DNA of 64,000 nucleotides from an uncultured virus (IMG/VR IMGVR_UViG_3300035191_000065). Its lineage: Duplodnaviria > Heunggongvirae > Uroviricota > Caudoviricetes. The stretch lies in IMG/VR virus record IMGVR_UViG_3300035191_000065. The stretch is one strand, 5' to 3'. Below are positions 1 through 64,000 of this stretch, piece after piece. The notes under the pieces were generated by a model that saw only the letters and a program-made list of their open reading frames with translations, had not been told where the DNA came from and did no database searches. The translations under genes were made by a program, and so were the position numbers. Within the stretch, counting starts at the first letter, position 1. Each line of letters starts with the position of its first letter.

Positions 1-1479
1 ACAGGTAATAGCGTCAACGTTGTTCGTGATGCCACGGAAGTGAATGTTTCGCACCTCGATATTGTCACAAGCCCCCATCCTGAGGACTTGGCTCGCATCC
101 GTATCGTCTTCAATGATCACGCTGTCAGGACCACCAACACCGAACAGCGATACATAATCGCTCGACAGAACAATCTGCTCGGAGTAGACACCTGGGTATA
201 CGTAGATAACGATCGGGTTCGTTGCGCTTGGAGTCAGAGCCGCAGCGGCTGTAATAGCCGCACCAACCGTCAACTTTGGCTCGGTGAGCGACTGGCCATC
301 GTTCGCGTCACTTCCGAACTTTGCGACGTAGATGACCTCGGACTCGGTCCAGCCAAACTGGAGCACCTGATCAGTGCCGGCGTCATCTGTGAAAATAACC
401 CGGTTCGGTGTATCGCTCCGCACCCACAGCAGCCCTGTTCCGGCCGCTGGAGCCACCGTATGGTCGGCGTTCTCTCCGATAACGATGGTGCCCGTCAGCT
501 CGATGGAGTCATCGCAGTAGATGCCGCGTGCTGTCGTTCCGGTCTGAGCGTCAATCTCGATTCCGTAGGTCGTCGTCGAGTTGAGACCGACGTCGTTGAC
601 CTCGATCCCTGTCGACGTCGTTACCGTGCCTGCGCCATTGATGCCATCGATCGACACACCCTTATATCGAGTGACCGTCTGCCCGGCCGCAATCGTAGGC
701 TGTGAGAAGAACCCAGTCAGCCTATCGAAGGAATTGACAGCCGTGACGGTTGGGTTACAGACAAATCCGATGTCATCATCGATATCAGCAGCAGCGTTGT
801 TGTAGGTGTTCGAGGAAGCGAAGCCAAGATAGAGGGTTCCGGGGCCTGCTCCTGTGTGCTGCACCTCTGAAACGAAGCCTGTCCATCCGGCTTTTGTTCC
901 GGTCGAATCCTTCTCGGTACGAGCCCTCGCACCAACGTTGTTCGCCGTCTCATCGTCATCGAGGATATAGAGCTGCTCGGCGCCGACCATGGCGTCCGTC
1001 CCCAGGACGAGGTCACCATCGTCGAACCACTTACCGTTTGGACTTGCGAACGGCCCAACCGCGACATCGTCGGTCGCCGTGTTCGGATAGAGGAACCCAC
1101 CGGCGGAGTCTCGATTCCACAAGAAGTAGGCGCCCGCCTGGAAGATGTGTACATCCTGCCTGTCGACGGACGTGATGTTGGCATCGGCTTCAAGCGTCGA
1201 CTCAATCGCGGCGATCATCGTGTCGACGTTGGCCTCAGACGGACATTCGTCTGTTAGATAGGTGAATTTTTCGATGAGGCAGTTCAGGGTTCGATTGCCT
1301 TCAGCGCCACCTGGACCACCGGAGTCCTCGACCCACGCCAAAACGCGATCGTAGGTCAAGTTCGCGACGCCACCAAGCAACGTGTTAAGTCCTGAGGACG
1401 CAGAGGCAAGCTCCGTATCGTCCGTAGGAACGGCATAGGTTCCGGTACCGATGATGTCTGTGACGAAAATGTTACTCAT
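1..1479 (-). CDS. Virion/fibre-like protein with shared 'MSNIF' N-terminal module (truncated at left edge)
   Basis: Own translation: MSNIFVTDIIGTGTYAVPTDDTELASASSGLNTLLGGVANLTYDRVLAWVEDSGGPGGAEGNRTLNCLIEKFTY..., closely similar to the N-terminus of 8324-9928; G/T/S/V-rich C-terminus; runs off the window, so it is absent from the ORF track. Confidence 0.75.
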   Translation of the reverse strand, partial: MSNIFVTDIIGTGTYAVPTDDTELASASSGLNTLLGGVANLTYDRVLAWVEDSGGPGGAEGNRTLNCLIEKFTYLTDECPSEANVDTMIAAIESTLEADANITSVDRQDVHIFQAGAYFLWNRDSAGGFLYPNTATDDVAVGPFASPNGKWFDDGDLVLGTDAMVGAEQLYILDDDETANNVGARARTEKDSTGTKAGWTGFVSEVQHTGAGPGTLYLGFASSNTYNNAAADIDDDIGFVCNPTVTAVNSFDRLTGFFSQPTIAAGQTVTRYKGVSIDGINGAGTVTTSTGIEVNDVGLNSTTTYGIEIDAQTGTTARGIYCDDSIELTGTIVIGENADHTVAPAAGTGLLWVRSDTPNRVIFTDDAGTDQVLQFGWTESEVIYVAKFGSDANDGQSLTEPKLTVGAAITAAAALTPSATNPIVIYVYPGVYSEQIVLSSDYVSLFGVGGPDSVIIEDDTDASQVLRMGACDNIEVRNIHFRGITNNVDAITC

Positions 1480-1500
1480 CGTATCTCTCCAAACGCCTCG

Positions 1501-3468
1501 TTATGATGCACGGCCAAGGTCTTGTACAACGTACTCGACCCCAAACTCGACGATCACGATATCTCCACCAGTATCATTGGGGTTCGCAATCGTTGCGTCC
1601 CTGGCAAGCCTGATTACTACACCGCCTCGATCATCGATTCCTTCAACCGAAATCATTCTTGAGTAGTCGGTCGACAGAAGCGTCGATTGGACTCGTCCAG
1701 ACTCGGCAGGCGTGTAGGTGATAATCGTGTCAAACGATATATCAGGCGGAAAAATAGCCCCGACCTGATCTCCCAAACTCAGTGCCTTGGCATCGACGTG
1801 CCAGTCGTAGTTGCCCGTTCCGCCCGGGGCCAGGCCAAGAAAGATTCTCAGCTTCGAGCCGTTATCAAGTGCCGGTGGAAGCACATAGGTGAACGAAACA
1901 CCCATCCTGTGATCGTTCTCGTAGCTCATTCCTCCGGACTGGAGTTCTCCGTCAGGGGCACCAGCGGCTGGACCGAGCCCCCTCCTTGCTGGCGAATAGC
2001 CAGTCGGCGCCTGATAGGCGAGCGAGAAGAAGTCGGGAGCGTAGATTCCAGCGGCATTGTATGTGCTACCGTTCTGGTCCACATAGAGATATACCTCTTG
2101 CCCCTCTACGATCTCTAGCTCAGGCAGGTAAACGGTAAACGGATTACCATCAACCGTGAGTGTTATGTTGTCACCAGCATTGATATGCCACGCCCCAGGC
2201 CCCGACCCCGCAATAAAACAGAGTACCATCCACCGACGGTGTCCAGCATTTCCATCTATCCATGTCCAGCTTCCTGATTGGTGAACCGCATACCCCTTCC
2301 ACTGAGCGTTGAGATTGCTCGGCTGCGAGGTTCCGAAGACATGGATTCGTCGCGATGTGCTTCCCGGGTTTGGCATCGACGACGTCACCGCGGTGATATC
2401 AGAAAAATTCACCCATGGGGGCTCGCCGAGAACCATGTTTGCAAGAAAGAATCTTTCTCGGACTCGCTTCCGGGCGGTGCCCCAAAGCCTCATTGCCTCG
2501 GCGACACCGTTGTACTCAAATCCGCTCCCCCGGAGATTGATGCTTGCGATTACGGCCGAGGTACCGACAACTGCTGTATTGCGGAACCTCACCCAATACA
2601 GTGAGGTGCCCGTATTGGGAACCTCATCCAAAACATTATCTGCCTGCGCCCAGGTGGACTGCTCGACATATTTGTCAACCTGCACGACTTGGATCTCAAT
2701 GTTCTCCCAGAAATTTGGACCCCTGTTTGTATCAACGCCTTGGGGATAGGTTGCTTTGTCAAACGGATCCCAGCTCGCCCCATTCCAAATCTCCACTACT
2801 ACAGGCGTAGAATCCTTTGCCGTCGCCACCTCGAATATCCACGCGTAGTGCTTGCTATCTACGCCAATGTAGAGAGCGTCATTGATTCCGCCGAGCTGTG
2901 TCCATGGGAATCCGCTTGAAGGATCGATCTGTGTAAACCTCGAACCAGAAGGAGCAGAGCTATCATACTCGTACAGATACGACGTCGGAGCGGACGGCTC
3001 CTCACTTGAACCCTCTCCGACAAAGAGACTTGATGGATCACCGATTCCGCCAAGCGACACAAAGTCACCAGGGTCTACCAGCTCGACCCTGCCGGTGGCC
3101 GAGTTACGAAGCCAGATACCGGCGCCCCCTGAATCGATGACAAGGTTGACGTCCTGCACGGATACAGAAACGATGTTTGGGTCACCAAGGAGCTGCGTCT
3201 GAATGGCTGCGGTCATGGCCGCTATCTGAGCAGAGCTTGGGCACATAACGCCCATGTATTGAGCGTTGACGAGGAGACAGTTGAGCGTCCTCGATGCACC
3301 AGCCCCATCCGACGTCTTCACCCAGGAATACGCCTTATCGAAGGAGAGCCCCATTACACCCGAGAGAAGGGTCTGGAGCCCGGCCTCAGCGGACTGAAGC
3401 GCCGCAGCGTCTTCCGGAACCGCGTAGATGCCACTGCCACTTATTCCTGTTATGAAGATGTTGCTCAT
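1501..3468 (-). CDS. Virion/fibre-like protein, 655 aa, shared 'MSNIF' N-terminal module
   Basis: Long ORF; N-terminus MSNIFITGISGSGIYAVP...RTLNCLL paralogous to neighbours; beta-rich C-terminal domains. Confidence 0.7.
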   Translation of the reverse strand: MSNIFITGISGSGIYAVPEDAAALQSAEAGLQTLLSGVMGLSFDKAYSWVKTSDGAGASRTLNCLLVNAQYMGVMCPSSAQIAAMTAAIQTQLLGDPNIVSVSVQDVNLVIDSGGAGIWLRNSATGRVELVDPGDFVSLGGIGDPSSLFVGEGSSEEPSAPTSYLYEYDSSAPSGSRFTQIDPSSGFPWTQLGGINDALYIGVDSKHYAWIFEVATAKDSTPVVVEIWNGASWDPFDKATYPQGVDTNRGPNFWENIEIQVVQVDKYVEQSTWAQADNVLDEVPNTGTSLYWVRFRNTAVVGTSAVIASINLRGSGFEYNGVAEAMRLWGTARKRVRERFFLANMVLGEPPWVNFSDITAVTSSMPNPGSTSRRIHVFGTSQPSNLNAQWKGYAVHQSGSWTWIDGNAGHRRWMVLCFIAGSGPGAWHINAGDNITLTVDGNPFTVYLPELEIVEGQEVYLYVDQNGSTYNAAGIYAPDFFSLAYQAPTGYSPARRGLGPAAGAPDGELQSGGMSYENDHRMGVSFTYVLPPALDNGSKLRIFLGLAPGGTGNYDWHVDAKALSLGDQVGAIFPPDISFDTIITYTPAESGRVQSTLLSTDYSRMISVEGIDDRGGVVIRLARDATIANPNDTGGDIVIVEFGVEYVVQDLGRAS

Positions 3469-3481
3469 CGATATTACCTGT

Positions 3482-4249
3482 CTAGTACGAAGTCTGCCTG
3501 TACATCATGAGGCGGAAGCACAGCTCAACGTTGTGACTTCCTGCACCATGATGAAGAATGACGCGCCAGCTCCAATGGGGCAGCACCAACTTCGCTTCTT
3601 GCCCCATAAAGCTCGTAAGCTCCTCTCGAATCCGAACGTGGTTCAAAAAACGCTGGAGACGGATCTCAGCATCGTAGAGATTGTAGCCACCTTCCTGCGA
3701 TTCATTCGGGGTGATCACGTTCGTGTCCAGGTCGTAGTCAAAAAATCCGTTGCCAGCAGATGCTGGAACGATAGACGCTTGATGCACCGCGGAGGTCCCA
3801 ATCTTGGCTTCCAAGTCAACGTCGTGCGACCCATCGCCCTCAGCATCCGGTACGATAACGTTGAACCCAGCTCCAGTCGGAATTAGGTTGCAGTTACCTG
3901 ATCCAGCGTTTTCAACCACAGGTGTCGCCGATGCAAAAAGCTCAACGCTTGCAAAGTCGAGCCTGTTAAACGGAGTTAATAGCCAAGCCTCTCCTCCACG
4001 GACCTGGACCGCCTCGTTGAACCTGAAAGCAATATCGTGATCACCTTCGGAACTCCCGCTGACGAACATATCCTGGCCCATCGAAACACTTCGAGCCGGA
4101 GCAACAGCATCGAGATCGTCTCCACGGTCTGCCCAGAAATCGGGCCAGTCCATGTTATTGTAGTGAGGTCGAGCCGCGACAGTCAGACGACCGTCATCAG
4201 TCATCGTCGGGAGGACGATGCCTCTCGTTCCTGGTATTCCTGCCGTCAT
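3482..4249 (-). CDS. Hypothetical protein, probably structural (255 aa)
   Basis: Tightly packed co-directional ORF; start overlaps the upstream stop. Confidence 0.65.
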   Translation of the reverse strand: MTAGIPGTRGIVLPTMTDDGRLTVAARPHYNNMDWPDFWADRGDDLDAVAPARSVSMGQDMFVSGSSEGDHDIAFRFNEAVQVRGGEAWLLTPFNRLDFASVELFASATPVVENAGSGNCNLIPTGAGFNVIVPDAEGDGSHDVDLEAKIGTSAVHQASIVPASAGNGFFDYDLDTNVITPNESQEGGYNLYDAEIRLQRFLNHVRIREELTSFMGQEAKLVLPHWSWRVILHHGAGSHNVELCFRLMMYRQTSY

Positions 4250-4530
4250 GGCTGCACCCTCACTTTGCGTCGTGTCTCTTTATTGCCGACCTTTTCGGTG
4301 TACCACTCGTACTCGACCGTCGAAACGACGTTTCCATCCTCATCCCTCGTAGTCACAGTCTCACCGATCAGGACATTCCCTTGGTAGTTGTAGTCCACGC
4401 GCGACGACGGATGAACGATAGCGCTTGACTCATAGCCAGCGGCAAAAATCTCGTGCGCCAGCTTCCCACCGTCGTAATGCTCCTCGTGGTAGGGGTAATT
4501 CTCCTGATGAGCATGTCGTTCCTCGGCCAT
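4246..4530 (-). CDS. Hypothetical protein (94 aa)
   Basis: GGAGG SD upstream; operon packing. Confidence 0.6.
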   Translation of the reverse strand: MAEERHAHQENYPYHEEHYDGGKLAHEIFAAGYESSAIVHPSSRVDYNYQGNVLIGETVTTRDEDGNVVSTVEYEWYTEKVGNKETRRKVRVQP

Positions 4531-4542
4531 GGACCCTCCGAA

Positions 4543-5436
4543 TCAGATCTTCGACGCGAAGACGCTAGCGACAGCGTCAGCTATCTGCTGCCAGTAGTCC
4601 CGTCGGGCGCCATAGGGCTGCTCGATCTGAATTCCGTTTCCAGCGGATGTCAGCCAGTTGACGAAGTTGTCAGGACTCGTTCCGCTATACTCGCCACCGG
4701 TGAGCACCGACACGTCGTAGGGGAGCCCCGAAATTGCCGCGATGGCGTCGGCGATTTCCTGCTTAAGCGCCACAGGGGCGCCTCCTCCGACCGCAATGTC
4801 CGCCTCGCCGTAACCATGAAAAGACACGGCGTAATCGAAGCCGCGATTCTGGATCGACCCAAGAAGCGGGAAGCTCTCAGGGCTGATTTCTGTCGAGGTG
4901 ATGTGCCAGGCATCGTAGGCGCCAATGGCGTCCTGCCATCCTTTGCATCGCCAGGACGAAACATCCTTACCCTGACCATCAAGCTCCGAGTAGACGCGCT
5001 CGGCCTCTTCGTCGGTGTAGTTTTCAATGATGCCGCCATGAGGCGCGCACACGACGATCTTTGTATGATTTGTCGACGTCTCGTCGAGAAACTCTCCGAA
5101 CTCGTTGTTGTCGTCGAGCCACTGCTCGGTCTTACCCTGAAGGGCAACCTCGTCACAGCCCTCCAGGTAGCCGCTGAAGCTGTCAGAGTAGTCCATACGC
5201 TGACGACCAGCGAGGGCCATCCGAACGTCGTTATCATCGGTGCCGTCTTGCATGAACTGGTGCACCGTGTACGCTGCATATCTTTCAGGCTTCTTCTTGC
5301 TCTTGATCCGGACTTGCTGACCAACGACGACGCCGTTGTTCTGAGCAAGCTCAGGATCCATACTGATCCTCTCCTCGTATCCGAGAAGATAGGTCTGCGA
5401 GCTAAGCGCTTTTAAAACATCAATTCTGACCGCCAT
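4543..5436 (-). CDS. Poly-gamma-glutamate hydrolase family protein (PghP/DUF867-like zinc peptidase)
   Basis: Motifs APHGGxIE, WHITST, AVSFHG, GTSPDNFVN, GIQIEQ; start reassigned to the ATG at 5436 (GGAG SD, no overlap with upstream gene). Confidence 0.85.
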   Translation of the reverse strand: MAVRIDVLKALSSQTYLLGYEERISMDPELAQNNGVVVGQQVRIKSKKKPERYAAYTVHQFMQDGTDDNDVRMALAGRQRMDYSDSFSGYLEGCDEVALQGKTEQWLDDNNEFGEFLDETSTNHTKIVVCAPHGGIIENYTDEEAERVYSELDGQGKDVSSWRCKGWQDAIGAYDAWHITSTEISPESFPLLGSIQNRGFDYAVSFHGYGEADIAVGGGAPVALKQEIADAIAAISGLPYDVSVLTGGEYSGTSPDNFVNWLTSAGNGIQIEQPYGARRDYWQQIADAVASVFASKI

Positions 5437-5452
5437 CTCTCCACCTTCCGGC

Positions 5453-6892
5453 CTACTGGCCGGCAAACCGAAACCCACTAAAACGCAGCTCCAATCCGTG
5501 CACGTAGATGTGCACTCCACAGTCATCGGCTGCGTCCGTTCCAAGCCGTGTCATCTTCATGCACAGCAGGTCTTTTGTTTTGTCGAACTGAGACGCCTGG
5601 ATCGTAAAATCGATCGCAAATATCTGATCGAGAGTCTGACCCGAGATGTCGTAGGTAAACTCGTTTGTATAGCTCCACGAGCCGAGCGCGTCTCCAATAT
5701 CCTTGAGACTCCAGTTGAGCCTCCACCTCGTCCCACGACTAGCCGGCACCGACGATGGCACCGAACAAAAAAGTCTGAAGGTCAAGTCTCCACTGATATA
5801 CCGAGTCGGCGGCTCGATATTGACGCGGTTCCAACCATCGCCCCCGTTATCGAACCGAATCGCCGCGATGTCGTTGTTTGTCGAACCCGACGTCGTACCG
5901 CCTCGAATACCACCATCGACAGGAAGCACCTGACGGCACGTTCCGGCGTCAATGACATCTGTGCCGGAAAGCTGAATGCCACCCTGAGGCGTTACGCGAA
6001 AGCGCTCGACGGTCTGAGATCCTCCATCACGCAACATGACGCGAAATGCCGCTTCGAGCGCAGTCGACGCTGGGTCCTCCCAGAGAAAGTGCAGCGAGCC
6101 TGCAGCTCGATCATCCCCATCCTCGTCTTCGAGCTTCGTGTAGAGTCCTGTTCCAAAACCGGCGAGAACAGTGTTGAGTGACCTACGTGCGAGAGTAATC
6201 AGGCTTGTCACTGTCGAATCGTCGGTCGTCTCTTCGCGCAACGTCAGAAGCTTGCCGGGGGTTGCATCACCAGAACCGATTGTTACTGCGCTCGAACGAT
6301 CTTCACTCGGTTCGGCATCATAAGCTGATTGACCTGTGTCATCAAAAGTCTCTCCATCAGCCGCGGTAGTCTCGGCCAATTTTCCAGTGCTCGACGGTGT
6401 TCCACCGGCTGTAACCCTGTATACTCCATACTTTACAGCACCAGAGATCTCGTCCCATGTCACCCTGTTAAAGTTTGTCGCGTCGAGCGTAGCGTTCCCA
6501 GTTGTCGTTTGTCCCTCCGTTGAAGCAAGCGTCTCCCCAGACGAACTAAACGCCGTGATTTTATAACCCCACGTTGTCGTTCCCGGTGTGCCCTGAGGTG
6601 TCACAGTTGGAGCTGATGGGCTATCCAACGGAACGAAAACAATGCCACCTTTTTCTGGTGATGCCCCAGGGTAACCGGTATGAGTCGAAACAATTCCAGC
6701 GAGCGTTGTTTGGTCTGCACCAGAAAGAGGGTCGTCAAACCAGATATCGCAGTCATCCCCGTTTGTTTCGATATAGAGGAGAGCGGCAGAGCTTATCGAG
6801 CTTTCTTCAATCTGCGCAGTCAGGCTATCAGAGTCCACCTGCCTGTTCGGAAAGTCCGATGAGATGCTGTAGGTGTACTTGGTATCAGCCAT
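5453..6892 (-). CDS. Virion/fibre-like protein (479 aa)
   Basis: T/G/S-rich ORF with an Ig/FN3-like segment (YKITA...VTW...YGVYR) and a beta-rich C-terminus. Confidence 0.65.
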   Translation of the reverse strand: MADTKYTYSISSDFPNRQVDSDSLTAQIEESSISSAALLYIETNGDDCDIWFDDPLSGADQTTLAGIVSTHTGYPGASPEKGGIVFVPLDSPSAPTVTPQGTPGTTTWGYKITAFSSSGETLASTEGQTTTGNATLDATNFNRVTWDEISGAVKYGVYRVTAGGTPSSTGKLAETTAADGETFDDTGQSAYDAEPSEDRSSAVTIGSGDATPGKLLTLREETTDDSTVTSLITLARRSLNTVLAGFGTGLYTKLEDEDGDDRAAGSLHFLWEDPASTALEAAFRVMLRDGGSQTVERFRVTPQGGIQLSGTDVIDAGTCRQVLPVDGGIRGGTTSGSTNNDIAAIRFDNGGDGWNRVNIEPPTRYISGDLTFRLFCSVPSSVPASRGTRWRLNWSLKDIGDALGSWSYTNEFTYDISGQTLDQIFAIDFTIQASQFDKTKDLLCMKMTRLGTDAADDCGVHIYVHGLELRFSGFRFAGQ

Positions 6893-6893
6893 T

Positions 6894-8324
6894 TTAGGAC
6901 ACCCTCACGATCATCATCGATCGCCTAAGAGCCGTCGCCGTTCCGCTGGTGGTTCTCCATCGAAGCTCAATTGATTGCGAACCGTTCACTGTAACGATGG
7001 CTTGAGTAAAACCAGCATACCCCGCGTTAACCCACCGAGGGCTTTGGACCATTTTTTCTGAGTAGGCTTCCTGAACGCCTCCAGCATAGATCGACAAATA
7101 AACCGTTTGGTTGTTATTTGAGTGCTGCAAAGTCGTCGAGAAAAACACTGTGTACTGACCGGCTACCGGCGTCATCGTCATGCCAGCCATCAGCACATCC
7201 GTTGTAGATGTCGTCGTGGTGTTTGTCGTTGATGTAACCTGGGTATAGTCAGGCCCAGGAAGAGCGTCCATCGCGGTCGGCTGCCATTCTGAAGCTGTCG
7301 CATTCCAAGCAAGGACATACTCGTCAGTTGGCGCCGTCGTGGCGACGGCGTAGCCCTGCAGCTTGATCGCGTCACGAACCTCGACGGTCGAAGAATCTTT
7401 TCTGAACTTCAGCTCCTTCGAGGTCGACTCGTACCAGAAGTCTCCTTCGGACGGCGTCGTTGGATCTGCCGTCCTGGTAACACCGAAGGCTATGTCACCA
7501 CGCGTATTTGCGTTGATGGGCTGAAGATTAATCAGCGGGCTTCCAGTTGCCTCGCTATCAATATCGAGAGAAACAGCGTTTGAATCCTGGTCGATAAGCT
7601 GGCTACCGACAACTTTCAGGCGCTCGGTGCCGGTCATTGCTGAGCCACCAAGAACCAGATCGCCGTCATCAAACCAAACACCGTTTGGTGTGGAACCACC
7701 GATGTAGAGGTCGTCCGTCGCAACCTTGGGATAGACGTAACCAGCGGCGTTACGCGACCAATGAATATCATTCAACCGGCCGAGAGTCTGGACCTCGGTG
7801 CCGTCATGGTAACGGTAGTAATCGTCCGTCGCGTTGTACCAGAGATCACCCTCGGTTGGAGAAGATGGGTCTGATGAACGACCCGTTCCAAAAGCAATAT
7901 CTCCGCGGGTGTTCCCGTTCAGTGATGTGATCCCCAAAACGGGATAACCCGTTGCAGCGCTGTCCAGCTCAAGCGTTGGACCATCGACATCCATGTCCAG
8001 CTTCATGCAGCCATAGCCAGTCGGATGGCCCGTCGAACACTGGAGAGTCAAAGCTGGAACTGTCTCGGCTGTACTCTTTTCGACGCGCGCCGCACCTATG
8101 ACGCGCTCCATTTCATCACCAGAGCCTGTCAGGCCACCCAAGACTCCCTGACCATCTGGCTCAGCCACAAGAACAATCAGCTTTGTCTCAAACTCGGCAG
8201 CGCTCTCTGCCCTCACCGTATGAGCCGGATTGTTCGGACACACAGTCGGCGGCGTATCAGCCCATTCAGGGACCCACTGAGCCTCGGTTTCGCAGTAGAT
8301 GCGATAATGCTTAAAATCGGCCAT
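6894..8324 (-). CDS. Virion/fibre-like protein with two RGDIAFG repeat modules (476 aa)
   Basis: Repeats NTRGDIAFG..R..DP..P.EGD.WY shared with 8324-9928; Thr-rich C-terminal domain. Confidence 0.7.
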   Translation of the reverse strand: MADFKHYRIYCETEAQWVPEWADTPPTVCPNNPAHTVRAESAAEFETKLIVLVAEPDGQGVLGGLTGSGDEMERVIGAARVEKSTAETVPALTLQCSTGHPTGYGCMKLDMDVDGPTLELDSAATGYPVLGITSLNGNTRGDIAFGTGRSSDPSSPTEGDLWYNATDDYYRYHDGTEVQTLGRLNDIHWSRNAAGYVYPKVATDDLYIGGSTPNGVWFDDGDLVLGGSAMTGTERLKVVGSQLIDQDSNAVSLDIDSEATGSPLINLQPINANTRGDIAFGVTRTADPTTPSEGDFWYESTSKELKFRKDSSTVEVRDAIKLQGYAVATTAPTDEYVLAWNATASEWQPTAMDALPGPDYTQVTSTTNTTTTSTTDVLMAGMTMTPVAGQYTVFFSTTLQHSNNNQTVYLSIYAGGVQEAYSEKMVQSPRWVNAGYAGFTQAIVTVNGSQSIELRWRTTSGTATALRRSMMIVRVS

Positions 8325-9928
8325 CAGTAGAACTCCCAGTAATGCAGGTAACCGTTTGATGCGCCGCCTGCGCTCTTCTGAGCTTGCACCTCAAAGATGG
8401 CTCCTGCTGCAGGAAGATTCGCGAGAGTGGTATCGGTATACGTTGCCTTGCCGCTAGCGCTAACGGTCACCCTCGCGATCTCCAGGGCGTTCGTAAAATC
8501 ATAAAGCCTGACGTCGATGCTCCCCGTTGTGCCTGCTCGGCTCATGATGATGCGGAATAGCTGAGGAGTTGAAATATTCGTCCCCGGGAAGTAGCAGCTT
8601 CCGTAGACTTTCCACCCCGTCCCGCTGATACGAGCGTAGTCGTTGTTGCCGTCGTAGTAGCCCTGGTTGGCGCCAGCAAGCAGGCCAGGCGAGTTAAGGC
8701 AACGCCGGTAAGTGCCGTCCCAGTAGGAAAGACACTTGTTCGTCGAGTTGTACCAGACGTCTCCTTCATCCGGGTTCGCTGGGTCGGATGTTCGAGCCGT
8801 GCCAAAGGCAATGTCACCGCGGTCATTCGTGACGATGGGCTGAAGGTTGATGAGCGGGTTATCAGTCGCCTCGCTGTCGATATCGATGCCGTAAGCGTCG
8901 CTGTCCTGGTCGACGAGAACGGAGCCGACGACCTTGAGCCGCTCGGTTCCCGTCATCGACGAACCACCGACTACCAAATCTCCGTCGTCAAACCAAACAC
9001 CGTTTGGGGTGGAGCCACCTATGTAAAGGTCGTCAGTTGCTGTCTTTGCATAGATAAATCCCGCACCATCACGGTTCCAGTAGATCTCGCTCGTCGTGGC
9101 GATGGTTCGATTTGCTGCACCGTCGTAATATCGATAATAGTTGTCAGTAGAGTTGTACCAGAGGTCGCCTTCGATCGGGCTCGCCGGATCCGCCGTCCTA
9201 GTGACACCAAAGGCGATATCTCCGCGAGTGTTGGCATTAAGCGGCTGGAGATTGATCAGTGGCTTACTCGTCGCCTCGGTATCAATGTCCAAAGCAATCG
9301 AGTTCACATCAACATCGAGCAAAGCAGCCTGCTGAGCCGCAGGGTGACTCCCGAATGCTTGGACAAAAAGAGCGGGTATCGCATCCGAGCTGGACTTCTC
9401 GATTCGTCCACCGCCCACGACTCTTAACCGCTCGGCGCCGACCATGGCGTCCGTCCCCAGGACGAGGTCTCCGTCGTCGAACCACTTACCGGCCGGCGAG
9501 ACGTGACCACCTACCGCAACATCATCAGTCGTCGTCGCCGGATAGAGGAACCCGCCCGCCGCGTCTCTTTGCCAGAGAAAGTAAGCGCCGGTCTGAAACA
9601 AGTGGTACTGCTGCTCTCCGATGGTCGTGATGCTCGCGTCTGCTTCGAGCGCGGCTTCAATAGCAGCACCAAGCGTATCGACCTGGGTTTCGCTGGGGCA
9701 CTCCTGGGTGAGGTAAGTGAACTTCTCGACCATGCAGTTGAGAGTTCGGACGCCCTCTGCCCCATCAGGACCAGCCTGGTCTTCAACCCAGCCAAGGACC
9801 CGATCGTAGGTGAGATTCGCGACTCCGCTCAGAATGCCATCAAAGGTCGAGGTCGCGCTTGCGAGCTGTGTGTCATTGGACGGGATACCGATCGAGCCAA
9901 CGATATCCGTGATGAAGATGTTCGACAT
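8324..9928 (-). CDS. Virion/fibre-like protein, 'MSNIF' module plus RGDIAFG and WFDDGDLV repeats (534 aa)
   Basis: Internal tandem duplication; paralogy with 1-1479 and 6894-8324. Confidence 0.7.
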   Translation of the reverse strand: MSNIFITDIVGSIGIPSNDTQLASATSTFDGILSGVANLTYDRVLGWVEDQAGPDGAEGVRTLNCMVEKFTYLTQECPSETQVDTLGAAIEAALEADASITTIGEQQYHLFQTGAYFLWQRDAAGGFLYPATTTDDVAVGGHVSPAGKWFDDGDLVLGTDAMVGAERLRVVGGGRIEKSSSDAIPALFVQAFGSHPAAQQAALLDVDVNSIALDIDTEATSKPLINLQPLNANTRGDIAFGVTRTADPASPIEGDLWYNSTDNYYRYYDGAANRTIATTSEIYWNRDGAGFIYAKTATDDLYIGGSTPNGVWFDDGDLVVGGSSMTGTERLKVVGSVLVDQDSDAYGIDIDSEATDNPLINLQPIVTNDRGDIAFGTARTSDPANPDEGDVWYNSTNKCLSYWDGTYRRCLNSPGLLAGANQGYYDGNNDYARISGTGWKVYGSCYFPGTNISTPQLFRIIMSRAGTTGSIDVRLYDFTNALEIARVTVSASGKATYTDTTLANLPAAGAIFEVQAQKSAGGASNGYLHYWEFY

Positions 9929-10208
9929 GAACGATCACCCCTGGCTCAGCTCAATAAGTAATCCTCAGGATGATAAACCATGGCACGGAGCCGTCCAAGC
10001 AGTGAGCGTGCGCGAATTGTGAATCCAAGGCTTTCCCCGGTATATCATCTGCTACAACAAACACTGTTTGACGCAGCAAAATTTTTGTTTTCAAACACTT
10101 AGGAGGGATTCACTAACGAGCTGGCCATGGGGCTGCAGCCAGGCCGTTCCATCGGTATCCTTTCACATTAACATACTTAAAGCAAGCCATCCTGAAGACG
10201 GACACCTG

Positions 10209-10237
10209 TTGACATTGCACATGCAACACCCTACGAT
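10209..10237 (+). promoter_or_regulatory. Sigma70-type promoter
   Basis: TTGACA-17 nt-TACGAT, 22 nt upstream of the ORF at 10260; palindromic motif variant at 10188-10200. Confidence 0.75.
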
Positions 10238-10259
10238 CTGAACATCACGGAGCAAACAC

Positions 10260-10751
10260 ATGGGACTCTGGTACCGTAGAATCGATGACAAAGCCTACCA
10301 AACCATGGATCTTGTAACAGAATTCCTGGACATATGGATACAGACTCGCAAGCCCCAGGACATCGACACCGACGAGCTGGCTGGAGTCATCGACGTAATG
10401 TATGACTTCGCCCCCGTACCAGGACAATGGGTCACCATCGAGGTCCGCCCCAAGGAGTTGCAGCAGTACATCAACGTCTACATCAACCACGAGGGGAAGG
10501 CGAAGCCGATGATGTCCAACAAGGACAAGGCGTTGACCGCGAAGTACGTCGCGCTTCTCCAAAGAGGCTTTGACCCAACACCTATCATCATCGCTGGAGC
10601 CACCGACCAGGACGAAAAGACCGGTGAGCAGGGCATCGTTCTCCTTGACGGACGCCACCGAATACACTCTTTCATCGCAGCGGGAAGACAAACTTGTCTC
10701 GCCTACATTCCACTCGAAGATGTCCCCAAGATGGACGCCGCAATCCTGTAA
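10260..10751 (+). CDS. ParB/sulfiredoxin-like domain protein
   Basis: PIII...LLDGRHR motif. Confidence 0.6.
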   Translation: MGLWYRRIDDKAYQTMDLVTEFLDIWIQTRKPQDIDTDELAGVIDVMYDFAPVPGQWVTIEVRPKELQQYINVYINHEGKAKPMMSNKDKALTAKYVALLQRGFDPTPIIIAGATDQDEKTGEQGIVLLDGRHRIHSFIAAGRQTCLAYIPLEDVPKMDAAIL

Positions 10752-10838
10752 CAATTGAGGTTCGGGCAAAATAATTGTAAACTCAGCACCATATCCTCAG
10801 TCCGTGGCCCCTGGATCGAGGAGCGGAAGGACCAGAAA

Positions 10839-11315
10839 ATGGGACAAAGCTGCTACATCGAGGACATGGCCACGGCCCCCGCCTTTTCTAAGATCACCGA
10901 TGGGCTCTACATGGGGTCCAAGCGGGCGATCGACCCAAGCCAACCACTGTTCACCATCTATGTGAGCATGGCGCGAGAGATTCCACCACCGAAAAGCGTC
11001 CTCGGAGTCTTCGAGTCCATGTGGGTCAAAATGGATGACGTGGACTGGGACTTCCGAAACGATCCCGAAACGATGGAAGTGCTCATCGAAACGTCGAGCA
11101 CCATAGCGGCGCTCGTAAAACAAGGACACCGCGTCGTCGTTTTCTGCAACATGGGCATGAACCGGAGCGGCCTGATGGTCGCCATGGTCCTGATGCAGCT
11201 CGGGTGGACGTACAAGAAGGCCCTGAGAAAGATCAAGCAGCGGCATCGCTGCACACTTGGGAACCGGTCGTTTCGAGAAGCACTGAAGTATCTCGAAGAG
11301 CGACGTCGCCACTAG
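10839..11315 (+). CDS. Dual-specificity protein phosphatase
   Basis: CX5R loop VFCNMGMNRSG, ITDGLYMGS, acid-loop MDD, and N-x-S-F C-terminal motif. Confidence 0.85.
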   Translation: MGQSCYIEDMATAPAFSKITDGLYMGSKRAIDPSQPLFTIYVSMAREIPPPKSVLGVFESMWVKMDDVDWDFRNDPETMEVLIETSSTIAALVKQGHRVVVFCNMGMNRSGLMVAMVLMQLGWTYKKALRKIKQRHRCTLGNRSFREALKYLEERRRH

Positions 11316-11324
11316 GAGACGAAA

Positions 11325-12071
11325 ATGTCGAACTTTATCGTCCGCAACGTCGTGGGCACGGGGGTATTTGCCATACCGACCAGCGACACTGAGCTGTACG
11401 ACGCAGCAGCAGCTCTTCAGGCAATTCTCAACGGCGTCGCTGGCCTCCGCTACGAAACAGCGCTCGTCCAAATCGTTGACATCGAGCCCAATCCAGAAGA
11501 AATGACATTCGTCGCTGACGCCTTTACCTACAACGGCTCATGGATACCAGCCAACCTGTCGGCGTTTAGGACCGCCATCATGACAGCCCTCATCGCACAC
11601 CCCAATATCGACGGGCTCGGCGACTTCAACATGAACCTCGTTGAGCCCAAACGTCTCTACACCTACGTTCCACAGGTGGACCGAGTCGATAACCGAAACG
11701 GAATCATCTACTTCAAAGACGAGATTCCGCCCGGTGCCCAGATTGAGGTGTATCGATACGCTCGGAAGCTTCACAACAGCTCACATGGACCGTACACACG
11801 GGTAGGAAAGCGCTGGAGACCCGACCAACTTCTCCCCGTCGGCGGACTTCAGTACGACGCAAGCGACGACCTAAGAAGTCCATCGTCTGGAGGACGAACA
11901 CACTTCAGATTCGCCTACAGATGGCCCGACCCGCCACCGTCAAATGGGCCAGGGCAACGGGGACCGCTTTCGGCCTTCACCATCTCGACGGCGAACAATC
12001 GCGAGCGATCGCAAGGATGCTTGCTCGTTATTGTCGCTTCGCCATCGAGCTACAACAACGAGACGTCATAG
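11325..12071 (+). CDS. 'MSNIF'-module paralogue 1 of a tandem triplet
   Basis: Full-length similarity to the next two ORFs (IPPGAQIEV, GKRWRP, FRFAYRWP, GPLS); AGGAG SD. Confidence 0.8.
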   Translation: MSNFIVRNVVGTGVFAIPTSDTELYDAAAALQAILNGVAGLRYETALVQIVDIEPNPEEMTFVADAFTYNGSWIPANLSAFRTAIMTALIAHPNIDGLGDFNMNLVEPKRLYTYVPQVDRVDNRNGIIYFKDEIPPGAQIEVYRYARKLHNSSHGPYTRVGKRWRPDQLLPVGGLQYDASDDLRSPSSGGRTHFRFAYRWPDPPPSNGPGQRGPLSAFTISTANNRERSQGCLLVIVASPSSYNNETS

Positions 12072-12085
12072 GCTGGAGGAGACCA

Positions 12086-12814
12086 ATGTCAAACCTGTTC
12101 ATACGAGAAATAACCGGAACAGGCGTCTTCCAGATGCCTACGACCGATGAAGAAATAGACGCGCTCAACACCACAGTGAGCGGAATCATCAACGGGATCG
12201 CCAATCTCACCAACCTCGGCTGCTCCTGCCAGGTCGTGAACACAGAAGGAGCTGCCTCAGAAATCGCTGCGGTGGTCGAAAGCATCACCTACCTGGGATC
12301 AATCTGCCCAAACTCGGCGTCCCTGCGGTCGGCTATCCGAAACGCTTTCCTCAGCTACCCAGATGTCACAGGCATCGGAAGCATAGACATCAAAAAGGTA
12401 CCGGAGGGTGGCTTCTACAACCGCTATCCGATCCTTGAATACGTCGATACCGTCAATGGTGTCATCAAGCTTCAGGACAACATCCCGCCAGGGGCTCAGA
12501 TCGAGGTCCACAAATACACTCGTCATGCAACGGGCGATCACTCCGGTTACACATCACATCGAGGAAAGCGATACAGGCCGGATCGTCTGTTGGCCCGTGG
12601 CATAACCACCTGCGATCTCAGCACGGAGATACTGACCAAGCGGCGTGCTCACTATCGTTTTGCTTTCAGATGGCCATTGGCAAACAACACAGGAGGCGCC
12701 GGGGTTCGGGGACCACTGAGCCCTGTGACCGTTTCCACTGCCTCGGCGAGGGAACAACTACAAGGCAATCTACTCATCGTCGTTCCATCACCCTGTGGCT
12801 TCGGGAAGCACTAG
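12086..12814 (+). CDS. 'MSNIF'-module paralogue 2 of a tandem triplet
   Basis: Start reassigned to MSNLFIREITG (GGAGGAG SD); paralogy. Confidence 0.8.
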   Translation: MSNLFIREITGTGVFQMPTTDEEIDALNTTVSGIINGIANLTNLGCSCQVVNTEGAASEIAAVVESITYLGSICPNSASLRSAIRNAFLSYPDVTGIGSIDIKKVPEGGFYNRYPILEYVDTVNGVIKLQDNIPPGAQIEVHKYTRHATGDHSGYTSHRGKRYRPDRLLARGITTCDLSTEILTKRRAHYRFAFRWPLANNTGGAGVRGPLSPVTVSTASAREQLQGNLLIVVPSPCGFGKH

Positions 12815-12823
12815 GAGGATCGA

Positions 12824-13570
12824 ATGTCTTCGATTACGATACGAAACGTTGTTGGGCAAAACGAATTCTCCATCCCCACGACGGAAACCGAGGCAGAAGC
12901 AGCGACCGCTGCTCTCACAGCACTTCTCGACAACATCCTATGGCTCGAATTCGATGATGCTCGGGTGCTGGTGGTCGACGTTCAGAACTCGACAACGCCC
13001 GAGCTTGCCTTCGTCGTGAGCACATTCTTCTACAATGGATCTATTATACCATCGGTGTTGGAGCTTCGGTCGGCGCTCAATGCCGAGCTTCTCGGCGACC
13101 CCAGCATCAGCAGTATCGGCGATATCAACATCGAGGATGCTCGTCCTGGGGATGAGTTTTACCACCAGTGGCCTGAAATCGACTGGCTGGACTCCAGAGG
13201 AAAGGTCGTCCAGTTCAAAGCTCCAATCCCGGCCGGCGCACAGATCGAGCTTGGAAAGTACTCCACTTACCGAAGAAGACCTGACCTCCCCTACCCTCCG
13301 CACATTGGTAACCGCTACCGACGCTTCCTTCGCCTTCCCGTCGATGGACAGATCGTCTCATTGGATCCGTGGATACTCAACACCCGAAAGCGAAACGTTT
13401 TCAGAGCCCGGTACGTATGGCCATGCCCCCCAGGAACACCTGCTCCTGCTCCGGGAATCTTCGGTCCTGTCGCCCCCTACGGCATCGTCACCGCGAATCG
13501 TTGGGAGCGAGACACAAACAACGGATACCTCTACATCGAGGCCGCGCCAAGCGGCTATGGCCAAGTCTAA
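12824..13570 (+). CDS. 'MSNIF'-module paralogue 3 of a tandem triplet
   Basis: AGGAGG SD; paralogy. Confidence 0.8.
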   Translation: MSSITIRNVVGQNEFSIPTTETEAEAATAALTALLDNILWLEFDDARVLVVDVQNSTTPELAFVVSTFFYNGSIIPSVLELRSALNAELLGDPSISSIGDINIEDARPGDEFYHQWPEIDWLDSRGKVVQFKAPIPAGAQIELGKYSTYRRRPDLPYPPHIGNRYRRFLRLPVDGQIVSLDPWILNTRKRNVFRARYVWPCPPGTPAPAPGIFGPVAPYGIVTANRWERDTNNGYLYIEAAPSGYGQV

Positions 13571-13584
13571 CCAATTCTGACCTC

Positions 13585-13614
13585 TTGACATTATAGATGA
13601 GCGCGTGCCATTCT
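13585..13614 (+). promoter_or_regulatory. Sigma70-type promoter for a putative small RNA
   Basis: TTGACA-18 nt-CATTCT with extended TGn; no plus-strand ORF follows. Confidence 0.55.
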
Positions 13615-13620
13615 TTCGTT

Positions 13621-13727
13621 GGGGCGCGAGGACGCCTAGGTAGTGACCAGGCCCACGGGCGAGTACGTCCGGGCGGTTCCTCGTAAGCCACGGCTGAGGG
13701 GTACCGGAGGGCTCCCAAGCGCCCCAA
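13621..13727 (+). ncRNA. Putative structured small RNA (~107 nt)
   Basis: Closing helix GGGGCGC/GCGCCCC; internal helices CGAGGA/TCCTCG, GCCT/AGGC, CGGGCG/CGTCCG; promoter upstream and hairpin terminator downstream. Confidence 0.5.
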
Positions 13728-13765
13728 ATTTTGCATCCCCTGCTGATCAGGGATCACGATCTGGA

Positions 13766-13790
13766 GAAAGCGGCCGGAAAGGCCGCTTTC
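13766..13790. terminator. Hairpin terminator between convergent units
   Basis: GAAAGCGGCC-GGAAA-GGCCGCTTTC perfect 10-bp stem. Confidence 0.7.
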
Positions 13791-13794
13791 GTCT

Positions 13795-14457
13795 TTAACG
13801 GCGAGACTGAGCGCAGATGTAGCTGAGGCCGGCAACGACAAGCGCTCCTTTGAGCCCACCCCAAACCAGACTCCGATCGAACAGGGCACCGACGAGAGCG
13901 CCGACACCGACGTATGCCGGGTTGATGCCCCGGTTTCGCATCCAGTCCAATGGTCCTGGGTTCTCCTCGAAGTTCGCCATCGGACCTTCTACGATTGTCA
14001 GAGCTTCTACTGCCATATCACCCTCCGGGTTTTTCTTGACCCGCTGCATCTTCGCCCAGGTCTTCTTGGCCCAGCGATCACCAGCGTCACCCCCCCAAAG
14101 GAGCCACGCAATGTATCCTGGGGACGGATTATTATTATCACCCCAGCCCTTGGCTTTTTTATCGCCGCGATGCCGGGCAAAATATCCCTTCATCCGCCTG
14201 ACGCTTCGAGGCCAAACGGCTTTTCCGCTTGCGAGCTGCCTTGCCCGAGCGACACCAATCTCAGTGCCTCCAGGGCGAGATCGGCGCTTCGCCATCTTCT
14301 CACGCAGCCTCATCCCCTTTCGAGCTGCAGCCTGAACGCTTTTTGGTGGAGTGAAGCTGACACCAGGATAGTCGCTACGCTTGCCCCGTGGACCTGCACT
14401 GCGCCCGCTTGGCGTCTTTTCCAGAGCTTTGAGACCTCGCGACTTCTTCTTTGCCAT
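13795..14457 (-). CDS. Basic protein with a phage head-associated domain and C-terminal membrane segments
   Basis: FTPP..V..AA.KG...R...GGT..GVARARQL...RM..YFARH...PSPGYIAWLLWGGDAG..WA domain recalled from phage head modules; hydrophobic C-terminus. Confidence 0.6.
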   Translation of the reverse strand: MAKKKSRGLKALEKTPSGRSAGPRGKRSDYPGVSFTPPKSVQAAARKGMRLREKMAKRRSRPGGTEIGVARARQLASGKAVWPRSVRRMKGYFARHRGDKKAKGWGDNNNPSPGYIAWLLWGGDAGDRWAKKTWAKMQRVKKNPEGDMAVEALTIVEGPMANFEENPGPLDWMRNRGINPAYVGVGALVGALFDRSLVWGGLKGALVVAGLSYICAQSRR

Positions 14458-14460
14458 CGC

Positions 14461-14835
14461 TTATTCCTCGACTGTGCGCACAAGGAAGATGACGGAGAAC
14501 GTTACAGCCGCGACTATCCCAGAAGCCAACAGAACCTCGGAGGCGTTCACGCGCTTGGTGTTTGCGAGCTTCAGCGCGAGAAAGAATCCGGCCAGGCCAC
14601 CCGCGACGCCCGGAACGATAGAGAAAATCTGCTGAGCAACCGTCGAGGAAAACATCCAGCGCTCAGCCGTAATTTCTTCCTGTTCGGGTTCTTCCTCAAA
14701 GTCGATCTCTTCGGCCCCGTTCTCGACGGGAACAATAGCGTCATCTTCATCCTCAGGACGAACATCATCAGGCGCGACCGCAGCTCCCATCGCGGCTGGC
14801 CACCGACTTTGTGGCGCGTATTCGTAGTAGTACAT
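14461..14835 (-). CDS. Small membrane protein (two hydrophobic segments)
   Basis: Start reassigned to MYYYEY (GAGGAG SD); acidic N-terminus and two TM-like helices. Confidence 0.6.
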   Translation of the reverse strand: MYYYEYAPQSRWPAAMGAAVAPDDVRPEDEDDAIVPVENGAEEIDFEEEPEQEEITAERWMFSSTVAQQIFSIVPGVAGGLAGFFLALKLANTKRVNASEVLLASGIVAAVTFSVIFLVRTVEE

Positions 14836-15650
14836 CAGTACTCCTCTTCGTCTTCGTACTCGGGCTTTCGCGTCGCAAGAACGATGACTCCAAGAAGACC
14901 GACGCCAGCGATACCGATCGCCCACCAGCCCCAGGTCGGGAATCCAGTGCTTGGTCGAACGAGCGTCGGAGAAGGTGCACCAGGGGCTGCCACTGTTGCT
15001 CCTGGAGGCGGCTCGTCGGGTCCGACAGCCTTGCCCGGGCCAAGCTCGAAACCAGGCCCGACCTGCACACCTGCCTGCTGCGCAGGGCCTTTGCCAGCGG
15101 CTGTAGCCTCATCGGCAGCAATGATAACTGCCTGCTCGCCAGCCGTGTATCCGACGGCCTCGTTATAGGCCGTGAGGCTTGAAGCAGCTCCGCCTGCGAT
15201 TCCGGAGAAGATGTCCGTGAAAAGACCCCAATCGAATTGGCGACGAGGCCTCGTAGTAGCTGGCGCGGCCGTTGTCGTAGTCGGCTGAGCCGGCGCTGAC
15301 GGCTGCGCTGGAGCAGACGGTTGAGCCGGGGCAGCCCCCGTCTCTGGGATGTGTCTGTTGGCAGCGGCCGTGATATCTCGGATAGCGCTGTTCCGCACCA
15401 TCCTCGCCATCCCAGAAAGAAGGTCCACCTGAACTGTGACTGTCGATGGATTTCCGTCTTGAATATCGACGGATCCTGACATGTGCCCCGGAGCACTCAA
15501 CACCATCCGACTTCCGCTTTCCCAGCGAGACGTCAGGCCGACAGTGCTATAGGGAGATTGCCCAGAGACTTCCTGAATCGCTGCCGTAACAGCGTTTTGA
15601 AGCTCGCGGCCTCGAAGTGACGTTCGACGTGTCAGTGTAATATCAGGCAT
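14835..15650 (-). CDS. Membrane-anchored protein with PAQPS repeats; N-terminus resembles the PHA-system (PHA_gran_rgn) fold
   Basis: Pro/Ala/Gln linker and C-terminal TM FPTWGWWAIGIAGVGLLGVIVLA; N-terminal similarity is weak. Confidence 0.6.
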   Translation of the reverse strand: MPDITLTRRTSLRGRELQNAVTAAIQEVSGQSPYSTVGLTSRWESGSRMVLSAPGHMSGSVDIQDGNPSTVTVQVDLLSGMARMVRNSAIRDITAAANRHIPETGAAPAQPSAPAQPSAPAQPTTTTAAPATTRPRRQFDWGLFTDIFSGIAGGAASSLTAYNEAVGYTAGEQAVIIAADEATAAGKGPAQQAGVQVGPGFELGPGKAVGPDEPPPGATVAAPGAPSPTLVRPSTGFPTWGWWAIGIAGVGLLGVIVLATRKPEYEDEEEY

Positions 15651-15654
15651 TCCT

Positions 15655-16116
15655 CTATCCTCTTTGTTGTCTCGCCCTGAAGAACCAGAGAAGCGCTACG
15701 GGTAGGACTACAGTCAGCACTCCTCCTGTAAGACCATATCGATACACTGAGCGGCCTTTAAAAAAGGCCCATGCAGATCCGAGCGCTATTCCGGGAGCTG
15801 CTGCTAGCGCCGCAAGCTCTCCATAACCTTTCACATCTCGACGGCGAACCATCTCGTCTCGAAGCGCGTCGTCCCTATTACCGATCGCTTGAAAACGAGG
15901 GTGGTTTCGGTCGACCCTCTCGCGGAAGTGCATATTAAGCTGATGCAAAATCTGCCTCTCCGCGTCGATCTGCTCATGGGTCATCATCGAGGGCGACGTC
16001 GTCCTCATGTCGGGGATGGTCATCGGATCGAGAGGAGGGTTGTCTCGAAGCCAGCGCTCTCGTGCCTCTTCCGGGTCAATTTCTACCGCTACCATTGTCA
16101 CCGAAGGGCTCGTCAT
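15655..16116 (-). CDS. Membrane protein
   Basis: Start reassigned to MTSPSV (GAGGT SD); two C-terminal hydrophobic segments. Confidence 0.6.
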   Translation of the reverse strand: MTSPSVTMVAVEIDPEEARERWLRDNPPLDPMTIPDMRTTSPSMMTHEQIDAERQILHQLNMHFRERVDRNHPRFQAIGNRDDALRDEMVRRRDVKGYGELAALAAAPGIALGSAWAFFKGRSVYRYGLTGGVLTVVLPVALLWFFRARQQRG

Positions 16117-16118
16117 CG

Positions 16119-16517
16119 CTAATACCTCGCCGGCAGGATACGCATAAGGAGACTGGTCCCTGCTGCGAATATCACGAAGTTGGCCCAAGCTCCGACGGCT
16201 GCACCAGGGAGCGCTCCACGCTGAGCCTTGTGACCGGCATAGGCCCCGATCAGAGCCCCGGGAACAGTAGCAGCGGCGAACCACTTCATTTTACGTTGGT
16301 CTGCCATCTTCTCCCGGCGAGCACCAAGCAGCGCATATCGCCGTTGATTTACAGCATCGACAACGGAAGGGTCTGCATGACGGGCACACGTCGTCACCCA
16401 CTCAAACAGCTCCGCATTCCTGCTATCGATTTGATCCAACGTCATCAGACCTGGGTCTGTCGTCTCGATGACGGGAGGATGAACACAAGATGGCATTCGC
16501 AGTCCCCTGACTCTCAT
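16119..16517 (-). CDS. Membrane protein with glycine-zipper-like segments
   Basis: GALIGAYAG and GAAVGAW. Confidence 0.55.
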   Translation of the reverse strand: MRVRGLRMPSCVHPPVIETTDPGLMTLDQIDSRNAELFEWVTTCARHADPSVVDAVNQRRYALLGARREKMADQRKMKWFAAATVPGALIGAYAGHKAQRGALPGAAVGAWANFVIFAAGTSLLMRILPARY

Positions 16518-16631
16518 TGGTGCCTAGAGCACCGGGATGCTTAGGGAGGATAGACTTGGGTCTACGGGGCCGCGAAGGTCATTATAGGTCAAAGACGATT
16601 AAGTTACCAGTCCTGAGGATGATTTGTAATT

Positions 16632-17384
16632 TCAAGGAGGAGGAGGAAGGTCGTCAGCGTGGAAAAGAAGTCCGAGGTCTTTCCAGTGGGCCTGCCTGAT
16701 CACCTCTCGCCATCGCAAGACTGCCCGTCGACTGTAAACCTTACGCCCCTTTGCCTTGCTTGCCGCAACGCGTTTACGAAATATTTTTTGCCTGCGAACG
16801 ACTGACTCAACGGTGCCGTCTCGCGCCTGTTTAAACTTCATGTCATACTGAGGATCAACAATGACATCTCCCTCCGAAAAATTTCCCAAATTAGACGTGC
16901 ACAGCGACCAGATGTCGGAATAAACATCACTCTTCTCATCCTTATCCATATGAGACAGAAACTGACGAGTCGGCTCATTATTGAATCGATCCAGATAAAA
17001 CTGAAGACACCCCTCGTAATCGCCTTTGCCAATAACCTGCATTTCAGCGGGCCAGACCTCAACCTTGTCTGGTCCAAAGTCTTGCACAAAAGCAAAGTCT
17101 TCCTTCAGAAAAGCCAATGATAACGCCATCCCAGCCATGTATGGGTTCACGTCGTACAACAGCACTTCCTTGAGAATCTCAGGGCGCCCTTGAACGTCAT
17201 CAACAATGGGACGAACTTGTTCACGAAGCCATTTTCCGAACTTCGTTCTGAACAGGTTTCGATAACGTCTTTCTGAATATTTTTGATCCGAAACGTCTAA
17301 CACAAAACCACGGACAAAATCATCCGTAGCTTTATCCTTGTTCCACCAGTGTTTCTGTCGAGGATTTGTGTCCCAAGGTCCCAC
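16632..17384 (-). CDS. Hypothetical protein (250 aa, lower GC than its neighbours)
   Basis: Long ORF, GTG start. Confidence 0.6.
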   Translation of the reverse strand: MGPWDTNPRQKHWWNKDKATDDFVRGFVLDVSDQKYSERRYRNLFRTKFGKWLREQVRPIVDDVQGRPEILKEVLLYDVNPYMAGMALSLAFLKEDFAFVQDFGPDKVEVWPAEMQVIGKGDYEGCLQFYLDRFNNEPTRQFLSHMDKDEKSDVYSDIWSLCTSNLGNFSEGDVIVDPQYDMKFKQARDGTVESVVRRQKIFRKRVAASKAKGRKVYSRRAVLRWREVIRQAHWKDLGLLFHADDLPPPP

Positions 17385-17388
17385 TGTT

Positions 17389-17580
17389 CTACCAGTAGCC
17401 CATTGGACAGTTCATGGACATTATTTTTGTCTTTAAATCCATGAAGCAGCCGCACTGGCTGCAGTTGAGGTATCCACGAACGCGCCGGATGTATGGGCAC
17501 CGCACGCAGATGCTAAGTCTTTCCTGAGCAATCATCTGCCGGAGGCTGGGCTGCCGGCGTCGTCGTCCGAAGATAGCCAT
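17389..17580 (-). CDS. Small Cys-rich phage protein (DUF6171-like)
   Basis: RLSICxxC...CxxCGCF..LK......CP.G.W pattern. Confidence 0.7.
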   Translation of the reverse strand: MAIFGRRRRQPSLRQMIAQERLSICVRCPYIRRVRGYLNCSQCGCFMDLKTKIMSMNCPMGYW

Positions 17581-17625
17581 CCTGGGGACGATTCTATTCT
17601 GAGGTGTCCTGCTTGTCCAGAATCT

Positions 17626-18036
17626 CTAGCGTCTTCGCTGAGGAACACGCTGAAGAACGTTCCCACTGCGCTGAGCCTGCTGCGCTCGCATCACTCGCTG
17701 GCGCCGCTTAACCTCCAGGTCAGCTTCCTTTTCCAGCTCCTCATCCAACACCTTGAAACTGTTGACCATAGTGCAGCCCTCGTTGTTGTTCGAGCACTGC
17801 GCCGAGATCTGCCAACCATCGCTGATACGCTGGACACCGGGAAGAGCCCCTCCATCAAGTAGGACTCGCACCTCCTTCCAGGAGAGCCCCACCTGAATCG
17901 GAGTCTCACAGGTTTGGCAAGCCAATTGGTAAACGACCCCATCAAACTCAAAGATGCTGCCGTCTTCTCGCTCACGCCTCGGGTTGCGCATGACGCTGAT
18001 GGATAGGTCCGCGTCACCAAAGATTTTTCCGCTCAT
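17626..18036 (-). CDS. Hypothetical zinc-ribbon protein
   Basis: CxxC and C-x6-C pairs; AAGGA SD. Confidence 0.6.
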   Translation of the reverse strand: MSGKIFGDADLSISVMRNPRREREDGSIFEFDGVVYQLACQTCETPIQVGLSWKEVRVLLDGGALPGVQRISDGWQISAQCSNNNEGCTMVNSFKVLDEELEKEADLEVKRRQRVMRAQQAQRSGNVLQRVPQRRR

Positions 18037-18115
18037 TTTTGGTCCTTTGCGTCTGTGATTGCTCAGTCCTCAGGATGGAAAATATGTAACACGTGCAACC
18101 TGCCAAGTCAATGAG

Positions 18116-18652
18116 TCATTGATTGGACGACTGGTGCCTCTGCATGTCCTGCATCATCTGTTCGGTGGCCTGAATAACGTCGAGCACCTTGTATGCCGCG
18201 AAGGTCACCCCGACAATTCCACCACTGATGGTGACACAGGCTGCGATGACACCGAGCCAAAATAAAAACCCACGTTGAGGTTTCTGTTGTGGAGCAGGAG
18301 GCGGGGGAACAGTCGTTTTTTTTTGCTTGGTCGCTTCTTGGAATTGCTGCCACAGAGCCGGTATCTTTATGTTGGTGCCCGTGATTTCACGGTCCCCGTC
18401 CATTCGTCTTTTTAAATCATCGCCGAGCTGCTGGCGACCCTCTGCGCAGGCTTCCTTTGTCACCAGGTGCTCCATCTGAGTATTCATCCTGGTGACGGTC
18501 TCGCTCACGCTGTCAACTTTTAGGTTCATCGTCTTGAGCTGGCGCCCTTGGTTCTTTAGCTCATTTTCGATAGCTGCGAGTACTGCATCAGTCGAAGAAG
18601 ATTGAGGCTTTGAAGATGAGCCAGAACCGTATCGACCAGCACCGTTGGTCAT
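18116..18652 (-). CDS. Coiled-coil protein with one C-terminal TM (holin-like architecture)
   Basis: Start reassigned to MTNGAG to avoid overlap; coiled coil then TM. Confidence 0.5.
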   Translation of the reverse strand: MTNGAGRYGSGSSSKPQSSSTDAVLAAIENELKNQGRQLKTMNLKVDSVSETVTRMNTQMEHLVTKEACAEGRQQLGDDLKRRMDGDREITGTNIKIPALWQQFQEATKQKKTTVPPPPAPQQKPQRGFLFWLGVIAACVTISGGIVGVTFAAYKVLDVIQATEQMMQDMQRHQSSNQ

Positions 18653-18654
18653 AA

Positions 18655-19326
18655 CTAGCTGATGATACCATGGTTTTGAAGAAAGACATGAGTCTTTCTC
18701 TGCACCTCTGTCAGCTTGCCAGCGCGAATGCGCTGTTCGATCTTCGCCAGCTTTTTGCGAACGCTCTTTGGAAAGGGCCACATGAAGTAGTAGTCCGGAC
18801 CCTTGAACCGCTGGACAAGAAAGTCCTTGTACCTGTCGCTGACCCTGTCGTCCGTCCAAATTCTGTAAGCCATGTTGCAAGACGAGCCGCGGAACTCCCA
18901 ATGCGCTCGAAAGTATGCAGGGAAGGGCGCGATGAGGACCAGTGCGAGGAGTGCGAGGAGCCAAGCATTGCTAAACGTAATCGCCATGAATGCGAGCAGC
19001 GAGAGCAGGCCCCCGATTTGAGGCGAGAGGTAGCTCAACTCGTAAACAATCTTGAAGACGCTGCCATCATGAGCGTGCTGCGTCTCATGAAACATCGTTC
19101 TGAAAGAGTTTTCCGGGTATTTGCTGAACCTCTCCTCCAGGTCGGGCCAGTAGACAGTGCGCCCGATTGTCGTGACATAGCTCGTCATGAAGTTCTTGTT
19201 AAAGAAGAGGATCACCGCGATCATCTTCATAAAAATGCTCGTCTTTTTTTCGACAAGCTTAACCTTGAACTCCGTTTCGCAGAGCCTGACGTATTCCTGG
19301 AGAACGTCGCTGGTAAATGCGGCCAT
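18655..19326 (-). CDS. HExxH-motif membrane protein (putative metallopeptidase)
   Basis: TTIG..VY, FHETQH, downstream WE, two TM-like segments. Confidence 0.6.
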   Translation of the reverse strand: MAAFTSDVLQEYVRLCETEFKVKLVEKKTSIFMKMIAVILFFNKNFMTSYVTTIGRTVYWPDLEERFSKYPENSFRTMFHETQHAHDGSVFKIVYELSYLSPQIGGLLSLLAFMAITFSNAWLLALLALVLIAPFPAYFRAHWEFRGSSCNMAYRIWTDDRVSDRYKDFLVQRFKGPDYYFMWPFPKSVRKKLAKIEQRIRAGKLTEVQRKTHVFLQNHGIIS

Positions 19327-19341
19327 GGGCCACCTCCAGCT

Positions 19342-19896
19342 TTATTGTAGCGGAGGCATCCCCGTCTGTCCCGCTCCCTGCTGTTGAGGGACGAAACTCA
19401 TGGTGTCGAGGTTGAGCACCCAGCCTTGAGGGACGTTGAAACGCTTCCCGAGTCGCCGCACGATGGAATTGAAATCCGTCCGCAGCTCGGAAGCCTTCTC
19501 TTCGATCTGCTTCATCGCACTATGAAACTGAATCGCGTTTTGACCGGCCTGCCGTTCGAGTTGGCCGATCTCATCCATGACCATCTTCAGGTCTTCTGCA
19601 GCGTCGGGAGAGATTGGAATGCCTGGAGAAGCAGCGGGGGGCTCGGGCTCTTTGGCCTCACCATCGGTCTTGCCATCGGCTTCAGCCTCGGGCGGCGTTT
19701 CGCCTTCGCCGTTGCCGCCAACGATCTTCGGCTCTTTGTCGCCCTTCTCCAAGACAGCGACCTTCCCGCCTACCGCTCGCTTCTGGATTTCTTCGAGTGC
19801 TCCACCTGGGCCTGTCGGCGGCGGCGTCACCTGCGCCTTCGGTGGGGTCTGAGCTTCTTCCTTTTTTTCCGTCGCCTTGGTCTCTTCCTCTGCCAT
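19342..19896 (-). CDS. Hypothetical protein, acidic/Pro-rich with coiled coil
   Basis: GAGGT SD; 184 aa. Confidence 0.65.
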   Translation of the reverse strand: MAEEETKATEKKEEAQTPPKAQVTPPPTGPGGALEEIQKRAVGGKVAVLEKGDKEPKIVGGNGEGETPPEAEADGKTDGEAKEPEPPAASPGIPISPDAAEDLKMVMDEIGQLERQAGQNAIQFHSAMKQIEEKASELRTDFNSIVRRLGKRFNVPQGWVLNLDTMSFVPQQQGAGQTGMPPLQ

Positions 19897-20473
19897 TTTG
19901 ACCTACCTCGCGTTTTGACGTTGCGGTTTTGGGATGGCGCCATTCTGCAATATGGCATCTGCAACGTCAAGGTTTTTGCATCGTCAGGATGACTGACAAC
20001 CCTCGGGTCTCTAGCTCTCCGAAATGTTTCTGCCTCTCCCTTTAGCAATCTGGGGGTCTGGGACAGCAACCCTCTCGGTCTTCAGCTCCCCGAAAGGTTA
20101 GTGGTCGACCCCAAGTTCAGCACAAGGGGCTTCTGCTTAGCTCAAACCTCAGTGGGGACCTCAGCCCTGCTGACAGCTCCAGCATGTCCTTTTCTTAGCA
20201 AGGTCTGGCCTACTACTTGCTGATTAAAATACCAAGAACACTGTTCAAGTATTTCATGCCCCTAAGATCTTTAAGTAACAGTACCTAGGCTTTTGCTCTT
20301 AGTTAGGGGCATCATACTACTAGGCATGTACGACTTACTTAAATCTTAACGACACACTCAGAGCAGCCGACGACCCAACACCAAACGAGGGGGGATCTGC
20401 ATTCTTTTTGACCGGGGGGTTTTAAAATTCTGTCGTGACGTGTTTCAGGCGATTGTTGGGTGCCTGCGGAAGC

Positions 20474-21214
20474 TCAAGCGGTAGCCCAGTCGCGGCTCCA
20501 CGGTGAACAGGCAATAGCTTGCTGGGCCACTTGTCTGGTGCCGTGGGCGCCGAGAATCTGCACGGGGTCGGATCCGTACTGCCACTCTTTGTCGGTACTG
20601 ACGGTTTGGCGCATTCGCCGCTGGTGAGGCAGGCGCTCCTGACCGTAACCATGGGTACTGAAGTGAAGGTGGATACCCATGTTGGCGAAGTGACGGCAGC
20701 GACGGTCCATAGGGCCACCCATCTGGAAGCGCTCGCTGGGGATGCTTCCAGTTCCAGAGGTGCGCCCCATCGTTCCGATGGGTGAGCCGCCCATGACCAG
20801 CATCCCTTGGGTCACAGCTCGTTCATTGAGATGTGCGTAGAAGCTCGTCGTTCCATCGACGTGCCGAAGAAGGATGCATTCCCCATAGCCATTGCCTTGG
20901 TCGCTGTGCTCGACGAGCCCTGTGCGCATCGCCCGAACGACTGTCCCTTGAGGCCCACATAGGTCGATGCCGCCATGAGGGCGTTGCACACCTTCACTGG
21001 TGGTTCGCATTCCCCAACCGCGTGAGAAGCGACCGTTGTCTACAATGTGCGGCCCCCAGCGATCACGAAGGCCGTGTCCTTCGGTGTACTGCATGACGAA
21101 CGAGCCATCGGTGATGCCAGCGTACTGCCCTTCCATGAGGCGGACCATCAGCATCGCGGCTGCAGAACCTGTGACGCCAACGACGCCGAGAACCTGTGCG
21201 ATTGGGGGTGGCAT
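20474..21214 (-). CDS. M23 family peptidase (putative endolysin) with N-terminal membrane anchor
   Basis: HGGIDL, GYG, FYAHL, IG.MG.T, HLHF motifs; AGGAGG SD. Confidence 0.85.
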   Translation of the reverse strand: MPPPIAQVLGVVGVTGSAAAMLMVRLMEGQYAGITDGSFVMQYTEGHGLRDRWGPHIVDNGRFSRGWGMRTTSEGVQRPHGGIDLCGPQGTVVRAMRTGLVEHSDQGNGYGECILLRHVDGTTSFYAHLNERAVTQGMLVMGGSPIGTMGRTSGTGSIPSERFQMGGPMDRRCRHFANMGIHLHFSTHGYGQERLPHQRRMRQTVSTDKEWQYGSDPVQILGAHGTRQVAQQAIACSPWSRDWATA

Positions 21215-21631
21215 GCTATCCCTCCTTTAAAATTGACCCTTGTTTTCCCACAACAGGGAGCCCTGCCATCCTACCATATTCGTCCTCAGGATTCATTTCC
21301 AGCGCACCAGGAGGGATCTGCAATTTTTCCAACAAAATTAATGGGCTGTTAGAGAAATAATGCCGTCCTCAGGATTAATTAAGTTGACGCGGCGGTGCGA
21401 TCTCAGGCAGTCTGTTCGGACGGGTTATATGAAATCTCAACAACCGAAAGGTGAAAAGCAAACGTAAGATAATCGAACGCAGCAAGGCCTCGGGTGCCGT
21501 CCGCTAAGGTGGAACCCCATCTTTTCCTTTTGCCTTTCGGTTGGAAAAGATGAGATTTCATATAAACCCCCGCCATCTTGGCGGCGGGCACGCGGGACCT
21601 TGCTGCCTTTTTAATAGGGGACTGTGGTTCT

Positions 21632-23146
21632 ATGACAGCGCGAGCGGAAAACAAGGCCGATCCAGGCCGTCGTAGGATTATTAAATCCGCGCACGAAAAG
21701 AACCTACCCCCAGCACCCCGCAAAGAAACAATCGAGCTGGTCTCACCGAACGAGATCAAGGCTCACCCGCGCAACCAGCAAATTTACGGTGACGAGCCGG
21801 ATAAAGACCTGATCTCGGATATCAGTAAGCGCGGCATGATCGAGCCCATCGTTGTCGATCGTGCAACGTGCTTCATCATTTCCGGTCGCCGTCGCCATAA
21901 AGCCGCCATCACCCTGAAGATGCCGACAGTTCCGGTCGTCTGGCGTGACTACGAGACCGACGACGAGACCGTTGAGGCCATCGTCATGCACAACGCTTAC
22001 CGGCGTAAGTCGGAGCGTCAGATCATGATGGAGGTCGAGGCGATCTGGGACAAAGAGTTCGAGAAGAACAAGGAGCGGCAAGCAGAAGGTGGTCGCAAGG
22101 GGCGCCGCGGACCAGCAAGCGTCTACCGAAAGTCGGATGACACAGAGATTGAGATCGAACATCCTGAGGACGACGAGGATCGGGAAGAGGGCGGACTGAG
22201 GATCGCCAAGAAGCCCAAGCCGAAACGTCGTTTGACTCGCAACGAAGTCGGCAAGGCCATCGGTCAGCCGCCGATGAAAGTTGCGCGTGCTGCTGCAATT
22301 ATAAATCAGGCCAAGGAAGAACTTGGCGAAAACTGGATGGAACATCCCGCGGTGCAGGCAGTTTTCAAGGGTGAGTCATCGATCAATAGCGCCGCTCTTG
22401 CGATGCATAAGCAGAAGCGCGAAGACAAGCTGATCGAAGAAGCTAAAAGTATCAAGAGCATCGATGCTGATATTCGATGTCAAGATCATATCAACGATAT
22501 TGAAAGAGAATCGGTAGATCACATCATTGTCGATCCCGACTACAAAGAGGACACTGGCTACGGTGACCGGCTCGAAGAGACCGAGGCGCTCGACGTCTTT
22601 GAGGACTGGAACAGCGAACTGAAGCTGGATGAGGTTTCAGTCTGGGCGCACGAGTGGGCGCGCGTCATCAAGACGGGCGGGAATATCGCTGTTTTTTGTG
22701 ACGAGCGCTACGTGAGCTTTATTCGTGAGGCTCTGATAAGCAACGGCTTCGACATGGTACAGGTTGTAACCTGGCACCTAACAAATCCCGACACTGGCTC
22801 GAAGAAAACAACGTTTTTGGATACGTGTCAGTTTATCGTGACGGCCTGCATGGGCGCTGATAAGCGCAACGCCTTCCATTGGAAGGGTCCCAAGCAGATG
22901 CACAACTTCATTGAAGGTGCGACCGTCAAGGGGCGCAAGGCTCTTCGGCACCTAGGGGAGCGTCCCGAGTTTGTGCTCAAGTGGCTCGTTGAGAGGCTTA
23001 CAAATCCTGGCGACCTCGTCCTCGACAACTTCGCCGGCACTGGCACTACTGGCTTGGCCTGTAAACGGCTGAAGAGAAACTTCATCCTTGTCGAGAGGGA
23101 ACCGAAGAATGTCGAAATCATAAAGGCGAGGCTGTCAAAACGGTGA
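21632..23146 (+). CDS. ParB-like N-terminal domain fused to an N6A/N4C DNA methyltransferase (motif IV is DPDY)
   Basis: EPIVV...IISGRRR.KA; IIVDPDY; TNPGDLVLDNFAGTGTT. Confidence 0.85.
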   Translation: MTARAENKADPGRRRIIKSAHEKNLPPAPRKETIELVSPNEIKAHPRNQQIYGDEPDKDLISDISKRGMIEPIVVDRATCFIISGRRRHKAAITLKMPTVPVVWRDYETDDETVEAIVMHNAYRRKSERQIMMEVEAIWDKEFEKNKERQAEGGRKGRRGPASVYRKSDDTEIEIEHPEDDEDREEGGLRIAKKPKPKRRLTRNEVGKAIGQPPMKVARAAAIINQAKEELGENWMEHPAVQAVFKGESSINSAALAMHKQKREDKLIEEAKSIKSIDADIRCQDHINDIERESVDHIIVDPDYKEDTGYGDRLEETEALDVFEDWNSELKLDEVSVWAHEWARVIKTGGNIAVFCDERYVSFIREALISNGFDMVQVVTWHLTNPDTGSKKTTFLDTCQFIVTACMGADKRNAFHWKGPKQMHNFIEGATVKGRKALRHLGERPEFVLKWLVERLTNPGDLVLDNFAGTGTTGLACKRLKRNFILVEREPKNVEIIKARLSKR

Positions 23147-23158
23147 ACGGGGGAGGGG

Positions 23159-24307
23159 ATGGTTCCGAAAGAGAAGCTCTTCTATTTTAAAAGATTTTTC
23201 TGTGGTCGACCGGATGTATACGCTTTTCGTATCGCTGATGGAAGCTACAGACCACGGCGCCTTCCCGAGTACAAGCTAACTAACGACGTAATCGTCCGAC
23301 ATATGAAGGGCGATATCATGATTGGTGCCTATCCCTTCTTGGCTGACGGAACCTGCGAGTGGGTTGCCGCTGACTTCGATGGTCATCACGGTAACGCCTT
23401 CGAACACGCAAAGGCCCTCGCTGACACTTTTAGAGAGTACGGGATCGACCCCCTGTGCAACACCAGCCAGTCAGGGCGTGGCGTTCACGTTCGCATCATC
23501 TTTGACGACCCTCGTGGCGACTTGAAGCCCATGGAGGTCTGGGTGGCCAGGCGCTTCATGGAGGCGTTTATAGAGATGTGCGAGTTGCCGACCCTTGGTG
23601 AGGGTGGCGCACTCGATAGAATTTTCCCAACACAAGACACGCTGCCTGGTGGCCGATCGATCGGTAACCAGATAGCCATGCCGCTCAACATGGAAGCGGC
23701 GAATACACGAAACGGTTCTATGCTGCTCGATCAGCAGTTCAATACCGTCCCTCTCGGCGAGCCGACGTGGGATATGATCGAGCTTTACGATCCAGTAAAT
23801 CGGCTGGACGTGGTTGATGCTCTTGGAGAAATCGGAAGGTTGGATGTGCTGGAGGACAGCCCGGCGAAGAGAAGCCGAGGTGGGTCCTTCGATGGGAGAG
23901 AGAGTTTTCAGGACAGCAACGCCAGTGACCTCGACATGATCATTGGCGGTTGCGAGTTCATTCAGTACGCCTGCGAGAGTGGGCTCACGTACTTCGAATG
24001 GATCGCGTTGGCAGCGAATCTCGCGTGCTACGACCCTCATGGTGGCCGAGCGCTCTTTCACAAGATATCTGCTTGTGACAAGGGCCGCTACAATCACGAA
24101 ACCACAGAAAAAAAGTACGAAAACATCCTTCGCACTATGGGCGGACCCATTACGTGTGAGCGCATCGCTTCAGAAGGATGGCGATGCCCTATGCTTGGGG
24201 AAGATGGTGTCTGCAACAAATTCCGCAACGACTTTGGCCGAGGCCCGCGCGCCCCGGCCTCAATACCGAGGTTTGTAGGGAACGATGTAGCTGACCACGC
24301 GGCGTAG
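23159..24307 (+). CDS. Archaeo-eukaryotic primase (TOTE-type) with C-terminal Cys-containing PriCT/PriL-like domain
   Basis: GRPDVYA, IGAYP, ADFD, SQSGRGVH, IFP.QD, GNQIAMPL; C-terminal PITCERI..CP..C. Confidence 0.85.
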   Translation: MVPKEKLFYFKRFFCGRPDVYAFRIADGSYRPRRLPEYKLTNDVIVRHMKGDIMIGAYPFLADGTCEWVAADFDGHHGNAFEHAKALADTFREYGIDPLCNTSQSGRGVHVRIIFDDPRGDLKPMEVWVARRFMEAFIEMCELPTLGEGGALDRIFPTQDTLPGGRSIGNQIAMPLNMEAANTRNGSMLLDQQFNTVPLGEPTWDMIELYDPVNRLDVVDALGEIGRLDVLEDSPAKRSRGGSFDGRESFQDSNASDLDMIIGGCEFIQYACESGLTYFEWIALAANLACYDPHGGRALFHKISACDKGRYNHETTEKKYENILRTMGGPITCERIASEGWRCPMLGEDGVCNKFRNDFGRGPRAPASIPRFVGNDVADHAA

Positions 24308-24330
24308 CTGTTTGGGGATGGTAGGTTTCG

Positions 24331-27045
24331 GTGAGCAAGGACGCCGCATCGTCGGTGCCGCAAGGTGGTGGTAACTACGCGGCAATAGCGAGCGAGTTTA
24401 AAAAACAGCTCGAAAAATCCGGCGTTAAACCTAAGACTTCCAACAAGTGGAAGCCAAAGGGCTCGTCCAAGCTCAAGCACGTCAATCTTCATGAAACCTT
24501 TGAAGGTGCTTCCAGTAACCTGCATGACCAGATTGTCGGCCTCGCCGACGAGCAGCTCGACAAACCCGTTCTCTTCGTTACGACCCCTGGGATTGGTAAA
24601 ACCGAGGGAGGTATTCATCTCGCATCAAATTTGGCCAAGACGCAGCGCCGTCCGTTCATTGGCGTAACTACTCGCAACATGGCGTGGCAGGTATATGAGC
24701 GGCTGAAGGGTGGATTCTACGGCTACGGTCACATTGTCATCATGCTCGAAGGTCGCCACGATGGATATGTTCGTCGTCGTCTTGACGACGAAGGATATAT
24801 CGAGGAGATCAAGGTCCACGCGAACTGCCACAACTACGACAAAATCTGCAAAGCGAGAGAGAAGGGCTACCCGGCACAGCACTTCGTTTGCGCTCGGTGC
24901 CCGTTCTATCCGCACTACAAGGACAATAACGGAGAAAAGACTGGATTCGGTGGGGCCTGCGAATATTTCAAGAATATTTACAGAGCTGCCGGCTTCGTGC
25001 CGGTGGGTGATGGGGGATGGCAGCCCATCGTCGTGACGACGCACCACATGCTCGGCAACCTGATCTGTGAAGGTGAGATCATGAAGGAGGCGATCGACTT
25101 CGTCCTTATCGACGAGGATCCGCTTCCTGCGTTCCGGGAGATATACGGGTGGAACACCGAGGAGCTTGACCGAGATATTGACGGCGATGCGCTGGTGAAG
25201 TTCAGGGCATTATTGCGTCATGCGCAGAACGTTGCTGATAAGTATCGCTACCTAGCCAATGCTCCGATGAGCTGGATGGCAGACAAGGAAAAGAAGGAGC
25301 CCGGTGGTGCTGAGCTGCTCAAGGCGCTGATTGATTGCAAGGTATTCGACAACAGCATCGTGTGGGGAAAGGCGCTTGCTCTTGTCCTTAAGAAGGCCGC
25401 AGGTGAGCTGGGGGTAGATCTTATCCCGTTACTCAATGAGGCGGCGACGTGTGAGACAGGGGTCAAAAAGGGCGAGTTCAACGACATGCCGGAATGGCGT
25501 TTTCAACGCCTACCGCACCATAAGGAGCCCGACGTCGCCGCAGAGATTCTCAACATCGTCAACCAATCAAACGAGGACAAGGAGACGGCCTATAAGGTGT
25601 CGCTCCGATGGGATGCCTCGACGGGATGGACCTACTTCTGGGACAGCGTTCGGAGGATCAAGTACGGTGGCCCACTTGTCCTACTCGATGCCTACGGCGA
25701 GAAAGAAATTTCTGACCGTGTGTGTAACCGAGAGGTCGAGGTCCGTGAAGTTCATTGCAAGGTGCGAAAGAACGTTACGGTCAAGCGCTACCCTGATGTC
25801 AAGACGTCGCGCGCTGTGATGGACAAGAAAAAGGATCAAATTTTCGATCAGTACGTCGACCCCGAGCTGAGACAGCTCAAGGGGATGAAGGTCTTGTTCT
25901 ACACGCAGAAGCGCTATGCTGAATGGCTCGAAGAGAGGATCAAGGCGAACAAAGACGTCTACGGGATGACAAACTACGTCATCAAGTGGTTTTGGATGGA
26001 CCGTGGTGACGACTCTTACGGCGACTATGACGCAATCGTCATCGTGGGGTCGCCTTTCTCAAACGTCATCGCCGAGCGCAACTTCTGTAACGCTGTCTTC
26101 GCTGGTGAAGAGCCGCTCAATTGGGATACGAAGAAGCCTGGATTTACTCCGGTCGACGATAGGGTTCGGGTACACAAGGAGGCTCGTCAGGAGAAGGAGC
26201 TACTTCAGGCGCTGTTCCGAATTAGACCATCGAAGCCAAGAGAAAAGCCACAAAGGATTGTCATCTTCTCGGCGATGAAACTGAATATCTACCTGGAGAT
26301 GCCAGGCGTCATCAACAAGGTGATGCATCAGCCTGACGTCAATCGGAACGACATCTACAGCTCCATCCATAAGATCTTCAAGGCTGTCGGTGGGTGGACC
26401 GATGCCTTCTCGGCGTTTATCAACCGACATCATCAGTTCGTGAATTGGTGGGAGGTCGGAGGTATCAAGTCCGACCAGGAGTTCTTTACCAGCTACGAGA
26501 GCATGGTTCACATGGTCGCCGTGGTTCGTGCCCAGGGGGTATATCCCGGAGTCCGTCAGCAGTACCTGGAGGAGATGCGAGGAATCGTCCCTCAGATGGT
26601 CAAGTACGGTCGTCGAAACATCCGTATATGGGGAGACTCTGAGAAAGTAGTCGAGGTTCTCGATCAGCTCAAGGCCGCTACTCGTGAGCCTGGTATCGAC
26701 GATGACGAGCACTACGAAGACGATGCCGAGGAGACGGCCCAGGCGCAGCCTGAAGTCGAGTCTCTCCTGCCAGCCCATGTCGATGAGGAGAAGACACCTC
26801 CTCCACAGGAGGAGCACGAAAAACCAGTGAATGAAATGGACTTCGATCTAGACGAGTATGCTGACTCGCTGGTCGATAACATGCCAGACCCGTTCGCTGG
26901 TGGCGGTACGACGCCGCAATATCCTGAGAAAGAGTTTTTCGACAAGTTCTACAAAGACTACAAGGAGGCGCACCAAGCTGCCTCAGGTGATGGAGGGCCG
27001 AGTCCTCCAGATGATGAAGATCCCGGGGCGCCGGATTCTTCCTGA
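24331..27045 (+). CDS. Helicase-like replication protein (divergent SF2-type) with acidic tail
   Basis: Walker A TTPGIGKT, VVTTH, Walker B LIDEDP, QALFRIR; Cys cluster; follows the primase. Confidence 0.7.
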   Translation: MSKDAASSVPQGGGNYAAIASEFKKQLEKSGVKPKTSNKWKPKGSSKLKHVNLHETFEGASSNLHDQIVGLADEQLDKPVLFVTTPGIGKTEGGIHLASNLAKTQRRPFIGVTTRNMAWQVYERLKGGFYGYGHIVIMLEGRHDGYVRRRLDDEGYIEEIKVHANCHNYDKICKAREKGYPAQHFVCARCPFYPHYKDNNGEKTGFGGACEYFKNIYRAAGFVPVGDGGWQPIVVTTHHMLGNLICEGEIMKEAIDFVLIDEDPLPAFREIYGWNTEELDRDIDGDALVKFRALLRHAQNVADKYRYLANAPMSWMADKEKKEPGGAELLKALIDCKVFDNSIVWGKALALVLKKAAGELGVDLIPLLNEAATCETGVKKGEFNDMPEWRFQRLPHHKEPDVAAEILNIVNQSNEDKETAYKVSLRWDASTGWTYFWDSVRRIKYGGPLVLLDAYGEKEISDRVCNREVEVREVHCKVRKNVTVKRYPDVKTSRAVMDKKKDQIFDQYVDPELRQLKGMKVLFYTQKRYAEWLEERIKANKDVYGMTNYVIKWFWMDRGDDSYGDYDAIVIVGSPFSNVIAERNFCNAVFAGEEPLNWDTKKPGFTPVDDRVRVHKEARQEKELLQALFRIRPSKPREKPQRIVIFSAMKLNIYLEMPGVINKVMHQPDVNRNDIYSSIHKIFKAVGGWTDAFSAFINRHHQFVNWWEVGGIKSDQEFFTSYESMVHMVAVVRAQGVYPGVRQQYLEEMRGIVPQMVKYGRRNIRIWGDSEKVVEVLDQLKAATREPGIDDDEHYEDDAEETAQAQPEVESLLPAHVDEEKTPPPQEEHEKPVNEMDFDLDEYADSLVDNMPDPFAGGGTTPQYPEKEFFDKFYKDYKEAHQAASGDGGPSPPDDEDPGAPDSS

Positions 27046-27092
27046 ATCAACCGGCCGCTCCGAGTGAAATGATTCGGGATGGGAAAAGGTGG

Positions 27093-27128
27093 GGGCGCGG
27101 TAGGCGTTGCGAGATGCCTACCGCGCCC
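27093..27128. terminator. Strong hairpin between convergent genes
   Basis: GGGCGCGGTAGGCGT-loop-ATGCCTACCGCGCCC. Confidence 0.7.
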
Positions 27129-27135
27129 AAGGTTG

Positions 27136-27792
27136 TTACGCACCCAGGCAGTTGGAGCAGAGCTGCACAGCAGTAAGCCCCTCGTCTGGGGAGTCGCCAG
27201 TCCAGCAGCTCCAACATAGCGGCTTGCCGCAGTTTTTACAGTGAACGTCTGCGGCGTCACCACAGTCGACACAGTTCGATGACGGGTCCGCCATGACCTC
27301 TTCCGTCAGCTCATGCGTCCTTTGGACTGCGTCTGGGTCCGAAGTGTCATCAACGTCTTTATGTCTGGCGAGGCGCGCAGCTTTGCTCTGGGTTTTCTTG
27401 ATGGTTGCTCGTTTCTTTTTCTGGATTTCCTCCTTGTATTCCTCCACTCCCTCTTTTTTCGTCTTGAGGACGAAGGCATTGATCCCCGTTTCGAGGATGC
27501 TGTTGTAGGTTTCTGCCTCGTCTCCGGTGAGGACGACCATTCCTGCCTGCCTGGCGGCTCGCCGAGCGATGCCTTCCATTGCAGATCGGATGGTGCGAAG
27601 CTCATCTTCAGCCTTGGAGAGGCTGGCGAGAGCAGCCGCTTCGGATGTCTCACGTTCTTCGTCCGAGCTGCACGCTTGCTCCAGGGCAGCGCGACAGACG
27701 CGGCTGAAGTTGATATCCGATCGACCTTCGAGCTTCTTGGCAAGCTCTTCGGGGAGGTAGACAGATTTGTGACGACCGGACTTTTTTGCCAT
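27136..27792 (-). CDS. Putative regulator: N-terminal ribbon-helix-helix and C-terminal zinc finger
   Basis: KSVYLPEELA.....INFSRVCRAAL; CxxC..CxxC..CxxC..CxxC. Confidence 0.65.
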   Translation of the reverse strand: MAKKSGRHKSVYLPEELAKKLEGRSDINFSRVCRAALEQACSSDEERETSEAAALASLSKAEDELRTIRSAMEGIARRAARQAGMVVLTGDEAETYNSILETGINAFVLKTKKEGVEEYKEEIQKKKRATIKKTQSKAARLARHKDVDDTSDPDAVQRTHELTEEVMADPSSNCVDCGDAADVHCKNCGKPLCWSCWTGDSPDEGLTAVQLCSNCLGA

Positions 27793-27805
27793 TGGGGCCT
27801 CCGTT

Positions 27806-29389
27806 CTATTTCTTCAGGCCGTCGATGGCTGCGATCATCGCCTCCGTCTGCCAGGTGAGGAGTTTGGCCGAGGACTGGATGTTCCACAGCTCACTCATCC
27901 AGTCACGGATTGCACTGTCGGTGAATCCAGCCGAGCGTGCCTTCTTAAAGAACGACTTGCGCAAGTCCTTGCTGGCGTTCGACATATCCGCCCCTTCAGG
28001 TGGCTCGATGTCGACATCAGGGAGCTGAGTTCTTTCTTCGTCTTCAGGATTTTCTCCCTGGTCTCCTGGATCATCCTGAGGACTATCGGCAGTTCCGTCG
28101 TCCTTGCTGTCAGAGCCGTCCCCCGACGAATTTTTGCCTTGGTCCTCATCAGGGCTCTGAGCCTTCTCCTGAGGCGGCTGAGCCTCCTCCTGAGGCGCTT
28201 CGCTCTGTCCAGACTCCTCGGTCGGCTCAGGCTCTTCGGTCTTCTCAGGGGCCTTCTCGGCGCTTTCGTCGCCCTGTTGCTTCTTGGACCCGGTCTTCTT
28301 CTTGGGCTCATCAGCCTTCTCCCGCTCCTCCCCGGACACATCTGCGACGACCTCTGGGAGTGCTGCGAGTTCTTCGCCCGTCGCGGAGACGAAGGCAGCG
28401 GCTTCGGTACCATAGTATTCCTGACCGATCGCGACCTGCTCGAAGCGGCTTTCCATGCCAGGCGCTGGAAGCTCCAGGATCTCTTTGGCGGCGATCTGCT
28501 TGCGCATGCTCTCTCTGAGAGCTGTCTGCTCAGCGACGTCACGGAGGAAGTCGTTGATGCTGGCGCGGTGAGTCAGTGTAACGACGTAGACGGTCTGCGG
28601 CTTCTGGTTTGGGCCGGGGCTCACCTTCTTGGGGTAGACCTCCAGCGCCATCGGAACGCCGGCCAGTAGCCCACCAGTGATTTCCCGTACCTGGTTCATG
28701 GCAGCCATGAGCTGGGTGATGGAGTTCATCGAGGTTGTACGGAACTGGTGGATTCCGCCGAGCGTCTTGGCGCGGGCGATCATCACGCGCAGGTTGCCAT
28801 TGGCCTTGCAGGTGACGCCCTTCTTCGGATTGGGTTTGAGGCCCTTCTCGTGAGCAGGGCGCTGGTCAGGCTCGTCATCAGGATGGAGCTTGGCCATGAA
28901 GAGGTTGCAGGGGCATTTGACCTTCGAGACTTCGCCGGTGCGAGGATCGACCCAGTCGGCGCTCTCGGCATCACCGCGGCACCGGCAGCCCTCACGATCG
29001 TAGATGGCCAGCGAGGTTACGAGGTTCTGGTCGGGGTCGTCGAAGGGGAGCGCGACGAGGATGCGGCGCAGCACGCTGTTCTGCTTGCGCAGCTCATCGG
29101 TGGAGATGGTCTGGACTGTCTTCACCAGCTCGCCGCCCTCGTTATAGATTTTCTCGGTATGTTCGGCGACGAGAATGTTGAGCTGGTCACTCATAAGCTT
29201 GTTCATCAGGACATCGTCCTTGATGTAGCCCAGCTCGTCCTGGTCCGTCGTGGTGACGACGAAGTGGTCGAACTTCACCGGTCGCAGGTAGGGACCACCC
29301 TTGTCCGCTGGGCGGTTGACCTTCTTCTTACCCCCGATTTTGATGTGACCCAGGATTGCCATCCTGGTCTGAAGTCCTTTGATACCCAT
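27806..29389 (-). CDS. Gp3-like (recombination directionality factor-like) recombination protein
   Basis: LGHIKIG.K..P.K.DHF, FRTTS.NS, LAGVP..L; start reassigned to MGIKG (AGGAG SD). Confidence 0.65.
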   Translation of the reverse strand: MGIKGLQTRMAILGHIKIGGKKKVNRPADKGGPYLRPVKFDHFVVTTTDQDELGYIKDDVLMNKLMSDQLNILVAEHTEKIYNEGGELVKTVQTISTDELRKQNSVLRRILVALPFDDPDQNLVTSLAIYDREGCRCRGDAESADWVDPRTGEVSKVKCPCNLFMAKLHPDDEPDQRPAHEKGLKPNPKKGVTCKANGNLRVMIARAKTLGGIHQFRTTSMNSITQLMAAMNQVREITGGLLAGVPMALEVYPKKVSPGPNQKPQTVYVVTLTHRASINDFLRDVAEQTALRESMRKQIAAKEILELPAPGMESRFEQVAIGQEYYGTEAAAFVSATGEELAALPEVVADVSGEEREKADEPKKKTGSKKQQGDESAEKAPEKTEEPEPTEESGQSEAPQEEAQPPQEKAQSPDEDQGKNSSGDGSDSKDDGTADSPQDDPGDQGENPEDEERTQLPDVDIEPPEGADMSNASKDLRKSFFKKARSAGFTDSAIRDWMSELWNIQSSAKLLTWQTEAMIAAIDGLKK

Positions 29390-29420
29390 GGTGGTTCTCC
29401 TGTTCTCCTCGGAATTGTGT

Positions 29421-29816
29421 TTATGAGTCCGTGATTGTTCGGTTGAAAGTTTCTTTGATGCAGCCATCGGCACGGACGACCTGGGCCGCTTCAATTTCTC
29501 TGTGCCCCGCGTGAGCCATCCTCATGACGCAGGCGCTCGCAATGGTGTGCCACTGGTTGTACAGGTTCATCATGAAGGTCATGCCTTCGAGGTCTGCGCC
29601 CCCAGAGGAGATTTGCTTGGCGATGGAGTCCATGGACTCCTTCAGGACGCGGTTGGTAGAGATAACCATGGCGATGGCCTCCATGCAGATGAGGCACGGG
29701 TCGTCCATCTCTCGCATCTCCCGTAGACGGTCTTCGAGACTGTCGATGGCTTCGACGTGCTGGTGCCACTCTCCGAGTAGCTCCAGAGCGGTTTTTTCCT
29801 TTTCGTCGTCTTGCAT
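29421..29816 (-). CDS. Hypothetical protein
   Basis: Start overlaps the upstream stop; CxxC. Confidence 0.55.
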   Translation of the reverse strand: MQDDEKEKTALELLGEWHQHVEAIDSLEDRLREMREMDDPCLICMEAIAMVISTNRVLKESMDSIAKQISSGGADLEGMTFMMNLYNQWHTIASACVMRMAHAGHREIEAAQVVRADGCIKETFNRTITDS

Positions 29817-30319
29817 CAGCGGTTCTTTCTTCGCGCCTCCCGTGCCATCTTGCGCTTGTGCTTGCCGCTCTTGATCTGACGGCGCTTGCTCTTGCTGATA
29901 GCCAGCTCGGGGTGGGCGCTCATTATGGCGCCGGGCTTGTGACCGATCTGGAACATCTCATTGATGACTCCCTTGGTCGTCTCGTACCAGACCTTCTCAC
30001 GGAGGAGCTGCCCGATGACCCGCTGCTCGCTGTAGCCCTTCTCCATCATGGTGTCGGCGTTCTCCAGTGCGGCGCGTGCAGCCTGCATCAGCATCCTGAA
30101 GACGTTGGGTAGACCCGAGCACAGAGGGCAGGATTGGTGTGTCTGCTGCTCCTCGGCAATCTGTCCTTCGAGCCACTGACCTTCTTCGATGAAGAACTCT
30201 TCGAGCTGGTCATAGGTGATTTTTTCGCCGTTTCCGACCTCCACAGCCGGGGGCGCCTCTTGTTGCTCGACGGTCTCCTCAGCCGCCTTCTGTTCGTCTG
30301 TCATCCGACCTTCCTCCAT
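29816..30319 (-). CDS. Hypothetical protein with basic C-terminus
   Basis: CPLC; start may be MTDEQ at 30304. Confidence 0.6.
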   Translation of the reverse strand: MEEGRMTDEQKAAEETVEQQEAPPAVEVGNGEKITYDQLEEFFIEEGQWLEGQIAEEQQTHQSCPLCSGLPNVFRMLMQAARAALENADTMMEKGYSEQRVIGQLLREKVWYETTKGVINEMFQIGHKPGAIMSAHPELAISKSKRRQIKSGKHKRKMAREARRKNR

Positions 30320-30893
30320 CCCTTCGTTCGGACCATCGAATCTGGTCCGAGATCAGTCTGCGATATCCCTTGTCCAGCTCGCCGCCAACGTTGAAAGCAA
30401 CAAGGCAGTCGCAGTCGGCGCCGACCTGGACCCAGTAAGCTGCGGTGTCTTGCCTGTCGTAGCGTGGAAAGTGGGTCCTCAGGATGTTCATTGCCTTGGG
30501 CCAGCGATCCGTTTTGCGGTCCCAAGTCCAACCTTCGGGGCGCTCAGAGCAGGAGCAGTTGTATGTATAAGCCCCTTGTGCCCTTGCTTTCTTGTTTTCC
30601 CACTCGGGCTTGAGGTCGATACCTTTCTTGCTTCTGAGTAGTGACTCGAACGCTGGCCAGTCGGGGCTTGCTGGTGTCATTGCGTCGCCTTCATACCAGG
30701 CCAGGGCCTTCATGTAGGCGACGATGTCGTCGAGCAGGGCGATGTTGAAACTGACGCGCCGATCGCCATCTACAATTTGAATGACCTGTTCGTCCGGAGG
30801 ATGCCTGAAGAGGCTGAAGCACTTGGGAACGCGAACTCTCAGGCCGCTCCGGTGGGTGAAATCATGGAGTGGGTCTTTTTCTTGATCGCTCAT
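30279..30893 (-). CDS. Hypothetical protein with DUF2695-like C-terminus
   Basis: GADCDCLVAFNV resembles the G.CDCE..N motif. Confidence 0.5.
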   Translation of the reverse strand: MSDQEKDPLHDFTHRSGLRVRVPKCFSLFRHPPDEQVIQIVDGDRRVSFNIALLDDIVAYMKALAWYEGDAMTPASPDWPAFESLLRSKKGIDLKPEWENKKARAQGAYTYNCSCSERPEGWTWDRKTDRWPKAMNILRTHFPRYDRQDTAAYWVQVGADCDCLVAFNVGGELDKGYRRLISDQIRWSERRDGGRSDDRRTEGG

Positions 30894-31330
30894 CCGGCCT
30901 TCTTCCTCCGCCGTCGCTTACGGTTAGGCGACTTCATGATGAGATCAGTTTCCCATCCCTCCAGGACAAAAACGGGCAGGGTGGTCACACCCTTCTTATG
31001 TGCCTTCCAGAGCCGGTGCCATCCGTCAATAGGGATCATCATCGGCTTCTCTTCAGAGGTGTCTTTCAGTGTTGTTATCTTCGCGACGATGATGGGCTTT
31101 GTAAGATCGACCTCGTCGCTCTCGGCGTACTTCTTGTCGATGGCGATTAGGGCGAACATCGAGAAGACGCTCTCGATGCCGGCCTCCTCGGGCTCCTTGT
31201 CCTTGCAAAGCTCGATCGCCGCGTCGATGTCAAAGCTGGTCGTCAGAAAGGTGAACACCTCTCCCTTGAAGGTCGCCTTGACCTTCGTTGTTGATTTTGC
31301 GCTCATGTGGAATTTCCTTGTGAACGCCAT
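30890..31330 (-). CDS. ParB/sulfiredoxin-like domain protein
   Basis: VDLTKPII...IDGWHRLWKA...G...LPV. Confidence 0.6.
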   Translation of the reverse strand: MAFTRKFHMSAKSTTKVKATFKGEVFTFLTTSFDIDAAIELCKDKEPEEAGIESVFSMFALIAIDKKYAESDEVDLTKPIIVAKITTLKDTSEEKPMMIPIDGWHRLWKAHKKGVTTLPVFVLEGWETDLIMKSPNRKRRRRKKAG

Positions 31331-31542
31331 CCCAGTCGAGGACAGCGTGGTATGGGTCGAATGTCTCTGTGGTTATCCAGAATCTTGAGGATGATTGAAC
31401 CGGCTCGTTTCCAAGAGGCGGCAGCACGGTGATGTCCTCTGGCAGCTCTACGACGTAGATGTCGTGCTTCAGAATGTGGAGCTGATCTGGGATGATTCGG
31501 AGGGTGTTGCCTTTTCGCTCGACCATGATGGCTGCATAGGGT

Positions 31543-31896
31543 CTACCGAGTCGCCTCGCCCGAAGTCGTCCGCTCTTGATGTGTTTCTGAAGGGGGTGCG
31601 TCATCTTCTTTTGAAAGCCTTTCGAGAATGCGTTTGCAGTGACGACAGATATCGTCACCGCTGGATCGATCGATGCCGAAGACGGTGCAAAGAAAACGCT
31701 CTGCAGCGCGAGAAGCGATGGGACCATGTGGGCAACTGTCGTATTCGCGGGCGTCATCTGGGACTCGCTTCATGCACATGGTGAAAAATCCCTTGACGTC
31801 CTCAGGATTATCATCTTCACGAGTCGGGACCGCGTGCCGGGCAGACCACCCACTTTTGGTGCGCCACGCGCACCATATGTACTGTGGCTCTTTCAT
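31543..31896 (-). CDS. Hypothetical Cys-containing protein
   Basis: Start MKEPQY coupled to the upstream stop. Confidence 0.45.
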   Translation of the reverse strand: MKEPQYIWCAWRTKSGWSARHAVPTREDDNPEDVKGFFTMCMKRVPDDAREYDSCPHGPIASRAAERFLCTVFGIDRSSGDDICRHCKRILERLSKEDDAPPSETHQERTTSGEATR

Positions 31897-32198
31897 TATT
31901 TTTTTCGGGGTGGTGGAAGGAATAGGGACATGACTGGGCCTCCGAAGGCGCGCATCATGCCGAACCACGTTTCTTGCATCTGGGCGACGGATTCGTTGTA
32001 GGCTTCAGGGTCGGTGACGCCCTCAAACTCAGCAGTCTCCAGGTGGCCGTCCTCGTAGGTCATCTCCTTGTGCACGACGTGGGTCTGACCTCCAACCCGC
32101 GTCACGCTGTGGTAGCTCATTCGGAACCAGGGAAAGATTGTTTGGAGGCTCGTCGGCTGACGGCGACCCACGACCTCGATGTCCATGGGCTCTTCCAT
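31896..32198 (-). CDS. Hypothetical protein
   Basis: Start MEEPM with GGAGG SD. Confidence 0.5.
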   Translation of the reverse strand: MEEPMDIEVVGRRQPTSLQTIFPWFRMSYHSVTRVGGQTHVVHKEMTYEDGHLETAEFEGVTDPEAYNESVAQMQETWFGMMRAFGGPVMSLFLPPPRKK

Positions 32199-32357
32199 CC
32201 TCCTGACGCCACCTCCTTCCCTCCTGGCCAATGAATCCTTCTTATTCATGGGTCTCATCCCTTCTATCATAGCAATGTAACACATGCAACAGGGGCATGT
32301 GTGATGGACGCCATGAGAGGCAGCTAAGCCTCCCATAGCGTAGGGTTTTGGTGGAAT

Positions 32358-32768
32358 TTAGGACCGATGCTTAATGAGATCTCCCAAGCAGACCGAAAGG
32401 ATCTTCGATTTGCGCGGTTTTCTCTCATGCATGGTCTTGAGGTGAGGGTCGAATCGTTGCGTGGCGAGCAGGTGCCTCAGATGCCGAAAGACCTCGTGAG
32501 GACAGCTCGTGGGCTTCGGGAGTGGAAAAAGAGAATCGAGCGGGACCATCATCACTTTGTCGTCGTAGAAGTACGTATCGTGATGCAGGCTCATCTGGCG
32601 ACCGGCGCGAGAATTGCACTCAACCTGAACGGGGAGCTTGTCGGGTTTGAGAACGGTAGATCCGATGACGATTGTGGCATAGCCGTTCTGGCGGTCGATT
32701 GTGAGGACGATAGACGGACGCTCCTTGTCGTGAAACCGGAACAGGACAGTCTGCCCTTCTTCCATCAT
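32358..32768 (-). CDS. PemK/MazF-fold-like protein
   Basis: G..V.F.F..KERP.IVL......TIV..ST pattern; weak. Confidence 0.4.
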   Translation of the reverse strand: MMEEGQTVLFRFHDKERPSIVLTIDRQNGYATIVIGSTVLKPDKLPVQVECNSRAGRQMSLHHDTYFYDDKVMMVPLDSLFPLPKPTSCPHEVFRHLRHLLATQRFDPHLKTMHERKPRKSKILSVCLGDLIKHRS

Positions 32769-34672
32769 GTACCGCCTTTCTGTGGTTGACCCTCCTTTTG
32801 CTGTTTGTGCCACTCGCCAATGAGCCTGGAAGCCATGCTCTTCGTAATGCCTTTGTCGAAGGGGATCTTCTTCCAGCGAAGAAAGCCGAGTTGCTTTTTC
32901 GTCGCGGGGACGCGCTCGCGAATGATGCGTTCGATGATCATGGTGGTAATCATGTTTGTTGCTTCACCACGGCTCTTCGGCTTCTTCCCGGTGCGGGCCA
33001 GGACGTTGAGCTGCTGGTTGGTCGGCGGGAGAGCGAGCCAGTCGGCGTCGCGATCGATGATTTTTGTCTTCGCCATCTTCCGACCCTTTGACCTGGTCTC
33101 GTGAAGCTCACGACAGGCGTCCTCGGCTAGGCCGAAGGCCCAGTCGAAGCTGAGCGGCTTCGAGGTCAGCTTGTGTTCGGCATACTCCTCGCTGCGAGGA
33201 ATGCGCCGCTTTTTGTTTGCCTTGGGTTTCGGCGTATCGCCGGGGGCGACCAGCTCGAACTGGTTGCCCGATGGCGACTCATCGAGGTCTTCGCGAGGCG
33301 GCTCGAAGTGATAGACGTCAAATTCCGTTGGGTTGTCGTCATCCACAGGACGGATGACCATGAAACCGTGCTCCTTGCCGATGGACAGGGCGAAGCCGTA
33401 CTGGCTGCGAGCCCACCTGAATCCGGCGCGGGGTGGCGGCTTGCGGATATCGACTTTCTGAGCTTCGCGGACAGCCGCAAGAATCGAGGGGATGTGCTTT
33501 TCCTGTGCCTCGGCGTCTTCCTCCTCCTTCTTTTTCTTCTCAAATCCTCTCAGCCTTTCGAGCCCGAAGAGGTGGGGGAGCTGAATGATGTGGTGGCGCT
33601 TGGAGTTATACGAGAAATCGAGGATGAGGCAGTTGTCCTTCATGGGGTCGGGTCGGGTGCCTCGACCGATTTGCTGAATATAGAGCGATTGAGAGAGGGT
33701 GGGTCGAGCGAGCATAATGCAGGACAGTGGAGGTGCCTCATCCAGCGCGATGTCATCGAAGCCCTCGGTCAAGATCATACAGTTGACCAAGACGTCGAGC
33801 TTCCCACGTTGGAAGGCATCGAGCTTCGCCCTGCGGTCAGTCTGAGGCATGTCGCCAAAAATGACGTCGGACTTGACTCCGCGAGACTTGAAGCATTGAG
33901 CGAGCTGGTGAGCGTGCTCGACGTCTACCGCGAAGGCGATGGTTCGTCGTGAGGACGCACGGTTTTTCCAGGCATCGACCATGGCGACCATAATGTCTGT
34001 CCTGGTGACGACTCGGCGCACCTCGGCGGGCTTGAGGTCGCCTGCACGGCGAGGGATTCCATCGATCGATACGTCGAGGGGGACTTGCTCCAGCTCCAGG
34101 TCGGAGAGGAAGCCGTCCTCGATGAGGTCGAGCATTGATTTCTGGTAGGTGACATCGGCGAAGACTTCGCTCATCCGGGTGCCGTCGGCACGAACCGGTG
34201 TGGCCGTGAGCCCCACGATGATGATGTTGGGGTTGGCTTCTACGAAGGCGTCGATGATCATGCGGTAGGAGTCTGCAGTAGCGTGGTGAGCTTCGTCGAT
34301 GTAGAGGAGAGAATACTCCTGTGCTCCAATGACTTGAGCGAGGCGTTTTTCTCTTTGAATCGTTTGGACTGATGCGACGGTGACTTTGCGGCCAAGCTCG
34401 TTGTCTTTCGCTTTGACTCTACCGATCTCAGCGTCGTTCCAAACGAGTGGTATTTTTTGGGCCGGTTGGGTAATTAGCTCGTCTCGATGGGCCATGAAGA
34501 CGGCGCCTTTCCCAGTCTTGGTGACAACGCGCCTGATGTCTTCTGCAGCAACGATTGTTTTGCCCGAACCCGTTGGGAGGACGACGAGCTGCTTTCGTTT
34601 TCCGTCACGTCGTCCTTGGTCGAGGGCTTTGAGCGCCTCGTCCTGATAGTAGCGCATTTTGATGACGGGCAT
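32765..34672 (-). CDS. SF2 DEAH-box helicase (SSL2/Irc3-like)
   Basis: RYYQ, LPTGSGKT, IDEAHH, GLTATP, LTEGFD, QQIGRGTR. Confidence 0.92.
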   Translation of the reverse strand: MPVIKMRYYQDEALKALDQGRRDGKRKQLVVLPTGSGKTIVAAEDIRRVVTKTGKGAVFMAHRDELITQPAQKIPLVWNDAEIGRVKAKDNELGRKVTVASVQTIQREKRLAQVIGAQEYSLLYIDEAHHATADSYRMIIDAFVEANPNIIIVGLTATPVRADGTRMSEVFADVTYQKSMLDLIEDGFLSDLELEQVPLDVSIDGIPRRAGDLKPAEVRRVVTRTDIMVAMVDAWKNRASSRRTIAFAVDVEHAHQLAQCFKSRGVKSDVIFGDMPQTDRRAKLDAFQRGKLDVLVNCMILTEGFDDIALDEAPPLSCIMLARPTLSQSLYIQQIGRGTRPDPMKDNCLILDFSYNSKRHHIIQLPHLFGLERLRGFEKKKKEEEDAEAQEKHIPSILAAVREAQKVDIRKPPPRAGFRWARSQYGFALSIGKEHGFMVIRPVDDDNPTEFDVYHFEPPREDLDESPSGNQFELVAPGDTPKPKANKKRRIPRSEEYAEHKLTSKPLSFDWAFGLAEDACRELHETRSKGRKMAKTKIIDRDADWLALPPTNQQLNVLARTGKKPKSRGEATNMITTMIIERIIRERVPATKKQLGFLRWKKIPFDKGITKSMASRLIGEWHKQQKEGQPQKGGT

Positions 34673-34952
34673 GGTGTTTATCTCCGTGAGAATAGGCGTC
34701 CAAATGCAGCATGGCGAACAAATAGTTCATGCTCATTTATAACGCCGATGTCAAAGAGAATGTCATCCCAGCACTCTTCGTGCATTAGAAATAAAACATC
34801 CTCAGGATTTGAAGTTTTTGGGTTGAGTAAAACGCGGTTGAGCGCGTCGAGGGCTGGGCAGACCAATTTGGCTGAAACAGCGTTTCCGTCTCGCAGGGGG
34901 GCGGCACTGTTGCCGCCCCCCTGCGGACAGAGATTGCTTTCACGGGCCAAGG

Positions 34953-36347
34953 TCAGCCGCCGACCTTTTGTGACTCTTCGTCCTCATCCTCATCCTCGTC
35001 ATCCAGGAGAACTTGGTAGAAAACGGCGAGGGCGTTCTGAAGCTGCTTTGTCGCTTCGAGAAGGTTCGCCTTCGCCTGCTTGCGCGTGAACTTTCGAGTC
35101 TTTGGAGCTTTTGGCTCGCTTGTCGGCTTCGGCGAGGATTGAAGCTTCTGAGCTTTCGACTCGAAGACCTCGGGTTCAGGATTGGGCTCGGGCTCGGGCT
35201 CGGGCTCCGGCTCCGATTCGTCTTCCTCCATGAACTCTGGAGGAACTTCAAGACCGGCGTCCTCGTCGAGCATCGACTCCAGGATGTCGGCTTCATCATC
35301 GACGTGTGCCATGGTCGCCCGGTTCTCAGACTGTGCGTGCATGGCAGCGTTGGCCTCCTCGTCGTCCAATTCAACCATCTCCAGGACTTCATTTGGAATA
35401 TCGACGCCCTTCAACCCCTTGATGGAGCGAAGGATGTCGAGGTCCAGCTCAGCCCAGGTGCCACTGCGAGTGTTGCCGAGCGCAAAGTAGAACACCTGTT
35501 TGACGGTGTGCAGGTTGTTCTTCACGTCCGAGCGAAGATTGACTGGCTCGAAGGCATCCTCGGAGCTGAATCGGCGCCGCTCGTTAGCACGAGCGATTGG
35601 AAGACCGGATTCCTCGATGACCTTCTTGTTATGAGGGTCATCGTAGAAGACCTCCCAGGCGGCTGCCTTGTTCTTCCAACCCACAGCATCCAAGGCGTCA
35701 CGCTCCGGGCATAGCGGCTCATCGACTTCCTCCTCTTCGGGAGGCTCGGGAAGCTCGTTCGGAACGTCCTCGGGAAGCTGAATCCAGACGTAGTGACCGC
35801 AGCCGCCGCAGATGGTGTCGTCACCGGCGATCAAGTGCATGGCCTTGTTCTCCGGGTCGGTTGCCGCTGCGATGAGGTCGAGCTGCATTGGAGTGAAACG
35901 CTGATTCCACCAGGGAACCTCGCCATCGGCGATGCGCTCAGGCGTGACGGGCTCGATCTCGTTGCCGCGTTTGACGCAGCAGCAGCGACCCCAGTCATGG
36001 GTCCACATGCGGTCGGTAATCAGCGATCGAACATTGCCCTGAGACTCGATGCGCTCGGGAATCTGAACCGGCTCGTCTTCGGGGACTTCGCGGATCTCGA
36101 TTTGGTCTCCAGCCGTCGCCAAGACGCAACCTTCGAGGGTGGTTACTTGCTCCTCCTCGCACATCTCAAGATATTGGTCGACAAAGATGTCGACTGTGAA
36201 GATGACTCCGAAGTCTCGGCCTCTTTCCGAGGAGAGGATGAGCCTCTTGAGATCAGGGTCCTCGGGGTGGTTGATGACGAGGTGGATGTAGCCCAGCTCC
36301 TCACCGATCGGGTGGTGATACAGCTCGATAGAATACTGCTCGCTCAT
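34953..36347 (-). CDS. Hypothetical acidic protein (464 aa)
   Basis: AAGGAG SD; EP repeats. Confidence 0.7.
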   Translation of the reverse strand: MSEQYSIELYHHPIGEELGYIHLVINHPEDPDLKRLILSSERGRDFGVIFTVDIFVDQYLEMCEEEQVTTLEGCVLATAGDQIEIREVPEDEPVQIPERIESQGNVRSLITDRMWTHDWGRCCCVKRGNEIEPVTPERIADGEVPWWNQRFTPMQLDLIAAATDPENKAMHLIAGDDTICGGCGHYVWIQLPEDVPNELPEPPEEEEVDEPLCPERDALDAVGWKNKAAAWEVFYDDPHNKKVIEESGLPIARANERRRFSSEDAFEPVNLRSDVKNNLHTVKQVFYFALGNTRSGTWAELDLDILRSIKGLKGVDIPNEVLEMVELDDEEANAAMHAQSENRATMAHVDDEADILESMLDEDAGLEVPPEFMEEDESEPEPEPEPEPNPEPEVFESKAQKLQSSPKPTSEPKAPKTRKFTRKQAKANLLEATKQLQNALAVFYQVLLDDEDEDEDEESQKVGG

Positions 36348-36416
36348 GGCAAGCTCCTTCCTCCGCAGTATTGCATCTGCGCCTTTTGGGGTTAAGTGTT
36401 TTTGCGGAAAATTGTG

Positions 36417-36662
36417 TTACTGGCCGGGAACTTCCGGCAGTTCTTCGATGATTTCGTGATAGGCGATTCCATCGACGACTCCGAGGTCGAGCCATTGGTC
36501 GATGAAGCTCCGATGCTTGCCGATAAAGGCAACGGATGGCTCGCCCTCTGCCGTGGTGCAATAGGTACAAATTCCGGTCTTATCGTCGAAGGTGGCAATC
36601 CAATCGACGGAGGGTGGGTCCGAGCCAGGACTGTTGGTTTTTCTCAGGTGCAGGACGGACAA
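36417..36662 (-). CDS. Hypothetical protein
   Basis: GGAGG SD. Confidence 0.5.
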   Translation of the reverse strand: MSVLHLRKTNSPGSDPPSVDWIATFDDKTGICTYCTTAEGEPSVAFIGKHRSFIDQWLDLGVVDGIAYHEIIEELPEVPGQ

Positions 36663-36671
36663 TGGTTCCTC

Positions 36672-37958
36672 CTATTTCTTGGGTTTGGGCTTCTTCTCCT
36701 TTCGGTTGTACAGCCGAGAGGAGTAGTTGCGTTCGGCTTTGCTTTCAAGGGTGGCTTGTACGAGGCTGACCTTCTCGCGCCCAAGCTCTTCGGCTTTGGT
36801 CTTCATCAGCTCCTTGAGCTTCTTTGTGGAGACAGTCGTCAGGTCGGCGAGCAGCTCGGCGGGGCTTATGTCGAACTTGTGAGCGAGCAGTGGGATGACG
36901 ACGTCGGCTGGATAGTTCTTTCGCTCGACAGATGAGAGCTTGAAGAACCAGCCGCCGATCTCCAGCGGGTGTTTGGATGATTTGAGGTGTGCCTTGATGA
37001 CGTCGTCGATTTCGTCGAGCCGCTTGCCGACGATCTTCTTTCGGATTGCAAGCGCAGCACGCTCCTCGATGAGCTTGTCAAAGTCATTCATGTCCTCGGC
37101 GACGGTGTGGCTGTCGCCCTTGAGGGCTTTTTGGTAGGCGGGGCAGTCGTGGCGGTGGTGACAGTAGGTGCAGTTGGAGTTGAGCCGTGGAGCCCACTCT
37201 CGCTCGTCGCGTATCTGAGCCGCCGTCGCCAGGATGTATCGTTCGGTGTCGCGGCGCTCGGCGGTGCTGTGGCGAACCTGAAGGTGAGTGCCGTCACGCA
37301 GCAGATTGAGTGCGGCGCGGTAGGCCCTGGCGTCAGGCCACTTCTCGCGAGCGGCGAGATCGTAGATGGAGAGTTGGAGCGACTCTTGTGCGTCCCGGCT
37401 CGTGAGAAACGCCTTGGTCGTCTTCCAATCGATGACTTCGATGAGAGTCTCGACTTCGCCCGTCTCCTCGTCTACTAGATCGTGTCCGAGGACAAGGTCT
37501 AGGTAGCCGACAACCTCCACGGGCATGAGGTTGCTGGGCTCGATCGCCGTCTCTTCCTCTTCCTCCTCGTCATCATACTCATCATCCTGGGGACGATACT
37601 CAATGGTGAACTTGAAGGGCTCCTCGATGCCGAGGATGGAGTGGGGGTCGAGAGGGATGCTCCACTTCTCAACCCAGTCGGCGACGATCTGCAGTCCGTC
37701 GGTAAAAAGCTCTTTGCCGCTCAGACCCAGCTCCTTCCCCCATTCCTCGGTGTAGATGTCGGAGGCGAGTGAAGCGTCGAAGGGCTTGGCCTCTCCCGCT
37801 TCCTTGTACTTCTTGAGGAGCTTCTGAATTGTTCGGTGAACGACTCTGCCGAGCCGGATGGGAGCGGTTGGCTTCCCACGCTTTTTCTGGTTGCGCTCCA
37901 GGTCGTATTGCCTTGGACATTCTTCGTACTGTTCAAGAGCGCTGTCGCTCGTCCTCAT
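36672..37958 (-). CDS. PD-(D/E)XK nuclease (RecB/Cas4-like, four-Cys cluster)
   Basis: S.S....Y..CP, G..VH, GYLDLV, VIDWKT, QL.IY, CxxC-x5-C. Confidence 0.88.
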   Translation of the reverse strand: MRTSDSALEQYEECPRQYDLERNQKKRGKPTAPIRLGRVVHRTIQKLLKKYKEAGEAKPFDASLASDIYTEEWGKELGLSGKELFTDGLQIVADWVEKWSIPLDPHSILGIEEPFKFTIEYRPQDDEYDDEEEEEETAIEPSNLMPVEVVGYLDLVLGHDLVDEETGEVETLIEVIDWKTTKAFLTSRDAQESLQLSIYDLAAREKWPDARAYRAALNLLRDGTHLQVRHSTAERRDTERYILATAAQIRDEREWAPRLNSNCTYCHHRHDCPAYQKALKGDSHTVAEDMNDFDKLIEERAALAIRKKIVGKRLDEIDDVIKAHLKSSKHPLEIGGWFFKLSSVERKNYPADVVIPLLAHKFDISPAELLADLTTVSTKKLKELMKTKAEELGREKVSLVQATLESKAERNYSSRLYNRKEKKPKPKK

Positions 37959-38038
37959 GATGAATTTCCCTCCTGTCGGTTTTGTGGATGTTGTAAGGAT
38001 ATACTAACTTTCCACTATGACAGAAGTGGTCACCCCTT

Positions 38039-38333
38039 AAAAAGTGTGCCCCTCGGCTGCAGCAAACCGAGGGGCACTGGGGGGACAGGTTCCGGGGGCA
38101 AGGGCCGAAGGCTGACACCGGCGCGCTGGCCATTTCGTCGGGGGGGAGGGTTTGCGTTGCGTGCATACGCGCCCCCGCGAGTCTTATGGGTCCTTTTTTT
38201 GAACGAAGCGCTTCGTTGTGGCGGGCCGGTATCAGCCCTCGAACCTTGTTCCCTTCGTTTTAAATGGATGAGGCGACAAAGTCGATGGGGGGGGACCGAC
38301 TCTATCGCCTCATCACTGGCTTTTACAAATCCC
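38039..38333 (-). ncRNA. Putative ~290 nt structured RNA with C-rich loops and its own terminator
   Basis: 20-bp hairpin with C8 loop (38267-38314); long-range helix GAGGGCTGATACCGGC/GCCGGTGTCAGCCTTC; terminator GTGCCCCTCGG/CCGAGGGGCAC plus T-run. Confidence 0.6.
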
Positions 38334-38339
38334 ACAGAA

Positions 38340-38367
38340 AGAATAACACCCCCTAGGGGGCTGTCAA
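38340..38367 (-). promoter_or_regulatory. Sigma70-type promoter
   Basis: TTGACA-16 nt-TATTCT with extended TGn on the minus strand. Confidence 0.65.
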
Positions 38368-38417
38368 CCCCGATAACCGAAAAAAATTACTTGATGCCGA
38401 GGAGTGGACGATAGAAG

Positions 38418-39083
38418 TCAAGGAACATCTGCGTTGAGCGAGCCCTTGGAAACGATCTCCCAGTCGGGGTGCTCAACCTCTCCCGTCCTCGATCGGCTGA
38501 TGCCATCGACCCACAGAGAGCGGACGCCTTCAAGAGCAGGATGTGGCTTTACAAGCTCGACGTCCCAGTTCGGATCCGCGAAATCGTGAGTCGTCCAGTT
38601 GATGAACTGGCCGTCGTCTTTCTGCGTCACCCGGACGAGCGCCGGGGGGTCGCAGGTGACCTCGACGGAGTCGTTGCCACGGTAGCCCATGACGAGCTTG
38701 GCTCGAAGAATCTTGTCGTGGTGCTCTTCGAGGTCGCGCCTGCAGGATTTCTCGATCGAGTCGTCCTGAAGATGGCGCTTGTCAGGTGAGAGCCTGAGCT
38801 GGTGCATGTGCTCGGTCAGCTCCGTTACCAGTTTGAGGGTGCCCTTGACGTTTTCGGTGAGGTTCTTGAGTTGCGCCTCGGACTCCTCAATGAGGGACTT
38901 GTCGGACTGGCCCTCGTTGATGAGGTCTTGGACCAATGCGAGTATCTCTGATTGGTCCTCTGCCGAAAGTTGTTCCTTGCCATCCTTGATTCTCTGGATG
39001 AGTCCGCCCATGAGGGACGCCCTGCCGGTTTGGACGGCGGCGGCAACCTCGGGGGGGAGTATTCGCTCGAATTCATTGGTCAT
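38418..39083 (-). CDS. Hypothetical coiled-coil protein directly downstream of the CRISPR array
   Basis: AGGAGGT SD; 221 aa. Confidence 0.7.
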   Translation of the reverse strand: MTNEFERILPPEVAAAVQTGRASLMGGLIQRIKDGKEQLSAEDQSEILALVQDLINEGQSDKSLIEESEAQLKNLTENVKGTLKLVTELTEHMHQLRLSPDKRHLQDDSIEKSCRRDLEEHHDKILRAKLVMGYRGNDSVEVTCDPPALVRVTQKDDGQFINWTTHDFADPNWDVELVKPHPALEGVRSLWVDGISRSRTGEVEHPDWEIVSKGSLNADVP

Positions 39084-39134
39084 GTTGTACCTCCTGTGTT
39101 GTTATGTGACCCCAGCGTCGACGTATCTCTATCG

Positions 39135-39847
39135 GTCTCTACTTATAGGCCGTAGAGATGGCCTTTATGACACACCTATCGGCGGCTCGAACCAGTGCTG
39201 AAGTTGGGCTGTCTCTACTCATAGGCCGTAGAGATGGCCTTTATGACAACCAAGGCGCAAGTTTGGTTCGGTTCAGAATGGAGCAAGTCTCTACTCATAG
39301 GCTGTAGAGATAGCCTTTGTGACGGACGTAGCTAACGGAACCGGACTGCCCTACTCTACAGTGTCTCTACTCATAGGCCGTAGAGATGGCCTTTATGACA
39401 GGACGGGAAATATCGTTTACAGAGGAAGACAACCGATGTCTCTACTCATAGGCCGTAGAGATGGCCTTTGTGACTTCGTCCTTCGAGCACGAGTACATCC
39501 TGGGCTTGCTCCGGTCTCTACTCATAGGCTGTAGAGATAGCCTTTGTGACTCGTGCCCGCACATCTCGCTCCTCAGCGGCCTCTCGTCCTGTCTCTACTC
39601 ATAGGCTGTAGAGATAGCCTTTGTGACCTGTCAGAGGGTGGAGTTTACGATGCTGTTTATCCGTCTCTACTCATAGGCTGTAGAGATAGCCTTTGTGACC
39701 TTAACAATGGAAGCATTTTGATCAAGAATTCTAACTTGTCTCTACTCATAGGCTGTAGAGATAGCCTTTGTGACCCCTTTGAGGACAGAATGTTTGCGAA
39801 GCGTCTACATGTCTCTACTCATAGGCTGTAGAGATAGCCTTTGTGAC
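39135..39847 (-). CRISPR. CRISPR array: 10 repeats of 37 bp and 9 spacers of 35-40 bp
   Basis: Minus-strand repeat GTCAYAAAGGCYATCTCTACRGCCTATGAGTAGAGAC; plus-strand starts 39135, 39211, 39287, 39363, 39438, 39514, 39591, 39663, 39738, 39811; the 39135 copy carries an extra mutation, consistent with a trailer end. Confidence 0.98.
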
Positions 39848-39910
39848 GGCACTGTCAGAATGCCTTGTCTTTTCGTTGAAGTATATGCCGTTTTTCGAGC
39901 GGGTCCGAGA

Positions 39911-41647
39911 TTAATCAGTGTGGTCTTCGTTATCTCCTTGTTTTTTCTTTTCTTGTACCGATTTCCATCCGTAATTCTTTGACTTTTTAGGTGCGAGCGG
40001 GTCCAGGGAGTTGATTGCATCAGCGGCTCTCGCGAGCATGTTCTTGGCATTGTTGATGTCCTGGTCCCAATGTTCACCACATTCCTGGCAGGTGTGCATG
40101 ATGTTACCAGAGGCATCCCATGGCTCTGTGCAACCGCAAAAAAAGCACTCTTGGGTTGCATATGTGGTTTGGCCCTCGATAATGTGACACCCGAGCCGTG
40201 TCGCGGTGCTGCCGATGATCTGCCTGGCAATGGATGGGGCAGCTTCAACCCGCTGACCCGCTGGACCTCTTTTCCGATCTTCGTCTTCGACAATGTTCTT
40301 CATGTCGTATTTTTCGGCGATGATGATGTCGTAGTTTGTCGCTATGTAAAGAGCGAACTTTCGATAGACATCGCGCCGGTGGTTTAGGGCGCCATTTTTT
40401 ACACCACGGGCATACCAATTGAGATGCCTATCTTTGTAGGCCCAGGGTTTCAAAATTGCGCTCTGTTCGTCGGTTAAGTCTTCGCGACGAGAAAGTTTTT
40501 GAAAAGAGTCGGGGCTTTTCCATTTGGCGCAGTTGATGCCGGACATGATGAGCTTAGGCCGGATTTCATCGATCAGTTTGTCTCGAATCGATCGTAGGTT
40601 GTTGTATTTTTCAATACGATCTCTGAATTCCTTGTCGCTTAGAATAATCTCGCCCGATTGACCGTCAGTATCCACCCAGGTGGCTGCTCGAAGGGATCCA
40701 TCGGCTAGTTTGCGCCAACCTAAATTAATGGCAACGGCTTTTTTGTTGGTTTTTGGAAAAGCGTCGGGGACCTCAAGAGTGATTTGTACCTGCCATTTGT
40801 AGGCTTGATGTTGATGCCATGGGGTTCGGATAACACATACCCATTTGACAATCGCGCCAGCAGGAAAGCCCCGGTGCAGGTAAACGGGGATGTCAGCCCA
40901 TATGGGTTTTCTGTTTTCAGATCCTACGCGCAAATGGATGGTTGTGTATTGCATCTTGCGGCGTTGGCCACGGGGAATGTTCGTGTTGTACGCATTGGCT
41001 GGAAGGGGATCTATGTAACATCTCGTGTTAGGTTTGAACAGGTTCTCTGCTGGCATCCCATTCTGAATTTGCATGCCAACAACACCATGGCCTGTCCATT
41101 TTCGCCACGCTGGCCGTTCGGTCCATGGGGGGCGCTTTTTGCCAGGCTTAAAAATAGGCTTTGCTTTCTTGGCTTGCTGAAACGCTCGCTCGATGCACAG
41201 ATAGGTTCCCCAGAAAGTTTCGGTCTCGGATCGAGCCTTTTTTATAGATGCCGTTAGCTCATCCTTGGCTGCCTTGTATTTGGTTTGCAATGAATCAGCA
41301 TGAGGGGCCTTGGCGTCTTTGAGAGCTGCAGCCGCCGCCTTCTTTTCGGCAACAGCCTTTTTCATTTCATCGGGCGTTGGTGGAGTAATACTTGAGTCGC
41401 TTGACTTGGCTAGTTTTTTTAGCGCGATCAATCCGTCAACAGCCTCTTCAGCGTTATCGAAGAGTGCCTGAGCTTTTGCGATCTCCGGGAACTCGGCTTG
41501 GGCTGCGCGAATTGCCTTGCGGTAACAACGTTCTAGCTCGATGAGCTTATTGTAGTAGTTGTGCCCGTGGTAGATGTTGTCATGAACGAGCTGTGCGTTT
41601 TTTGTTGGTGCACGGCCTCCAAAATTGAAAACGATGGTTCTGGACAT
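39911..41647 (-). CDS. cas12m: Compact type V CRISPR effector, Cas12m (V-U1)-like, 578 aa, RuvC-I Asp replaced by Asn
   Basis: FWGTY, WTGHG..G.QIQ, LRVGS..KP.W.DIPV.LHR.FP, AVAINLGWR, KWKSP, HRRDVYR, IIIAE, AAPS, CxxC/CxxC zinc finger, WDQDINNAKN, all recalled from Cas12m; AAGGAGG SD; abuts the array. Confidence 0.85.
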   Translation of the reverse strand: MSRTIVFNFGGRAPTKNAQLVHDNIYHGHNYYNKLIELERCYRKAIRAAQAEFPEIAKAQALFDNAEEAVDGLIALKKLAKSSDSSITPPTPDEMKKAVAEKKAAAAALKDAKAPHADSLQTKYKAAKDELTASIKKARSETETFWGTYLCIERAFQQAKKAKPIFKPGKKRPPWTERPAWRKWTGHGVVGMQIQNGMPAENLFKPNTRCYIDPLPANAYNTNIPRGQRRKMQYTTIHLRVGSENRKPIWADIPVYLHRGFPAGAIVKWVCVIRTPWHQHQAYKWQVQITLEVPDAFPKTNKKAVAINLGWRKLADGSLRAATWVDTDGQSGEIILSDKEFRDRIEKYNNLRSIRDKLIDEIRPKLIMSGINCAKWKSPDSFQKLSRREDLTDEQSAILKPWAYKDRHLNWYARGVKNGALNHRRDVYRKFALYIATNYDIIIAEKYDMKNIVEDEDRKRGPAGQRVEAAPSIARQIIGSTATRLGCHIIEGQTTYATQECFFCGCTEPWDASGNIMHTCQECGEHWDQDINNAKNMLARAADAINSLDPLAPKKSKNYGWKSVQEKKKQGDNEDHTD

Positions 41648-41745
41648 TTGTTGCCTCCTTGGAGCCCTGGCCACTTTCTCAGAGTGACCAGGACTTATTA
41701 GTGGTGGTCACGATCCCACGGGCGTCCTGGGGATGAACGCCTGTG

Positions 41746-42576
41746 CTACCCGACCATCTCTTGAACGCGGCTCCTTTTGGTGCCGAAGGCGTAGGCTCGG
41801 CGACACTGGGAGCAGCTCCCGACGAACATCCCGTAGAACTTTTCGTTGAACTCTTTGAAGCGCTCGGGGAAGCCACCTGAGACAAAGTTGTGGACGCGAT
41901 CGTAGTCCCAGGTGCCGAAGGCGCACTTATAGATGACGCCGTCCTCGTCTATTAAGAACGTATACTTGTTAACAGGGTTGTGGCAGTAGCAAGCCATCAT
42001 CCCGAAGAGGCTCATGTCGAACGCAGAGCGCCCGACCGGAACGATCCCCATGTCGCTCTCGTCGCCTCCGACCTTGTGAAGCAGGTTGTGCTCCTTGCAG
42101 AACTCTTCTGCCGTGACCACATGTTTGTTTGTGTGCCACTTGTCGGTGGTGATGGCGAGGAAGCAGTGCTCGTGGGACTCCATGAATTCGAGGACTTGTC
42201 TTGAGGACTGTTCGTCCGCGGCCCAGTCGCCGTTTGTGACTAGGCGAGCGTAGTCGAGCCCCTCAACGATCATCCCCAGGACTTCTTCCCAGTCCGGGTT
42301 GAGCCAGAACTCGCCGCCCATGATGTTCGCCGAGTGGATGGGGTTTGCGTCGAGGAACTGGTGAACCAGCTCTGCGACCTCTGGGGGCATGTGCTTATCC
42401 TGCTGGGGTGATGAGGACCAGCAGCAGTGGCCACATTTCTGGGTGCATTTGAGAGTTAACCGAATGGTGGGGCGAAGAGTGCGGTAGCAGCAGTCGCGCT
42501 TGTCGCAGCTCTCGCAATCGCAATCTCTTCGCCCCTCGCACTTCGGGTCGATGCAGAACTGGCAGCGCTCGTTCAT
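41746..42576 (-). CDS. Radical SAM protein with C-terminal SPASM/twitch-like Cys motif
   Basis: CTQKCGHC, MGGE, VTNG, IDEDGVIYKC. Confidence 0.85.
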   Translation of the reverse strand: MNERCQFCIDPKCEGRRDCDCESCDKRDCCYRTLRPTIRLTLKCTQKCGHCCWSSSPQQDKHMPPEVAELVHQFLDANPIHSANIMGGEFWLNPDWEEVLGMIVEGLDYARLVTNGDWAADEQSSRQVLEFMESHEHCFLAITTDKWHTNKHVVTAEEFCKEHNLLHKVGGDESDMGIVPVGRSAFDMSLFGMMACYCHNPVNKYTFLIDEDGVIYKCAFGTWDYDRVHNFVSGGFPERFKEFNEKFYGMFVGSCSQCRRAYAFGTKRSRVQEMVG

Positions 42577-43187
42577 TTCTGGGCCTCGTCGTTGCTGATG
42601 AGACGGATGTGGACCGTCGCCGTGTCGTGGCTGACCCTGATCCGTCCCCAGGATGGAGTGATATAGAGGAAGCCGCTGCGCTGAAGGCAGTCGCACTTCC
42701 ACTCGGGGAGCCGTACCGGCTCGTCGCCGATGGACCGAGTCCGAGTGCCGCGCATGTCGGTCAGCTCGAAGACGTCGTGCGCGTTCATGCCGAGTTCGCT
42801 GATGCGGCCCACAGGCTTGCGATCCGGCGTCACGGTGACGACAAAATCCATGATTCGGTAGCCCGACTGATCGACCCTGTCCGTTGGGATGATGACGATG
42901 CCATCACACTCAATCTCGCCGTTGGACGAGAGAAGCATGACCCGGTCGAACTCTTCTGGAGTCATATGATTGGCGTCGTTCATTGGATTGATTCCTTTCG
43001 GGAAACACCTTTTGCAGGGGTCGTAGCTGACGGGTATCTCCCATTCGCGCTCCAAGGCGCTGACGTCTACCTTGGTTCCGCACTTGGGACGACCGCTCGC
43101 GTCGGCCAGGTGAAAGCGCGATCCCTTTCTGGTGTTGCTGTTGAGCACGAAGGCGTATCCGTGCGGTGCTGGGATGTTAGACTTCAT
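42573..43187 (-). CDS. Hypothetical protein
   Basis: H..C..CxxC N-terminal zinc motif; operon packing. Confidence 0.55.
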   Translation of the reverse strand: MKSNIPAPHGYAFVLNSNTRKGSRFHLADASGRPKCGTKVDVSALEREWEIPVSYDPCKRCFPKGINPMNDANHMTPEEFDRVMLLSSNGEIECDGIVIIPTDRVDQSGYRIMDFVVTVTPDRKPVGRISELGMNAHDVFELTDMRGTRTRSIGDEPVRLPEWKCDCLQRSGFLYITPSWGRIRVSHDTATVHIRLISNDEAQK

Positions 43188-43629
43188 GGGGCGCCACCCA
43201 GACGATGTGCGGCTTCCCATCGATTTCTGTTGTCAGCAGCTCGCTCTCTTCGGAGCCGGTGCCTCTAATGACACAGTTCAACTCGTCCTGGGACTCTTGG
43301 TTTATGGCGCGGCGGTGGTCGCGCTTTTTCACCTCGATCGCGACGACGTGAACGTTGACGCCGAAGAGAGTGGGAGAGGGAACACTGTCGTGGCTGTGGA
43401 AAAGGAGTGAGTGAGTGCTGGTCCGCTCCCAGTAGCCGTTCTCCTCCATCTTGAGGATTGCGGGAACGTGGCCTTTCTTGTTGCACTCGTGGCAGATGTC
43501 GAAGGTGTTGCCGTCGAAGTCTTCGACTTGTCTCCAGTCGCCCTTGACTTGCTCTCTGATCGAGTCGCCGGGGTTGTCCCGGTCGATCTCGATTGTTCTG
43601 CCGCAGACGTCACACTTCATGACGAACAT
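43177..43629 (-). CDS. Hypothetical zinc-ribbon protein
   Basis: CDVCG...DICHEC; AAAGGAG SD. Confidence 0.6.
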   Translation of the reverse strand: MFVMKCDVCGRTIEIDRDNPGDSIREQVKGDWRQVEDFDGNTFDICHECNKKGHVPAILKMEENGYWERTSTHSLLFHSHDSVPSPTLFGVNVHVVAIEVKKRDHRRAINQESQDELNCVIRGTGSEESELLTTEIDGKPHIVWVAPHEV

Positions 43630-43667
43630 GGCTGCTCCTTTCTCGTCCTGGGGACGAAGTTATATGC

Positions 43668-43988
43668 CTATGGGAGGCGTAGCCGGTAGAGCACCCGGCG
43701 CACCTTGGGGTTCTCGTGCTCGCGCCTGTGCTCTTGACGAGCAAGAGCGTATCCTTCTGGTGTCAGGTCCCAGCCATAGCCGTCTACCGTCGATCCGTAG
43801 TGGTTGGTATCACCCGGTTCAAGCCACGCTGCGAGACCGAGGCGTTGCAAACTCCGAATCGTCCGTAGTAGGCCGTTGGCTCTGTGTCCATTCTTTGGGA
43901 ATGCCCAGTTCCAGTCCTTCATGCGGAGGAGAGCTGCCCACTGATGTACAGAAAGTTTCGGTATTGGAACTTTGTCATCTGATGACAT
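43668..43988 (-). CDS. Hypothetical protein, winged-helix-like
   Basis: TIRSLQRLGL...WDLTPEG; AAGGAGGT SD. Confidence 0.55.
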   Translation of the reverse strand: MSSDDKVPIPKLSVHQWAALLRMKDWNWAFPKNGHRANGLLRTIRSLQRLGLAAWLEPGDTNHYGSTVDGYGWDLTPEGYALARQEHRREHENPKVRRVLYRLRLP

Positions 43989-43999
43989 TGAGACCTCCT

Positions 44000-44063
44000 T
44001 GGGACCAGGCCGGGGAGTCGAACCCCGGTCACCGTCCTCCAGATGATCTGGAAAACCCTGGTC
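44000..44063 (-). ncRNA. tRNA-like element without D arm
   Basis: GACCAGG...CCGGGG-TTCGACT-CCCCGG-CCTGGTC-CCA. Confidence 0.65.
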
Positions 44064-44103
44064 TGTCTTTCGTCTTGAAGATGGTGATGTCGTCCAGAAC
44101 GGA

Positions 44104-45159
44104 CTAGGCGGCGGCGTCCTTCTTCGCGGATCCCTTCTTCTTCGCGATGGTCGGACCCTTCTTCGGCGGGGTCTTGGTCTTGGAGGTGGTCTTGGCCGGG
44201 GACTTCTTGCCCTTCTCGTCGAGCGGCAACGTTTGCTGCTTGGAGTTGCCCTTCTTCGAGCCCTTCGCGTTGCCCTTCTTGGCCTTCTTCTTCTTGGCCT
44301 TCAGCTCCGCGACGACCTCGGCGAGGCCGACGTCCTCCAGGGTTACCTGGCCCAGCATGAACTGGAGGGCGCCCCAGAAGGAGTCGTACTTCTCCGCGAT
44401 TTCGGGCTTCTTGTCGAGGGCGACGAGCTTCTGCACGACGCGCTTCGATGGAGTGACCGGGCGGTTTCCGGTAGAGCGGCTGATATTCCGAGCCGTCGGC
44501 TTGACGCCGCTCGCGATGACCTCCTCGGCCTTCGTGACCTGCTCCGCATGTGGGAGCTTGACGAGCTGAGTGGCAGCCGACGCCGAGAGGGTGCCCTTCT
44601 TGATCATGGTCTGCACCTTCGGGGCGAGGTCCAGCAGCTTGAGGAGCTGCCGCACGTTGGCGACGGTGATACCGTAGGCGTTCGCCGCCGCCTCCTCGTC
44701 GCGCCCCATATCCATGAACTGAGCGATCTTCTCAGCCTTGGCGATGGGGGTGTCGTCTCGACGGTTCTCGTTCGCCGAGATGAGGATGCCGAAGAGCTTG
44801 GACGGGTCACCGGTCTTGAGGACGATCGGAACCAGGATCGGCTCCTTGCCCTCCCTGCGGAGACGCACGTTCGCCTCGCGAGCTGCGATGACTCGACCAC
44901 GGCCGTCGATGACGTAGGCGCGGTTCTCTCCGTCGTCGCTGACGATCTTCTGGACCTTCACGGCCTCGATGACGCCGTAGACCATCATGTTGCGGACCAT
45001 GCCCTCGTCAGGCTTGTCGTGGACGCGCTTGTCGTACAGGTGTGCAAGTTCAGCCGTCTTGGGGACGTCGTTTGGGCCGTTGCCTCCGACCAGAACGATC
45101 TCGTCGGGGTCGAGGAAGAAGCCGTTGAGCCTTGGACCCTTGAACGCTTGACCTCCCAT
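44104..45159 (-). CDS. ParB/RepB/Spo0J-like protein with Lys-rich histone-like tail
   Basis: VIDGRGR..A, ANENRRD.TP..KA, HTH, LL.LL.L.P.VQ..I..G.LS. Confidence 0.8.
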   Translation of the reverse strand: MGGQAFKGPRLNGFFLDPDEIVLVGGNGPNDVPKTAELAHLYDKRVHDKPDEGMVRNMMVYGVIEAVKVQKIVSDDGENRAYVIDGRGRVIAAREANVRLRREGKEPILVPIVLKTGDPSKLFGILISANENRRDDTPIAKAEKIAQFMDMGRDEEAAANAYGITVANVRQLLKLLDLAPKVQTMIKKGTLSASAATQLVKLPHAEQVTKAEEVIASGVKPTARNISRSTGNRPVTPSKRVVQKLVALDKKPEIAEKYDSFWGALQFMLGQVTLEDVGLAEVVAELKAKKKKAKKGNAKGSKKGNSKQQTLPLDEKGKKSPAKTTSKTKTPPKKGPTIAKKKGSAKKDAAA

Positions 45160-45274
45160 GGATCTGCCTCCTTTCGTACTGCTCGCGCTTCGCGGCAGCA
45201 CGTAGACGTTAGGTGTAACCAACGTCGACTTTGACTTCGTGATTCTGTGAAGTCGGTTGATGTTGTGGCTGTTG

Positions 45275-45571
45275 TTACAGCCGTGGGTCGTCTTTCGGAA
45301 TGAACGTGACCAGCTCGTGAAAGTCCGAGTCGTAGACCACTCCGCAGACTTGGTTGCGAAAGCGAATACGCCAGAGGGTTCGCTTTCTGCTCTGGCGTTC
45401 GATGCAGGCGCAGTCTTTGTTTCTTGTTCCTGCCCTGATCATCTCCAGGATTTCTTCCCTCCCTTCGTCGTCGAGGTCGATGCCGTAGCGGACTGAAGCC
45501 GAGACAATCGCGTGCCTTCTTAAGTCTGCGGCAGTCTTCTTTTTTCTTCGCCTTGATCGGCGTTCCGCCAT
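45275..45571 (-). CDS. Hypothetical basic protein
   Basis: AAGGAGGT SD; HA....RYG motif. Confidence 0.6.
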   Translation of the reverse strand: MAERRSRRRKKKTAADLRRHAIVSASVRYGIDLDDEGREEILEMIRAGTRNKDCACIERQSRKRTLWRIRFRNQVCGVVYDSDFHELVTFIPKDDPRL

Positions 45572-45589
45572 CTCACCTCCTTTCCCTTA

Positions 45590-45624
45590 TGGTGCCCTGA
45601 GATGCTTTTCACACATCGCAGGGC
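45590..45624 (-). other. tRNA minihelix mimic (12 bp, 7-nt loop, ACCA)
   Basis: GCCCTGCGATGT-GTGAAAA-GCATCTCAGGGC-ACCA, intergenic. Confidence 0.65.
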
Positions 45625-45633
45625 AGGATTTAT

Positions 45634-45879
45634 TCATTCGATGATGGGCTCGCTGACGACCTCGAAGCCGCCGACTTCGCGGCCCTCCCAGATGAACTTC
45701 TCGCCGCTGTCGTGGTAGCGCTGGAGAAGAGCGGTGTGAGAGCCGCTGGTGAGAAGCGCCAGCTCGTACTTGGTCGTCCATGCGGTGACGGCGAGAAAAA
45801 CGGTGTCGTGAGGCATCGGGATGCAGCCGATTTCGTCGCCAGATGTGTCCATCGCCAGGACGCAGTGTTTGAGTTTCAT
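45634..45879 (-). CDS. Hypothetical protein
   Basis: Start MKLKH with AAGGAGGA SD. Confidence 0.55.
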   Translation of the reverse strand: MKLKHCVLAMDTSGDEIGCIPMPHDTVFLAVTAWTTKYELALLTSGSHTALLQRYHDSGEKFIWEGREVGGFEVVSEPIIE

Positions 45880-45892
45880 GGCTCCCTCCTCC

Positions 45893-46480
45893 TTACGGCT
45901 CGATCGAGCGTTGGACCTGGCACTCGCAGTAGAGACCAGCATCGGCGAGGTAGTGATCGCCGCACATGGAGCACTGCGCGTAGCCGAGGCCCTCGGCTTC
46001 GTCCGCTGCTGCATCGAGGATGGTTTCCACGGCCTCGAAAAAACGTTTCTCGCCGATCGAGTAGGGGATTTCGGGTCCGTACTCGAATGACTCGGTGTTG
46101 TCGCCGCCGTCGAATATCCAGTAGCAGCGAGCGAAGCCGCAGTAGAGGTTGATGCCGCACTCGACTCCCATGGTGCCATTGTTGGAAACACCAGCGTCAT
46201 GCTTGGGATGGATGAACAGATGCGATCGGTCGATTCGCTCTTCGACCTCGGCGTCGGAAAGGTCGATGTCCGCGCCCTCGGGGATGCCAGCCGTGTTCGG
46301 GGACCGGATGTGAGTTATCATCGTCAGGATGATTCCCTTGCAGCAGGTTCCCCATCGGTCGTTGATGAGATCAAAGGCATCCTTGGCCGGGAGGAGTGGT
46401 CCATCGAGTAGATGGAAGCAGTCGGGGCACGAGCCCTTCTCGGCGGTGGGTTTGTTTCCGCACCATTCGCAGTAGCTCAT
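45893..46480 (-). CDS. Hypothetical Cys-rich protein
   Basis: Start overlaps the upstream stop. Confidence 0.6.
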   Translation of the reverse strand: MSYCEWCGNKPTAEKGSCPDCFHLLDGPLLPAKDAFDLINDRWGTCCKGIILTMITHIRSPNTAGIPEGADIDLSDAEVEERIDRSHLFIHPKHDAGVSNNGTMGVECGINLYCGFARCYWIFDGGDNTESFEYGPEIPYSIGEKRFFEAVETILDAAADEAEGLGYAQCSMCGDHYLADAGLYCECQVQRSIEP

Positions 46481-46953
46481 GGCGCCCTCAACTGCTTGAC
46501 GTGCTCAATGATGGTCGTTCGAGCGTGCTCGGCACCAAGCTCGTTCCAGAGCCATTCGAGCTGCTCGGAGAGGCCACCGTTGTTGACGTCGCTTCCCTCC
46601 TTGGAGGCGACGTCGTGAACAAGCTCGTCCATGTGCTCGACCAGCTCTTGCTCCACCTCGGAAGTTCCGCGCTTTGCACCGAGCATCTTCAGGATTTCTT
46701 CCTCAAGCTGTTCGCAAGCGTGCGCTGCTGACCAGACAGCATCGTTCGATAGTTCCGGGCCTTCGAGGTCGTACTGGTCTCCCTCGAAAACTGCCCAGTT
46801 CGCCTCGTCAGCAAGATGCAGAAACTCCACCGAGTCGTCGGCAAGCTCGCCGTTACCGTTCCTGACGGATTCGATGGCGTCCTGTGGATTTTCGGCCTCG
46901 ACCACGTAGTCGGCCAGGTGTGTCTCATGGACTCGTACAGTGAACTTGGGCAT
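46477..46953 (-). CDS. Hypothetical acidic protein
   Basis: AAAGGAG SD. Confidence 0.65.
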   Translation of the reverse strand: MPKFTVRVHETHLADYVVEAENPQDAIESVRNGNGELADDSVEFLHLADEANWAVFEGDQYDLEGPELSNDAVWSAAHACEQLEEEILKMLGAKRGTSEVEQELVEHMDELVHDVASKEGSDVNNGGLSEQLEWLWNELGAEHARTTIIEHVKQLRAP

Positions 46954-46965
46954 AGCTGCTCCTTT

Positions 46966-47166
46966 CTAGTCAGTGACGACTGCCTCGGCACCGCACTCGT
47001 TACAGGTCCAGGTGTTGTCGGGGTCGGGGCCGTGGACAACTTCGCCGACACCAGAGTCGGCAGATTCCACGTACTCGCCGTTCTCATCGACAACCCAGTC
47101 CTCGGTGACATGCGTCACGGTGATGAACCTTCTGTGGTTCGTGTCGTTCGGGCAACGCGCTTTCAT
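46966..47166 (-). CDS. Small zinc-ribbon protein
   Basis: CP...F...HV...W.VD..G...WTCxxCG; AAGGAGG SD. Confidence 0.65.
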   Translation of the reverse strand: MKARCPNDTNHRRFITVTHVTEDWVVDENGEYVESADSGVGEVVHGPDPDNTWTCNECGAEAVVTD

Positions 47167-47199
47167 GGTCCCTCCTTACTCGTCCTGGGGACGAAATTT

Positions 47200-47234
47200 T
47201 GGTCCCTGTCCTCGGGTATCAGCCGGGGACAGAG
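47200..47234 (-). other. tRNA minihelix mimic
   Basis: CTCTGTCCCCGG-CTGATAC-CCGAGGACAGGG-ACCA, intergenic. Confidence 0.6.
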
Positions 47235-47253
47235 ATGATGGTGGGATGACAGG

Positions 47254-48066
47254 TTACTCGTCTTCGGCTGGGAACCAACGCCAGATGGAGACGTAAGCTC
47301 CGTCGTTGCTCTCTGAGACCTGGGGTTCGTCGTCGATGTCCCAGTCGTTCTCATCCAGCTCGTGTCGGAAAAACTCTCGGGCTCGCTCTCGGTAAATGTC
47401 TTCGGACGAAGGCATCGTCTGTGGGAGAGGTCGAGGGGTTGGCTCACCCTGAAGGCGCTCGATGGGGATCAGGGTCTTCTTGCAGAGAATCCAGCCCTCT
47501 TCTTCGGCGTCGTCTTCTGCGCCCATTGTCTTCAGGCCCTCGCGGGCTTCTTCGGGCGTCTTGTAGATAAAATCGAAGGCGAACTCGTGCTTGTGAGGGT
47601 CAGACCATGGAACAAGGAGTCTTCGGGTTGTTTCTCCCTCAACCGTCGCCAGGATGCGCCAGGTGTACCAAGTCTCGGTGGGTGGCAAGGAGTGAGTCGG
47701 CACGGGTGTCGGTTCGTCCTCAATACCCTCGGCGACTTCATCGTTGAGGGCTGCAGTGCATCGTCGCTGCTGCAACTCGCTCAGGTGCTCCTCGATGGTG
47801 CTCTCGCTGGCGAGCCCGTAAAGCTCGGCGGCTGTCTTGCGCCAGAAGTGAAGCTCGTTGTGATCGGGAAGCTCGATCGTCTGGCGACCGCCGATTTCGA
47901 TCCATTCGTCCTCGCTGTCTGGCTCGTAAAGATCCTCGCCAATGATGGCGATGACCTCTTCCTCGGTCGGGCCGCGTTCAGGGTCTTTGCACTGATGAGC
48001 GAACACCGGCCAGGCGTCGGTCCCGTGCCGGTGCGAGTAGATGACGGTCCAGTAAAAAACAGTCAT
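47254..48066 (-). CDS. Hypothetical acidic protein (270 aa)
   Basis: AAAGGAG SD. Confidence 0.65.
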   Translation of the reverse strand: MTVFYWTVIYSHRHGTDAWPVFAHQCKDPERGPTEEEVIAIIGEDLYEPDSEDEWIEIGGRQTIELPDHNELHFWRKTAAELYGLASESTIEEHLSELQQRRCTAALNDEVAEGIEDEPTPVPTHSLPPTETWYTWRILATVEGETTRRLLVPWSDPHKHEFAFDFIYKTPEEAREGLKTMGAEDDAEEEGWILCKKTLIPIERLQGEPTPRPLPQTMPSSEDIYRERAREFFRHELDENDWDIDDEPQVSESNDGAYVSIWRWFPAEDE

Positions 48067-48098
48067 GGCTGCTCCTTTCCCCGTCCTTGGGACGGATT

Positions 48099-48392
48099 TT
48101 ATCCGATGCCACCGACAATCTTCAGCCCATGCTCCTCGCAGAACCGAAAAACCTCGAAGGCGTTTGTGAAAAAGGCGAAGTCTTCGTCGGGGCTTTCATT
48201 CTCTATGATCGCCTCGTAGACATCACCGTTAGGAAAGAGCCGGTCATTAACCGCAGACATGACCGAGCCACGAGAGTAGTGCTTCGTCCTTTTGCACTCC
48301 CGTCCGTACTCTTCCCAGATGCTCGGCTTGACGAGGTGATAGTAAAAGTCCTCGCCGCCACCGTCCGTCACGATTAAAAAACGTTCTTTCAT
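48099..48392 (-). CDS. Hypothetical protein
   Basis: GAGGT SD. Confidence 0.55.
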   Translation of the reverse strand: MKERFLIVTDGGGEDFYYHLVKPSIWEEYGRECKRTKHYSRGSVMSAVNDRLFPNGDVYEAIIENESPDEDFAFFTNAFEVFRFCEEHGLKIVGGIG

Positions 48393-48458
48393 TTCGTACC
48401 TCGGTCCTCGGCGTGCGCGGAAGCTGACCACGCCGAGGATGTATGTTCGTCTTGGGGA

Positions 48459-48797
48459 TTACGCGGCGAGTTTTGCGGCCCACTTTGCTGCGAGCTTGGC
48501 ACGCATGACCTCGATCGGCTCGATGAATTCGGGCCACACGACCGGGCCGTCGTGAAAGAGTGGTGTCTTGTGGTTGGTGCCCATCTTCCAGCCTCGTCGC
48601 CAGGATTCTTGGACGACGAGGTCGTGATAGGCAGCGAGCGCGGGTAGGAAGCCGCGCCAGCGGTTGACCTCGGGGTGATGTTGATAGCCCTTCTCGGGGT
48701 CGAGGATGATGTTGTTAATGGCGTGAATCTCGTTGTGAACGCCCGTGAGCCTCGGGCCGTCGAGGCAGAGCGGGGGGATTGGATACCAGACGCGCAA
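48459..48797 (-). CDS. Pyrimidine dimer DNA glycosylase / endonuclease V family protein
   Basis: MRVW..PP..LD..RL...H.E.H...GY.HHP...RW...L..YH..V.E..RRG. Confidence 0.7.
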   Translation of the reverse strand: MRVWYPIPPLCLDGPRLTGVHNEIHAINNIILDPEKGYQHHPEVNRWRGFLPALAAYHDLVVQESWRRGWKMGTNHKTPLFHDGPVVWPEFIEPIEVMRAKLAAKWAAKLAA

Positions 48798-48827
48798 TGT
48801 CAGCTCCTTTCTTCGTCCTGGGGATTT

Positions 48828-49142
48828 TTACTGAATAAACGCCTTTTCAGCGTCCTGGCCGAGAGCGGTAGCGGTCTCGCGGGGCAAATGGATGACGCGC
48901 CCGCTGCTAAGATCGGTCGCGGTGCCATCATAGCCCTTGGATCCGGGGGGGAAGCCCTGGTTCTCGATGTCGAATGAAGCGACAACGAAACGCCAGAGAG
49001 GAGATCGTCCGTAGGTGCCGGTGTAGCCCATCGCCTCTGGGTGGTCCTTAATGGGCAGCATTTCCCACTTGATTCTGCCTCGCTTAATAAATGCGAGGAA
49101 CTTGTCGTGGAGCTTGAGCATTTCAATCTCGGTCGGTGTCAT
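48828..49142 (-). CDS. Hypothetical protein
   Basis: SD present; operon packing. Confidence 0.55.
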   Translation of the reverse strand: MTPTEIEMLKLHDKFLAFIKRGRIKWEMLPIKDHPEAMGYTGTYGRSPLWRFVVASFDIENQGFPPGSKGYDGTATDLSSGRVIHLPRETATALGQDAEKAFIQ

Positions 49143-49314
49143 GGTCCTTTCCTTCCTCGTCCTGGGGACGGACGACCATAGTTTGCAACTGCTCTTTGAG
49201 GTTGCGCTCGAAGGTGGTCAGCTCCTCGTCGGGTGACTCGGCGTTCTCTTCCATCTCCTCCAGCGTGGCAAGCCAATGCTGGCCCCACTTGTTCCATCTG
49301 TCCTGTGTTGCCAT
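49123..49314 (-). CDS. Hypothetical protein
   Basis: AGGAGG SD; coupled to the upstream stop. Confidence 0.45.
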   Translation of the reverse strand: MATQDRWNKWGQHWLATLEEMEENAESPDEELTTFERNLKEQLQTMVVRPQDEEGKDHDTDRD

Positions 49315-50009
49315 CAGTCGTCCTCCTGATGCGCATCTGCCACGGCGCTGTCAGCGAGCTTCCCGGCCTCCTCGAATGCACGCTGAGTTTGGTCCTCTTT
49401 CCAGTCGAAGGGCTGCTCTCCGATGTCGATCGCGTAGTCGGAAAGCTCAGTCTCGGGGATTTCTTGAACATGGAAAGCGTAGGGAGCAGAATTCTCGTCG
49501 TAGGCGACGAGGCGCGCTTGCTCGGCGGACGGTGCGCGGACATAGACGTTGTCCCAGCTCCGATCGTCGTAGCAGAGAATGATCTCGTGATACTGGCATC
49601 GGGTGAGCCAGTGGGCGCACATGAACAGATCGAGTACCGTCAGTTCGTCGAACGACTCGGCGTCCACGATCTCGTGACCGAGTTTTAGCAGCTCATCGAA
49701 AACCTGATTCTCGGTTTTGTATTCGCAGTGGTCGGCGATGCCCCGGATCGCGTCGATGAGCTGGATGTCAGCCGAGTCAACGTAGCCAGCCAGTTCGATT
49801 AGCTTCTCTTTGACTCGCGGAAGAACTGGCGTGAACTCGATAACCGTTCCCTCGTGATAGCACTCGGAGCACTGGCACGATGAGTTATCGTTCCACTCGA
49901 CGTCGCCATAATCGTCAGTGCCGTCAGGGGCGACTTGGAATACGGATGTCGCTTCAATGCTGAACCAACCGCCGTCGTACCCGCACTTGGGGCACTTCAT
50001 ATCAGACAT
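49314..50009 (-). CDS. Hypothetical protein with N-terminal zinc ribbon
   Basis: Start MSDMKCPKCG with GAGGAGG SD. Confidence 0.65.
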   Translation of the reverse strand: MSDMKCPKCGYDGGWFSIEATSVFQVAPDGTDDYGDVEWNDNSSCQCSECYHEGTVIEFTPVLPRVKEKLIELAGYVDSADIQLIDAIRGIADHCEYKTENQVFDELLKLGHEIVDAESFDELTVLDLFMCAHWLTRCQYHEIILCYDDRSWDNVYVRAPSAEQARLVAYDENSAPYAFHVQEIPETELSDYAIDIGEQPFDWKEDQTQRAFEEAGKLADSAVADAHQEDD

Positions 50010-50118
50010 GGTATCCCTCCTCTCTGCGACGCGAAAGATTCTGCGACGCGATGGTCCCTCGCTGCGCGAAAGCTGACCAACGAGAGAAAACGTATTACTC
50101 AGTCCTGGGGATGAATTA

Positions 50119-50547
50119 TTACCGGGCGTAGATGACGAACCCGAGCCCCATGCTATCGGACTCGTAGTTTGCTGTCGTGTGAAACTCGCCGAGCCCATCG
50201 ACCATGACGGCGGGGCAGCACTTTCCGAACATGCCTCGACCGGAATAGTCCCAATTGATTTCGAGCCCCTGCTCCTCGGCGTCCCGAACGAACTGCTTTT
50301 GGTTGTCGCTCAGTTCGTAGTCGCAGTAGGCGCTCCAGTCCTCGTCTTCATCGTCTTCGCCGTCCTCGATGATGTCGCCCTCATGGTAGACGCCGACAAA
50401 CGAGACGTGCTCAACACCTTCGCGGTCCAGTCTTTCGAGCAGCTTCTCTTCTGCCTCCTCGGGCGTTGAGGCTTCGATGAACTTGGTGTTCCAGTGTCCG
50501 CCGGGCACTCCAAACCCAACATACATTTCATACTGTCGTTTCTTCAT
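50119..50547 (-). CDS. Hypothetical acidic protein
   Basis: GAGGAGG SD; YSGRGM.G..C...DSMGLG..IY motif recalled from phage early genes. Confidence 0.65.
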   Translation of the reverse strand: MKKRQYEMYVGFGVPGGHWNTKFIEASTPEEAEEKLLERLDREGVEHVSFVGVYHEGDIIEDGEDDEDEDWSAYCDYELSDNQKQFVRDAEEQGLEINWDYSGRGMFGKCCPAVMVDGLGEFHTTANYESDSMGLGFVIYAR

Positions 50548-50823
50548 GGTATCCCTCCTCTCTGCGTCCTGTAGACGCTAAAAACATGATTCTCGAAGCC
50601 GTACCTTACTCACCATCTACACCGGTTCGATGGCTTTCATCCACGCCTTCCCTTCTCGGTCGGCCTTTTCATGCCTTTCTCCCGTCTGTGACATGGGGGC
50701 GTTACCACCCTGGCCTTCATTCGTGATAACTCGGCATACCGACGCCTCCAGCGTCGAGAACCATGGTCCTCAAGCGGCGCGAAAGCTAACCGTCTTGAGG
50801 ATTTTTTGTTTGTCTATTGGTAG

Positions 50824-51297
50824 CTAGTTGATGCTGAAGTCGTGGCGAGGCTGAAGTCGAACGACAACAGCCTCGGGCTCTTGCCGCTCGCCAGCGATGG
50901 CGTCGAAAGCCGCGTGGGCTGCTCTCAGAGTGAGGTGGAAGTCTTCGAGAAGCTCAGCGATTGTGGCGACGAGCATCGCCATCTGTGCTTCCATGACGGG
51001 GATGAGCTTTCGAGCTTCTTCGGCCTGCGCGTGCCGCTCAGGTGTGATGATGACGATGTCGTCTGTGTCTGCGTCTTCAAGACGCTTTTCGTACTCGGCC
51101 TTCATGCGCTCAAGCTCGTTACCGTGCTTGGTGATCGCCTCGATTCCGCGCTCACAGACCGGGCAGTCGCACTCCCCGTGCATGTGCTTCCAGCGACCGA
51201 CGTCACGTAGGAGCGAGTTGATCGAGCAAGGGAGGCATGGGCACTGGTCCTCGTGCTCCATACGCTTGATTTCTTCTGCGACCAATGCTGCAAGCAT
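50824..51297 (-). CDS. Hypothetical Cys-containing protein
   Basis: Start MLAAL with AAAGGAG SD; two CxCxxC motifs. Confidence 0.6.
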   Translation of the reverse strand: MLAALVAEEIKRMEHEDQCPCLPCSINSLLRDVGRWKHMHGECDCPVCERGIEAITKHGNELERMKAEYEKRLEDADTDDIVIITPERHAQAEEARKLIPVMEAQMAMLVATIAELLEDFHLTLRAAHAAFDAIAGERQEPEAVVVRLQPRHDFSIN

Positions 51298-51409
51298 GGC
51301 TGCTCCTTTCTTCGTCCATTGTACAGGACGAACATAGTTGCTGACTTCTGACAAAAAAACTGGTCCCTGTTGCACGCGAAAGCTGCTGCAACAGAGAAGG
51401 TGTTAAAGG

Positions 51410-51664
51410 TTAATGGAGCCGCCGAGGGAATCCCGGCAGAGGGTCGGCCCGACCGATGGTTGCGGTCCAGCCGTCGTTGAAGTTGCGGCGCAGGTACTTG
51501 CACCATGCGGAAGCGGTGGTGTGATTCGAGCAGACCCGACGACCGCCGCGCCACTGAACGAACCAGCGACCCTTGTAGTAGTCCGGGTGATTGACGAAAG
51601 CTCCGATCGCTTCGCCGAACTGTGTCCATACAGAATCGGCTTCGACCGGCTCGGTTTGGGGCAT
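51410..51664 (-). CDS. Hypothetical protein
   Basis: Start MPQTE with AAAGGAG SD. Confidence 0.5.
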   Translation of the reverse strand: MPQTEPVEADSVWTQFGEAIGAFVNHPDYYKGRWFVQWRGGRRVCSNHTTASAWCKYLRRNFNDGWTATIGRADPLPGFPRRLH

Positions 51665-51693
51665 ATCATCTCCTTTCTTCGTCCTGGGGACGA

Positions 51694-52011
51694 TTATCTC
51701 CACTCTTCCAGCTCGTCCATGACGGCGAGGACGAGCCATTCCATGTGTTGGACGTTGTCGAGCATCTGCCCGTGCTCTGAGCAAACATCGAAAACGGTGG
51801 TGGTCCTGCGGCTGATATGGCTTTCGGCTCGCTCGCGAAGGCGCGAAACGTGCGCCATAAATTCCAGATGATACCAGCCGCCCTCTTCGTAGTAGTGCCA
51901 AGTGGAGCATTTGCAGGCGCCGTGGTATTCCTCGCCTTGACGGGGTTCGATGACCTGCTCACAGGTCGCGCATTCTTGCCTGCCCATGAGGTTTCGTTTT
52001 GCTTGTCTCAC
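51694..52011 (-). CDS. Hypothetical Cys-containing protein
   Basis: AGGAGG SD. Confidence 0.5.
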   Translation of the reverse strand: MRQAKRNLMGRQECATCEQVIEPRQGEEYHGACKCSTWHYYEEGGWYHLEFMAHVSRLRERAESHISRRTTTVFDVCSEHGQMLDNVQHMEWLVLAVMDELEEWR

Positions 52012-52020
52012 TTGAGCCTC

Positions 52021-52398
52021 CTATGCGCAGTGAACGCAGGTCCCGTGTTCGTCCTGGGTCTGGATGATGAGCTGGCCAGGCTTGGGCAGGGTGGGCTCGC
52101 GCCACGGCTTGAACTCGCCGCGAATCGTCTTGAGGATGTATTCGAGTGCTTTGGCGCGGCTGCACCAACTAAACGTGATGCTCTCGCACTGAAGCATGCT
52201 CGGCTCGTGAACGACAGCGTACTCCTGGGCTCCGTCCGGGCTCGTCGAGTCATTGAGGAAGAGATAATCCCCAAGACGAAACCCATTACAGCCGCACCAC
52301 GTCATCTCGGTGAGCTTGCGAGCGAGTTGCTTGGCGCCAGCCTCCAGAGAGACGGACTTGATGTCCGTCACGACTCGTCGTCTTCTTGGAAAAAGCAT
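52021..52398 (-). CDS. Hypothetical protein
   Basis: W..C.GF....LFLNDSTS.DGAQEYAV..ESITFSW conserved-looking motif; GAGGAGG SD. Confidence 0.6.
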   Translation of the reverse strand: MLFPRRRRVVTDIKSVSLEAGAKQLARKLTEMTWCGCNGFRLGDYLFLNDSTSPDGAQEYAVVHEPSMLQCESITFSWCSRAKALEYILKTIRGEFKPWREPTLPKPGQLIIQTQDEHGTCVHCA

Positions 52399-52475
52399 TT
52401 TATCCCTCCTCGCGTCCTGGGGACGCCGCTGGTCCCTCGCTGCCAGCTCCAAGGCCAGCGGCGAGAGAAAGTCAC

Positions 52476-52889
52476 TCACTCCTCGAACTCGAATGAATCA
52501 CCTGGAGTACCGCAGCACGGACACCGAGCGGGCTGTGCGCGATCGCGAAACTCGCACGATGGGCATTCGTAGTAGGGAGGAGAGTCGGGTTGTTCCGAGG
52601 GCGGTGGGATGGAGAAGTGGTTAATGAGAACGTCGAGGAACTGTGCCAGTGTGAACGCTGCGTGATCCTCGACGTCGTAGTCTGAGTATGATTCGTTGAT
52701 GATGAGAAGCCAGTCATCAAACCGCCGTGTTGGCACACCGTCCAGGGATTCGAGTCTGATCAGAGCGTCCTGAAGACACATGTCGGCCTGATCGCAAGTC
52801 GTGATGATGTCGGCAACTGGAGTCGCTCCGACATCATGCACGCACTCCTTCGCCTCTTTGATGTCGTCGATTAGTCCTTTGATAGTCAT
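52476..52889 (-). CDS. Hypothetical protein with C-terminal rubredoxin-like zinc ribbon
   Basis: YECPSC...P.RCPCCG. Confidence 0.6.
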   Translation of the reverse strand: MTIKGLIDDIKEAKECVHDVGATPVADIITTCDQADMCLQDALIRLESLDGVPTRRFDDWLLIINESYSDYDVEDHAAFTLAQFLDVLINHFSIPPPSEQPDSPPYYECPSCEFRDRAQPARCPCCGTPGDSFEFEE

Positions 52890-53131
52890 GACGTCTCCTC
52901 GATGAGCCGCTCAGTCTCGACATAATCGAGGTAGAGGTTGTGGTCGTGGAAGCGCTGGTCAGCGGCGTACTCGTTGGCGCAGTGCTCCGAGCAGAATGCC
53001 GAGTCCTGGGGATACACAGGCTCGCCATCCTCGTCAGCGTTGGGCTTTCCGCATACTGGGCACTCCTCGGGAATGTCGTATCCGCCTTGTGCTGCCAGGC
53101 AGTCGTGGCAGCCTCCGCACATACATCTCAT
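52886..53131 (-). CDS. Small Cys-rich protein
   Basis: CPVCGK...FCS..C; GAGGAGG SD. Confidence 0.55.
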   Translation of the reverse strand: MRCMCGGCHDCLAAQGGYDIPEECPVCGKPNADEDGEPVYPQDSAFCSEHCANEYAADQRFHDHNLYLDYVETERLIEETS

Positions 53132-53258
53132 GGTGTCCCTCCTCTCTGCGTCCTGGGGACGCATGTTGTTTAGTGGTCCCCGCCAGGGCTTCTCACACCC
53201 TGCCGGGAATGGTTTGGAATGTCGCCGGAACAGATTGGAATATTCGTCCTGGGGATGG

Positions 53259-53624
53259 TCAGTCTGCGTCCATCTCTTCGAGTAGCTCGCCGCTCTCGTC
53301 GCGCACGCTGATGATCTGGGCGCGCATCGAGTCGAGCGTTTCGAGCATGTCGTCGAGCCCCTCGGTGCGAATGGCGTGGGCCTCCAAGGCGAGGTTGAGC
53401 TTGCGCTCCTTCTCGCCGACGAGGTCGATCAGCTCGCCGATAAAAGTGTTCAGTGACTCGATGTTCTTGCAAAGAACAGGGATGTCCTCTTCGGTGCACT
53501 CCTCGGGCTTGGGGAGCGGCGCAGCCTTCATTAAGCTCCCACGTCGTCCAGCGAGGGCGAGTTGGAGCATTCCCTCGTAGGTGGCGGCGATGGGCTTGCC
53601 CTGTGCTTCGGTTTGCTCAGACAT
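53259..53624 (-). CDS. Hypothetical coiled-coil protein
   Basis: AGGAGG SD. Confidence 0.6.
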   Translation of the reverse strand: MSEQTEAQGKPIAATYEGMLQLALAGRRGSLMKAAPLPKPEECTEEDIPVLCKNIESLNTFIGELIDLVGEKERKLNLALEAHAIRTEGLDDMLETLDSMRAQIISVRDESGELLEEMDAD

Positions 53625-53734
53625 GTTGTCCCTCCTGTTTTACGTCCATCCTGGGGACGCTCTGTTGGTTCCCGTCGGGACTTTCACACCCCGACGGGAA
53701 AGTTTTGGAACGGCACTGGAACGAACTGGAATAC

Positions 53735-54418
53735 TCAGTGAGTCGTCGTGTCTGCTTCGGCCTCGCCCTCGGCCTCTGCCGCCTTCTTCTCGTTCATCAT
53801 CTCGACGTAGCGCTCCAGCGTTAGTAGGACCCGCTCGATCTCGTCGGGGTCCATGCTGATCGAACGGGTACGCATACCGGGGAATCCAGTCGAGCGGCGA
53901 GCCTTGATGCCGAGCTTCTCGAAGCGGGCGAGCTGCTTGTCGATGCGACGAGCGATCGCCAGATCCTCGGCTTCAGCCTCAGCCTTCTCGCGGGCCTTTT
54001 TCTCCTCCTCCAGATGGATTTCGAGGAGCGGCACGCGGTCCTCGTCGATGTGAGCCTGGGCTCCGGGTCCGCCAAGCTCGTAAACGTCTTCGGGGATGTC
54101 GCAGAGGCACGCCGAATCGGCTGAGTTGTTGTCGTGGTTGTTGACGGCGACACAGTAGTCGTTGCGGTAGTGGTGCGTAGTGGCGATTCTGATGTCGTGC
54201 TTGGCGAGCCAGCGGGCAGCCCGCTTTTGCTTCTTGCCGAACACATCGCGCTTCTGCTGTCGCCAGGGCTTGACGAGCTTGATCGTCGTCCCTTTGGCGA
54301 GGATGACAGCCCCCTCGTTCTCTTCCTTGTTCCAGTAGCGGCAAGCTAATGCCTTTTCAAATGGCACCAAATAACCTGCTAGCCGCTCGCGGCACTTCGG
54401 GCACTTTACCTCGATCAT
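53735..54418 (-). CDS. Hypothetical protein
   Basis: Start MIEVKCPKC with GAGGAGG SD. Confidence 0.65.
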   Translation of the reverse strand: MIEVKCPKCRERLAGYLVPFEKALACRYWNKEENEGAVILAKGTTIKLVKPWRQQKRDVFGKKQKRAARWLAKHDIRIATTHHYRNDYCVAVNNHDNNSADSACLCDIPEDVYELGGPGAQAHIDEDRVPLLEIHLEEEKKAREKAEAEAEDLAIARRIDKQLARFEKLGIKARRSTGFPGMRTRSISMDPDEIERVLLTLERYVEMMNEKKAAEAEGEAEADTTTH

Positions 54419-54537
54419 GTTGTCCCTCCTCTCTCGCTGCTCAGTGACTCGATTGGACCCCCCAACCGTGAGGGAGGGACGGTCCCAAGCCGAGGAGCCC
54501 AATCGGGCCACCGAGAAACGAAATGGTTAGTGAATCG

Positions 54538-54632
54538 CAAAAAAAGGCTAGTGAGGCGCAGACCGCGCCTCGAAATGCTCAGTGAAGCGGCAAAAAAAGC
54601 GCGGGCCGGTCGAGCCAGCCTCGCGCTTTTTG
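54538..54632 (-). terminator. Two tandem intrinsic terminators inside the early block
   Basis: Minus strand: GCGCGAGGC...GCCCGCGC+T7, then GAGGCGC/GCGCCTC...T7. Confidence 0.6.
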
Positions 54633-54662
54633 CGTCCCGTTCGCTTCGTCCTGGGGATGATT

Positions 54663-54730
54663 TGGGGCACGGCGCGGGAGTCGAACCCGCTCGACCGTCC
54701 TGGGGACGTTCGATCCTTGCTTTGCCGTGC
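54663..54730 (-). ncRNA. tRNA-like element (7-bp acceptor, T arm, D-replacement loop, CCCA end)
   Basis: GCACGGC-AAAGCAAGGA-[TCGAACGTCCCCAGGACGGTCGA]-GCGGG TTCGACT CCCGC-GCCGTGC-CCCA. Confidence 0.7.
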
Positions 54731-54795
54731 GCGGCTCGACCGTCCTGGGGACGATTGAGCCGGTTTCGGGTTGGTAACGATGTTTCGGAACCGAG

Positions 54796-55809
54796 CTAGA
54801 TCGCGCCGACCATGTCGTCGCCGTCGCCCGCGATCTCCTCCTCCACCTCGCCGTCGCCGAAGAGGTCGCCCTGGTCGGCGATCGCTTCGGTTTCGGCTTC
54901 GGCGGACTGGTCCGCGAGTGCCGCCGCCTGGACGAGCGCGGCCTGCATATCGCTGATCATGTCGGAGTCCACGGTGTTGAGCGCGGCCTCATACTCTTCG
55001 TCGGATTCCTTGCTCGCCTTGACCCAAGCCGTCGCCGACTTGCGGATCGAAGCGACCATGTCGGTCACGGCGAGCCCGGCCTCTTCGGGGAGCAGAGTGG
55101 AGAATGACTTGGCTTCGGCGATCGCCTTGCGGGCGAGGTCCGCCCGAATCTTGGCGATGATGGCGATCCGCTGCTCGCGGGGGGCCTTCATGACCTCTTT
55201 CGCGGTCTTGAAGTCGCCGAGCTGGTTGGCGCGGGCGTTCTCCAAGATCGCTTGCTCGTCGGCCTGGACTGCGCCATTGACGCGCTCCAAGATGTCGCCG
55301 AGCTGCTCGGTGACAGCCGCGATAGTGCCGCTGTTGTTGCCCTCGACACTGTACAGACCATAGCGAAAGACGAGGTCCATGGTTTGAGCGGTCTTGTTGA
55401 ACGCCTTGACCCGGTTGTGGCAAGCGGAGAGGGTCTGCGCAAGCTCTTGCTTGCGGTGTGCCGCGACGATCAGCCCCACGGCGGTTTCGCAGCCGAGCTT
55501 TTTGACGTCACGATGCACCTTGGCCCGCTCTTTGTCTGCCCGCTTTAGCTCGTCCTCGTCGTAAATGACGCGGACTGCTTTCCAGGTCTCGGTTTTCTTA
55601 CCACCCTTGCCCTTGCGGACCTTGATGTCCTCCCGTTTCGTCTCGCGCCCACCCCGCATATGACAGGTCAGGTTGACGAGAATGCCGGGGAGAATCGACT
55701 TGATGACGAGAGACTCGGGATCGATCACATGAACGATCTCGGGGGTGCTCTCGGTGGTCTCCTCGGTGGTCTCCTCGGTGGTCTCGGTTCCGTTTGTCTC
55801 GTTAGCCAT
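54796..55809 (-). CDS. Hypothetical helical protein (337 aa) following the AAA module
   Basis: Start MANET with AGGAGG SD. Confidence 0.7.
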   Translation of the reverse strand: MANETNGTETTEETTEETTESTPEIVHVIDPESLVIKSILPGILVNLTCHMRGGRETKREDIKVRKGKGGKKTETWKAVRVIYDEDELKRADKERAKVHRDVKKLGCETAVGLIVAAHRKQELAQTLSACHNRVKAFNKTAQTMDLVFRYGLYSVEGNNSGTIAAVTEQLGDILERVNGAVQADEQAILENARANQLGDFKTAKEVMKAPREQRIAIIAKIRADLARKAIAEAKSFSTLLPEEAGLAVTDMVASIRKSATAWVKASKESDEEYEAALNTVDSDMISDMQAALVQAAALADQSAEAETEAIADQGDLFGDGEVEEEIAGDGDDMVGAI

Positions 55810-55853
55810 GTTGTCCCTCCTGCCGGCTTGATACATTGCCGGCTGTTGTTTCC

Positions 55854-55920
55854 CGGTCTCCGACGCGGGGGTCGAACCCGCTCAATCATCCTGGGGACGA
55901 TTGAACCACATTTGCCGGAG
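55854..55920 (-). ncRNA. tRNA-like element, sibling of 54663-54730
   Basis: CTCCGGC-AAATGTGGT-[TCAATCGTCCCCAGGATGATTGA]-GCGGG TTCGACC CCCGC-GTCGGAG-ACCG. Confidence 0.7.
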
Positions 55921-55978
55921 AGGATCGACCGTCCTGGGGACGATCGATGCGTTGTAGAATGAAGACGCTTGCGCGGTC

Positions 55979-57685
55979 TCACCAGGGGTCGGTCAGGGCT
56001 TCACGATTGAAAATCGGTGTACCGGGCGCGGGGGCTTCGCCTTCGTCCTGGGGACGAACAGGCGTGCTCTCGACCTGATCGGGGTCCGGGTCGCTGGCGC
56101 GGCGTGCGCGCCCCTTGGCCCAGTCCCGAAGAGCGGCGAGCTTGGCCTCATAGGTGACGCTCATGGGAACGATGTCTTTCGCCGCCTCGACGACGTCGTC
56201 GGTTGTGACAGTGTCGTCTTTCGACTCGCCCTCACAGTATCGAGCCCACGCAGTCAAGATTGCCTCTTTGACCGACTCCTCGATTTCACTGCCCGTGAAA
56301 CCGGCGAGCTTGCCAGCGATCGACTTGACCGACTTCGCGGGGAGCTTGCGCTCACTCCGCTTGTTGAGGTGAATGTTGAGGATGGTTTCGCGGTCGGCCT
56401 GGTTGGGCAGATCGACAAACCAGATTTCGTCCACGCGCCCCTTGCGAGTCAGCTCGGGCGGGAGCCCGCTGATATCGTTCGAGGTGATGCAGGTGAACAC
56501 CTGAGATTGACGCTCCTGGAGCCATATCAAGAGCAAGCGGACCAGCGTTCGCTTGCTCCCGCCGTCATTCTCGCCGCCACTGCCAAGCGCTTTCTCGATT
56601 TCATCGATCAGCACGGTGCAGGGGGCGAGTGCATCGACCGTCCGCAAGGCTTCGGCCATTCTGGTCGCAGTCTCGCCAACGATTCCGCCCTCACACTCGC
56701 TGAGGTTGAGAACGATCAAGGGCTGTTTGAGCGTTGCCGCCGTGGCGCGTGCCGTGAGGGTCTTTCCACCCCCTGGCACACCGACGAAAACGCAACCCTT
56801 GGGCTCATCGATACCGCGCTCCCTCGCCGCTTGAGTGAAGGCGTGGGTTCGCTTGTTGAGCCATCGCTTGTAGTGGTCGAGCCCGCCGACCTGGCCCATT
56901 TGATGGGCCTCACCCTCGAAGCTCACACCGTGGACCGATGCAAGCTCTTCGGCCTTCAGTCGACTAAGACGCTCTGGATCGACGTCGCCATGCTCGACAA
57001 AGTCGAGCTTGATCAAGTCGGTCGCTTGACCCACGCCTAACCCTCGTAAAGCGAGAGCACAGTCGCGGGGGTGAACGCCTTTTGCACCGAGCTTTGCAAG
57101 AGCGTTTTTGGCGTTTGAAGTCAACACCTCGACACTCGGCAATCCCGGCTTGACCAGCGCAATGTGTCGCCGCAAGTCATCCTTGATCTGGTCGGAGACC
57201 GAGACCAGGACAACCGTGGTGAGCGTGTTGCGCAACTCACGGGCGCAGTCCTTCAACGCTCGCCGCCACGGGTCGGAACCCATGAACATGTGAGCGTCCC
57301 TGACCACGAGGATCATGGGTTGCGTTTTGTTCTCCAGGGCAAATTTCTTAGCCTGGAGAATCGCCCCGTGAGGGCTCGAAGCCATTTGAGCGTTTGGAGC
57401 GAAATTGTCGGGGATCGGCGTGTTGACTGCCTTGCCGTTGATTCGCTCTTCGAGCCAACCATCAGCGTGCGTCCAACCAGGCTTGCCGTCCAGGCCACTG
57501 GTCAGAGACCAGATAGCGCAGATTCCCTTGTGCCCCTTGAAGTCCATGTTTTTCGCGAGATTTGCCAGTCCACTTTCGGCTCGTTGCTCCTCACCGGTGA
57601 GAAACCAGATCACGGGAACCCGCGCCGAGATGATGGTCTGCACACGCGCAAGCATGTTCTTACCATTCTTTTTGTTAGCTGCCAT
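55979..57685 (-). CDS. AAA+ ATPase, Ycf46/SpoVK-like
   Basis: VGGL..K.WL, PKG...GVPGGGKT, LIDEIEK, TSNDIS.LPPEL.RKGR.DEIWFVDLP, LRDWA..RAR.AS. Confidence 0.88.
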   Translation of the reverse strand: MAANKKNGKNMLARVQTIISARVPVIWFLTGEEQRAESGLANLAKNMDFKGHKGICAIWSLTSGLDGKPGWTHADGWLEERINGKAVNTPIPDNFAPNAQMASSPHGAILQAKKFALENKTQPMILVVRDAHMFMGSDPWRRALKDCARELRNTLTTVVLVSVSDQIKDDLRRHIALVKPGLPSVEVLTSNAKNALAKLGAKGVHPRDCALALRGLGVGQATDLIKLDFVEHGDVDPERLSRLKAEELASVHGVSFEGEAHQMGQVGGLDHYKRWLNKRTHAFTQAARERGIDEPKGCVFVGVPGGGKTLTARATAATLKQPLIVLNLSECEGGIVGETATRMAEALRTVDALAPCTVLIDEIEKALGSGGENDGGSKRTLVRLLLIWLQERQSQVFTCITSNDISGLPPELTRKGRVDEIWFVDLPNQADRETILNIHLNKRSERKLPAKSVKSIAGKLAGFTGSEIEESVKEAILTAWARYCEGESKDDTVTTDDVVEAAKDIVPMSVTYEAKLAALRDWAKGRARRASDPDPDQVESTPVRPQDEGEAPAPGTPIFNREALTDPW

Positions 57686-57801
57686 TGTCCCTCCATTTGA
57701 GCCAGAAAGTGACTCAACAGTACGCCAAAATCGTGCAGACTTTGACGCACTGTTGAGCCGCCTTGCGGCGACTCATGACGATTTGATTGTGAAGCAATAG
57801 G

Positions 57802-58314
57802 CTAGTCTTGAACGGTGCAGAGAATCTCAATAAAGCCCGTCTCTTCATTCTCTACGCGCTCGACGCCGATCACGTTGGGTTGGAGCCATGCGAGATCTTC
57901 GGCCTCTTTCGCAGCGGCGACCTGCCAGAAACGACCCTCTTGGTTGTTCCACCACTTGCCCTTGTCGTAATCGCTGATGATCGCCTCGAAACCGTCGGCA
58001 CTCTTGCGAAAACCGGCGTCATTCGACAGCCCCCCGCCGAGATGTTTGTTGACCACGTCTGCGGGGATGCGAACGTGAGCAACCTCGTCGCGACGGTCGC
58101 CCTGGTATCCGTAGAGGTTGACCGGCTCATCGAGGCAGACCTGGACCTTTTCGGCAACGAGCTTGGTTGCCTTTTCGGTCCACTTGGCGATCTCCTCTTC
58201 GAGCTTGTCAGCGGGGACGTGGCGACAGTTGAATTGAACAATGCGGTCAATCAACGCCTCGATGATAGCGTCGGTTGACTGCACGACAGACTTGTGAACG
58301 CGAAACTTGCTCAT
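57802..58314 (-). CDS. DUF1257 (Ycf35-like) protein
   Basis: MS.F.........I.AL; LYGYQGD.R; NDAGF; IISDYD. Confidence 0.7.
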   Translation of the reverse strand: MSKFRVHKSVVQSTDAIIEALIDRIVQFNCRHVPADKLEEEIAKWTEKATKLVAEKVQVCLDEPVNLYGYQGDRRDEVAHVRIPADVVNKHLGGGLSNDAGFRKSADGFEAIISDYDKGKWWNNQEGRFWQVAAAKEAEDLAWLQPNVIGVERVENEETGFIEILCTVQD

Positions 58315-58513
58315 GACCTAATCCCTTCCGTTGTTGCAGTGGATCGGCCCGCTAACGGGCTTTCCAATGTCGAGGTTGAGCGCTTCGTCAATCAGCATGA
58401 CGCCACCAGGCATGATCACGATATGAGCGGTCATGCTGGCTTGTGTCGTGCCGTTCGACTCGACTGGTGCGCCAAAGGCGAGACCTTGTCCTTCGTCCTG
58501 GGGACGATCTTTT

Positions 58514-58732
58514 TCACCAGTCACTTGAATCACCCCACCCCGCCGCGACGGTTTCGGTCTCGGTTTCGGTCTCGCAATGCTCGTGATACTCGTCGGTGTC
58601 CTCATGCACCACGATGCGCCCAAGAGAATCAAGCCAGCGGGTTTTCTCGCCGCAAGATGGGCCTTTGATGCCCTCGACCTTGCTTTCGATCTTACCCATT
58701 GGCTTCACAGTCAGTTTGACGGTATGTGCCAT
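58514..58732 (-). CDS. DUF2997 family protein
   Basis: V.P.G.I...VEG..G.SC...T..L..LG........EY; AGGAGG SD. Confidence 0.7.
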   Translation of the reverse strand: MAHTVKLTVKPMGKIESKVEGIKGPSCGEKTRWLDSLGRIVVHEDTDEYHEHCETETETETVAAGWGDSSDW

Positions 58733-59275
58733 GCTTTGTCCCTCCTGTCCTGCACTGAGCGGTGTGCTCAGGTTTGCAACCTCGAAACGCTGTTTCGCTT
58801 CGAGGCTCCAAACCTGAGCACGCCCTTTCGAGCGTGCCCAGGGGGAAGGGGACAATGCTAACGTTGTTCTGTCAGGGACTAAGCCAGATCGCGCAACGGT
58901 GCACCCTAATCCAGAGTACACGACGCAACGCGCAAGCTACGCCGACCATACGGACCAGCGCTTTCAATCATCCTGGGGATGACTGAGGGAGCGCTAGCGC
59001 CACTGTGACAGACTGCGCGCTAGTTGGGATGGTTGAGGTAGTGTGCAACGTCGCGCCCGCGAGGGGGACGTCTCCGCGCCCCTCTGGTGGCGGAACCACC
59101 AGGCCACGACGGGAGCCGTGGGAAACCCCCGCGCAGACGGGGGCTAGCACCTCTCGGTGCCAGGGGCGAGGGACGGGCGAGGGGAGCCCTAGCTTGCTCC
59201 GCCGTGGCCCGCTTGGTTGTCAATGACCCTGGGGGCGTGGCCCCCGCCCCCCCGCATACGAGAGGGGGTATGATG

Positions 59276-59303
59276 ATTCTACGCCCGTTTGAACGGTTTG
59301 CAA
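59276..59303 (-). promoter_or_regulatory. Sigma70-type promoter at the head of the long minus-strand block
   Basis: TTGCAA-16 nt-TAGAAT with A-tracts upstream. Confidence 0.65.
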
Positions 59304-59629
59304 CCCCTTTTTTTGATATTTTTTTTCGCCAATGATTACGGGCACCTACGGGGCATATCACACCCGGCCACGGGGAGTGTACCACGATCGCCGGGAATCG
59401 CCCACCGATGCCCGCGCCCAATGCAAGCCCCGTGCCATCCTATCCCGGTCAGCTCCCAGGGCGCAGACGCCTAAGTGCTCGAAATCACGCGGGTTGGCCC
59501 ACGGCACACCAGGGCTCCCCGTAGGGGAGCCCTGGGGGAACCCTGGGGAAGCCGGGGGAGAACGCACGGTCAGCGCACGGGAGCCCACGGCGCCCGTCCC
59601 CAGGACCGGGCTCGAACCTGGCGAAGCGG

Positions 59630-59803
59630 TCACTGACCCTCACTGACCTTTGCTCAGTCGCGGTTCAGTAACCAATTTGCTCAGTGATCACTGACCAAAA
59701 TCACTGACCAACGCGCAGTGAACGGGTCTCGAAACGGCTCATGGGGGGCTCGGCGCGGCCCGAGCGGGCACTTTCACTGGCCGTTTCGGTCGTCTCACTG
59801 GCC
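59630..59803. repeat. Cluster of TCACTGRCC repeats
   Basis: TCACTGACC at 59630, 59640, 59688, 59701; TCACTGGCC at 59774, 59795; inverted CAGTGA at 59682 and 59716. Confidence 0.7.
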
Positions 59804-59929
59804 AAAAAATGGCCTGAGATCGCCCGAGATGATCACCGGTCCCGACCCGCTGCAGGGGTGGTACACGGATGGTGGTAGTCACGTACATGACCACACCCAT
59901 AGGGAAGTATTAAGTTTTTAGAGATCAGC

Positions 59930-59980
59930 TTGACATATCCATCCCCAAGACGTACTTTCGGGCTAATCGTCCTGAAGACG
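59930..59980 (+). promoter_or_regulatory. Sigma70-type promoter overlapped by two palindromic motif copies
   Basis: TTGACA(59930)-17 nt-TACTTT(59953); motif variants at 59940-59952 and 59968-59980. Confidence 0.75.
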
Positions 59981-60045
59981 AAGTAATCACACAAAGCCGA
60001 AAGTCGTATACCACAAAACAATGTTTCAGAGGAGAAAACAGAGTC

Positions 60046-60900
60046 ATGCCAGGCGGATATCTGTTCGACGAAAACGATGATGAAGGAATCTTTGGCGACG
60101 ACCCCAAAAGAGCTGCTGGAGACCCAGATGCAAGAGCCGATATGGAGGCTGAGTCCTTTGTTCCTGGAATTACGATGGCCGTCGATGCAGATGGCTTCGT
60201 TATGTTCCCAGAGCTGGAAGGCGAGCAGAGCATTCTCGATCCGCCACCAGCCGTAGACATCGAGAACTTCATCTGTCTAGGAGAGTGTCGACACTACACA
60301 GAAAACGTCAGCCTCGTATTTGAGGGGCCAGCGCCCGACTCCGATCAGAATGTCGAGATTGGACGGTGGTGTGGGAAAGTACGGACCTGGGCCGAGCAGA
60401 CAGACCTCACCGAGGCCGAGATCAAGGGCTGCACTGCGTTCGAGCCGGTCGGTCACGGAGACCCGGACAGAATCCGAAGAGCGTGCGTACAAAACTCTCT
60501 TGTTCTTGCCGAGATACGTCAGTTGGAGATTGACCAGAAGGTAAATCTCGGCATCTGCGCTTTTGGTCCCTGCGAGTCGTTCATCGAAATGATCATTCGA
60601 AAGCCGACCGAAGAAGATATGGAGTCGCACCGGTGGTGTTTGCGCCTCGGAGGACTTGGTCGCCTTTACAGTCTGCGAGAACGACCGGTAATGGCTTGTA
60701 CCGGCTGGCGACCTCTTGGAAACAACCCCCAGATCGCCGCGATCGCCGCGAAAAACATTCAAACGATCGCTCGCTATAGAAAACTTATGGCCGAGCGAGA
60801 AATCGACGAAGGCGTCGAAAAAACAGGAAAGACGGCGGGCGAAATGCTCGCAGAGACCGAAGCAGCAATGGAATCCATGAAGGAGGATCACAATGGGTGA
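60046..60900 (+). CDS. Hypothetical protein with duplicated Cys-rich domain
   Basis: Two copies of IC...C..Y/F...RWC...CT.F/W.P; GAGGAG SD. Confidence 0.75.
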   Translation: MPGGYLFDENDDEGIFGDDPKRAAGDPDARADMEAESFVPGITMAVDADGFVMFPELEGEQSILDPPPAVDIENFICLGECRHYTENVSLVFEGPAPDSDQNVEIGRWCGKVRTWAEQTDLTEAEIKGCTAFEPVGHGDPDRIRRACVQNSLVLAEIRQLEIDQKVNLGICAFGPCESFIEMIIRKPTEEDMESHRWCLRLGGLGRLYSLRERPVMACTGWRPLGNNPQIAAIAAKNIQTIARYRKLMAEREIDEGVEKTGKTAGEMLAETEAAMESMKEDHNG

Positions 60901-61807
60901 AGCCCAGGCACAGCCGACCGCAGACTCAACGACCGAGGCATCAGCTCAGCCCCAGGCAGCTCCCGAGCAGCCCCAGGCCGAGGAACAGGTGGCCGACGTC
61001 CAAGATCCGGGGAGCATTCCCAACACAGAGTTCCTCGGCATCTCCGAAGCGCTGCAGATGGGGATGCAGACGCTCAAGCAGATGCCGCAGGCCAATCCGG
61101 CGCGGCTCAAGATGTTCTTGATCAACGACCTCTACCCCATCCTGGTCGACTTCGCTCAGATGGCCAACTGGTATACCGGTGACCTCCACGAGCGAGTCAG
61201 CAATATCGAGGACGAGGTCGAGGGCACGGGCGGAGAGGGCATCAGCCCCGAGTTCGCTGAGCAGCTCATCGAGTTCATCGGTCAGTCGCTCCAGCTCTTC
61301 GGCCTTCTGGTCAACCTCACCAAGGGAAATCCAGAGGTTGCCCACTCGGTGCAAATGATGATCGCCAGGGCGCCTGGGCTCATCGCCAGGATTCAGGAGA
61401 TCACTCTTTCGGAGGAAGAGGAAGAGGAGGACGAAGAGGAAGACGAAGAAGATGTCGAAACTCCCGAGGTGCTCGAACCTCGCTCTCAAATGACCGAGGA
61501 ACAAGCGGCGGCTGCCGACGCTGCTAAAGCGGAGGTGGCGGCTCCGGAGGCGGAGGAATCCACTGCCCCCGCTGCTCCAGAGCCCGAGACTTCGCCGTCT
61601 CAGGAGGCGCCTCTGGTCGAGAGCCCGGCACCCGAGGCAGCCTCTGTGGCGCCCGAGACCGAGCCACAACAGGAATCAGCTCCCGAACCGCCGCCAACTG
61701 AAGAGGCAGCGGTTGAGCAAGCAGCTCCCGAGCCCACTCCTGAGCCCACTCCAGAGCCGCCTGCAGCGGAGGTAGCTGAGCAAGGGGAGGAGAAGAAAAA
61801 TGGCTGA
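60893..61807 (+). CDS. Hypothetical acidic protein with Glu/Pro/Ala-rich tail
   Basis: AAGGAGG SD; overlapping operon. Confidence 0.75.
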   Translation: MGEAQAQPTADSTTEASAQPQAAPEQPQAEEQVADVQDPGSIPNTEFLGISEALQMGMQTLKQMPQANPARLKMFLINDLYPILVDFAQMANWYTGDLHERVSNIEDEVEGTGGEGISPEFAEQLIEFIGQSLQLFGLLVNLTKGNPEVAHSVQMMIARAPGLIARIQEITLSEEEEEEDEEEDEEDVETPEVLEPRSQMTEEQAAAADAAKAEVAAPEAEESTAPAAPEPETSPSQEAPLVESPAPEAASVAPETEPQQESAPEPPPTEEAAVEQAAPEPTPEPTPEPPAAEVAEQGEEKKNG

Positions 61808-64000
61808 AGTACCGGAAGAGGAAATGGGCACAGACCCCGATCTCCTCGATGAAGAAGATGTCGAACAGACGCCGACTTCAAAGCCAAAACCGGCCAAGAA
61901 GCGCCGGAAGAAAAAAAGTGGTGGTCAAGACGACGTCCCCAGGACGGCTCAGCCACCTCGAAGGCGTGCCTTTGTGGAATCACAAGTGAAAACGTCTCTG
62001 GCTCAGGGCGACATGATGGAGGTCATGAACCGCTACGACTGGGAATCGGGCGACTATGACGTCTCGGTGCTCAGAGTGCAGCCACAGAACTGGCACGGGC
62101 GAAACATCCAGGGCTACATCGCCTCATTTCCGCACTCGATCGACGAGGCTTTCATCCGTGAGCACTTCGGCGGTGGCGTCTACGACCTCAAAATTCGTGG
62201 GCCGAATCCGAGGGCCGGAACGTCCAAGGGTTTCCTCGATGGAACCAGGGTAAAAATAAGTGGTGAACCTATCGTGAGCGCGATGGACAAACACCTCGCT
62301 TTCGATGATGGCGGCATCATGCTCAGCAATCCGCAGGGTGGTCCTCCGTCTCAAGCGCAGATACGGGAGGCACAGATGGCGAGAAGAGGAGGTAGAAGAG
62401 CACAAGCGGCGTGGGAAGATGAGGAAGGCGGCGGGAGGGGTAACGGCGAAGACCCTGAGATGGTTCGGATGAGCTTCGATCGTCTCGGCAAGCTGGCTGA
62501 CTCTGCTTCGGAGGAGGCAAAGCAACTCCGTGAGCGCCTAATCGATGAGGCGACCAGAAAGGTAGGCGGTGAAGGTCTTTCATCAGAAGCGCTCTTGATG
62601 ATCAAAGAGTCTGCTGACCGAGCGATTGAGAGTGAGAGAGCCGCCGCAGAGCGTCTTCGGAAGACAGAACAGCAGCATCGCCAGGATTTCGAGCGTATGA
62701 TCGCCAAGGTCAGTAATCAGAACCACGGTATCCCGCCTGAAATGCTCGCGAGTCTGACCGAGCAGCATCGCTCCGAGATCAACGCGCTCAACGAGTCAAG
62801 ACTCACTCAGCTCACTCAGCTTCAGGACCGTCACGAACAAGAGGTGAACGCGCTGAGAGAAAGATATGAGCGCGAGATCACAAACCTACAGGAGAGAAAT
62901 CGAGACGAGGTCGATCGAGTACGAAGCGAGCTTCAGGGTCGTCTCGACAGAGAGCAAGAACAGTTCAAGCGAGAGATGGAGCGAGAGCGAGACAACAACC
63001 GCAAGGAGGTAGAGCGCCTGAAGGAAGAGGCTGATCGTCGTTACAACGATGCAGAGACTCAAGCCAAGCAGCGTTACGAGAAGCTGAACGACGACTGGCA
63101 ACGTCGTTTCGATCAGGAGCAAGACCGGGCTAGAGCCGCTTTGGACCAGGCACAGGAAAGAGCACGCACTGAGCGAGATACGGCTGATCGAAACAATCAG
63201 ATGCAGCTCGACCACATGAAGTCTCTTCACGAGACGCAGGTTACCCAGCTCACAGGCTCTCTTGGCAACCAGGTCGAACAAGAGCGTACTCGTGGTGAAG
63301 CTGCTATCGCGAGTCTGAAGGCCCAGCACGAAGCCGCGATTTCTCAGCTTAACACGCAGCTCGACATGTCGGTCAAGCTCCAGGAGACGAGCTATAAGGC
63401 TCAAATCGATTCCCTGCAGCAGGAGTTGGCTCGCGCCAGGGCCGATCTCGACGCGACAAAGCAGAAGGTGGCCGATCAGGGAGACTTGGTCACTCAGGCG
63501 CAGAAGCTCAAGACGGTTGGTGAATCTCTGTCTGGTGTGCTTGGTCTTGGCGGTGCTTCGGTGGGTGCTGGGGCTCTATCTGCCGACGTCGACCTGGAAC
63601 CAAAGCAGGAAGAGCCGAAGACGTGGTGGGGCAAGGTCATGCAGTTCTCCGAGTCCAACGTCGGAGAAAGCGTGTTTGAGTTCCTGAAGAACATGGCGGC
63701 TGGTGCTGCTGGTATGCATCCTGGTGCGCCCATGCCCGGCATGATGCCTGGTCTCCCGGGTCAGGTTCAGCCAAGTTATGGACCGCCACCTGGGGCTGTA
63801 TACGGAATGCCCCATCAGCCGGCGCCCGGTCCTTCCTATGGACCACCTCCTCAGCCAACCTATTCGCCGCCGCCACAAGCTCAGCCATACTCCCATCAGG
63901 TGATGGTCGATGAGGAAGAGTATGAAGAGGAGGTCATGGAGCCCGGTGGTGGTGTCGTGACAGGATCTTTTGTCGACGACGAAGTCGAGGAGGCAGGGCC
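61800..64000 (+). CDS. Large coiled-coil protein (over 730 aa, truncated at right edge)
   Basis: Own translation MAEVPEEEMG...IREHFGGGVYDLKIRG, then long E/Q/R heptads and a Pro-rich segment; GGAGGAG SD. Confidence 0.8.
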   Translation, partial: MAEVPEEEMGTDPDLLDEEDVEQTPTSKPKPAKKRRKKKSGGQDDVPRTAQPPRRRAFVESQVKTSLAQGDMMEVMNRYDWESGDYDVSVLRVQPQNWHGRNIQGYIASFPHSIDEAFIREHFGGGVYDLKIRGPNPRAGTSKGFLDGTRVKISGEPIVSAMDKHLAFDDGGIMLSNPQGGPPSQAQIREAQMARRGGRRAQAAWEDEEGGGRGNGEDPEMVRMSFDRLGKLADSASEEAKQLRERLIDEATRKVGGEGLSSEALLMIKESADRAIESERAAAERLRKTEQQHRQDFERMIAKVSNQNHGIPPEMLASLTEQHRSEINALNESRLTQLTQLQDRHEQEVNALRERYEREITNLQERNRDEVDRVRSELQGRLDREQEQFKREMERERDNNRKEVERLKEEADRRYNDAETQAKQRYEKLNDDWQRRFDQEQDRARAALDQAQERARTERDTADRNNQMQLDHMKSLHETQVTQLTGSLGNQVEQERTRGEAAIASLKAQHEAAISQLNTQLDMSVKLQETSYKAQIDSLQQELARARADLDATKQKVADQGDLVTQAQKLKTVGESLSGVLGLGGASVGAGALSADVDLEPKQEEPKTWWGKVMQFSESNVGESVFEFLKNMAAGAAGMHPGAPMPGMMPGLPGQVQPSYGPPPGAVYGMPHQPAPGPSYGPPPQPTYSPPPQAQPYSHQVMVDEEEYEEEVMEPGGGVVTGSFVDDEVEEAG

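Follow-up and report, generated by a model that had tools for sequence, protein, structure and literature searches.

The locus described here, which lies in a 64,000-nucleotide window of a phage-like genome, very probably encodes a type V-M Cas12m system, that is, an RNA-guided DNA binder that would not cut its target. This reading rests on membership of the effector in the family by sequence, fold and profile, on a co-directional array downstream of the effector gene, on a repeat predicted to form a pseudoknot, and on the absence of an anti-repeat and of cas1 and cas2. The locus is a clean further example of the described type V-M and not a new kind of system. The window is part of an IMG/VR virus record (IMGVR_UViG_3300035191_000065) that consists of a single contig of 182,770 bp. 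Gene and array run in the same direction, with the crRNA sense on the minus strand (Table 1), and the coordinates bear out a first-pass annotation of the window, which had described a 578-aa TnpB-derived reading frame ending 63 bp before a 10-repeat array. An alternative GTG start at 41674 would extend the protein to 587 aa. Judging from the sequence, the array is presumably transcribed together with the cas12m gene; promoter-like and terminator-like sites at the locus were no more numerous than in shuffled sequence, and no RNA data set was listed as containing it. The element is present in wetland metagenomes. The repeats that are identical to one another are the gene-proximal ones, adjoining the 63-bp stretch. 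In contigs from four public DNA runs, one of them possibly the source sample, the cas12m gene was identical, with codon 308 unchanged, and all of these contigs end within the array. The first-pass annotation had also seen neither cas1 nor cas2 in the window, and six-frame searches (PF01867, PF09827) extended this to the whole 182,770-bp record.

Table 1. Features of the cas12m locus (window positions)
Feature	Position	Strand	Remarks
cas12m (type V-M / V-U1 effector)	39914..41647	-	578 aa; ATG start; stop TAA 39911-39913
Shine-Dalgarno AGGAGG	41654..41659	-	6 nt 5′ of the ATG at 41647
Asn308 codon AAT, RuvC-I position	40724..40726	-	canonical Cas12/TnpB residue is Asp
Glu445 codon GAA, RuvC-II	40313..40315	-	aligned with solved Cas12m chains
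Asp530 codon GAC, RuvC-III (D preceding INNAKN)	40058..40060	-	aligned with solved Cas12m chains
His258-Arg259, WED domain	40871..40876	-	aligned to Cas12m2 His269-Arg270
TNB zinc ribbon, Cys501/504/520/523	40079..40147	-	Pfam PF07282, E 8e-7
63-bp stop-to-first-repeat stretch; presumed leader or read-through segment	39848..39910	-	assigned by position alone
CRISPR array (ten 37-nt repeats, nine 35-40-nt spacers)	39135..39847	-	

The encoded protein is a Cas12m (type V-M, formerly V-U1) and not an IS-type TnpB, since sequence, profile and fold all match Cas12m; the tree agrees, as the first-pass annotation had proposed. In a phmmer search of PDB chains, the closest solved relative was 23vw_A (577 aa), entitled 'CRISPR-associated DNA-binding protein Cas12m', which aligned over nearly the full length (E 4.2e-54, residues 5-540) and for which no describing paper was found. 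The two proteins have the motifs AIxLGWR and WDQDxNxAKN in common, although the RuvC-I residue of 23vw_A is Asp (AIDLGWR) and that of the effector Asn. Cas12m2 (8hio, 8hhl; E 4e-25) and GoCas12m (8pm4; E 9e-21) were also matched, as compared with E 6e-4 or worse for TnpB, Fanzor, and Cas12f chains. The PADLOC profile Cas12u1 was matched at positions 4-531 of 533 (E 5.8e-84); a second PADLOC model, PDLC01692, is labelled Cas12f and scores equally (E 1.1e-84), so that this label is ambiguous. Scores against the NCBIfam TnpB families fell below their cut-offs, at 52.6 bits against 100 for guided_TnpB, 36.8 against 425 for IS200_TnpB, and 21.8 against 350 for IS607_TnpB.

Structure prediction, a check suggested at first pass, gave an AlphaFold2 model with a mean pLDDT of 93.3 and the domains of the Cas12m fold: WED, a long helical REC (helices at 18-141), RuvC with an insertion, and TNB. 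The four top Foldseek matches were to Cas12m2 and GoCas12m (TM 0.63-0.69), followed by Cas12f and TnpB at a TM of about 0.4. Cas12m2 of Mycolicibacterium mucogenicum (PDB 8hhl, 8hio) has a like fold (TM 0.65-0.69), aligns with the effector over its full length, and is about 22% identical in structural alignment. It also resembles the present system in its WED His-Arg pair, in a crRNA pseudoknot beside the spacer, and in the lack of a tracrRNA and of adaptation genes, but its triad is H-D-D and its carrier bacterial or plasmid rather than phage-like. IS200/IS605 TnpB and Cas12f have the RuvC plus TNB core in common with the effector, with weak profile matches, whereas the long helical REC insertion and the CRISPR array are found on the effector side. 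TnpB (IS200/IS605/IS607) was rejected on the scores below family cut-offs, the TM of about 0.4, and the lack of an IS context: there were no flanking terminal repeats and no transposase family among the neighbouring ORFs, and the 3′ side of the gene is occupied by a CRISPR array in place of the omega-RNA/IS setting of TnpB. Cas12f (type V-F) was rejected on its TM of 0.36-0.44 and the lack of an anti-repeat for a tracrRNA, and a type V-K transposon with Cas12k (CAST) was rejected with no Tn7-like tnsB, tnsC or tniQ in the window in Pfam and PHROG scans.

The RuvC triad of the effector reads N308-E445-D530 (N-E-D), with the RuvC-I motif AINLG, and the AAT codon as well as the retained RuvC-II Glu and RuvC-III Asp are as first reported. 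The accompanying label of an inactivated RuvC holds in that Asn stands at the RuvC-I position, but the more apt reading is of a trait that has become fixed throughout its clade. Phylogeny, also run as a check, placed the effector within a 29-row clade (support 100) of a 126-row tree, in which every row has Asn at RuvC-I (27 NED, 2 NDD), and the sister rows are DED. The N-E-D triad has already been given for Cas12m clades 3 and 4 (PMC10442227). Because the Asn is common to all 29 rows and N-E-D was already listed, Asn308 is a clade-wide trait and not fresh decay. Among 88 sequences, the RuvC-II Glu is present in 62 and the RuvC-III Asp in 81, and both residues of the WED His-Arg pair, whose Cas12m2 counterparts His269-Arg270 touch the crRNA scaffold (PMC10442227), are at least 90% conserved. 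The zinc ribbon is likewise conserved among relatives. It is extremely improbable that the locus is a decaying relic whose nuclease was disabled by an Asp-to-Asn change and whose array has fallen out of use. The Asn at a catalytic Asp position and the 2-4 substitutions carried by four of the ten repeats would fit such decay, but the reading frame is intact and preceded by a strong Shine-Dalgarno site, the structural model is confident, and all four runs show the same gene sequence. The Asn is also fixed in all clade members, even though the others are only 35-49% identical to the effector, conservation extends to the His-Arg pair, the zinc ribbon, and the Glu and Asp residues, and the stem substitutions in the repeats are compensatory.

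Cas12m proteins are described as tracrRNA-free and protective against phages and plasmids, with D-E-D, H-D-D, and N-D-D types all binding without cutting (PMC11013384). The Cas12m characterised in the literature cited here are of these three types, with no N-E-D protein among them. PmCas12m and the N-D-D Cas12m of Bigelyte et al. 2024 resemble the effector in having Asn at RuvC-I, and PAM-dependent dsDNA binding without cutting is reported for them. They differ from it in a RuvC-II Asp in place of Glu and in their source, bacterial RefSeq genomes. By analogy with these orthologues, we infer that the effector would bind dsDNA PAM-dependently, without cleavage, and would silence transcription. 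Cutting or nicking of DNA or RNA by the Glu-Asp pair, despite the Asn, is very improbable. Glu445 and Asp530 are kept and conserved, and Omura et al. speculated that clades 3 and 4 might hydrolyse DNA when their triad is D-E-D (PMC10442227), but among the Cas12m tested in the cited study none cut DNA or RNA, D-E-D types included (PMC11013384), mutation of Cas12m2 to D-E-D is reported not to regain cutting (PMC10442227), and the N-D-D PmCas12m is described as nuclease-dead (bioRxiv 10.64898/2026.03.26.714355).

The repeat is predicted to fold as a Cas12m-type pseudoknot directly 5′ of each spacer. In crRNA sense, repeat nt 8-12 would pair with 21-25 and nt 14-20 with 30-36, or, numbered relative to the spacer, -30..-26 with -17..-13 and -24..-18 with -8..-2. 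This topology is that of solved Cas12m crRNAs, for which pairs are given at -28..-26 with -17..-15 and -23..-20 with -6..-3 in PmCas12m (bioRxiv 10.64898/2026.03.26.714355) and at -22..-17 with -8..-3 in Cas12m2 (PMC10442227); the crRNA of the N-D-D proteins matches it as well. Of 24 consensus repeats from related arrays, 21 have the pseudoknot architecture, compared to 715 of 12,000 shuffles (6%), and the older repeats of the array show a compensatory change from T-A to C-G in the first stem. A search for a tracrRNA or anti-repeat in 36000-45000 found nothing outside the array that resembles the repeat over more than 8 nt, and in the rest of the genome nothing that resembles it with nine or fewer mismatches. 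The exact 37-nt repeat had no match in IMG/VR, a search from which its own record was possibly left out. In the mechanism we propose, a crRNA of roughly 50-60 nt would guide the effector to PAM-dependent binding of dsDNA over about 17 bp, and the bound protein would block transcription or replication of the target without cutting it. From the context of the locus, the carrier may turn the system on competing mobile elements or on host genes and may acquire its spacers in trans.

Cas12m with an adjoining array is common on viral contigs and already published. By an automatic criterion, an array adjoins the Cas12m-like gene in 17 of the 28 loci from IMG/VR and in 15 of the 34 from metagenomes. 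MvCas12m of myxophage MV-1 is described as a phage Cas12m with an adjacent array and without cas1, cas2 or cas4, and its spacers have no reported protospacers either (bioRxiv 10.64898/2026.09.14.751636); it has 610 aa, the triad D305/E463/D555, and 8 spacers, and is compared here by description only. A homologue in the 197-kb jumbo phage Rctr197k (KX853510), with 29.5% identity at 96% query coverage, is directly followed by an annotated CRISPR region of 1.5 kb whose repeat has the same pseudoknot architecture. This homologue has the triad D-E-D and carries no annotation beyond 'similar to transposase', and a flanking ORF is 39% identical to one ORF of the present carrier genome.

The first-pass annotation had noted that the gene looked more AT-rich than its neighbours and had proposed that it was horizontally acquired. 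Its GC content is 0.496 compared to 0.567 for the genome, and only 6 of the 906 equally sized windows have a value as low; its GC3 is 0.526 compared to 0.70-0.86 in six neighbouring genes. In a related phage fragment, L038, the same backbone carries the cassette at a different site. Horizontal acquisition of the cassette is therefore supported by the GC3 contrast and by its other position in L038, and effector and array together behave as a unit that can be transferred. No notable direct or inverted repeats flank the cassette ends. A gene for a Cas4-like PD-(D/E)XK nuclease lies 1.2 kb from the cas12m locus and is part of the conserved replication/recombination backbone. A general link of this nuclease to cas12m was rejected, as a homologue was near the effector in only 1 of 15 compared loci (L038).

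That the system is virus-encoded, as first proposed, stands in that the 183-kb contig is an IMG/VR virus record, which CheckV estimates to be 95% complete, and not chromosome, but no virion hallmark was recognised. Pfam and PHROGs searches of 208 ORFs revealed no terminase, capsid, portal or sheath family, and no usable hallmark came from rescanning 33 large ORFs against PHROGs at looser settings, from a six-frame PF03237 terminase search of the record, from tblastn with 22 Myxococcus phage Mx1 proteins, or from a Walker A scan. For this reason, virus status rests on the class of the record and on gene content. Scattered among HNH endonuclease genes, the genome holds 31 genes for tRNAs and one for a tmRNA, along with genes for an M23 peptidase/endolysin-like protein, a poly-gamma-glutamate hydrolase, a T4 endonuclease V-like protein, thymidylate synthase and kinase, and a Gp3-like protein, as well as two ParB-like genes and one integrase. 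Two Atlas look-ups likewise returned no usable hallmark, and their nearest clusters were mostly viral (Uroviricota), at scores that serve as leads only. A host scan of genome contigs with a single peptide pattern gave only two distant Paraburkholderia matches. The carrier could instead be a large plasmid or other extrachromosomal element misfiled as viral, in which case the locus would still be type V-M and would act in plasmid competition. This would accord with the missing virion families, the ParB-like genes and integrase, the strong enrichment of subtype V-M reported in plasmids (PMC11656645), and the putative large plasmids carrying sets of translation genes that were noted by Al-Shayeb et al. 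(PMC7162821). It is nevertheless quite improbable given the near-complete virus record, the tRNA and tmRNA genes among HNH endonucleases, the endolysin-like and other phage-type genes listed above, and the viral Atlas neighbours, and given that no relaxase, T4SS or plasmid replication family was found in the same Pfam and PHROG scans.

Since no spacer target was found, the role against rival elements or host genes is one that we infer from context. None of the nine spacers had a protospacer in its own genome or in any of 65 related loci, L007-L034 included, the best match to its own genome being a chance-level one of 16 nt (spacer positions 8-23), and the array, searched with an E limit of 1, matched none of 50,697 phage and 72,556 plasmid records. 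A wider search, in which 192 spacers of 23 related arrays were compared with the genome and every locus, 1.19 Mb of sequence altogether, returned solely twin copies of the same contig and chance-level matches of 16-20 nt. These 23 arrays have no spacers in common between distinct loci. The guides could alternatively regulate host genes or the element's own genes, in the manner of a TldR-like programmable transcription factor, rather than exclude rivals. Binding without cutting would suit regulation, a role in host gene regulation has been proposed for huge-phage CRISPR systems (PMC12607003; PMC7162821), and no spacer matched phage or plasmid records. We consider this unlikely, as the own-genome match does not rise above chance and the lack of common spacers fits immunity-like turnover. 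On a broader and less probable reading, the all-Asn clade would be a cassette mobile among a lineage of environmental phages of ~180-200 kb, which during infection would silence host defence genes or competing phages by guided binding without cutting. Host Cas1-Cas2 would supply new spacers in trans, or the nearby Cas4-like nuclease would assist in this, and the Glu-Asp pair together with the Asn would hold the non-target strand via one metal ion rather than being idle.

The suggestion that the protein might serve as a CRISPRi or base-editor scaffold is not a new idea, having already been realised with other Cas12m orthologues, which are reported in use as base and epigenome editors (PMC11013384; bioRxiv 10.64898/2026.03.26.714355). 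For tool building, the locus contributes a further small orthologue of 578 aa whose RuvC site is N-E-D. For biology, it raises the question of what phage-borne silencers of the Cas12m kind target. Its value lies in providing a well-resolved natural example, carried by a large phage-like genome, of a self-contained RNA-guided DNA binder that, by analogy with its orthologues, presumably does not cut, and in showing that an entire clade stably retains the Asn at its RuvC site.

The 578-aa protein encoded at this locus is a Cas12m, and every line of evidence agrees on that assignment. In a search of all PDB chains, its best matches were Cas12m proteins, aligned almost end to end (23vw_A, E 4.2e-54; the Cas12m2 chains 8hio and 8hhl, E 4e-25; the GoCas12m entry 8pm4, E 9e-21), and TnpB, Fanzor and Cas12f chains did no better than E 6e-4. 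The PADLOC model for Cas12u1, V-U1 being the former name of V-M, matched at E 5.8e-84 over profile positions 4-531 of 533; a second PADLOC model, labelled Cas12f, scored the protein equally, so the Cas12f label is ambiguous. Pfam recognised nothing but the Cas12f1-like TNB zinc ribbon. AlphaFold2 modelling from 88 sequences gave a mean pLDDT of 93.3, and the model's four top Foldseek matches in the PDB were Cas12m2 and GoCas12m structures (TM 0.63-0.69), followed by Cas12f and TnpB structures at TM ~0.4. TnpB was rejected as an identity, the NCBIfam TnpB models scoring 52.6 bits against a cut-off of 100, 36.8 against 425 and 21.8 against 350. Profile, PDB-chain, fold and tree checks all place the protein with Cas12m and not TnpB, as the first-pass annotation had proposed. 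The family is large, with 3,529 cluster representatives at E <= 1e-3 and 1,202 at E <= 1e-30.

The coordinates and all details first reported for the locus (the 578-aa ORF, the 63-bp gap between the cas12m stop codon and the nearest repeat, ten repeats, the AAT codon, and the retained Glu and Asp) were reproduced. The gene is identical across contigs of four public DNA runs, one of which may be the source sample, and because these show zero differences, the AAT codon for Asn308 is not an assembly slip.

Features of the cas12m locus and its carrier genome (window positions unless marked C1, the whole 182,770-bp contig, or L, a locus fetched from it)
Feature	Position	Strand	Detail
CRISPR array	39135-39847	minus (crRNA sense)	ten 37-nt repeats, nine spacers of 35-40 nt
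Interleaved repeats, distal half of array	39135-39474		variant, variant, canonical, variant, mixed
cas12m ORF	39914-41647	minus	578 aa from ATG; stop TAA 39911-39913
AGGAGG	41654-41659	minus	6 nt upstream of cas12m ATG
Asn308 (RuvC-I)	40724-40726	minus	codon AAT, motif AINLGWR
Glu445 (RuvC-II)	40313-40315	minus	
Asp530 (RuvC-III)	40058-40060	minus	
PD-(D/E)XK nuclease	36672-37958	minus	428 aa
Cys-rich ORF	41746-42702	minus	318 aa
ParB-methylase region	21578-24307	plus	ParB N-terminal domain fused to N6/N4 DNA methylase (522 aa), then 382-aa AEP-TOTE primase-like protein; unannotated 904-aa ORF
Possible head module	60893-64000, into C1:59528-62257	plus	begins with 304-aa ORF
Adjoining giant ORFs	C1:122578-131872, overlapping window 1-1479	plus	1,617 and 1,460 aa
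Possible surface-sugar cluster	L001-L002 (C1:554-24006)		
tRNA/tmRNA island	L006:2145-18765 (C1:166145-182765)		extends to contig end

The residues at RuvC-I, RuvC-II and RuvC-III thus read N-E-D. When the query was aligned to 87 word-indexed homologues (88 sequences), the RuvC-I column had D in 45, N in 37, H in 5 and G in 1, with E at RuvC-II in 62 of 88 and D at RuvC-III in 81 of 88. A FastTree tree of 126 rows, free of duplicates and of rows shorter than 480 aa, combined 82 database proteins, one of them the query, with 44 from the fetched loci. The query fell in a clade of 29 rows (support 100), all of them with Asn (27 N-E-D, 2 N-D-D), and the rows nearest outside it were D-E-D; across the whole tree, the RuvC-I residue switches state at least 19 times. 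Because Asn occupies this position in every row of the clade, although identity to the query is no more than 35-49% among them, Asn308 is an old trait fixed in the clade and not a recent lesion. The inactivated RuvC first proposed is better taken as a property of the clade as a whole. An N-E-D site is already described for Cas12m and is not new: the division cited by Omura et al. (PMC10442227) distinguishes clades 1 (HEK/HQK), 2 (HDD), 3 (DED/NED) and 4 (DED/DND/NED).

Relatives carry their array immediately downstream of the gene and on its strand, so the crRNA sense here is taken as the minus strand. In this sense, every repeat ends in GAC immediately before its spacer and is predicted to form an H-type pseudoknot, in which nt 8-12 pair with 21-25 and nt 14-20 with 30-36 (counted back from the spacer, -30..-26 with -17..-13 and -24..-18 with -8..-2), the same topology in nearly the same registers as in the solved crRNAs of PmCas12m and Cas12m2. 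Consensus repeats were taken from 29 arrays adjoining homologues, and after the exclusion of five outside 30-40 nt, 21 of the remaining 24 fit this architecture with quite different arm sequences, compared to 715 of 12,000 mononucleotide shuffles. In the four repeats most distant from cas12m, not counting one interleaved copy, GGCC...GGCC replaces the GGCT...AGCC of the other repeats, a compensatory change in the first stem. The identical copies sit at the gene-proximal end, consistent with spacer acquisition there, and the interleaving of the two repeat types in the distal half suggests that repeats recombined rather than simply decaying at the array's end. Outside the array, 36000-45000 contained no sequence of more than 8 nt resembling the repeat or an anti-repeat, and the rest of the genome had none with <= 9 mismatches. 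In the protein, His258-Arg259, at least 90% conserved, align with Cas12m2 His269-Arg270, which are reported to contact the crRNA (PMC10442227).

An IMG/VR pattern scan yielded 28 loci with homologues, many on 100-200 kb contigs and several of them twin copies, with triads D-E-D (18), N-E-D (5), N-G-D (2), N-D-D (1), H-P-D (1) and one partial. By an automatic criterion, an array lies within 800 bp of the gene in 17 of the 28; in another two (L008 and L009), the array is short, degenerate and located just upstream of the gene, and two of the remaining nine end <= 250 nt past it. An adjoining array was also present in 15 of 34 metagenome loci. In the jumbo phage Virus Rctr197k (KX853510, 110803-114219), a D-E-D Cas12m-like homologue has gone unrecognised under the label 'similar to transposase', and the annotated CRISPR region right after it spans 1.5 kb with ~21 repeats. 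A related phage, represented by a 15.5-kb metagenome contig (L038), shares with the carrier a backbone of ParB-like / X / PD-(D/E)XK exonuclease / Y / helicase genes at 44-57% protein identity. Its cas12m-array pair, 40% identical to the query's, sits between Y and the helicase, whereas that of the carrier sits between the ParB-side genes and X.

The carrier's cas12m is also AT-richer than its surroundings, as first noticed, with a GC of 0.496 compared to 0.567 genome-wide, a value as low in only 6 of 906 same-size windows, and a GC3 of 0.526 compared to 0.70-0.86 across six neighbour genes. The GC of the gene was within 0.055 of the rest of the locus in L038 and in 10 further loci, unlike in the carrier, and none of these had so large a GC3 deficit. 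Because the pair occupies a different site in the same backbone in L038, and because cas12m in the carrier, unlike in those 11 loci, deviates in GC, the cas12m-array pair behaves as a transferable cassette, and the carrier's copy looks recently acquired from a lower-GC donor. This bears out the horizontal acquisition initially suggested.

Two neighbouring genes were also noted. The 428-aa nuclease, 1.2 kb from the array's far end, has a C-terminal Cys cluster, resembles Cas4 weakly (PADLOC E 1.6e-11) and matches a PHROG 'exonuclease' family; it is part of the backbone common with L038, and only 1 of the 15 loci compared has a homologue close to cas12m. Directly upstream of cas12m, the 318-aa ORF has normal GC, a CxxxCxxC-like motif and a faint match to pVip (viperin-like; E 0.008), and it is missing from the equivalent L038 site.

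The carrier is one linear 182,770-bp contig, an IMG/VR virus record with an estimated CheckV completeness of 95%. Six-frame searches of this whole record found no cas1 or cas2, extending the absence first noted in the window. Phage-typical genes encode a PD-(D/E)XK exonuclease, helicase, AEP primase, ParB-methylase, M23 peptidase, poly-gamma-glutamate hydrolase, T4 endonuclease V-like glycosylase, thymidylate synthase, thymidylate kinase and integrase, and HNH endonuclease genes are scattered through an island of 31 tRNA genes plus a tmRNA (tag VNTDNYHEAPLARAA). Family scans of the ORFs, most of which match no family, found no conjugation or plasmid replication families. The carrier is likely viral, and only likely because no terminase, capsid, portal or sheath gene was recognised by any route tried, among them Pfam, PHROGs, a six-frame PF03237 search, tblastn with 22 Myxococcus phage Mx1 proteins and a Walker A scan. 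A 304-aa ORF faintly matches 'head maturation protease' (E 0.004) and is followed by a 909-aa coiled-coil/proline-rich protein and a long series of unannotated ORFs in the same direction; this region may be a divergent head module. The two giant ORFs match no family. Genes for glycosyltransferases, a polysaccharide pyruvyl transferase-methyltransferase fusion, and radical SAM and SGNH hydrolase proteins form a cluster that resembles a module for modifying surface sugars.

In the account of Bigelyte et al. (PMC11013384), D-E-D, H-D-D and N-D-D Cas12m orthologues all show PAM-dependent binding to dsDNA, cut neither DNA nor RNA, need no tracrRNA, and shield E. coli against plasmids and phages; the structure of PmCas12m, an N-D-D orthologue described as nuclease-dead, has been solved (2026 preprint, bioRxiv 10.64898/2026.03.26.714355). 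By analogy with such orthologues, the array would most likely be transcribed with or after cas12m, the transcript trimmed by Cas12m inside the repeat, dsDNA bound over ~17 bp next to a PAM, and transcription or replication blocked without cutting. The biological role, we infer, would be to exclude rival elements or control host genes. The nine spacers had no match in their own genome, 65 related loci, or phage and plasmid collections, and 192 spacers from 23 related arrays had nothing in common between distinct loci, consistent with turnover.

Subtype V-M is reported as enriched in plasmids and found in some prophages (PMC11656645), type V-U variants without adaptation genes are described from huge phages (PMC7162821), and effectors clustering with Cas12m/V-U1 beside arrays from landfill viral elements (PMC12607003). 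On myxophage MV-1, a D-E-D Cas12m accompanied by an array is called the first in a bacteriophage (September 2026 preprint, bioRxiv 10.64898/2026.09.14.751636), and Cas12m-based base and epigenome editors already exist (PMC11013384; bioRxiv 10.64898/2026.03.26.714355). Supplementary tables of these papers may already include the query protein or near relatives of it. The locus is a real, well-formed type V-M system with a known N-E-D RuvC variant on a phage-like carrier, and what lends it some interest is that the all-Asn clade occurs on large viral contigs and that there is evidence of cassette movement.

Follow-up and report, generated by a model that had tools for sequence, protein, structure and literature searches.

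The early mRNA of bacteriophage T7 contains sites for RNase III, an enzyme whose substrates need a duplex of at least about 20 bp, and for animal mitochondria the tRNA punctuation model has been put forward. Substrates of RNase P other than tRNA precursors are known from E. coli and from phages, namely the C4 antisense RNA precursor of P1/P7 and intercistronic stretches in operon mRNAs, where phage or operon RNA is cut by host RNase P at CCA-bearing tRNA-like helices. Hairpin-loop model substrates of this enzyme consist of an acceptor stem, a T-stem, a T-loop and a 3' CCA, according to the account in PMC11143913 (McClain, Guerrier-Takada & Altman 1987). For plant mitochondria, PMC1920247 describes t-elements as well as acceptor-stem-like stem-loops at mRNA ends and, for T4-type phages, PMC4122927 describes promoter-terminator cassettes containing stem-loops (PeSLs).

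The window analysed here is a stretch of 64,000 nucleotides from the 183-kb genome of an uncultured phage. One block of small same-strand genes (about 12 kb; genome 70,300-82,450, corresponding to about 41,600-53,750 of the window) harbours a family of hairpins whose common plan is a 12-bp helix with a closing U-A pair, a loop of about 7 nt and CCA directly 3' of the helix. In window coordinates these hairpins, together with additional and doubtful members, are:

53666..53700, minus strand: class-1 minihelix, T + 12 bp + A + CCA, loop GTGAAA (fold -21.4 and -21.6; model R1 30.2 bits, E 1.6e-4, outside the training rows)
53174..53209, minus strand: class-1 minihelix, loop GTGAGAA, followed by CCA (fold; R1 training row)
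52430..52468, minus strand: minihelix with 14-bp stem, loop CTTGGA, followed by CCA (fold; R1 20.6 bits, E 0.028)
51361..51397, minus strand: class-2 minihelix, loop AGCTTTC, bulged G, followed by CCA (fold; R1 23.5 bits, E 0.0057)
50764..50801, minus strand: class-2 minihelix followed by CCA (fold; R1 just 10.3 bits, E 7.2)
50052..50087, minus strand: class-2 minihelix followed by CCA (fold; R1 training row)
48402..48439, minus strand: class-2 minihelix with CCG end, its tail overlapping the ribosome-binding site of the next gene (fold; R1 13 bits, E 1.6)
47200..47235, minus strand: minihelix, loop CTGATAC, followed by CCA (fold; R1 training row)
45590..45625, minus strand: class-1 minihelix, loop GTGAAAA, followed by CCA, next start codon 18 nt on (fold)
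41702..41756, minus strand: longer hairpin with CCACCA end and a TCCCCAGGAC motif in its apical part (fold)
41660..41695, minus strand: additional member, A + 12 bp + T + CCA (closing pair A-T), loop CTGAGAA, 12 nt upstream of the start of the Cas12-like gene (fold)
32305..32341, minus strand: outlying additional member, A + 13 bp + T + CCA (fold; R1 15.1 bits, E 0.53)
27090..27128, unstranded: palindromic hairpin rich in GC and located between convergent genes, with CCA 3' of it on the sense strand; a doubtful member, probably a bidirectional terminator since it is stabler on the opposite strand

On the minus (sense) strand, each of the ten elements of the preliminary description folds into a single hairpin, with free energies between -13.4 and -25.2 kcal/mol. 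Eight of them end in ACCA, one in ACCG (48402-48438) and one, the long hairpin at 41702-41756, in CCACCA. The two loop classes described there are present as claimed, class 1 (GTGARAA-like) in three and class 2 (AGCTTYC) in four copies. Stem sequences differ among the copies, as had been stated, length and tail being common to all including the two with other loops (CTGATAC and CTTGGA). The copies, 35-38 nt long, start with T-CYCY and finish with RGRG-A-CCA; the base of the stem is conserved (CTCT/CCTC/TCCC ... AGGG/GAGG/GGGA) and its interior variable. The reported bias of G-U pairs towards the sense strand is likewise found (18 versus 8 antisense), and the sense fold is the stabler one in 9 of 12 copies (summed free energies of -249 versus -214 kcal/mol for the antisense).

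The proposed geometry of a tRNA top half is borne out. Exactly 12 + 7 + 12 nt lie between the flanking T and A in 6 of 11 copies (range 30-34 nt), but positions -1 and 73 look paired, and the class-2 loops are unlike a T-loop. In every copy the base preceding the stem (T) can pair with the "discriminator" (A), and in two copies both are replaced together, giving A...T; the covariation pair counts come from a model-fitted alignment of sequences that had been picked as hairpins. This complementarity and the joint switch indicate that the helix probably comprises 13 bp with CCA immediately behind it, rather than 12 bp and a free discriminator. Hence the free discriminator, which is normal in RNase P substrates, is probably absent, U-A having become A-U in two copies; the extra pair of bacterial tRNA-His is comparable to such a -1/73 pairing. 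The class-1 loops (UGUGA.., UGAGA..) match UGNRA, which we take to be the T-loop consensus; this match is lacking in class 2 (AGCUUUC) and in the two remaining loops. The 3' arm and tail (AGGGACCA) resemble the ribosome-binding box of the block, GGAGGGAC, and their conserved bases could serve another recognition.

That CCA-tailed hairpins should be enriched over shuffled sequence and over the opposite strand is borne out by both comparisons. Within genome 70,300-82,450, CCA stands directly 3' of 8 of 36 sense hairpins versus a mean of 0.34 and a maximum of 2 in 300 dinucleotide shuffles, and versus a single CCA-followed hairpin on the antisense strand. If a T...A closing pair is demanded in addition, seven sense hairpins are found in the block (mean 0.05, maximum 1 in 300 dinucleotide shuffles). 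In the remaining genome the stem finder yields CCA-followed hairpins in 6 of 429 cases on the plus and 11 of 494 on the minus strand. Among strong intergenic hairpins (dG <= -14), CCA comes next in 9 and CCG in 1 of 12 on the sense strand of genome 70-97 kb, a list from which a spurious gene call removed the true member 53174-53209; elsewhere or on the other strand CCA comes next in 0 of 44. Covariance model members occupy genome 54-110 kb, exclusively on the sense strand, as do all matches above 15 bits, and the remaining 152,770 genome bases contain no match at E <= 1. By the gene calls of a crude in-house gene caller, 11 of 13 junctions with a spacer of at least 60 nt are occupied (ten by a CCA/CCG hairpin, one by a T-arm tRNA-like element) and none of 12 with a shorter spacer, which amounts to an overall density of 11 of 25 junctions. 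CCA stands behind the helix in 9 of 10 block hairpins, whereas CCA is encoded by just 10 of the 31 tRNA genes of the phage itself, which argues for a tail that is selected and not carried over from tRNA-gene habit. The hairpins are not CRISPR repeats: the nearby array (39135-39847) consists of ten 37-nt repeats of other sequence, and the stems of the hairpins vary among themselves.

Junctions of the same type contain three fuller tRNA mimics, which possess a true T-arm (GGTTCGAnnCC), an acceptor stem and CCA or CCG. A second motif, CGTCCCCAGGACG, lies 25-27 nt upstream of start codons.

55854..55920, minus strand: element a, built like element b, tail A + CCG, 3' of the AAA ATPase gene
54663..54730, minus strand: element b, acceptor stem, 10-nt linker, arm capped CGTCC-CCA-GGACG, T-arm, C + CCA
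44000..44063, minus strand: element c, 7-bp acceptor stem, long arm with triloop, T-arm CGGGG-TTCGACT-CCCCG, CCA adjoining the ribosome-binding site
41724..58979, minus strand: dispersed copies of C[G/A]TCCCCAGGACG, 5-bp stem with CCA triloop (motif matching)

The T-arm motif GGTTCRANYCC within a tRNA-like fold is present in elements a, b and c and absent from the hairpins themselves. Element c is the sole weak tRNA match of Rfam in the window at E <= 5; its score against tRNA-Sec (22.7 bits, E 1.6) is below the gathering score of 47. Genuine tRNA genes, which would show a cloverleaf with D-arm and 7-nt anticodon loop to ARAGORN or Rfam RF00005, can be dismissed, as the window contains no tRNAs and no Rfam match at gathering score. 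In the companion motif the apex CGTCC-CCA-GGACG is constant and the stem extension covaries; the T of TCCCC is located 25-27 nt ahead of the start codon in seven genes. Allowing up to one mismatch, 24 of 28 matches between 41,000 and 59,000 fall on the minus strand. The window contains 47 matches versus 5.47 expected, a number reached by 0 of 100 shuffles.

Three syntenic metagenomic relatives, in which the neighbouring ATPase shares 53-67% identity, keep the hairpin family, and with it the CCA/CCG tail and one of the loop classes. Relative L129 harbours a class-2 loop plus GGGGACCA at 9381-9417, and L131 three CCA and two CCG copies; CTTTCGG loops similar to class 2 also occur in L131. The position of element a after the AAA ATPase gene is maintained in L129 (tail ACCA) and L130. 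The relatives' copies carry CCA or CCG tails; the L130 homologue of element a ends in CTGG, without CCA.

The explanation we tentatively prefer, with slightly less than even confidence, is that the hairpins mimic tRNA top halves and recruit host RNase P and 3'-end enzymes for the processing of polycistronic mRNA, similar to t-elements. With about the same reserve we regard them as cis-acting RNA elements of the sense transcript which copy the coaxial acceptor/T-arm top half. The gene block would be transcribed into a long polycistronic RNA. As to the enzymatic steps, we infer that host RNase P would cleave at the 5' base of each helix, while host 3'-end enzymes would set the other side by a downstream endonuclease cut and by exonuclease trimming halted at the helix and CCA, with CCA repair possible at the trimmed end. 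The result would be an operon divided into segments, with a stable tRNA-like helix burying or capping their ends, and the D-armless tRNA-like elements found at other junctions would represent this device in a less reduced version. The idea of punctuation by host tRNA-processing enzymes in the preliminary description is favoured by geometry, sense-strand bias, T-arm elements, relatives and the lack of a U-tract. It is weakened by the pairing of -1/73, by class-2 loops (AGCTTTCGCG) unlike a T-loop and by CCG tails, which occur in one block copy, in two of five L131 copies and in element a; the conserved loop classes point to a specific binder instead. By Rfam, moreover, the phage encodes no RNase P RNA, and a search for RNA runs containing the stretch found none.

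Like the RNase P model substrates, the phage hairpins have a single helix (about 12 bp) closed by a 7-nt loop, the helix being followed by CCA and mostly preceded by U. They differ in that they are encoded in a genome, occur naturally within mRNA and number more than ten, in their loops, which are T-loop-like at most in class 1 and not T-loops in class 2, in their paired-looking -1/73 positions, and in being only putative substrates. With the plant mitochondrial elements described in PMC1920247, and with animal mitochondrial punctuation, they have in common that tRNA-like structures or bare stem-loops, proposed or shown in mitochondria to direct RNase P/RNase Z cuts which make mRNA ends, lie between coding regions, fuller T-arm and reduced hairpin forms occurring side by side. 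In contrast to the mitochondrial elements, they belong to a bacteriophage, are much denser (11 of 25 junctions), have an encoded instead of an added CCA and show conserved loop classes and a companion motif. The C4 and operon substrates are single sites, whereas the hairpins form a repeated family punctuating a gene block. As in T7, intergenic hairpins are proposed to have polycistronic mRNA cut by a host RNase, yet helices of 12-14 bp with a CCA tail are unlike RNase III sites.

The main rival to RNase P processing, unlikely though deserving serious attention, is that the hairpins belong to terminator or regulatory cassettes resembling the PeSLs of T4-type phages. In that case each hairpin would be a transcription attenuator or would stabilise the 3' end of the upstream gene, and a repeated module made up of the conserved stem base, the CGTCCCCAGGACG box and the ribosome-binding box would delimit gene cassettes and perhaps promote shuffling by recombination, with CCA merely part of a conserved box. 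Indeed, the genes beside the hairpins are small and without known families, the gene content of L129 and L131 diverges from that of the phage immediately past a hairpin while upstream synteny is intact, and the second conserved box keeps a fixed distance from start codons. A conserved stem base with variable interior matches the PeSL stem-loops as described in PMC4122927, where conserved-base stem-loops likewise recur among small variable genes of a plastic region whose gene content shifts at the cassettes. Unlike the cassettes of that description, the hairpins have neither a sigma-70 promoter nor a terminator tail, but a fixed tRNA-like length and CCA. Only three sigma-70-like promoters are present in 19.5 kb versus 4.3 expected, none at a hairpin junction. 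Judged by their 3' flanks, the hairpins are not canonical terminators, the ordinary alternative raised at the outset: no U-tract follows directly, in contrast to the phage's real terminators (hairpin + T-run on the same strand at about 54591-54631 and 54538-54571), none is among the flagged terminator-like sites, and 51361-51397 alone has a T-run, which begins 5 nt past the stem. Moreover, cassettes leave the 12+7+12 geometry, the CCA right behind the helix and the T-arm elements in the same positions unexplained.

Distinctly less probable are sites for a sequence-specific RNA-binding protein of phage or host, e.g. for an antiterminator comparable to lambda N/boxB or for a regulator of translation, with the loops as recognition element and the stem as scaffold. 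The loop classes, GTGARAA being purine-rich and reminiscent of GNRA-like boxB loops and class 2 recurring in L129 and similarly in L131, agree with such sites, as does the constant companion apex with its covarying extension; yet two copies share length and tail in spite of other loops, a search for a candidate protein found none, and boxB has 5-bp stems in one or two copies per genome. A slim chance is given to released CCA-ended minihelices of about 36 nt that would serve in trans as decoys or sponges, their targets being enzymes or host toxins which act on tRNA acceptor ends. The encoded CCA, the tRNA-top geometry and the phage's heavy investment in tRNA biology (31 tRNAs, one tmRNA, a Ro60 homologue and an RNA ligase) would suit them, but the strictly intergenic placement beside ribosome-binding sites fits a cis role better, and the varied stems speak against mimicry of one particular tRNA. 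Scarcely credible are DNA-level elements, i.e. integron attC or IS200/IS605-end recombination sites or protein-bound palindromes, even though same-direction small ORFs are punctuated as by attC and the phage has a TnpB/Cas12-like gene and an integrase fragment. Sites of the attC type span 57-141 nt, with R''/R' cores (RYYYAAC ... GTTRRRY) and extrahelical bases; the hairpins are half that size without readable cores of this type, their variable stems are unsuited to a DNA-binding protein, and G-U pairs and fold energies favour a sense RNA.

Extending the processing by RNase P and CCA-end enzymes to the whole lineage, we consider it improbable, albeit far-reaching, that top-half mimics, D-armless elements and the CCA-triloop hairpin form a modular punctuation kit hijacking these host enzymes so that every early message is cut, capped and tuned, with released minihelices of about 36 nt doubling as decoys. 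If true, the kit would be built of tRNA parts and would also decoy host factors that attack tRNA acceptor ends.

Each of the ten elements of the preliminary description folds into one hairpin on the minus strand of the window, the sense strand of the hairpin block, with folding energies between -13.4 and -25.2 kcal/mol. Their tails are those reported before, namely ACCA in eight of the ten, ACCG in one and CCACCA on the long one, and the folds reproduce the two loop classes distinguished there (GTGARAA-like, class 1; AGCTTYC, class 2). The claim that such hairpins are a genuine family of this strand was borne out by their enrichment over shuffled sequence and over the opposite strand. A stem finder requiring at least 10 pairs with at most one mismatch detects 36 sense-strand hairpins in the 12-kb block (window about 41,600-53,750). 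Eight of these are directly followed by CCA, seven of them also possessing a T...A closing pair, while the antisense strand yields one CCA-followed hairpin and 300 dinucleotide shuffles yield a mean of 0.34 (maximum 2), or of 0.05 (maximum 1) if the T...A closing pair is included. In the rest of the genome, CCA follows 6 of 429 and 11 of 494 hairpins on the two strands. Among strong intergenic hairpins, CCA is present behind 9 and CCG behind one of the 12 located on the sense strand of genome positions 70-97 kb, compared to 0 of all 44 others; this list misses one true member, which was removed by a spurious gene call.

A covariance model of the family (R1), built from five copies of equal length, retrieved at E<=0.6 six further copies in the genome and five in relatives, all on the sense strand. 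The best antisense score amounts to 14.1 bits, and no match at E<=1 is present in the remaining 152,770 bases of the genome. Two of these R1 matches are probably spurious, one located inside a gene of the syntenic metagenomic relative L129 (8427-8462) and the other possessing a large loop (genome 102,500-102,547, 15 bits). Contigs of four DNA runs give 63 variant places for positions 41600-56100; none of the 40 listed falls within a hairpin, which at the low depth of these runs carries no weight.

The interval from the T preceding the stem to the A following it measures exactly 31 nt (12 + 7 + 12) in 6 of 11 copies and ranges from 30 to 34 nt. These two flanking bases are always complementary; the two copies at 41660-41695 and 32305-32341 have A...T instead. 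Since the bases can pair everywhere and switch together, the helix most likely extends to 13 bp and is adjoined directly by CCA, a 12-bp stem with a free discriminator base being the less likely arrangement. At the second position of the stem, half of the aligned copies form a U-G pair; a single C-G pair does not vary at all. G-U pairs fall mostly on the sense strand, as had been suggested (18 versus 8 antisense), and the sense RNA fold is the more stable one in 9 of 12 copies (summed folding energies of -249 versus -214 kcal/mol). In the alignment 95.6% of cells are paired and double changes occur at 12 of 13 pairs; as the alignment is model-fitted and its sequences were chosen as hairpins, these values demonstrate differences in stem sequence rather than selection.

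The genes of the block, called with our own simple gene caller, lie on the minus strand of the window and form 25 junctions. Ten of the 13 junctions with spacers of at least 60 nt harbour a CCA- or CCG-ended hairpin and one a tRNA-like element, while none of the 12 short junctions contains either. The hairpins start 7-49 nt past the upstream stop codon and end 9-216 nt ahead of the next start codon, neither distance being fixed. Just upstream of two class-1 hairpins, at 53701-53740 and 53210-53250 (minus), there are three TTCCA repeats spaced by 8-11 nt; two strain variants (53220 and 53235 T>C) lie inside one of these stretches.

Within the one contig of 182,770 bp to which it belongs (GC content 0.567), the window occupies positions 60,057-124,056 on the reverse strand, and DNA of the phage is contained in wetland-metagenome runs. 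Family scans reveal phage-type replication and lysis genes, three radical-SAM proteins, an RNA ligase, a Ro60 homologue and, within the hairpin block, a ParB-like protein. No family match to a phage RNA polymerase was obtained (PHROGs, 100 proteins of at least 190 aa; Pfam, 95 of those), Rfam detects neither RNase P RNA nor Y RNA in the phage, and two unknown proteins of about 900 aa have no sequence match in the PDB. According to ARAGORN the window contains no tRNA gene, all of them lying at the far end of the genome. The features concerned are the following:

Genome 166,145-182,765, outside the window (loci L123 and L124): tRNA region with 31 tRNA genes and one tmRNA
Genome 174,717-176,303: Ro60 homologue, within the tRNA region
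39135-39847, minus: CRISPR array, 10 repeats of 37 nt and 9 spacers of 35-40 nt
39911-41674, minus: gene of a 578-587-aa protein, sole Pfam match a Cas12f1-like TNB domain, CRISPR array directly 3'

The tRNA region also contains at least seven T-arm-bearing sequences not called as tRNAs (genome about 169,698; 169,768; 177,995; 178,184; 178,473; 178,627; 178,660), several of which share a ..TACATTG.. stretch. An int-alpA RNA motif (Rfam, 40.3 bits, above the gathering score) is found at another locus, L116 4625-4699 (genome 40,625-40,699, minus). The 12-nt tandem repeat CTCGGTGGTCTC occurs in four copies within a gene at 55738-55785, one unit being missing in the contig of one run (12 left out at 55750).

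Three Y-shaped tRNA-like elements accompany the hairpins. Each has an acceptor stem of 7 bp, an arm of 9-10 bp capped by a triloop and a canonical T-arm (GGTTCGAnnCC); a single-stranded linker replaces the D-arm, and the tail reads A-CCG, C-CCA or CCA. In two of them the apex of the long arm is formed by a recurrent motif. These features are located as follows:

55854-55920, minus: tRNA-like element a
54663-54730, minus: tRNA-like element b
44000-44063, minus: tRNA-like element c
41724-58979, minus, and genome-wide: 13-nt motif C[G/A]TCCCCAGGACG (CGTCCCCAGGACG motif), 5-bp stem with CCA triloop

The C[G/A]TCCCCAGGACG pattern is strongly enriched, occurring 47 times where 5.5 matches would be expected; between 41 and 59 kb the sense strand accounts for 24 of 28 matches. 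The T of the CGTCCCCAGGACG motif is found 25-27 nt upstream of the start codon of seven genes, and some copies are preceded by a -10-like or -35-like hexamer. Variants of the motif are kept in the relatives L129 and L130. Its stem extension covaries from copy to copy; this speaks in favour of a hairpin and against a DNA palindrome bound by a protein. The motif may be a promoter, an operator or an RNA operator; it may also represent a phage-polymerase promoter. Upstream of the ATPase gene, very long hairpins of 25-26 bp are observed at 58764-58821 and 57706-57764 (-45 and -37.5 kcal/mol); L129 has comparable ones, one of which is duplicated (5289-5343 and 6293-6347).

The AAA ATPase encoded beside the block belongs, according to a protein search, to a metagenome lineage of 42-96%-identical proteins. 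Among the metagenome matches listed, we compared L129, L130 and L131, whose ATPases are 67%, 57% and 53% identical to that of the phage and which are syntenic with it across eight genes. Further metagenome contigs of 50,903 to 291,722 bp encode ATPases of 64-69% identity. In L129 a tRNA-like element ending GTCGGGA-ACCA directly follows the ATPase gene and, one gene further, a TAATCCCCAGGATG motif precedes a hairpin with a class-2 loop (TGCTTTCGCG) ending GGGGACCA. L130 contains a tRNA-like element with a GTCCTCAGGAT arm and the tail CTGG. In L131 the sense strand has five hairpins built as CCCCGG...CCGGGG, three with CCA behind them and two with CCG; four are located just behind or between reading frames and the fifth (279-317) inside a possibly false frame. 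A scan of genome contigs returned solely L211, a 5,717-bp contig resembling L131 with a match at the same place; it is filed under a Candidatus Paceibacterota MAG record, which is probably a binning matter. Among annotated phages and plasmids the hairpin block has no megablast match, and tblastn with the ATPase against annotated collections finds only 33%-identical mycobacteriophage genes. Within viral contigs, single-protein locus scans revealed no relatives, the exact motif CGTCCCCAGGACGA gave single chance matches only, at loci none of which is related by tblastn, and a second scan found nothing. A combined pattern scan led to four unrelated loci.

Several established identities do not apply to the hairpins. 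Comparison with the array rules out CRISPR repeats, and the nine spacers match nothing elsewhere in the genome, hence provide no link to the hairpins. ARAGORN and Rfam exclude tRNAs, and neither the size nor the ends of the hairpins fit attC sites or boxB hairpins. Canonical hairpin-plus-T-run terminators of the phage do exist, in tandem 3' of element b (about 54591-54631 and 54538-54571, minus); none of the hairpins is among the terminator-like sites of a consensus scan, and a T-run occurs in a single one. There is no enrichment of sigma-70-like promoters, none of which is situated at a junction.

We tentatively regard the hairpins, by analogy, as reduced tRNA mimics working in cis as RNA-processing signals. 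Cleavage of the polycistronic RNA by host RNase P would take place at the 5' foot of every helix, and the 3'-end machinery would trim as far as helix and CCA, which would leave messages with ends shielded by a stable helix. Excerpts of PMC1920247 describe plant mitochondrial t-elements and acceptor-stem-like stem-loops with processing that the one proposed here matches, and according to excerpts of PMC11143913 RNase P accepts hairpin model substrates, the P1/P7 C4 RNA precursor and operon mRNAs. CCA is encoded in 9 of 10 block hairpins versus 10 of 31 phage tRNA genes, and U precedes 20 of the 31 phage tRNAs and likewise most hairpins; both observations fit a tRNA mimic. This reading is weakened by loops unlike T-loops, by the CCG tail variants, by the probable -1/73 pair and by the fact that AGGGACCA resembles GGAGGGAC, the ribosome-binding box of the block.

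The genes 3' of the CCA hairpins in L129 (9453-9849) and L131 (5066-5575) have no homologue in the phage while the eight upstream genes are syntenic; the hairpins are therefore situated at the border of a variable region. PeSL-like terminator or regulatory cassettes, which in excerpts of PMC4122927 also mark recombination borders, are a rather doubtful alternative to RNA processing in cis, the scarcity of T-runs speaking against a terminator role. It is unlikely that the hairpins are recognised by a protein through their loops, a reading in favour of which the two loop classes can be cited. That CCA-ended RNAs would be released as decoys working in trans seems improbable, and sites acting at the DNA level, against which the strand bias of the G-U pairs speaks, are the most improbable of all.

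To our knowledge, tRNA-style punctuation of mRNA has so far been known from mitochondria and, as single RNase P sites, from bacteria. Full-text searches of the freely accessible literature yielded no account of a hairpin family of such form in a phage. If the hairpins are indeed processing signals, tRNA-style mRNA punctuation would operate in a DNA phage. Phages could then shrink a tRNA to a cassette of about 36 nt and control operon expression through its repeated use. This compact and portable RNA-processing module would also give grounds for annotating CCA-ended minihelices in phage genomes.

Follow-up and report, generated by a model that had tools for sequence, protein, structure and literature searches.

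A conserved family of D-arm-less tRNA-like RNAs in the operons of a lineage of large, tRNA-rich, uncultured phages

The window analyzed here is a stretch of 64,000 nucleotides belonging to a 182,770-bp virus record, which elsewhere carries 31 tRNAs and a tmRNA (genome position 168127 to 168490 by ARAGORN; none in the window). The locus of interest (genome position 68137 to 69394) contains, on the minus strand, a conserved gene for a 337-aa protein (54796..55809), flanked by two short tRNA-like elements that we term TLS2 (5′ of the gene; 55854..55920) and TLS1 (3′ of it; 54663..54730). Directly 5′ of TLS2 lies an AAA ATPase gene (55979..57685, minus strand), a position conserved in relatives; its product is 64% and 55% identical to the products of upstream ORFs in the related contigs L002 and L004, and a tblastn search of 50,697 phage records recovered 121 records, all of them distant (<60% identity; best, 33%). 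The 337-aa protein, whose termini are both acidic and of low complexity, has 32 homologs (41 to 96% identity) and a single weak PHROG match, to a family of unknown function. It recovered no match in Pfam or among PDB sequences, and its AlphaFold2 model (mean pLDDT, 70.9) gave no PDB match at E ≤ 0.001 with Foldseek and no usable lead in the ESM Atlas. Parts of the stretch are present in 24 sequencing runs, mostly wetland metagenomes. The four runs that we compared have identical sequence at low depth, except that a contig of run X5 has a 3-bp insertion, and no recombinant junctions were seen in them at TLS1 or TLS2. The contigs of one low-depth RNA run cover only 53691 to 53945 and 57873 to 58214, outside the two elements.

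The sequence-only reading had described two sibling elements of a single architecture at this locus, and our analysis bears this out. Both lie on the minus (gene-sense) strand. TLS1 (54730..54663) reads GCACGGC / AAAGCAAGGA / TCGAACGTCC-CCA-GGACGGTCGA / GCGGG-TTCGACT-CCCGC / GCCGTGC / CCCA, with a 7-bp acceptor, a 10-nt linker, a 10-bp arm formed by the palindrome with its CCA triloop, a discriminator C, and an encoded CCA. TLS2 (55920..55854) reads CTCCGGC / AAATGTGGT / TCAATCGTCC-CCA-GGATGATTGA / GCGGG-TTCGACC-CCCGC / GTCGGAG / ACCG, with one G-U pair in the acceptor, a 9-nt linker, the GGATG variant of the palindrome arm, and the tail ACCG. In both, the D arm is replaced by an A-rich linker of 9 to 10 nt, the 10-bp arm is capped by the repeated palindrome of the phage, CGTCC-CCA-GGAYG, and the T arm is canonical. 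The minimum-free-energy folds of TLS1 and TLS2 are exactly this three-way junction (−33.1 and −31.5 kcal/mol; z = −3.6 and −3.9), and none of 200 shuffled sequences did as well. The co-variation of the acceptor between the copies was likewise recovered: 3 of its 7 pairs are changed on both sides (G-C/C-G, C-G/U-A, and A-U/C-G) and 1 on one side. A strict scan of the whole genome for a 5-bp T stem, a TTCRANN loop, and an acceptor paired at 7 of 7 positions returned 35 matches, namely, TLS1, TLS2, and 33 within the tRNA array (32 of the latter on the plus strand and 1 on the opposite strand). As the earlier reading had anticipated, ARAGORN in standard mode called no genes in the window; nor did Rfam return a match there at its gathering scores.

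The palindrome that caps these arms is itself abundant. With at most one mismatch, CGTCCCCAGGACG occurs 26 times in the window, compared with 0.14 expected copies, a count reached by none of 100 shuffles, and 8 of the 26 copies stand immediately before a Shine-Dalgarno sequence with a start codon and an ORF of 50 codons or more. One such hairpin stands just upstream of each element, as had been noted from the sequence: GGCTCAATCGTCC-CCA-GGACGGTCGAGCC (54733..54761, minus strand; −20.9 kcal/mol; z = −4.6) ends 2 nt 5′ of TLS1, and ATCGATCGTCC-CCA-GGACGGTCGAT (55924..55948, minus strand; −16.3 kcal/mol; z = −4.2) ends 3 nt 5′ of TLS2. The outer stem of the former, GGCTC/GAGCC, recurs 5′ of the elements in contigs L004, L006, and L001. 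By direct reading of the sequence, the interval from TLS2 to the start codon (ATG) of the 337-aa gene holds a hairpin, GCCGGC-N10-GCCGGC, and after it the Shine-Dalgarno sequence AGGAGGG (55815..55843, minus strand). On the other side of this gene, a weaker palindrome copy, TCATCC-CCA-GGACGA (54646..54660, minus strand), lies 2 nt past the CCA of TLS1, and an intrinsic-terminator-like hairpin with a T run (54590..54625, minus strand) ends the transcription unit about 40 nt past TLS1.

A covariance model built from TLS1 and TLS2 alone (R1; 95 bits for TLS1) recovered 8 further elements in 7 related metagenome contigs (E = 6 × 10−10 to 1 × 10−6), all on the gene-sense strand. Model R2, run with filters off on both strands of 90,396 bases, retrieved exactly the 10 elements at 56 to 83 bits (82.9 for TLS1 and 72.2 for TLS2), with the next best match at 20.6 bits, and it splits the family cleanly from real tRNAs, the best other matches scoring ≤27 bits. 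In the relatives, whose neighboring proteins are 46 to 64% identical, elements again occur between the AAA ATPase gene and the homolog of the 337-aa gene and again after the latter; their position is sense-strand, intercistronic, and conserved together with the flanking genes. In the 10-sequence alignment, which was fitted to the structure of the model and whose covariation counts are to be read accordingly, 94.3% of the cells pair, compared with 74.0% in shuffles (reached by 0 of 500), and pairing drops to 34 to 48% when partners are slid by 1 to 3 columns. Compensatory changes on both sides are seen in 16 of the 22 pairs, and the helix of the arm has been preserved through double changes at all 10 of its pairs. 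An independent alignment of 12 sequences (MAFFT and RNAalifold) recovered the acceptor stem and the T arm, with 83 of 84 acceptor cells paired and double changes in 5 of the 7 acceptor pairs. The proposal that these are sibling tRNA mimics is thereby strengthened by syntenic homologs with strong covariation. Pairwise identity among the elements is mostly 40 to 70%; a signal of concerted evolution, in which a phage's own copies would be closer to each other than to their orthologs, is not clear (TLS1 and TLS2 are 69% identical, and TLS1 and the L007 element are 70% identical).

Several features recur across the family. The linker AAA is retained in 9 of the 10 elements, position −1 is a pyrimidine in 9, and the 3′ tail encodes N-CCA in 6 and N-CC in 8. 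A stable hairpin ends 1 to 3 nt 5′ of 9 elements in computed folds (up to 5 nt by hand reading). The arm loops are 3, 3, 5, 3, 4, 5, 6, 3, 5, and 5 nt long, on stems of 7 to 11 bp; a 7-nt anticodon loop on a 5-bp stem occurs in none of the 10, and there is no conserved U33. Since the arm loop is 3 to 6 nt and never 7, the elements are not decoding tRNAs, in agreement with the initial suspicion. The downstream element of L007 has the same layout as TLS1, with a terminator-like hairpin and T run after it. At the downstream position, L001 and L003 instead have a 15-bp hairpin followed by CCA in place of an element, which resembles the minimal model substrate of RNase P.

The physical link between the palindrome and the tRNA mimics, also proposed at the outset, holds for part of the family. 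Six of the 10 elements (TLS1, TLS2, L003, both L004 copies, and L006) have the local repeated hairpin as their arm, and that of L007 is one mismatch away from it, but the remaining three arms (L002 twice and L001) bear no relation to the hairpins of their own locus; hence, the link is frequent rather than obligatory. The motif itself varies by phage, being CGTCC-CCA-GGACG here and TC-GTGAG-GA in L004 and L006; the 6.3-kb contig L004 has 5 copies of the latter on the sense strand and none on the other.

Taken together, their structure, conservation, covariation, synteny, and strand and the absence of an anticodon loop place the elements in one conserved and so far unannotated family of D-arm-less tRNA-like RNAs, carried by a lineage of large, tRNA-rich, uncultured phages that is seen in wetland metagenome runs.

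Two further candidates lie in the window. One, TLS3 (44003..44063, minus strand; fold z = −2.8), is a possible distant third member. Its acceptor is GACCAGG/CCTGGTC, directly adjoined by a 10-bp arm that ends in a UCA triloop; the linker measures 5 nt, and the T stem has 6 bp and the loop TTCGACT. Immediately after TLS3 comes CC-AAGGAGG-N5-ATG of the next gene. Its model scores are weak (E = 0.037 and 0.059), and its Rfam matches are below threshold (tRNA-Sec, 22.7 bits; mascRNA-menRNA, 18.7 bits, with a gathering score of 42.5). The other (58951..58997, minus strand; E = 0.055) lacks a T arm and comprises an 8-bp acceptor-like stem, CTAGCGCT/AGCGCTGG, with the tail TCCG, enclosing a palindrome hairpin of the compensated variant CATCC-CCA-GGATG. 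A weak model match at genome position 173856 to 173931 was dropped because it is inside a coding ORF, as was a fourth GGTTCGANNCC match (59608 to 59618), which lacks acceptor and T-stem pairing.

In wider searches, single-protein queries with the 337-aa protein and the helicase recovered no relative in viral contigs, and neither did the A2 profile search; in metagenome contigs, the single-protein search likewise recovered none, and the relatives there came only from the profile search. Exact patterns of a palindrome plus a T arm and of a palindrome pair matched no stretch in the viral contigs. The pattern CAAA-N20-45-T arm matched 21 viral loci. Of these, L029 (41.9 bits) resembles a D-armless element, as perhaps does L040 (32.5 bits), which may lie within an ORF; all the others are real tRNAs or weak matches. 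A stricter pattern applied to genome contigs matched 16 loci, 14 of which are elements of about 85 nt that match R2; these, mostly from Lentisphaeria and Victivallales MAGs, were rejected as family members. ARAGORN called tRNA-Leu for each of the three on which it was run. The other two were not convincing, and this pattern search of genome contigs found no bacterial copy of the family.

We compared the elements with the known classes of tRNAs and tRNA-like RNAs. With canonical tRNAs, they share the 7-bp acceptor on a 5-bp T stem, the TTCRANN loop, the discriminator, and, in part, the CCA; however, neither RF00005 nor standard ARAGORN detects a cloverleaf with a D arm at threshold, and the highest-scoring hits to the tRNA clan, both to tRNA-Sec, stay below threshold (19.4 and 16.4 bits; gathering score, 47). 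D-armless mitochondrial tRNAs are known in nematodes, mites, and mammals (tRNA-Ser AGY) and similarly have a short loop in place of the D arm with a normal acceptor stem and T arm, but their anticodon stem still has 5 bp and a loop of 7 nt, and they decode, whereas the phage elements have a 3- to 6-nt loop on 7 to 11 bp. The plant-virus 3′ tRNA-like structures have a pseudoknotted acceptor and lie at the 3′ end of an RNA genome, unlike TLS1 and TLS2, which have a plain 7-bp acceptor helix and are internal to a DNA phage operon; RF00233 (Tymo_tRNA-like) gives only 14.8 and 14.5 bits (gathering score, 40). The initial reading had also invoked tmRNA and bacterial Y RNA. The likeness goes no further than analogy, since neither family's defining features were found when they were looked for. 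A tmRNA combines its tRNA-like domain with a tag frame and pseudoknots, and elements of 67 to 68 nt have no room for a tag frame. The Y RNA YrlA is described as having a D-arm mimic, a Ro60-binding module, and adjacency to Ro60 (PMC4201824); it resembles the elements in its T arm and acceptor-like stem, but its RNA ends are placed outside that stem, whereas TLS1 and TLS2 lack a D arm, end in the acceptor stem, and lie about 105 kb from the Ro60-like gene.

The closest functional parallels are RNAs cut out of longer transcripts. MALAT1/mascRNA and the plant mitochondrial t-elements are described as tRNA-like elements excised by RNase P and RNase Z, with the cut of the RF01684 type leaving a protective end on the upstream RNA and releasing a small CCA-type tRNA-like RNA (PMC4919922). 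The phage layout is analogous, a stable hairpin being followed 1 to 5 nt on by the element; but MALAT1 and MEN-beta, which carry the RF01684 elements at their 3′ ends, are eukaryotic nuclear lncRNAs protected by a triple helix rather than a hairpin, the phage elements have an arm helix of 7 to 11 bp often bearing a phage-specific repeat, and RF01684 (mascRNA-menRNA) does not match TLS1 or TLS2 at E values up to 10. In mitochondrial tRNA punctuation, and with t-elements, intercistronic tRNA or tRNA-like signals for RNase P and RNase Z are stated to mature the adjacent mRNAs (PMC4919922); that system is organellar, whereas here processing is only predicted, in a double-stranded DNA phage with 31 normal tRNAs. 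Bacterial precedents are also on record: in Mycobacterium smegmatis YrlA, whose module has a 7-bp acceptor, RNase P RNA is reported to cut in vitro and CCA to be added in vivo (PMC4201824), and RNase P is reported to cut some polycistronic mRNAs and the C4 RNA precursor of phages P1 and P7 (PMC4919922). As presented in that source, C4, operon mRNAs, and hairpin-CCA substrates are cut at tRNA-like or minihelix-CCA structures, but they are single cases outside any conserved D-armless three-way-junction family, and none is described there as flanking one gene twice or as having a phage hairpin for an arm (PMC4919922). Rfam 15 has no family matching the elements.

These observations lead us to favor, with a probability of roughly 0.55, the explanation that host RNase P and 3′-end enzymes excise the elements as pre-tRNA mimics, punctuating the mRNA and releasing a CCA-ended small RNA. 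The elements would be transcribed within a sense-strand polycistronic mRNA, where they flank the 337-aa gene after the AAA ATPase gene. Each would present an acceptor/T-arm coaxial stack, usually with an encoded N-CCA, which the tRNA-maturation enzymes of the host may treat as a pre-tRNA: the 5′ end would be made by an RNase P cut at +1 and the 3′ end by trimming or CCA repair. The upstream mRNA would be left with a conserved, stable hairpin at its 3′ end as protection, the downstream cistron, or its hairpin and Shine-Dalgarno sequence, would be set free, and a CCA-ended, tRNA-shaped RNA of about 62 to 73 nt, whose long arm often shows the repeated hairpin of the phage, would be released. We infer the transcription, the cleavage by RNase P and 3′-end enzymes, and the benefit to mRNA stability; the fold, homologs, synteny, covariation, pre-tRNA-like ends, upstream hairpin, and hairpin-CCA at the downstream position in L001 and L003 argue for them, as do the YrlA and RNase P precedents. 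Because no PolyA_pol (CCA-adding), PIN_5 (protein-only RNase P), or Lactamase_B_2 (RNase Z) domain was found among the proteins of the phage, processing would depend wholly on the host. A hairpin this close (1 to 5 nt) to the presumed cleavage site could make it harder for bacterial RNase P to bind the 5′ leader. Moreover, the arm helix and the linker AAA are conserved beyond what RNase P needs, which counts against this explanation.

The same conservation of the arm helix and A-rich linker fits a second, tentative possibility, that function resides in the excised small RNA itself, which would act in trans as a tRNA-shaped, CCA-ended scaffold that shows the repeated hairpin, with mRNA punctuation as a side effect. 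It could be a decoy or titrator for a binder of the hairpins adjacent to Shine-Dalgarno sequences or a decoy for host enzymes or defense nucleases at acceptor ends. This is compatible with excision as pre-tRNA mimics, since both need processing by tRNA enzymes. TLS1 and the L007 element, at the end of their operons, precede an intrinsic terminator and not a cistron, so that cutting is unneeded there for gene separation, which favors the small RNA as the product. The identity or near-identity of seven arms with the local hairpin, even though the motif differs between phages, and the eight palindromes directly before translation starts point the same way. Against it, three arms are unlike the local hairpin, the binder is only putative, and gene conversion among repeats could produce the likeness of arm and hairpin without any function. 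In a more specific and rather doubtful form of this proposal, the excised, CCA-capped, nuclease-resistant body would be a carrier that displays the regulatory hairpin of the phage and acts in trans as a decoy. As such, it could titrate the putative binder of hairpins 0 to 10 nt before the ribosome-binding sites of at least 8 neighboring genes, thereby timing their translation, or it could lure away toxins or nucleases of the host that target the acceptor ends of tRNAs. Such a carrier predicts that arm and free-hairpin motifs co-vary between related phages, as is observed.

It is very unlikely that the elements are Y-RNA-like partners of a Ro60-like protein of this phage. The genome does encode such a protein within the tRNA array (528 aa; genome position 174717 to 176303), with a Ro60 vWA domain (53.7 bits; cutoff, 27.7) and a weak TROVE match (17.8 bits; cutoff, 23), and bacterial and phage Y RNAs are stated to contain tRNA-like domains (PMC4201824). 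However, Y RNAs are reported in the same source to be encoded near Ro60, not at the distance seen here; the RNA would end in the acceptor stem rather than a Ro60-binding stem; and, by sequence reading, the motif GNCGAAN0-1G, like the D arm, is absent from TLS1 and TLS2.

We give equally little credence to the idea that the elements act as DNA, for instance as tRNA-gene-derived sites of recombination or attachment or as direct repeats bounding a gene cassette. Two copies in direct orientation do surround one gene, and tRNA gene fragments are stated to arise commonly at the integration sites of mobile elements (PMC9897764). Yet the elements retain both strands of the acceptor, whose pairing is maintained by co-variation across relatives with neighboring proteins of 46 to 64% identity, which is a signature of RNA structure and not of a DNA site; every copy is on the sense strand; and the ORFs scanned in the window between 39.9 and 64 kb include no integrase match, the sole integration-class match being to a TnpB-like transposase family (39911 to 41674). 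Least probable of all are decaying tRNA pseudogenes, which the large tRNA array could seed, chance look-alikes, or true decoding D-armless tRNAs, as ARAGORN in mitochondrial mode might suggest by reading TLS2 as mtRNA-Trp (cca): elements conserved in synteny through compensatory change can be neither decay products nor chance, the short loops on long stems exclude decoding, and the 91 calls in that mode across the genome are mostly spurious.

Cutting signals of tRNA-like form in messenger RNAs are textbook knowledge for mitochondria and are known from a few nuclear lncRNAs; a full-text literature search turned up no account in which phage operons carry such signals as a conserved family. The elements most likely mark sites in the long messenger RNA of the phage that are to be cut by the tRNA-trimming enzymes of the host. 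If they are processed in this way, these phages would borrow the tRNA-maturation machinery of their hosts to shape their own mRNAs, and a compact, D-armless three-way-junction mimic of tRNA would be added to the bacterial world, where all known tRNAs are stated to be cloverleaves (PMC11551756). The frequent use of the repeated hairpin as the arm of the mimic ties two repeat systems of the phage together and offers a concrete handle for finding the putative factor that reads the hairpin, and model R2 can be used to annotate the family in metagenomes.

The two D-armless tRNA-like elements, TLS1 (54730..54663) and TLS2 (55920..55854), lie on the minus strand and flank a 337-aa ORF (54796-55809, minus), with TLS2 upstream, next to an AAA ATPase gene (55979-57685, minus), and TLS1 downstream. 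Read on that strand, both match exactly the architecture that the sequence-only reading had proposed: TLS1 runs GCACGGC, AAAGCAAGGA, TCGAACGTCC-CCA-GGACGGTCGA, GCGGG-TTCGACT-CCCGC, GCCGTGC, C-CCA, and TLS2 runs CTCCGGC, AAATGTGGT, TCAATCGTCC-CCA-GGATGATTGA, GCGGG-TTCGACC-CCCGC, GTCGGAG, A-CCG. At minimum energy, each is predicted to fold into this three-way junction (TLS1, -33.1 kcal/mol, z = -3.6; TLS2, -31.5 kcal/mol, z = -3.9), and none of 200 shuffles folded as well as either. An intrinsic-terminator-like hairpin with a T run follows TLS1 by ~40 nt. The genomic setting is a large, very poorly annotated phage: the window is the minus strand of 60057-124056 in a virus record that consists of one contig (182,770 bp; estimated completeness, 95%), in which ARAGORN places 31 tRNA genes together with a tmRNA in an array (166-183 kb) whose strand corresponds to the window's minus strand. 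The genes surrounding the two elements are also on the minus strand, with many small ORFs further down beyond the 337-aa ORF; elsewhere, the window encodes a helicase, an exonuclease, a primase-like protein, a ParB-methyltransferase fusion, and a peptidase, as well as a TnpB-type gene (587-aa ORF, 39911-41674, minus) with a Cas12f1-like TNB domain and transposase PHROG matches. Three DNA sequencing runs returned sequence identical to the window, save for one 3-bp insertion in one contig, and one metatranscriptome run returned three small contigs, placed away from the TLS elements. The insertion (GTC at 55768, run X5) is inside the 337-aa gene, in a tandem GGTGGTCTCCTC repeat encoding an N-terminal TEETTEE stretch, and indicates length variation of a low-complexity acidic tail.

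A strict scan of the whole genome, which demanded a T stem of 5 bp, a TTCRANN loop, and an acceptor with all 7 bp paired, gave 35 matches, namely, TLS1, TLS2, and 33 within the tRNA array (32 on the plus strand and one opposite). A looser scan added TLS3 (44063..44003, minus), a possible distant third member; its count of 3 versus 1.05 expected from 20 shuffles is a small excess. Standard ARAGORN made no call in the window, as had been expected, and Rfam at gathering thresholds gave no matches there. Permissive Rfam searches reached only 19.4 and 16.4 bits for tRNA-Sec (cut-off, 47) and 14.8 and 14.5 bits for the tymovirus TLS model (cut-off, 40), with TLS3 scoring 18.7 bits against the mascRNA-menRNA model (cut-off, 42.5). 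By membership tests, TLS1 and TLS2 are neither tRNA nor tmRNA, Y RNA, or plant-virus TLS. Outside the window, standard ARAGORN misses three tRNA-like genes in the array (G000:C1:178061-178137, 167810-167895, and 167900-167989, plus), which its mitochondrial mode reads as Gly-tcc, Ser-gga, and Ser-cga; the first was also recovered by the strict scan, and the phage tRNA complement may exceed 31.

Single-protein and exact-pattern searches for relatives gave no matches. The 337-aa protein has 32 homologues (41-96% identity) in a large protein collection, and a search of metagenome contigs with profile A2 (the query and 30 of the homologues, 31 sequences in all) led to seven loci. R1, a covariance model built from TLS1 and TLS2 only, found eight more elements in those seven loci (E values from 6e-10 to 1e-6), each in gene-sense orientation and at a syntenic place. 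An element separates the AAA ATPase and 337-aa homologues in L001, L002, and L004 (the upstream ATPase homologues of the latter two being 64% and 55% identical, respectively); one follows the 337-aa homologue in L002, L004, L006, and L007; and that of L003 lies one gene further on, behind a sigma-factor-like gene. After the 337-aa gene of L001 and L003, the element is replaced by the local hairpin and, three nucleotides later, a 15-bp hairpin followed by CCA (a minihelix-CCA), which a T-arm-less structure at 58997..58951 of the window resembles. R2, a model from all ten family sequences, applied without filters to both strands of 90,396 bases, returned exactly those ten at 56-83 bits; the next-best matches, both weak, were TLS3 (20.6 bits) and a T-arm-less structure in L003 (17.2 bits), and real tRNAs of the whole genome scored at most 27 bits.

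The ten elements share a 7-bp acceptor stem, a 9-12-nt linker in place of the D arm (beginning with AAA in 9/10), an arm of 7-11 bp whose loop has 3-6 nt and never 7, 0-3 nt between the arm and T stem, and a near-invariant T arm, G(C/T)GGG-TTCRANT-CCC(G/A)(C/T). The GG reported in the linker is present in five members and absent from the rest. The tail is N-CCA in six and N-CC in eight, and position -1 is a pyrimidine in nine. In computed folds, a stable hairpin ends 1-3 nt ahead of 9/10 elements (up to 5 nt by hand reading), with an outer stem, GGCTC/GAGCC, that recurs in five. Downstream, one finds a Shine-Dalgarno sequence 1-2 nt after CCA (the L002 downstream element and TLS3), a hairpin and then a Shine-Dalgarno sequence (TLS2, L002 upstream, and L004), or a terminator (TLS1 and L007).

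The arm of TLS1 and TLS2 is capped by the phage's own repeated hairpin, the CGTCC-CCA-GGAYG palindrome. Allowing at most one mismatch, CGTCCCCAGGACG has 26 copies in the window versus 0.14 expected, 21 of them on the minus strand. Five fall in the two TLS modules: the two arms, the two upstream hairpins, which, as claimed, directly precede the elements (ending 2 and 3 nt before them), and a weaker copy just past TLS1. Eight minus-strand copies within 43.6-53.7 kb (43644, 47181, 48082, 49158, 51680, 52413, 53149, and 53647; range, 43644-53659) stand 0-10 nt ahead of a Shine-Dalgarno sequence, a start codon, and a small sense-strand ORF of at least 50 codons. These look like a phage-wide 5'-UTR hairpin signal that might be, for example, a site for a translational operator, an RNA-processing enzyme, or an RNA stabiliser, and relatives carry their own version at the same position before genes (L004 4365 and 5890, L002 6703, and L007 2537). 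Each relative has its own hairpin family, TC-GTGAG-GA in L004 and L006 (five sense-strand copies and none opposite in the 6.3-kb L004) and (R)TCC-NNN-GGA(Y) in L002, L007, L001, and L003, placed, as in the window, before Shine-Dalgarno sites, before the TLS, and often within it as the arm. Arm and local hairpin coincide in TLS1, TLS2, L003, both L004 copies, and L006, differ by one mismatch in L007, and are unrelated in L001 and both L002 copies; the physical link drawn between the palindrome and tRNA-mimic systems is therefore real and recurrent across the lineage yet not obligatory. Clusters of a repeated GGTCAGTGA / TCAGTGA motif occupy two noncoding stretches of the window, 59620-59740 (minus) and 54420-54600, one of them just past the terminator following TLS1; they may be promoter arrays, operator arrays, or iterons. 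A comparable run of GAGACAC/GGGACA motifs follows the L003 element (L003 1840-1900).

The structure, conservation, strand, and position of the elements are established here; how they would work in RNA processing we infer from what is known of the enzymes that process tRNAs. RNase P of bacteria requires little beyond the acceptor/T-arm stack, helped by a 3' RCCA. One precedent is a mycobacterial Y RNA: its tRNA-like module, whose acceptor has 7 bp, is a substrate for RNase P RNA in vitro and acquires CCA in vivo (PMC4201824). Others are MALAT1/mascRNA and plant mitochondrial t-elements, where tRNA-like elements are cut from longer transcripts, along with RNase P targets in some Escherichia coli polycistronic mRNAs and in the C4 RNA precursor of the P1 and P7 phages (PMC4919922). 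On these grounds, we interpret the unit of hairpin and TLS as a processing module, and we give excision by tRNA enzymes, with punctuation of the transcript, a probability of roughly 0.55. After an RNase P cut at +1, the upstream mRNA would end in a 3' hairpin; the other end of the element would be set by 3' trimming or CCA repair, the 337-aa gene would be left on a separate mRNA, and the product set free would be a small RNA ending in CCA. In the phage genome, no gene for a CCA-adding enzyme, a protein-only RNase P, or an RNase Z was found, and host enzymes would therefore do the processing. The proposed working is like that of mascRNA, t-elements, and mitochondrial punctuation, but the TLS elements are not members of these families. 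Three features speak against pure punctuation: TLS1 and the element in L007 precede a terminator, with no cistron needing separation, the arm helix and A-rich linker are conserved past what RNase P needs, and the arm is often the phage's own hairpin. The same features favor a role in trans for the released RNA, a tentative proposal that is compatible with processing by tRNA enzymes.

A Y RNA role is suggested by a phage Ro60-like protein (528 aa, G000:C1:174717-176303, plus, outside the window; locus L058 1418-3004) with a Ro60 vWA domain at 53.7 bits (cut-off, 27.7) and a weak TROVE match. We consider this role very unlikely, since the gene is 105 kb off, within the tRNA array, and the features that define Y RNAs are missing from the elements. 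The noncoding stretch past that gene (L058 ~3005-3500), where Rfam gave no match, may itself hold a Y RNA, given a strong hairpin and a GCCGAATG motif fitting GNCGAAN0-1G.

Covariation bears on the remaining explanations. In the model-fitted alignment of the ten sequences, 94.3% of 212 cells are standard pairs versus 74.0% in shuffles, none of 500 of which reached the observed value; both sides change at 16/22 pairs, and pairing falls to 34-48% when the 3' partners are shifted by 1-3 columns. As this alignment leans towards the model structure, we repeated the analysis with MAFFT and RNAalifold on 12 sequences, of which two come from other viral contigs. Both the acceptor stem and the T arm emerged independently, with 83/84 acceptor cells paired and double changes at 5/7 acceptor pairs; sequence alone did not suffice to align the variable arm. 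Thus, the covariation whose absence would have counted against the elements is present, and with pairwise identity mostly at 40-70%, the compensatory changes are informative. They make a purely DNA-level role very unlikely, and likewise tRNA pseudogene decay or chance, which, together with decoding tRNAs, we hold to be the least probable of all.

Full-text literature searches turned up no account of D-armless tRNA-like RNAs forming a conserved family in phage operons. A viral contig, L028, has at ~1490-1575 (minus) a tRNA-like gene unrelated to this family, with a normal D arm, an apparent 13-bp acceptor helix (GGTCTCCGACCGG...GCCGGTGGAGACC), and no ARAGORN call. Another viral contig (L029, 75.8 kb) carries at 1495-1567 (plus), between two small ORFs, a D-armless element of the same build, GCCCGGC-AAATTCGGAA-arm-GCGGGTTCGAATCCCGC-GCCGGGT, without an encoded CCA (R2, 41.9 bits). 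Since no homologue of the 337-aa gene was detected in that phage, the family of D-armless tRNA-like elements may extend beyond the lineage studied here.
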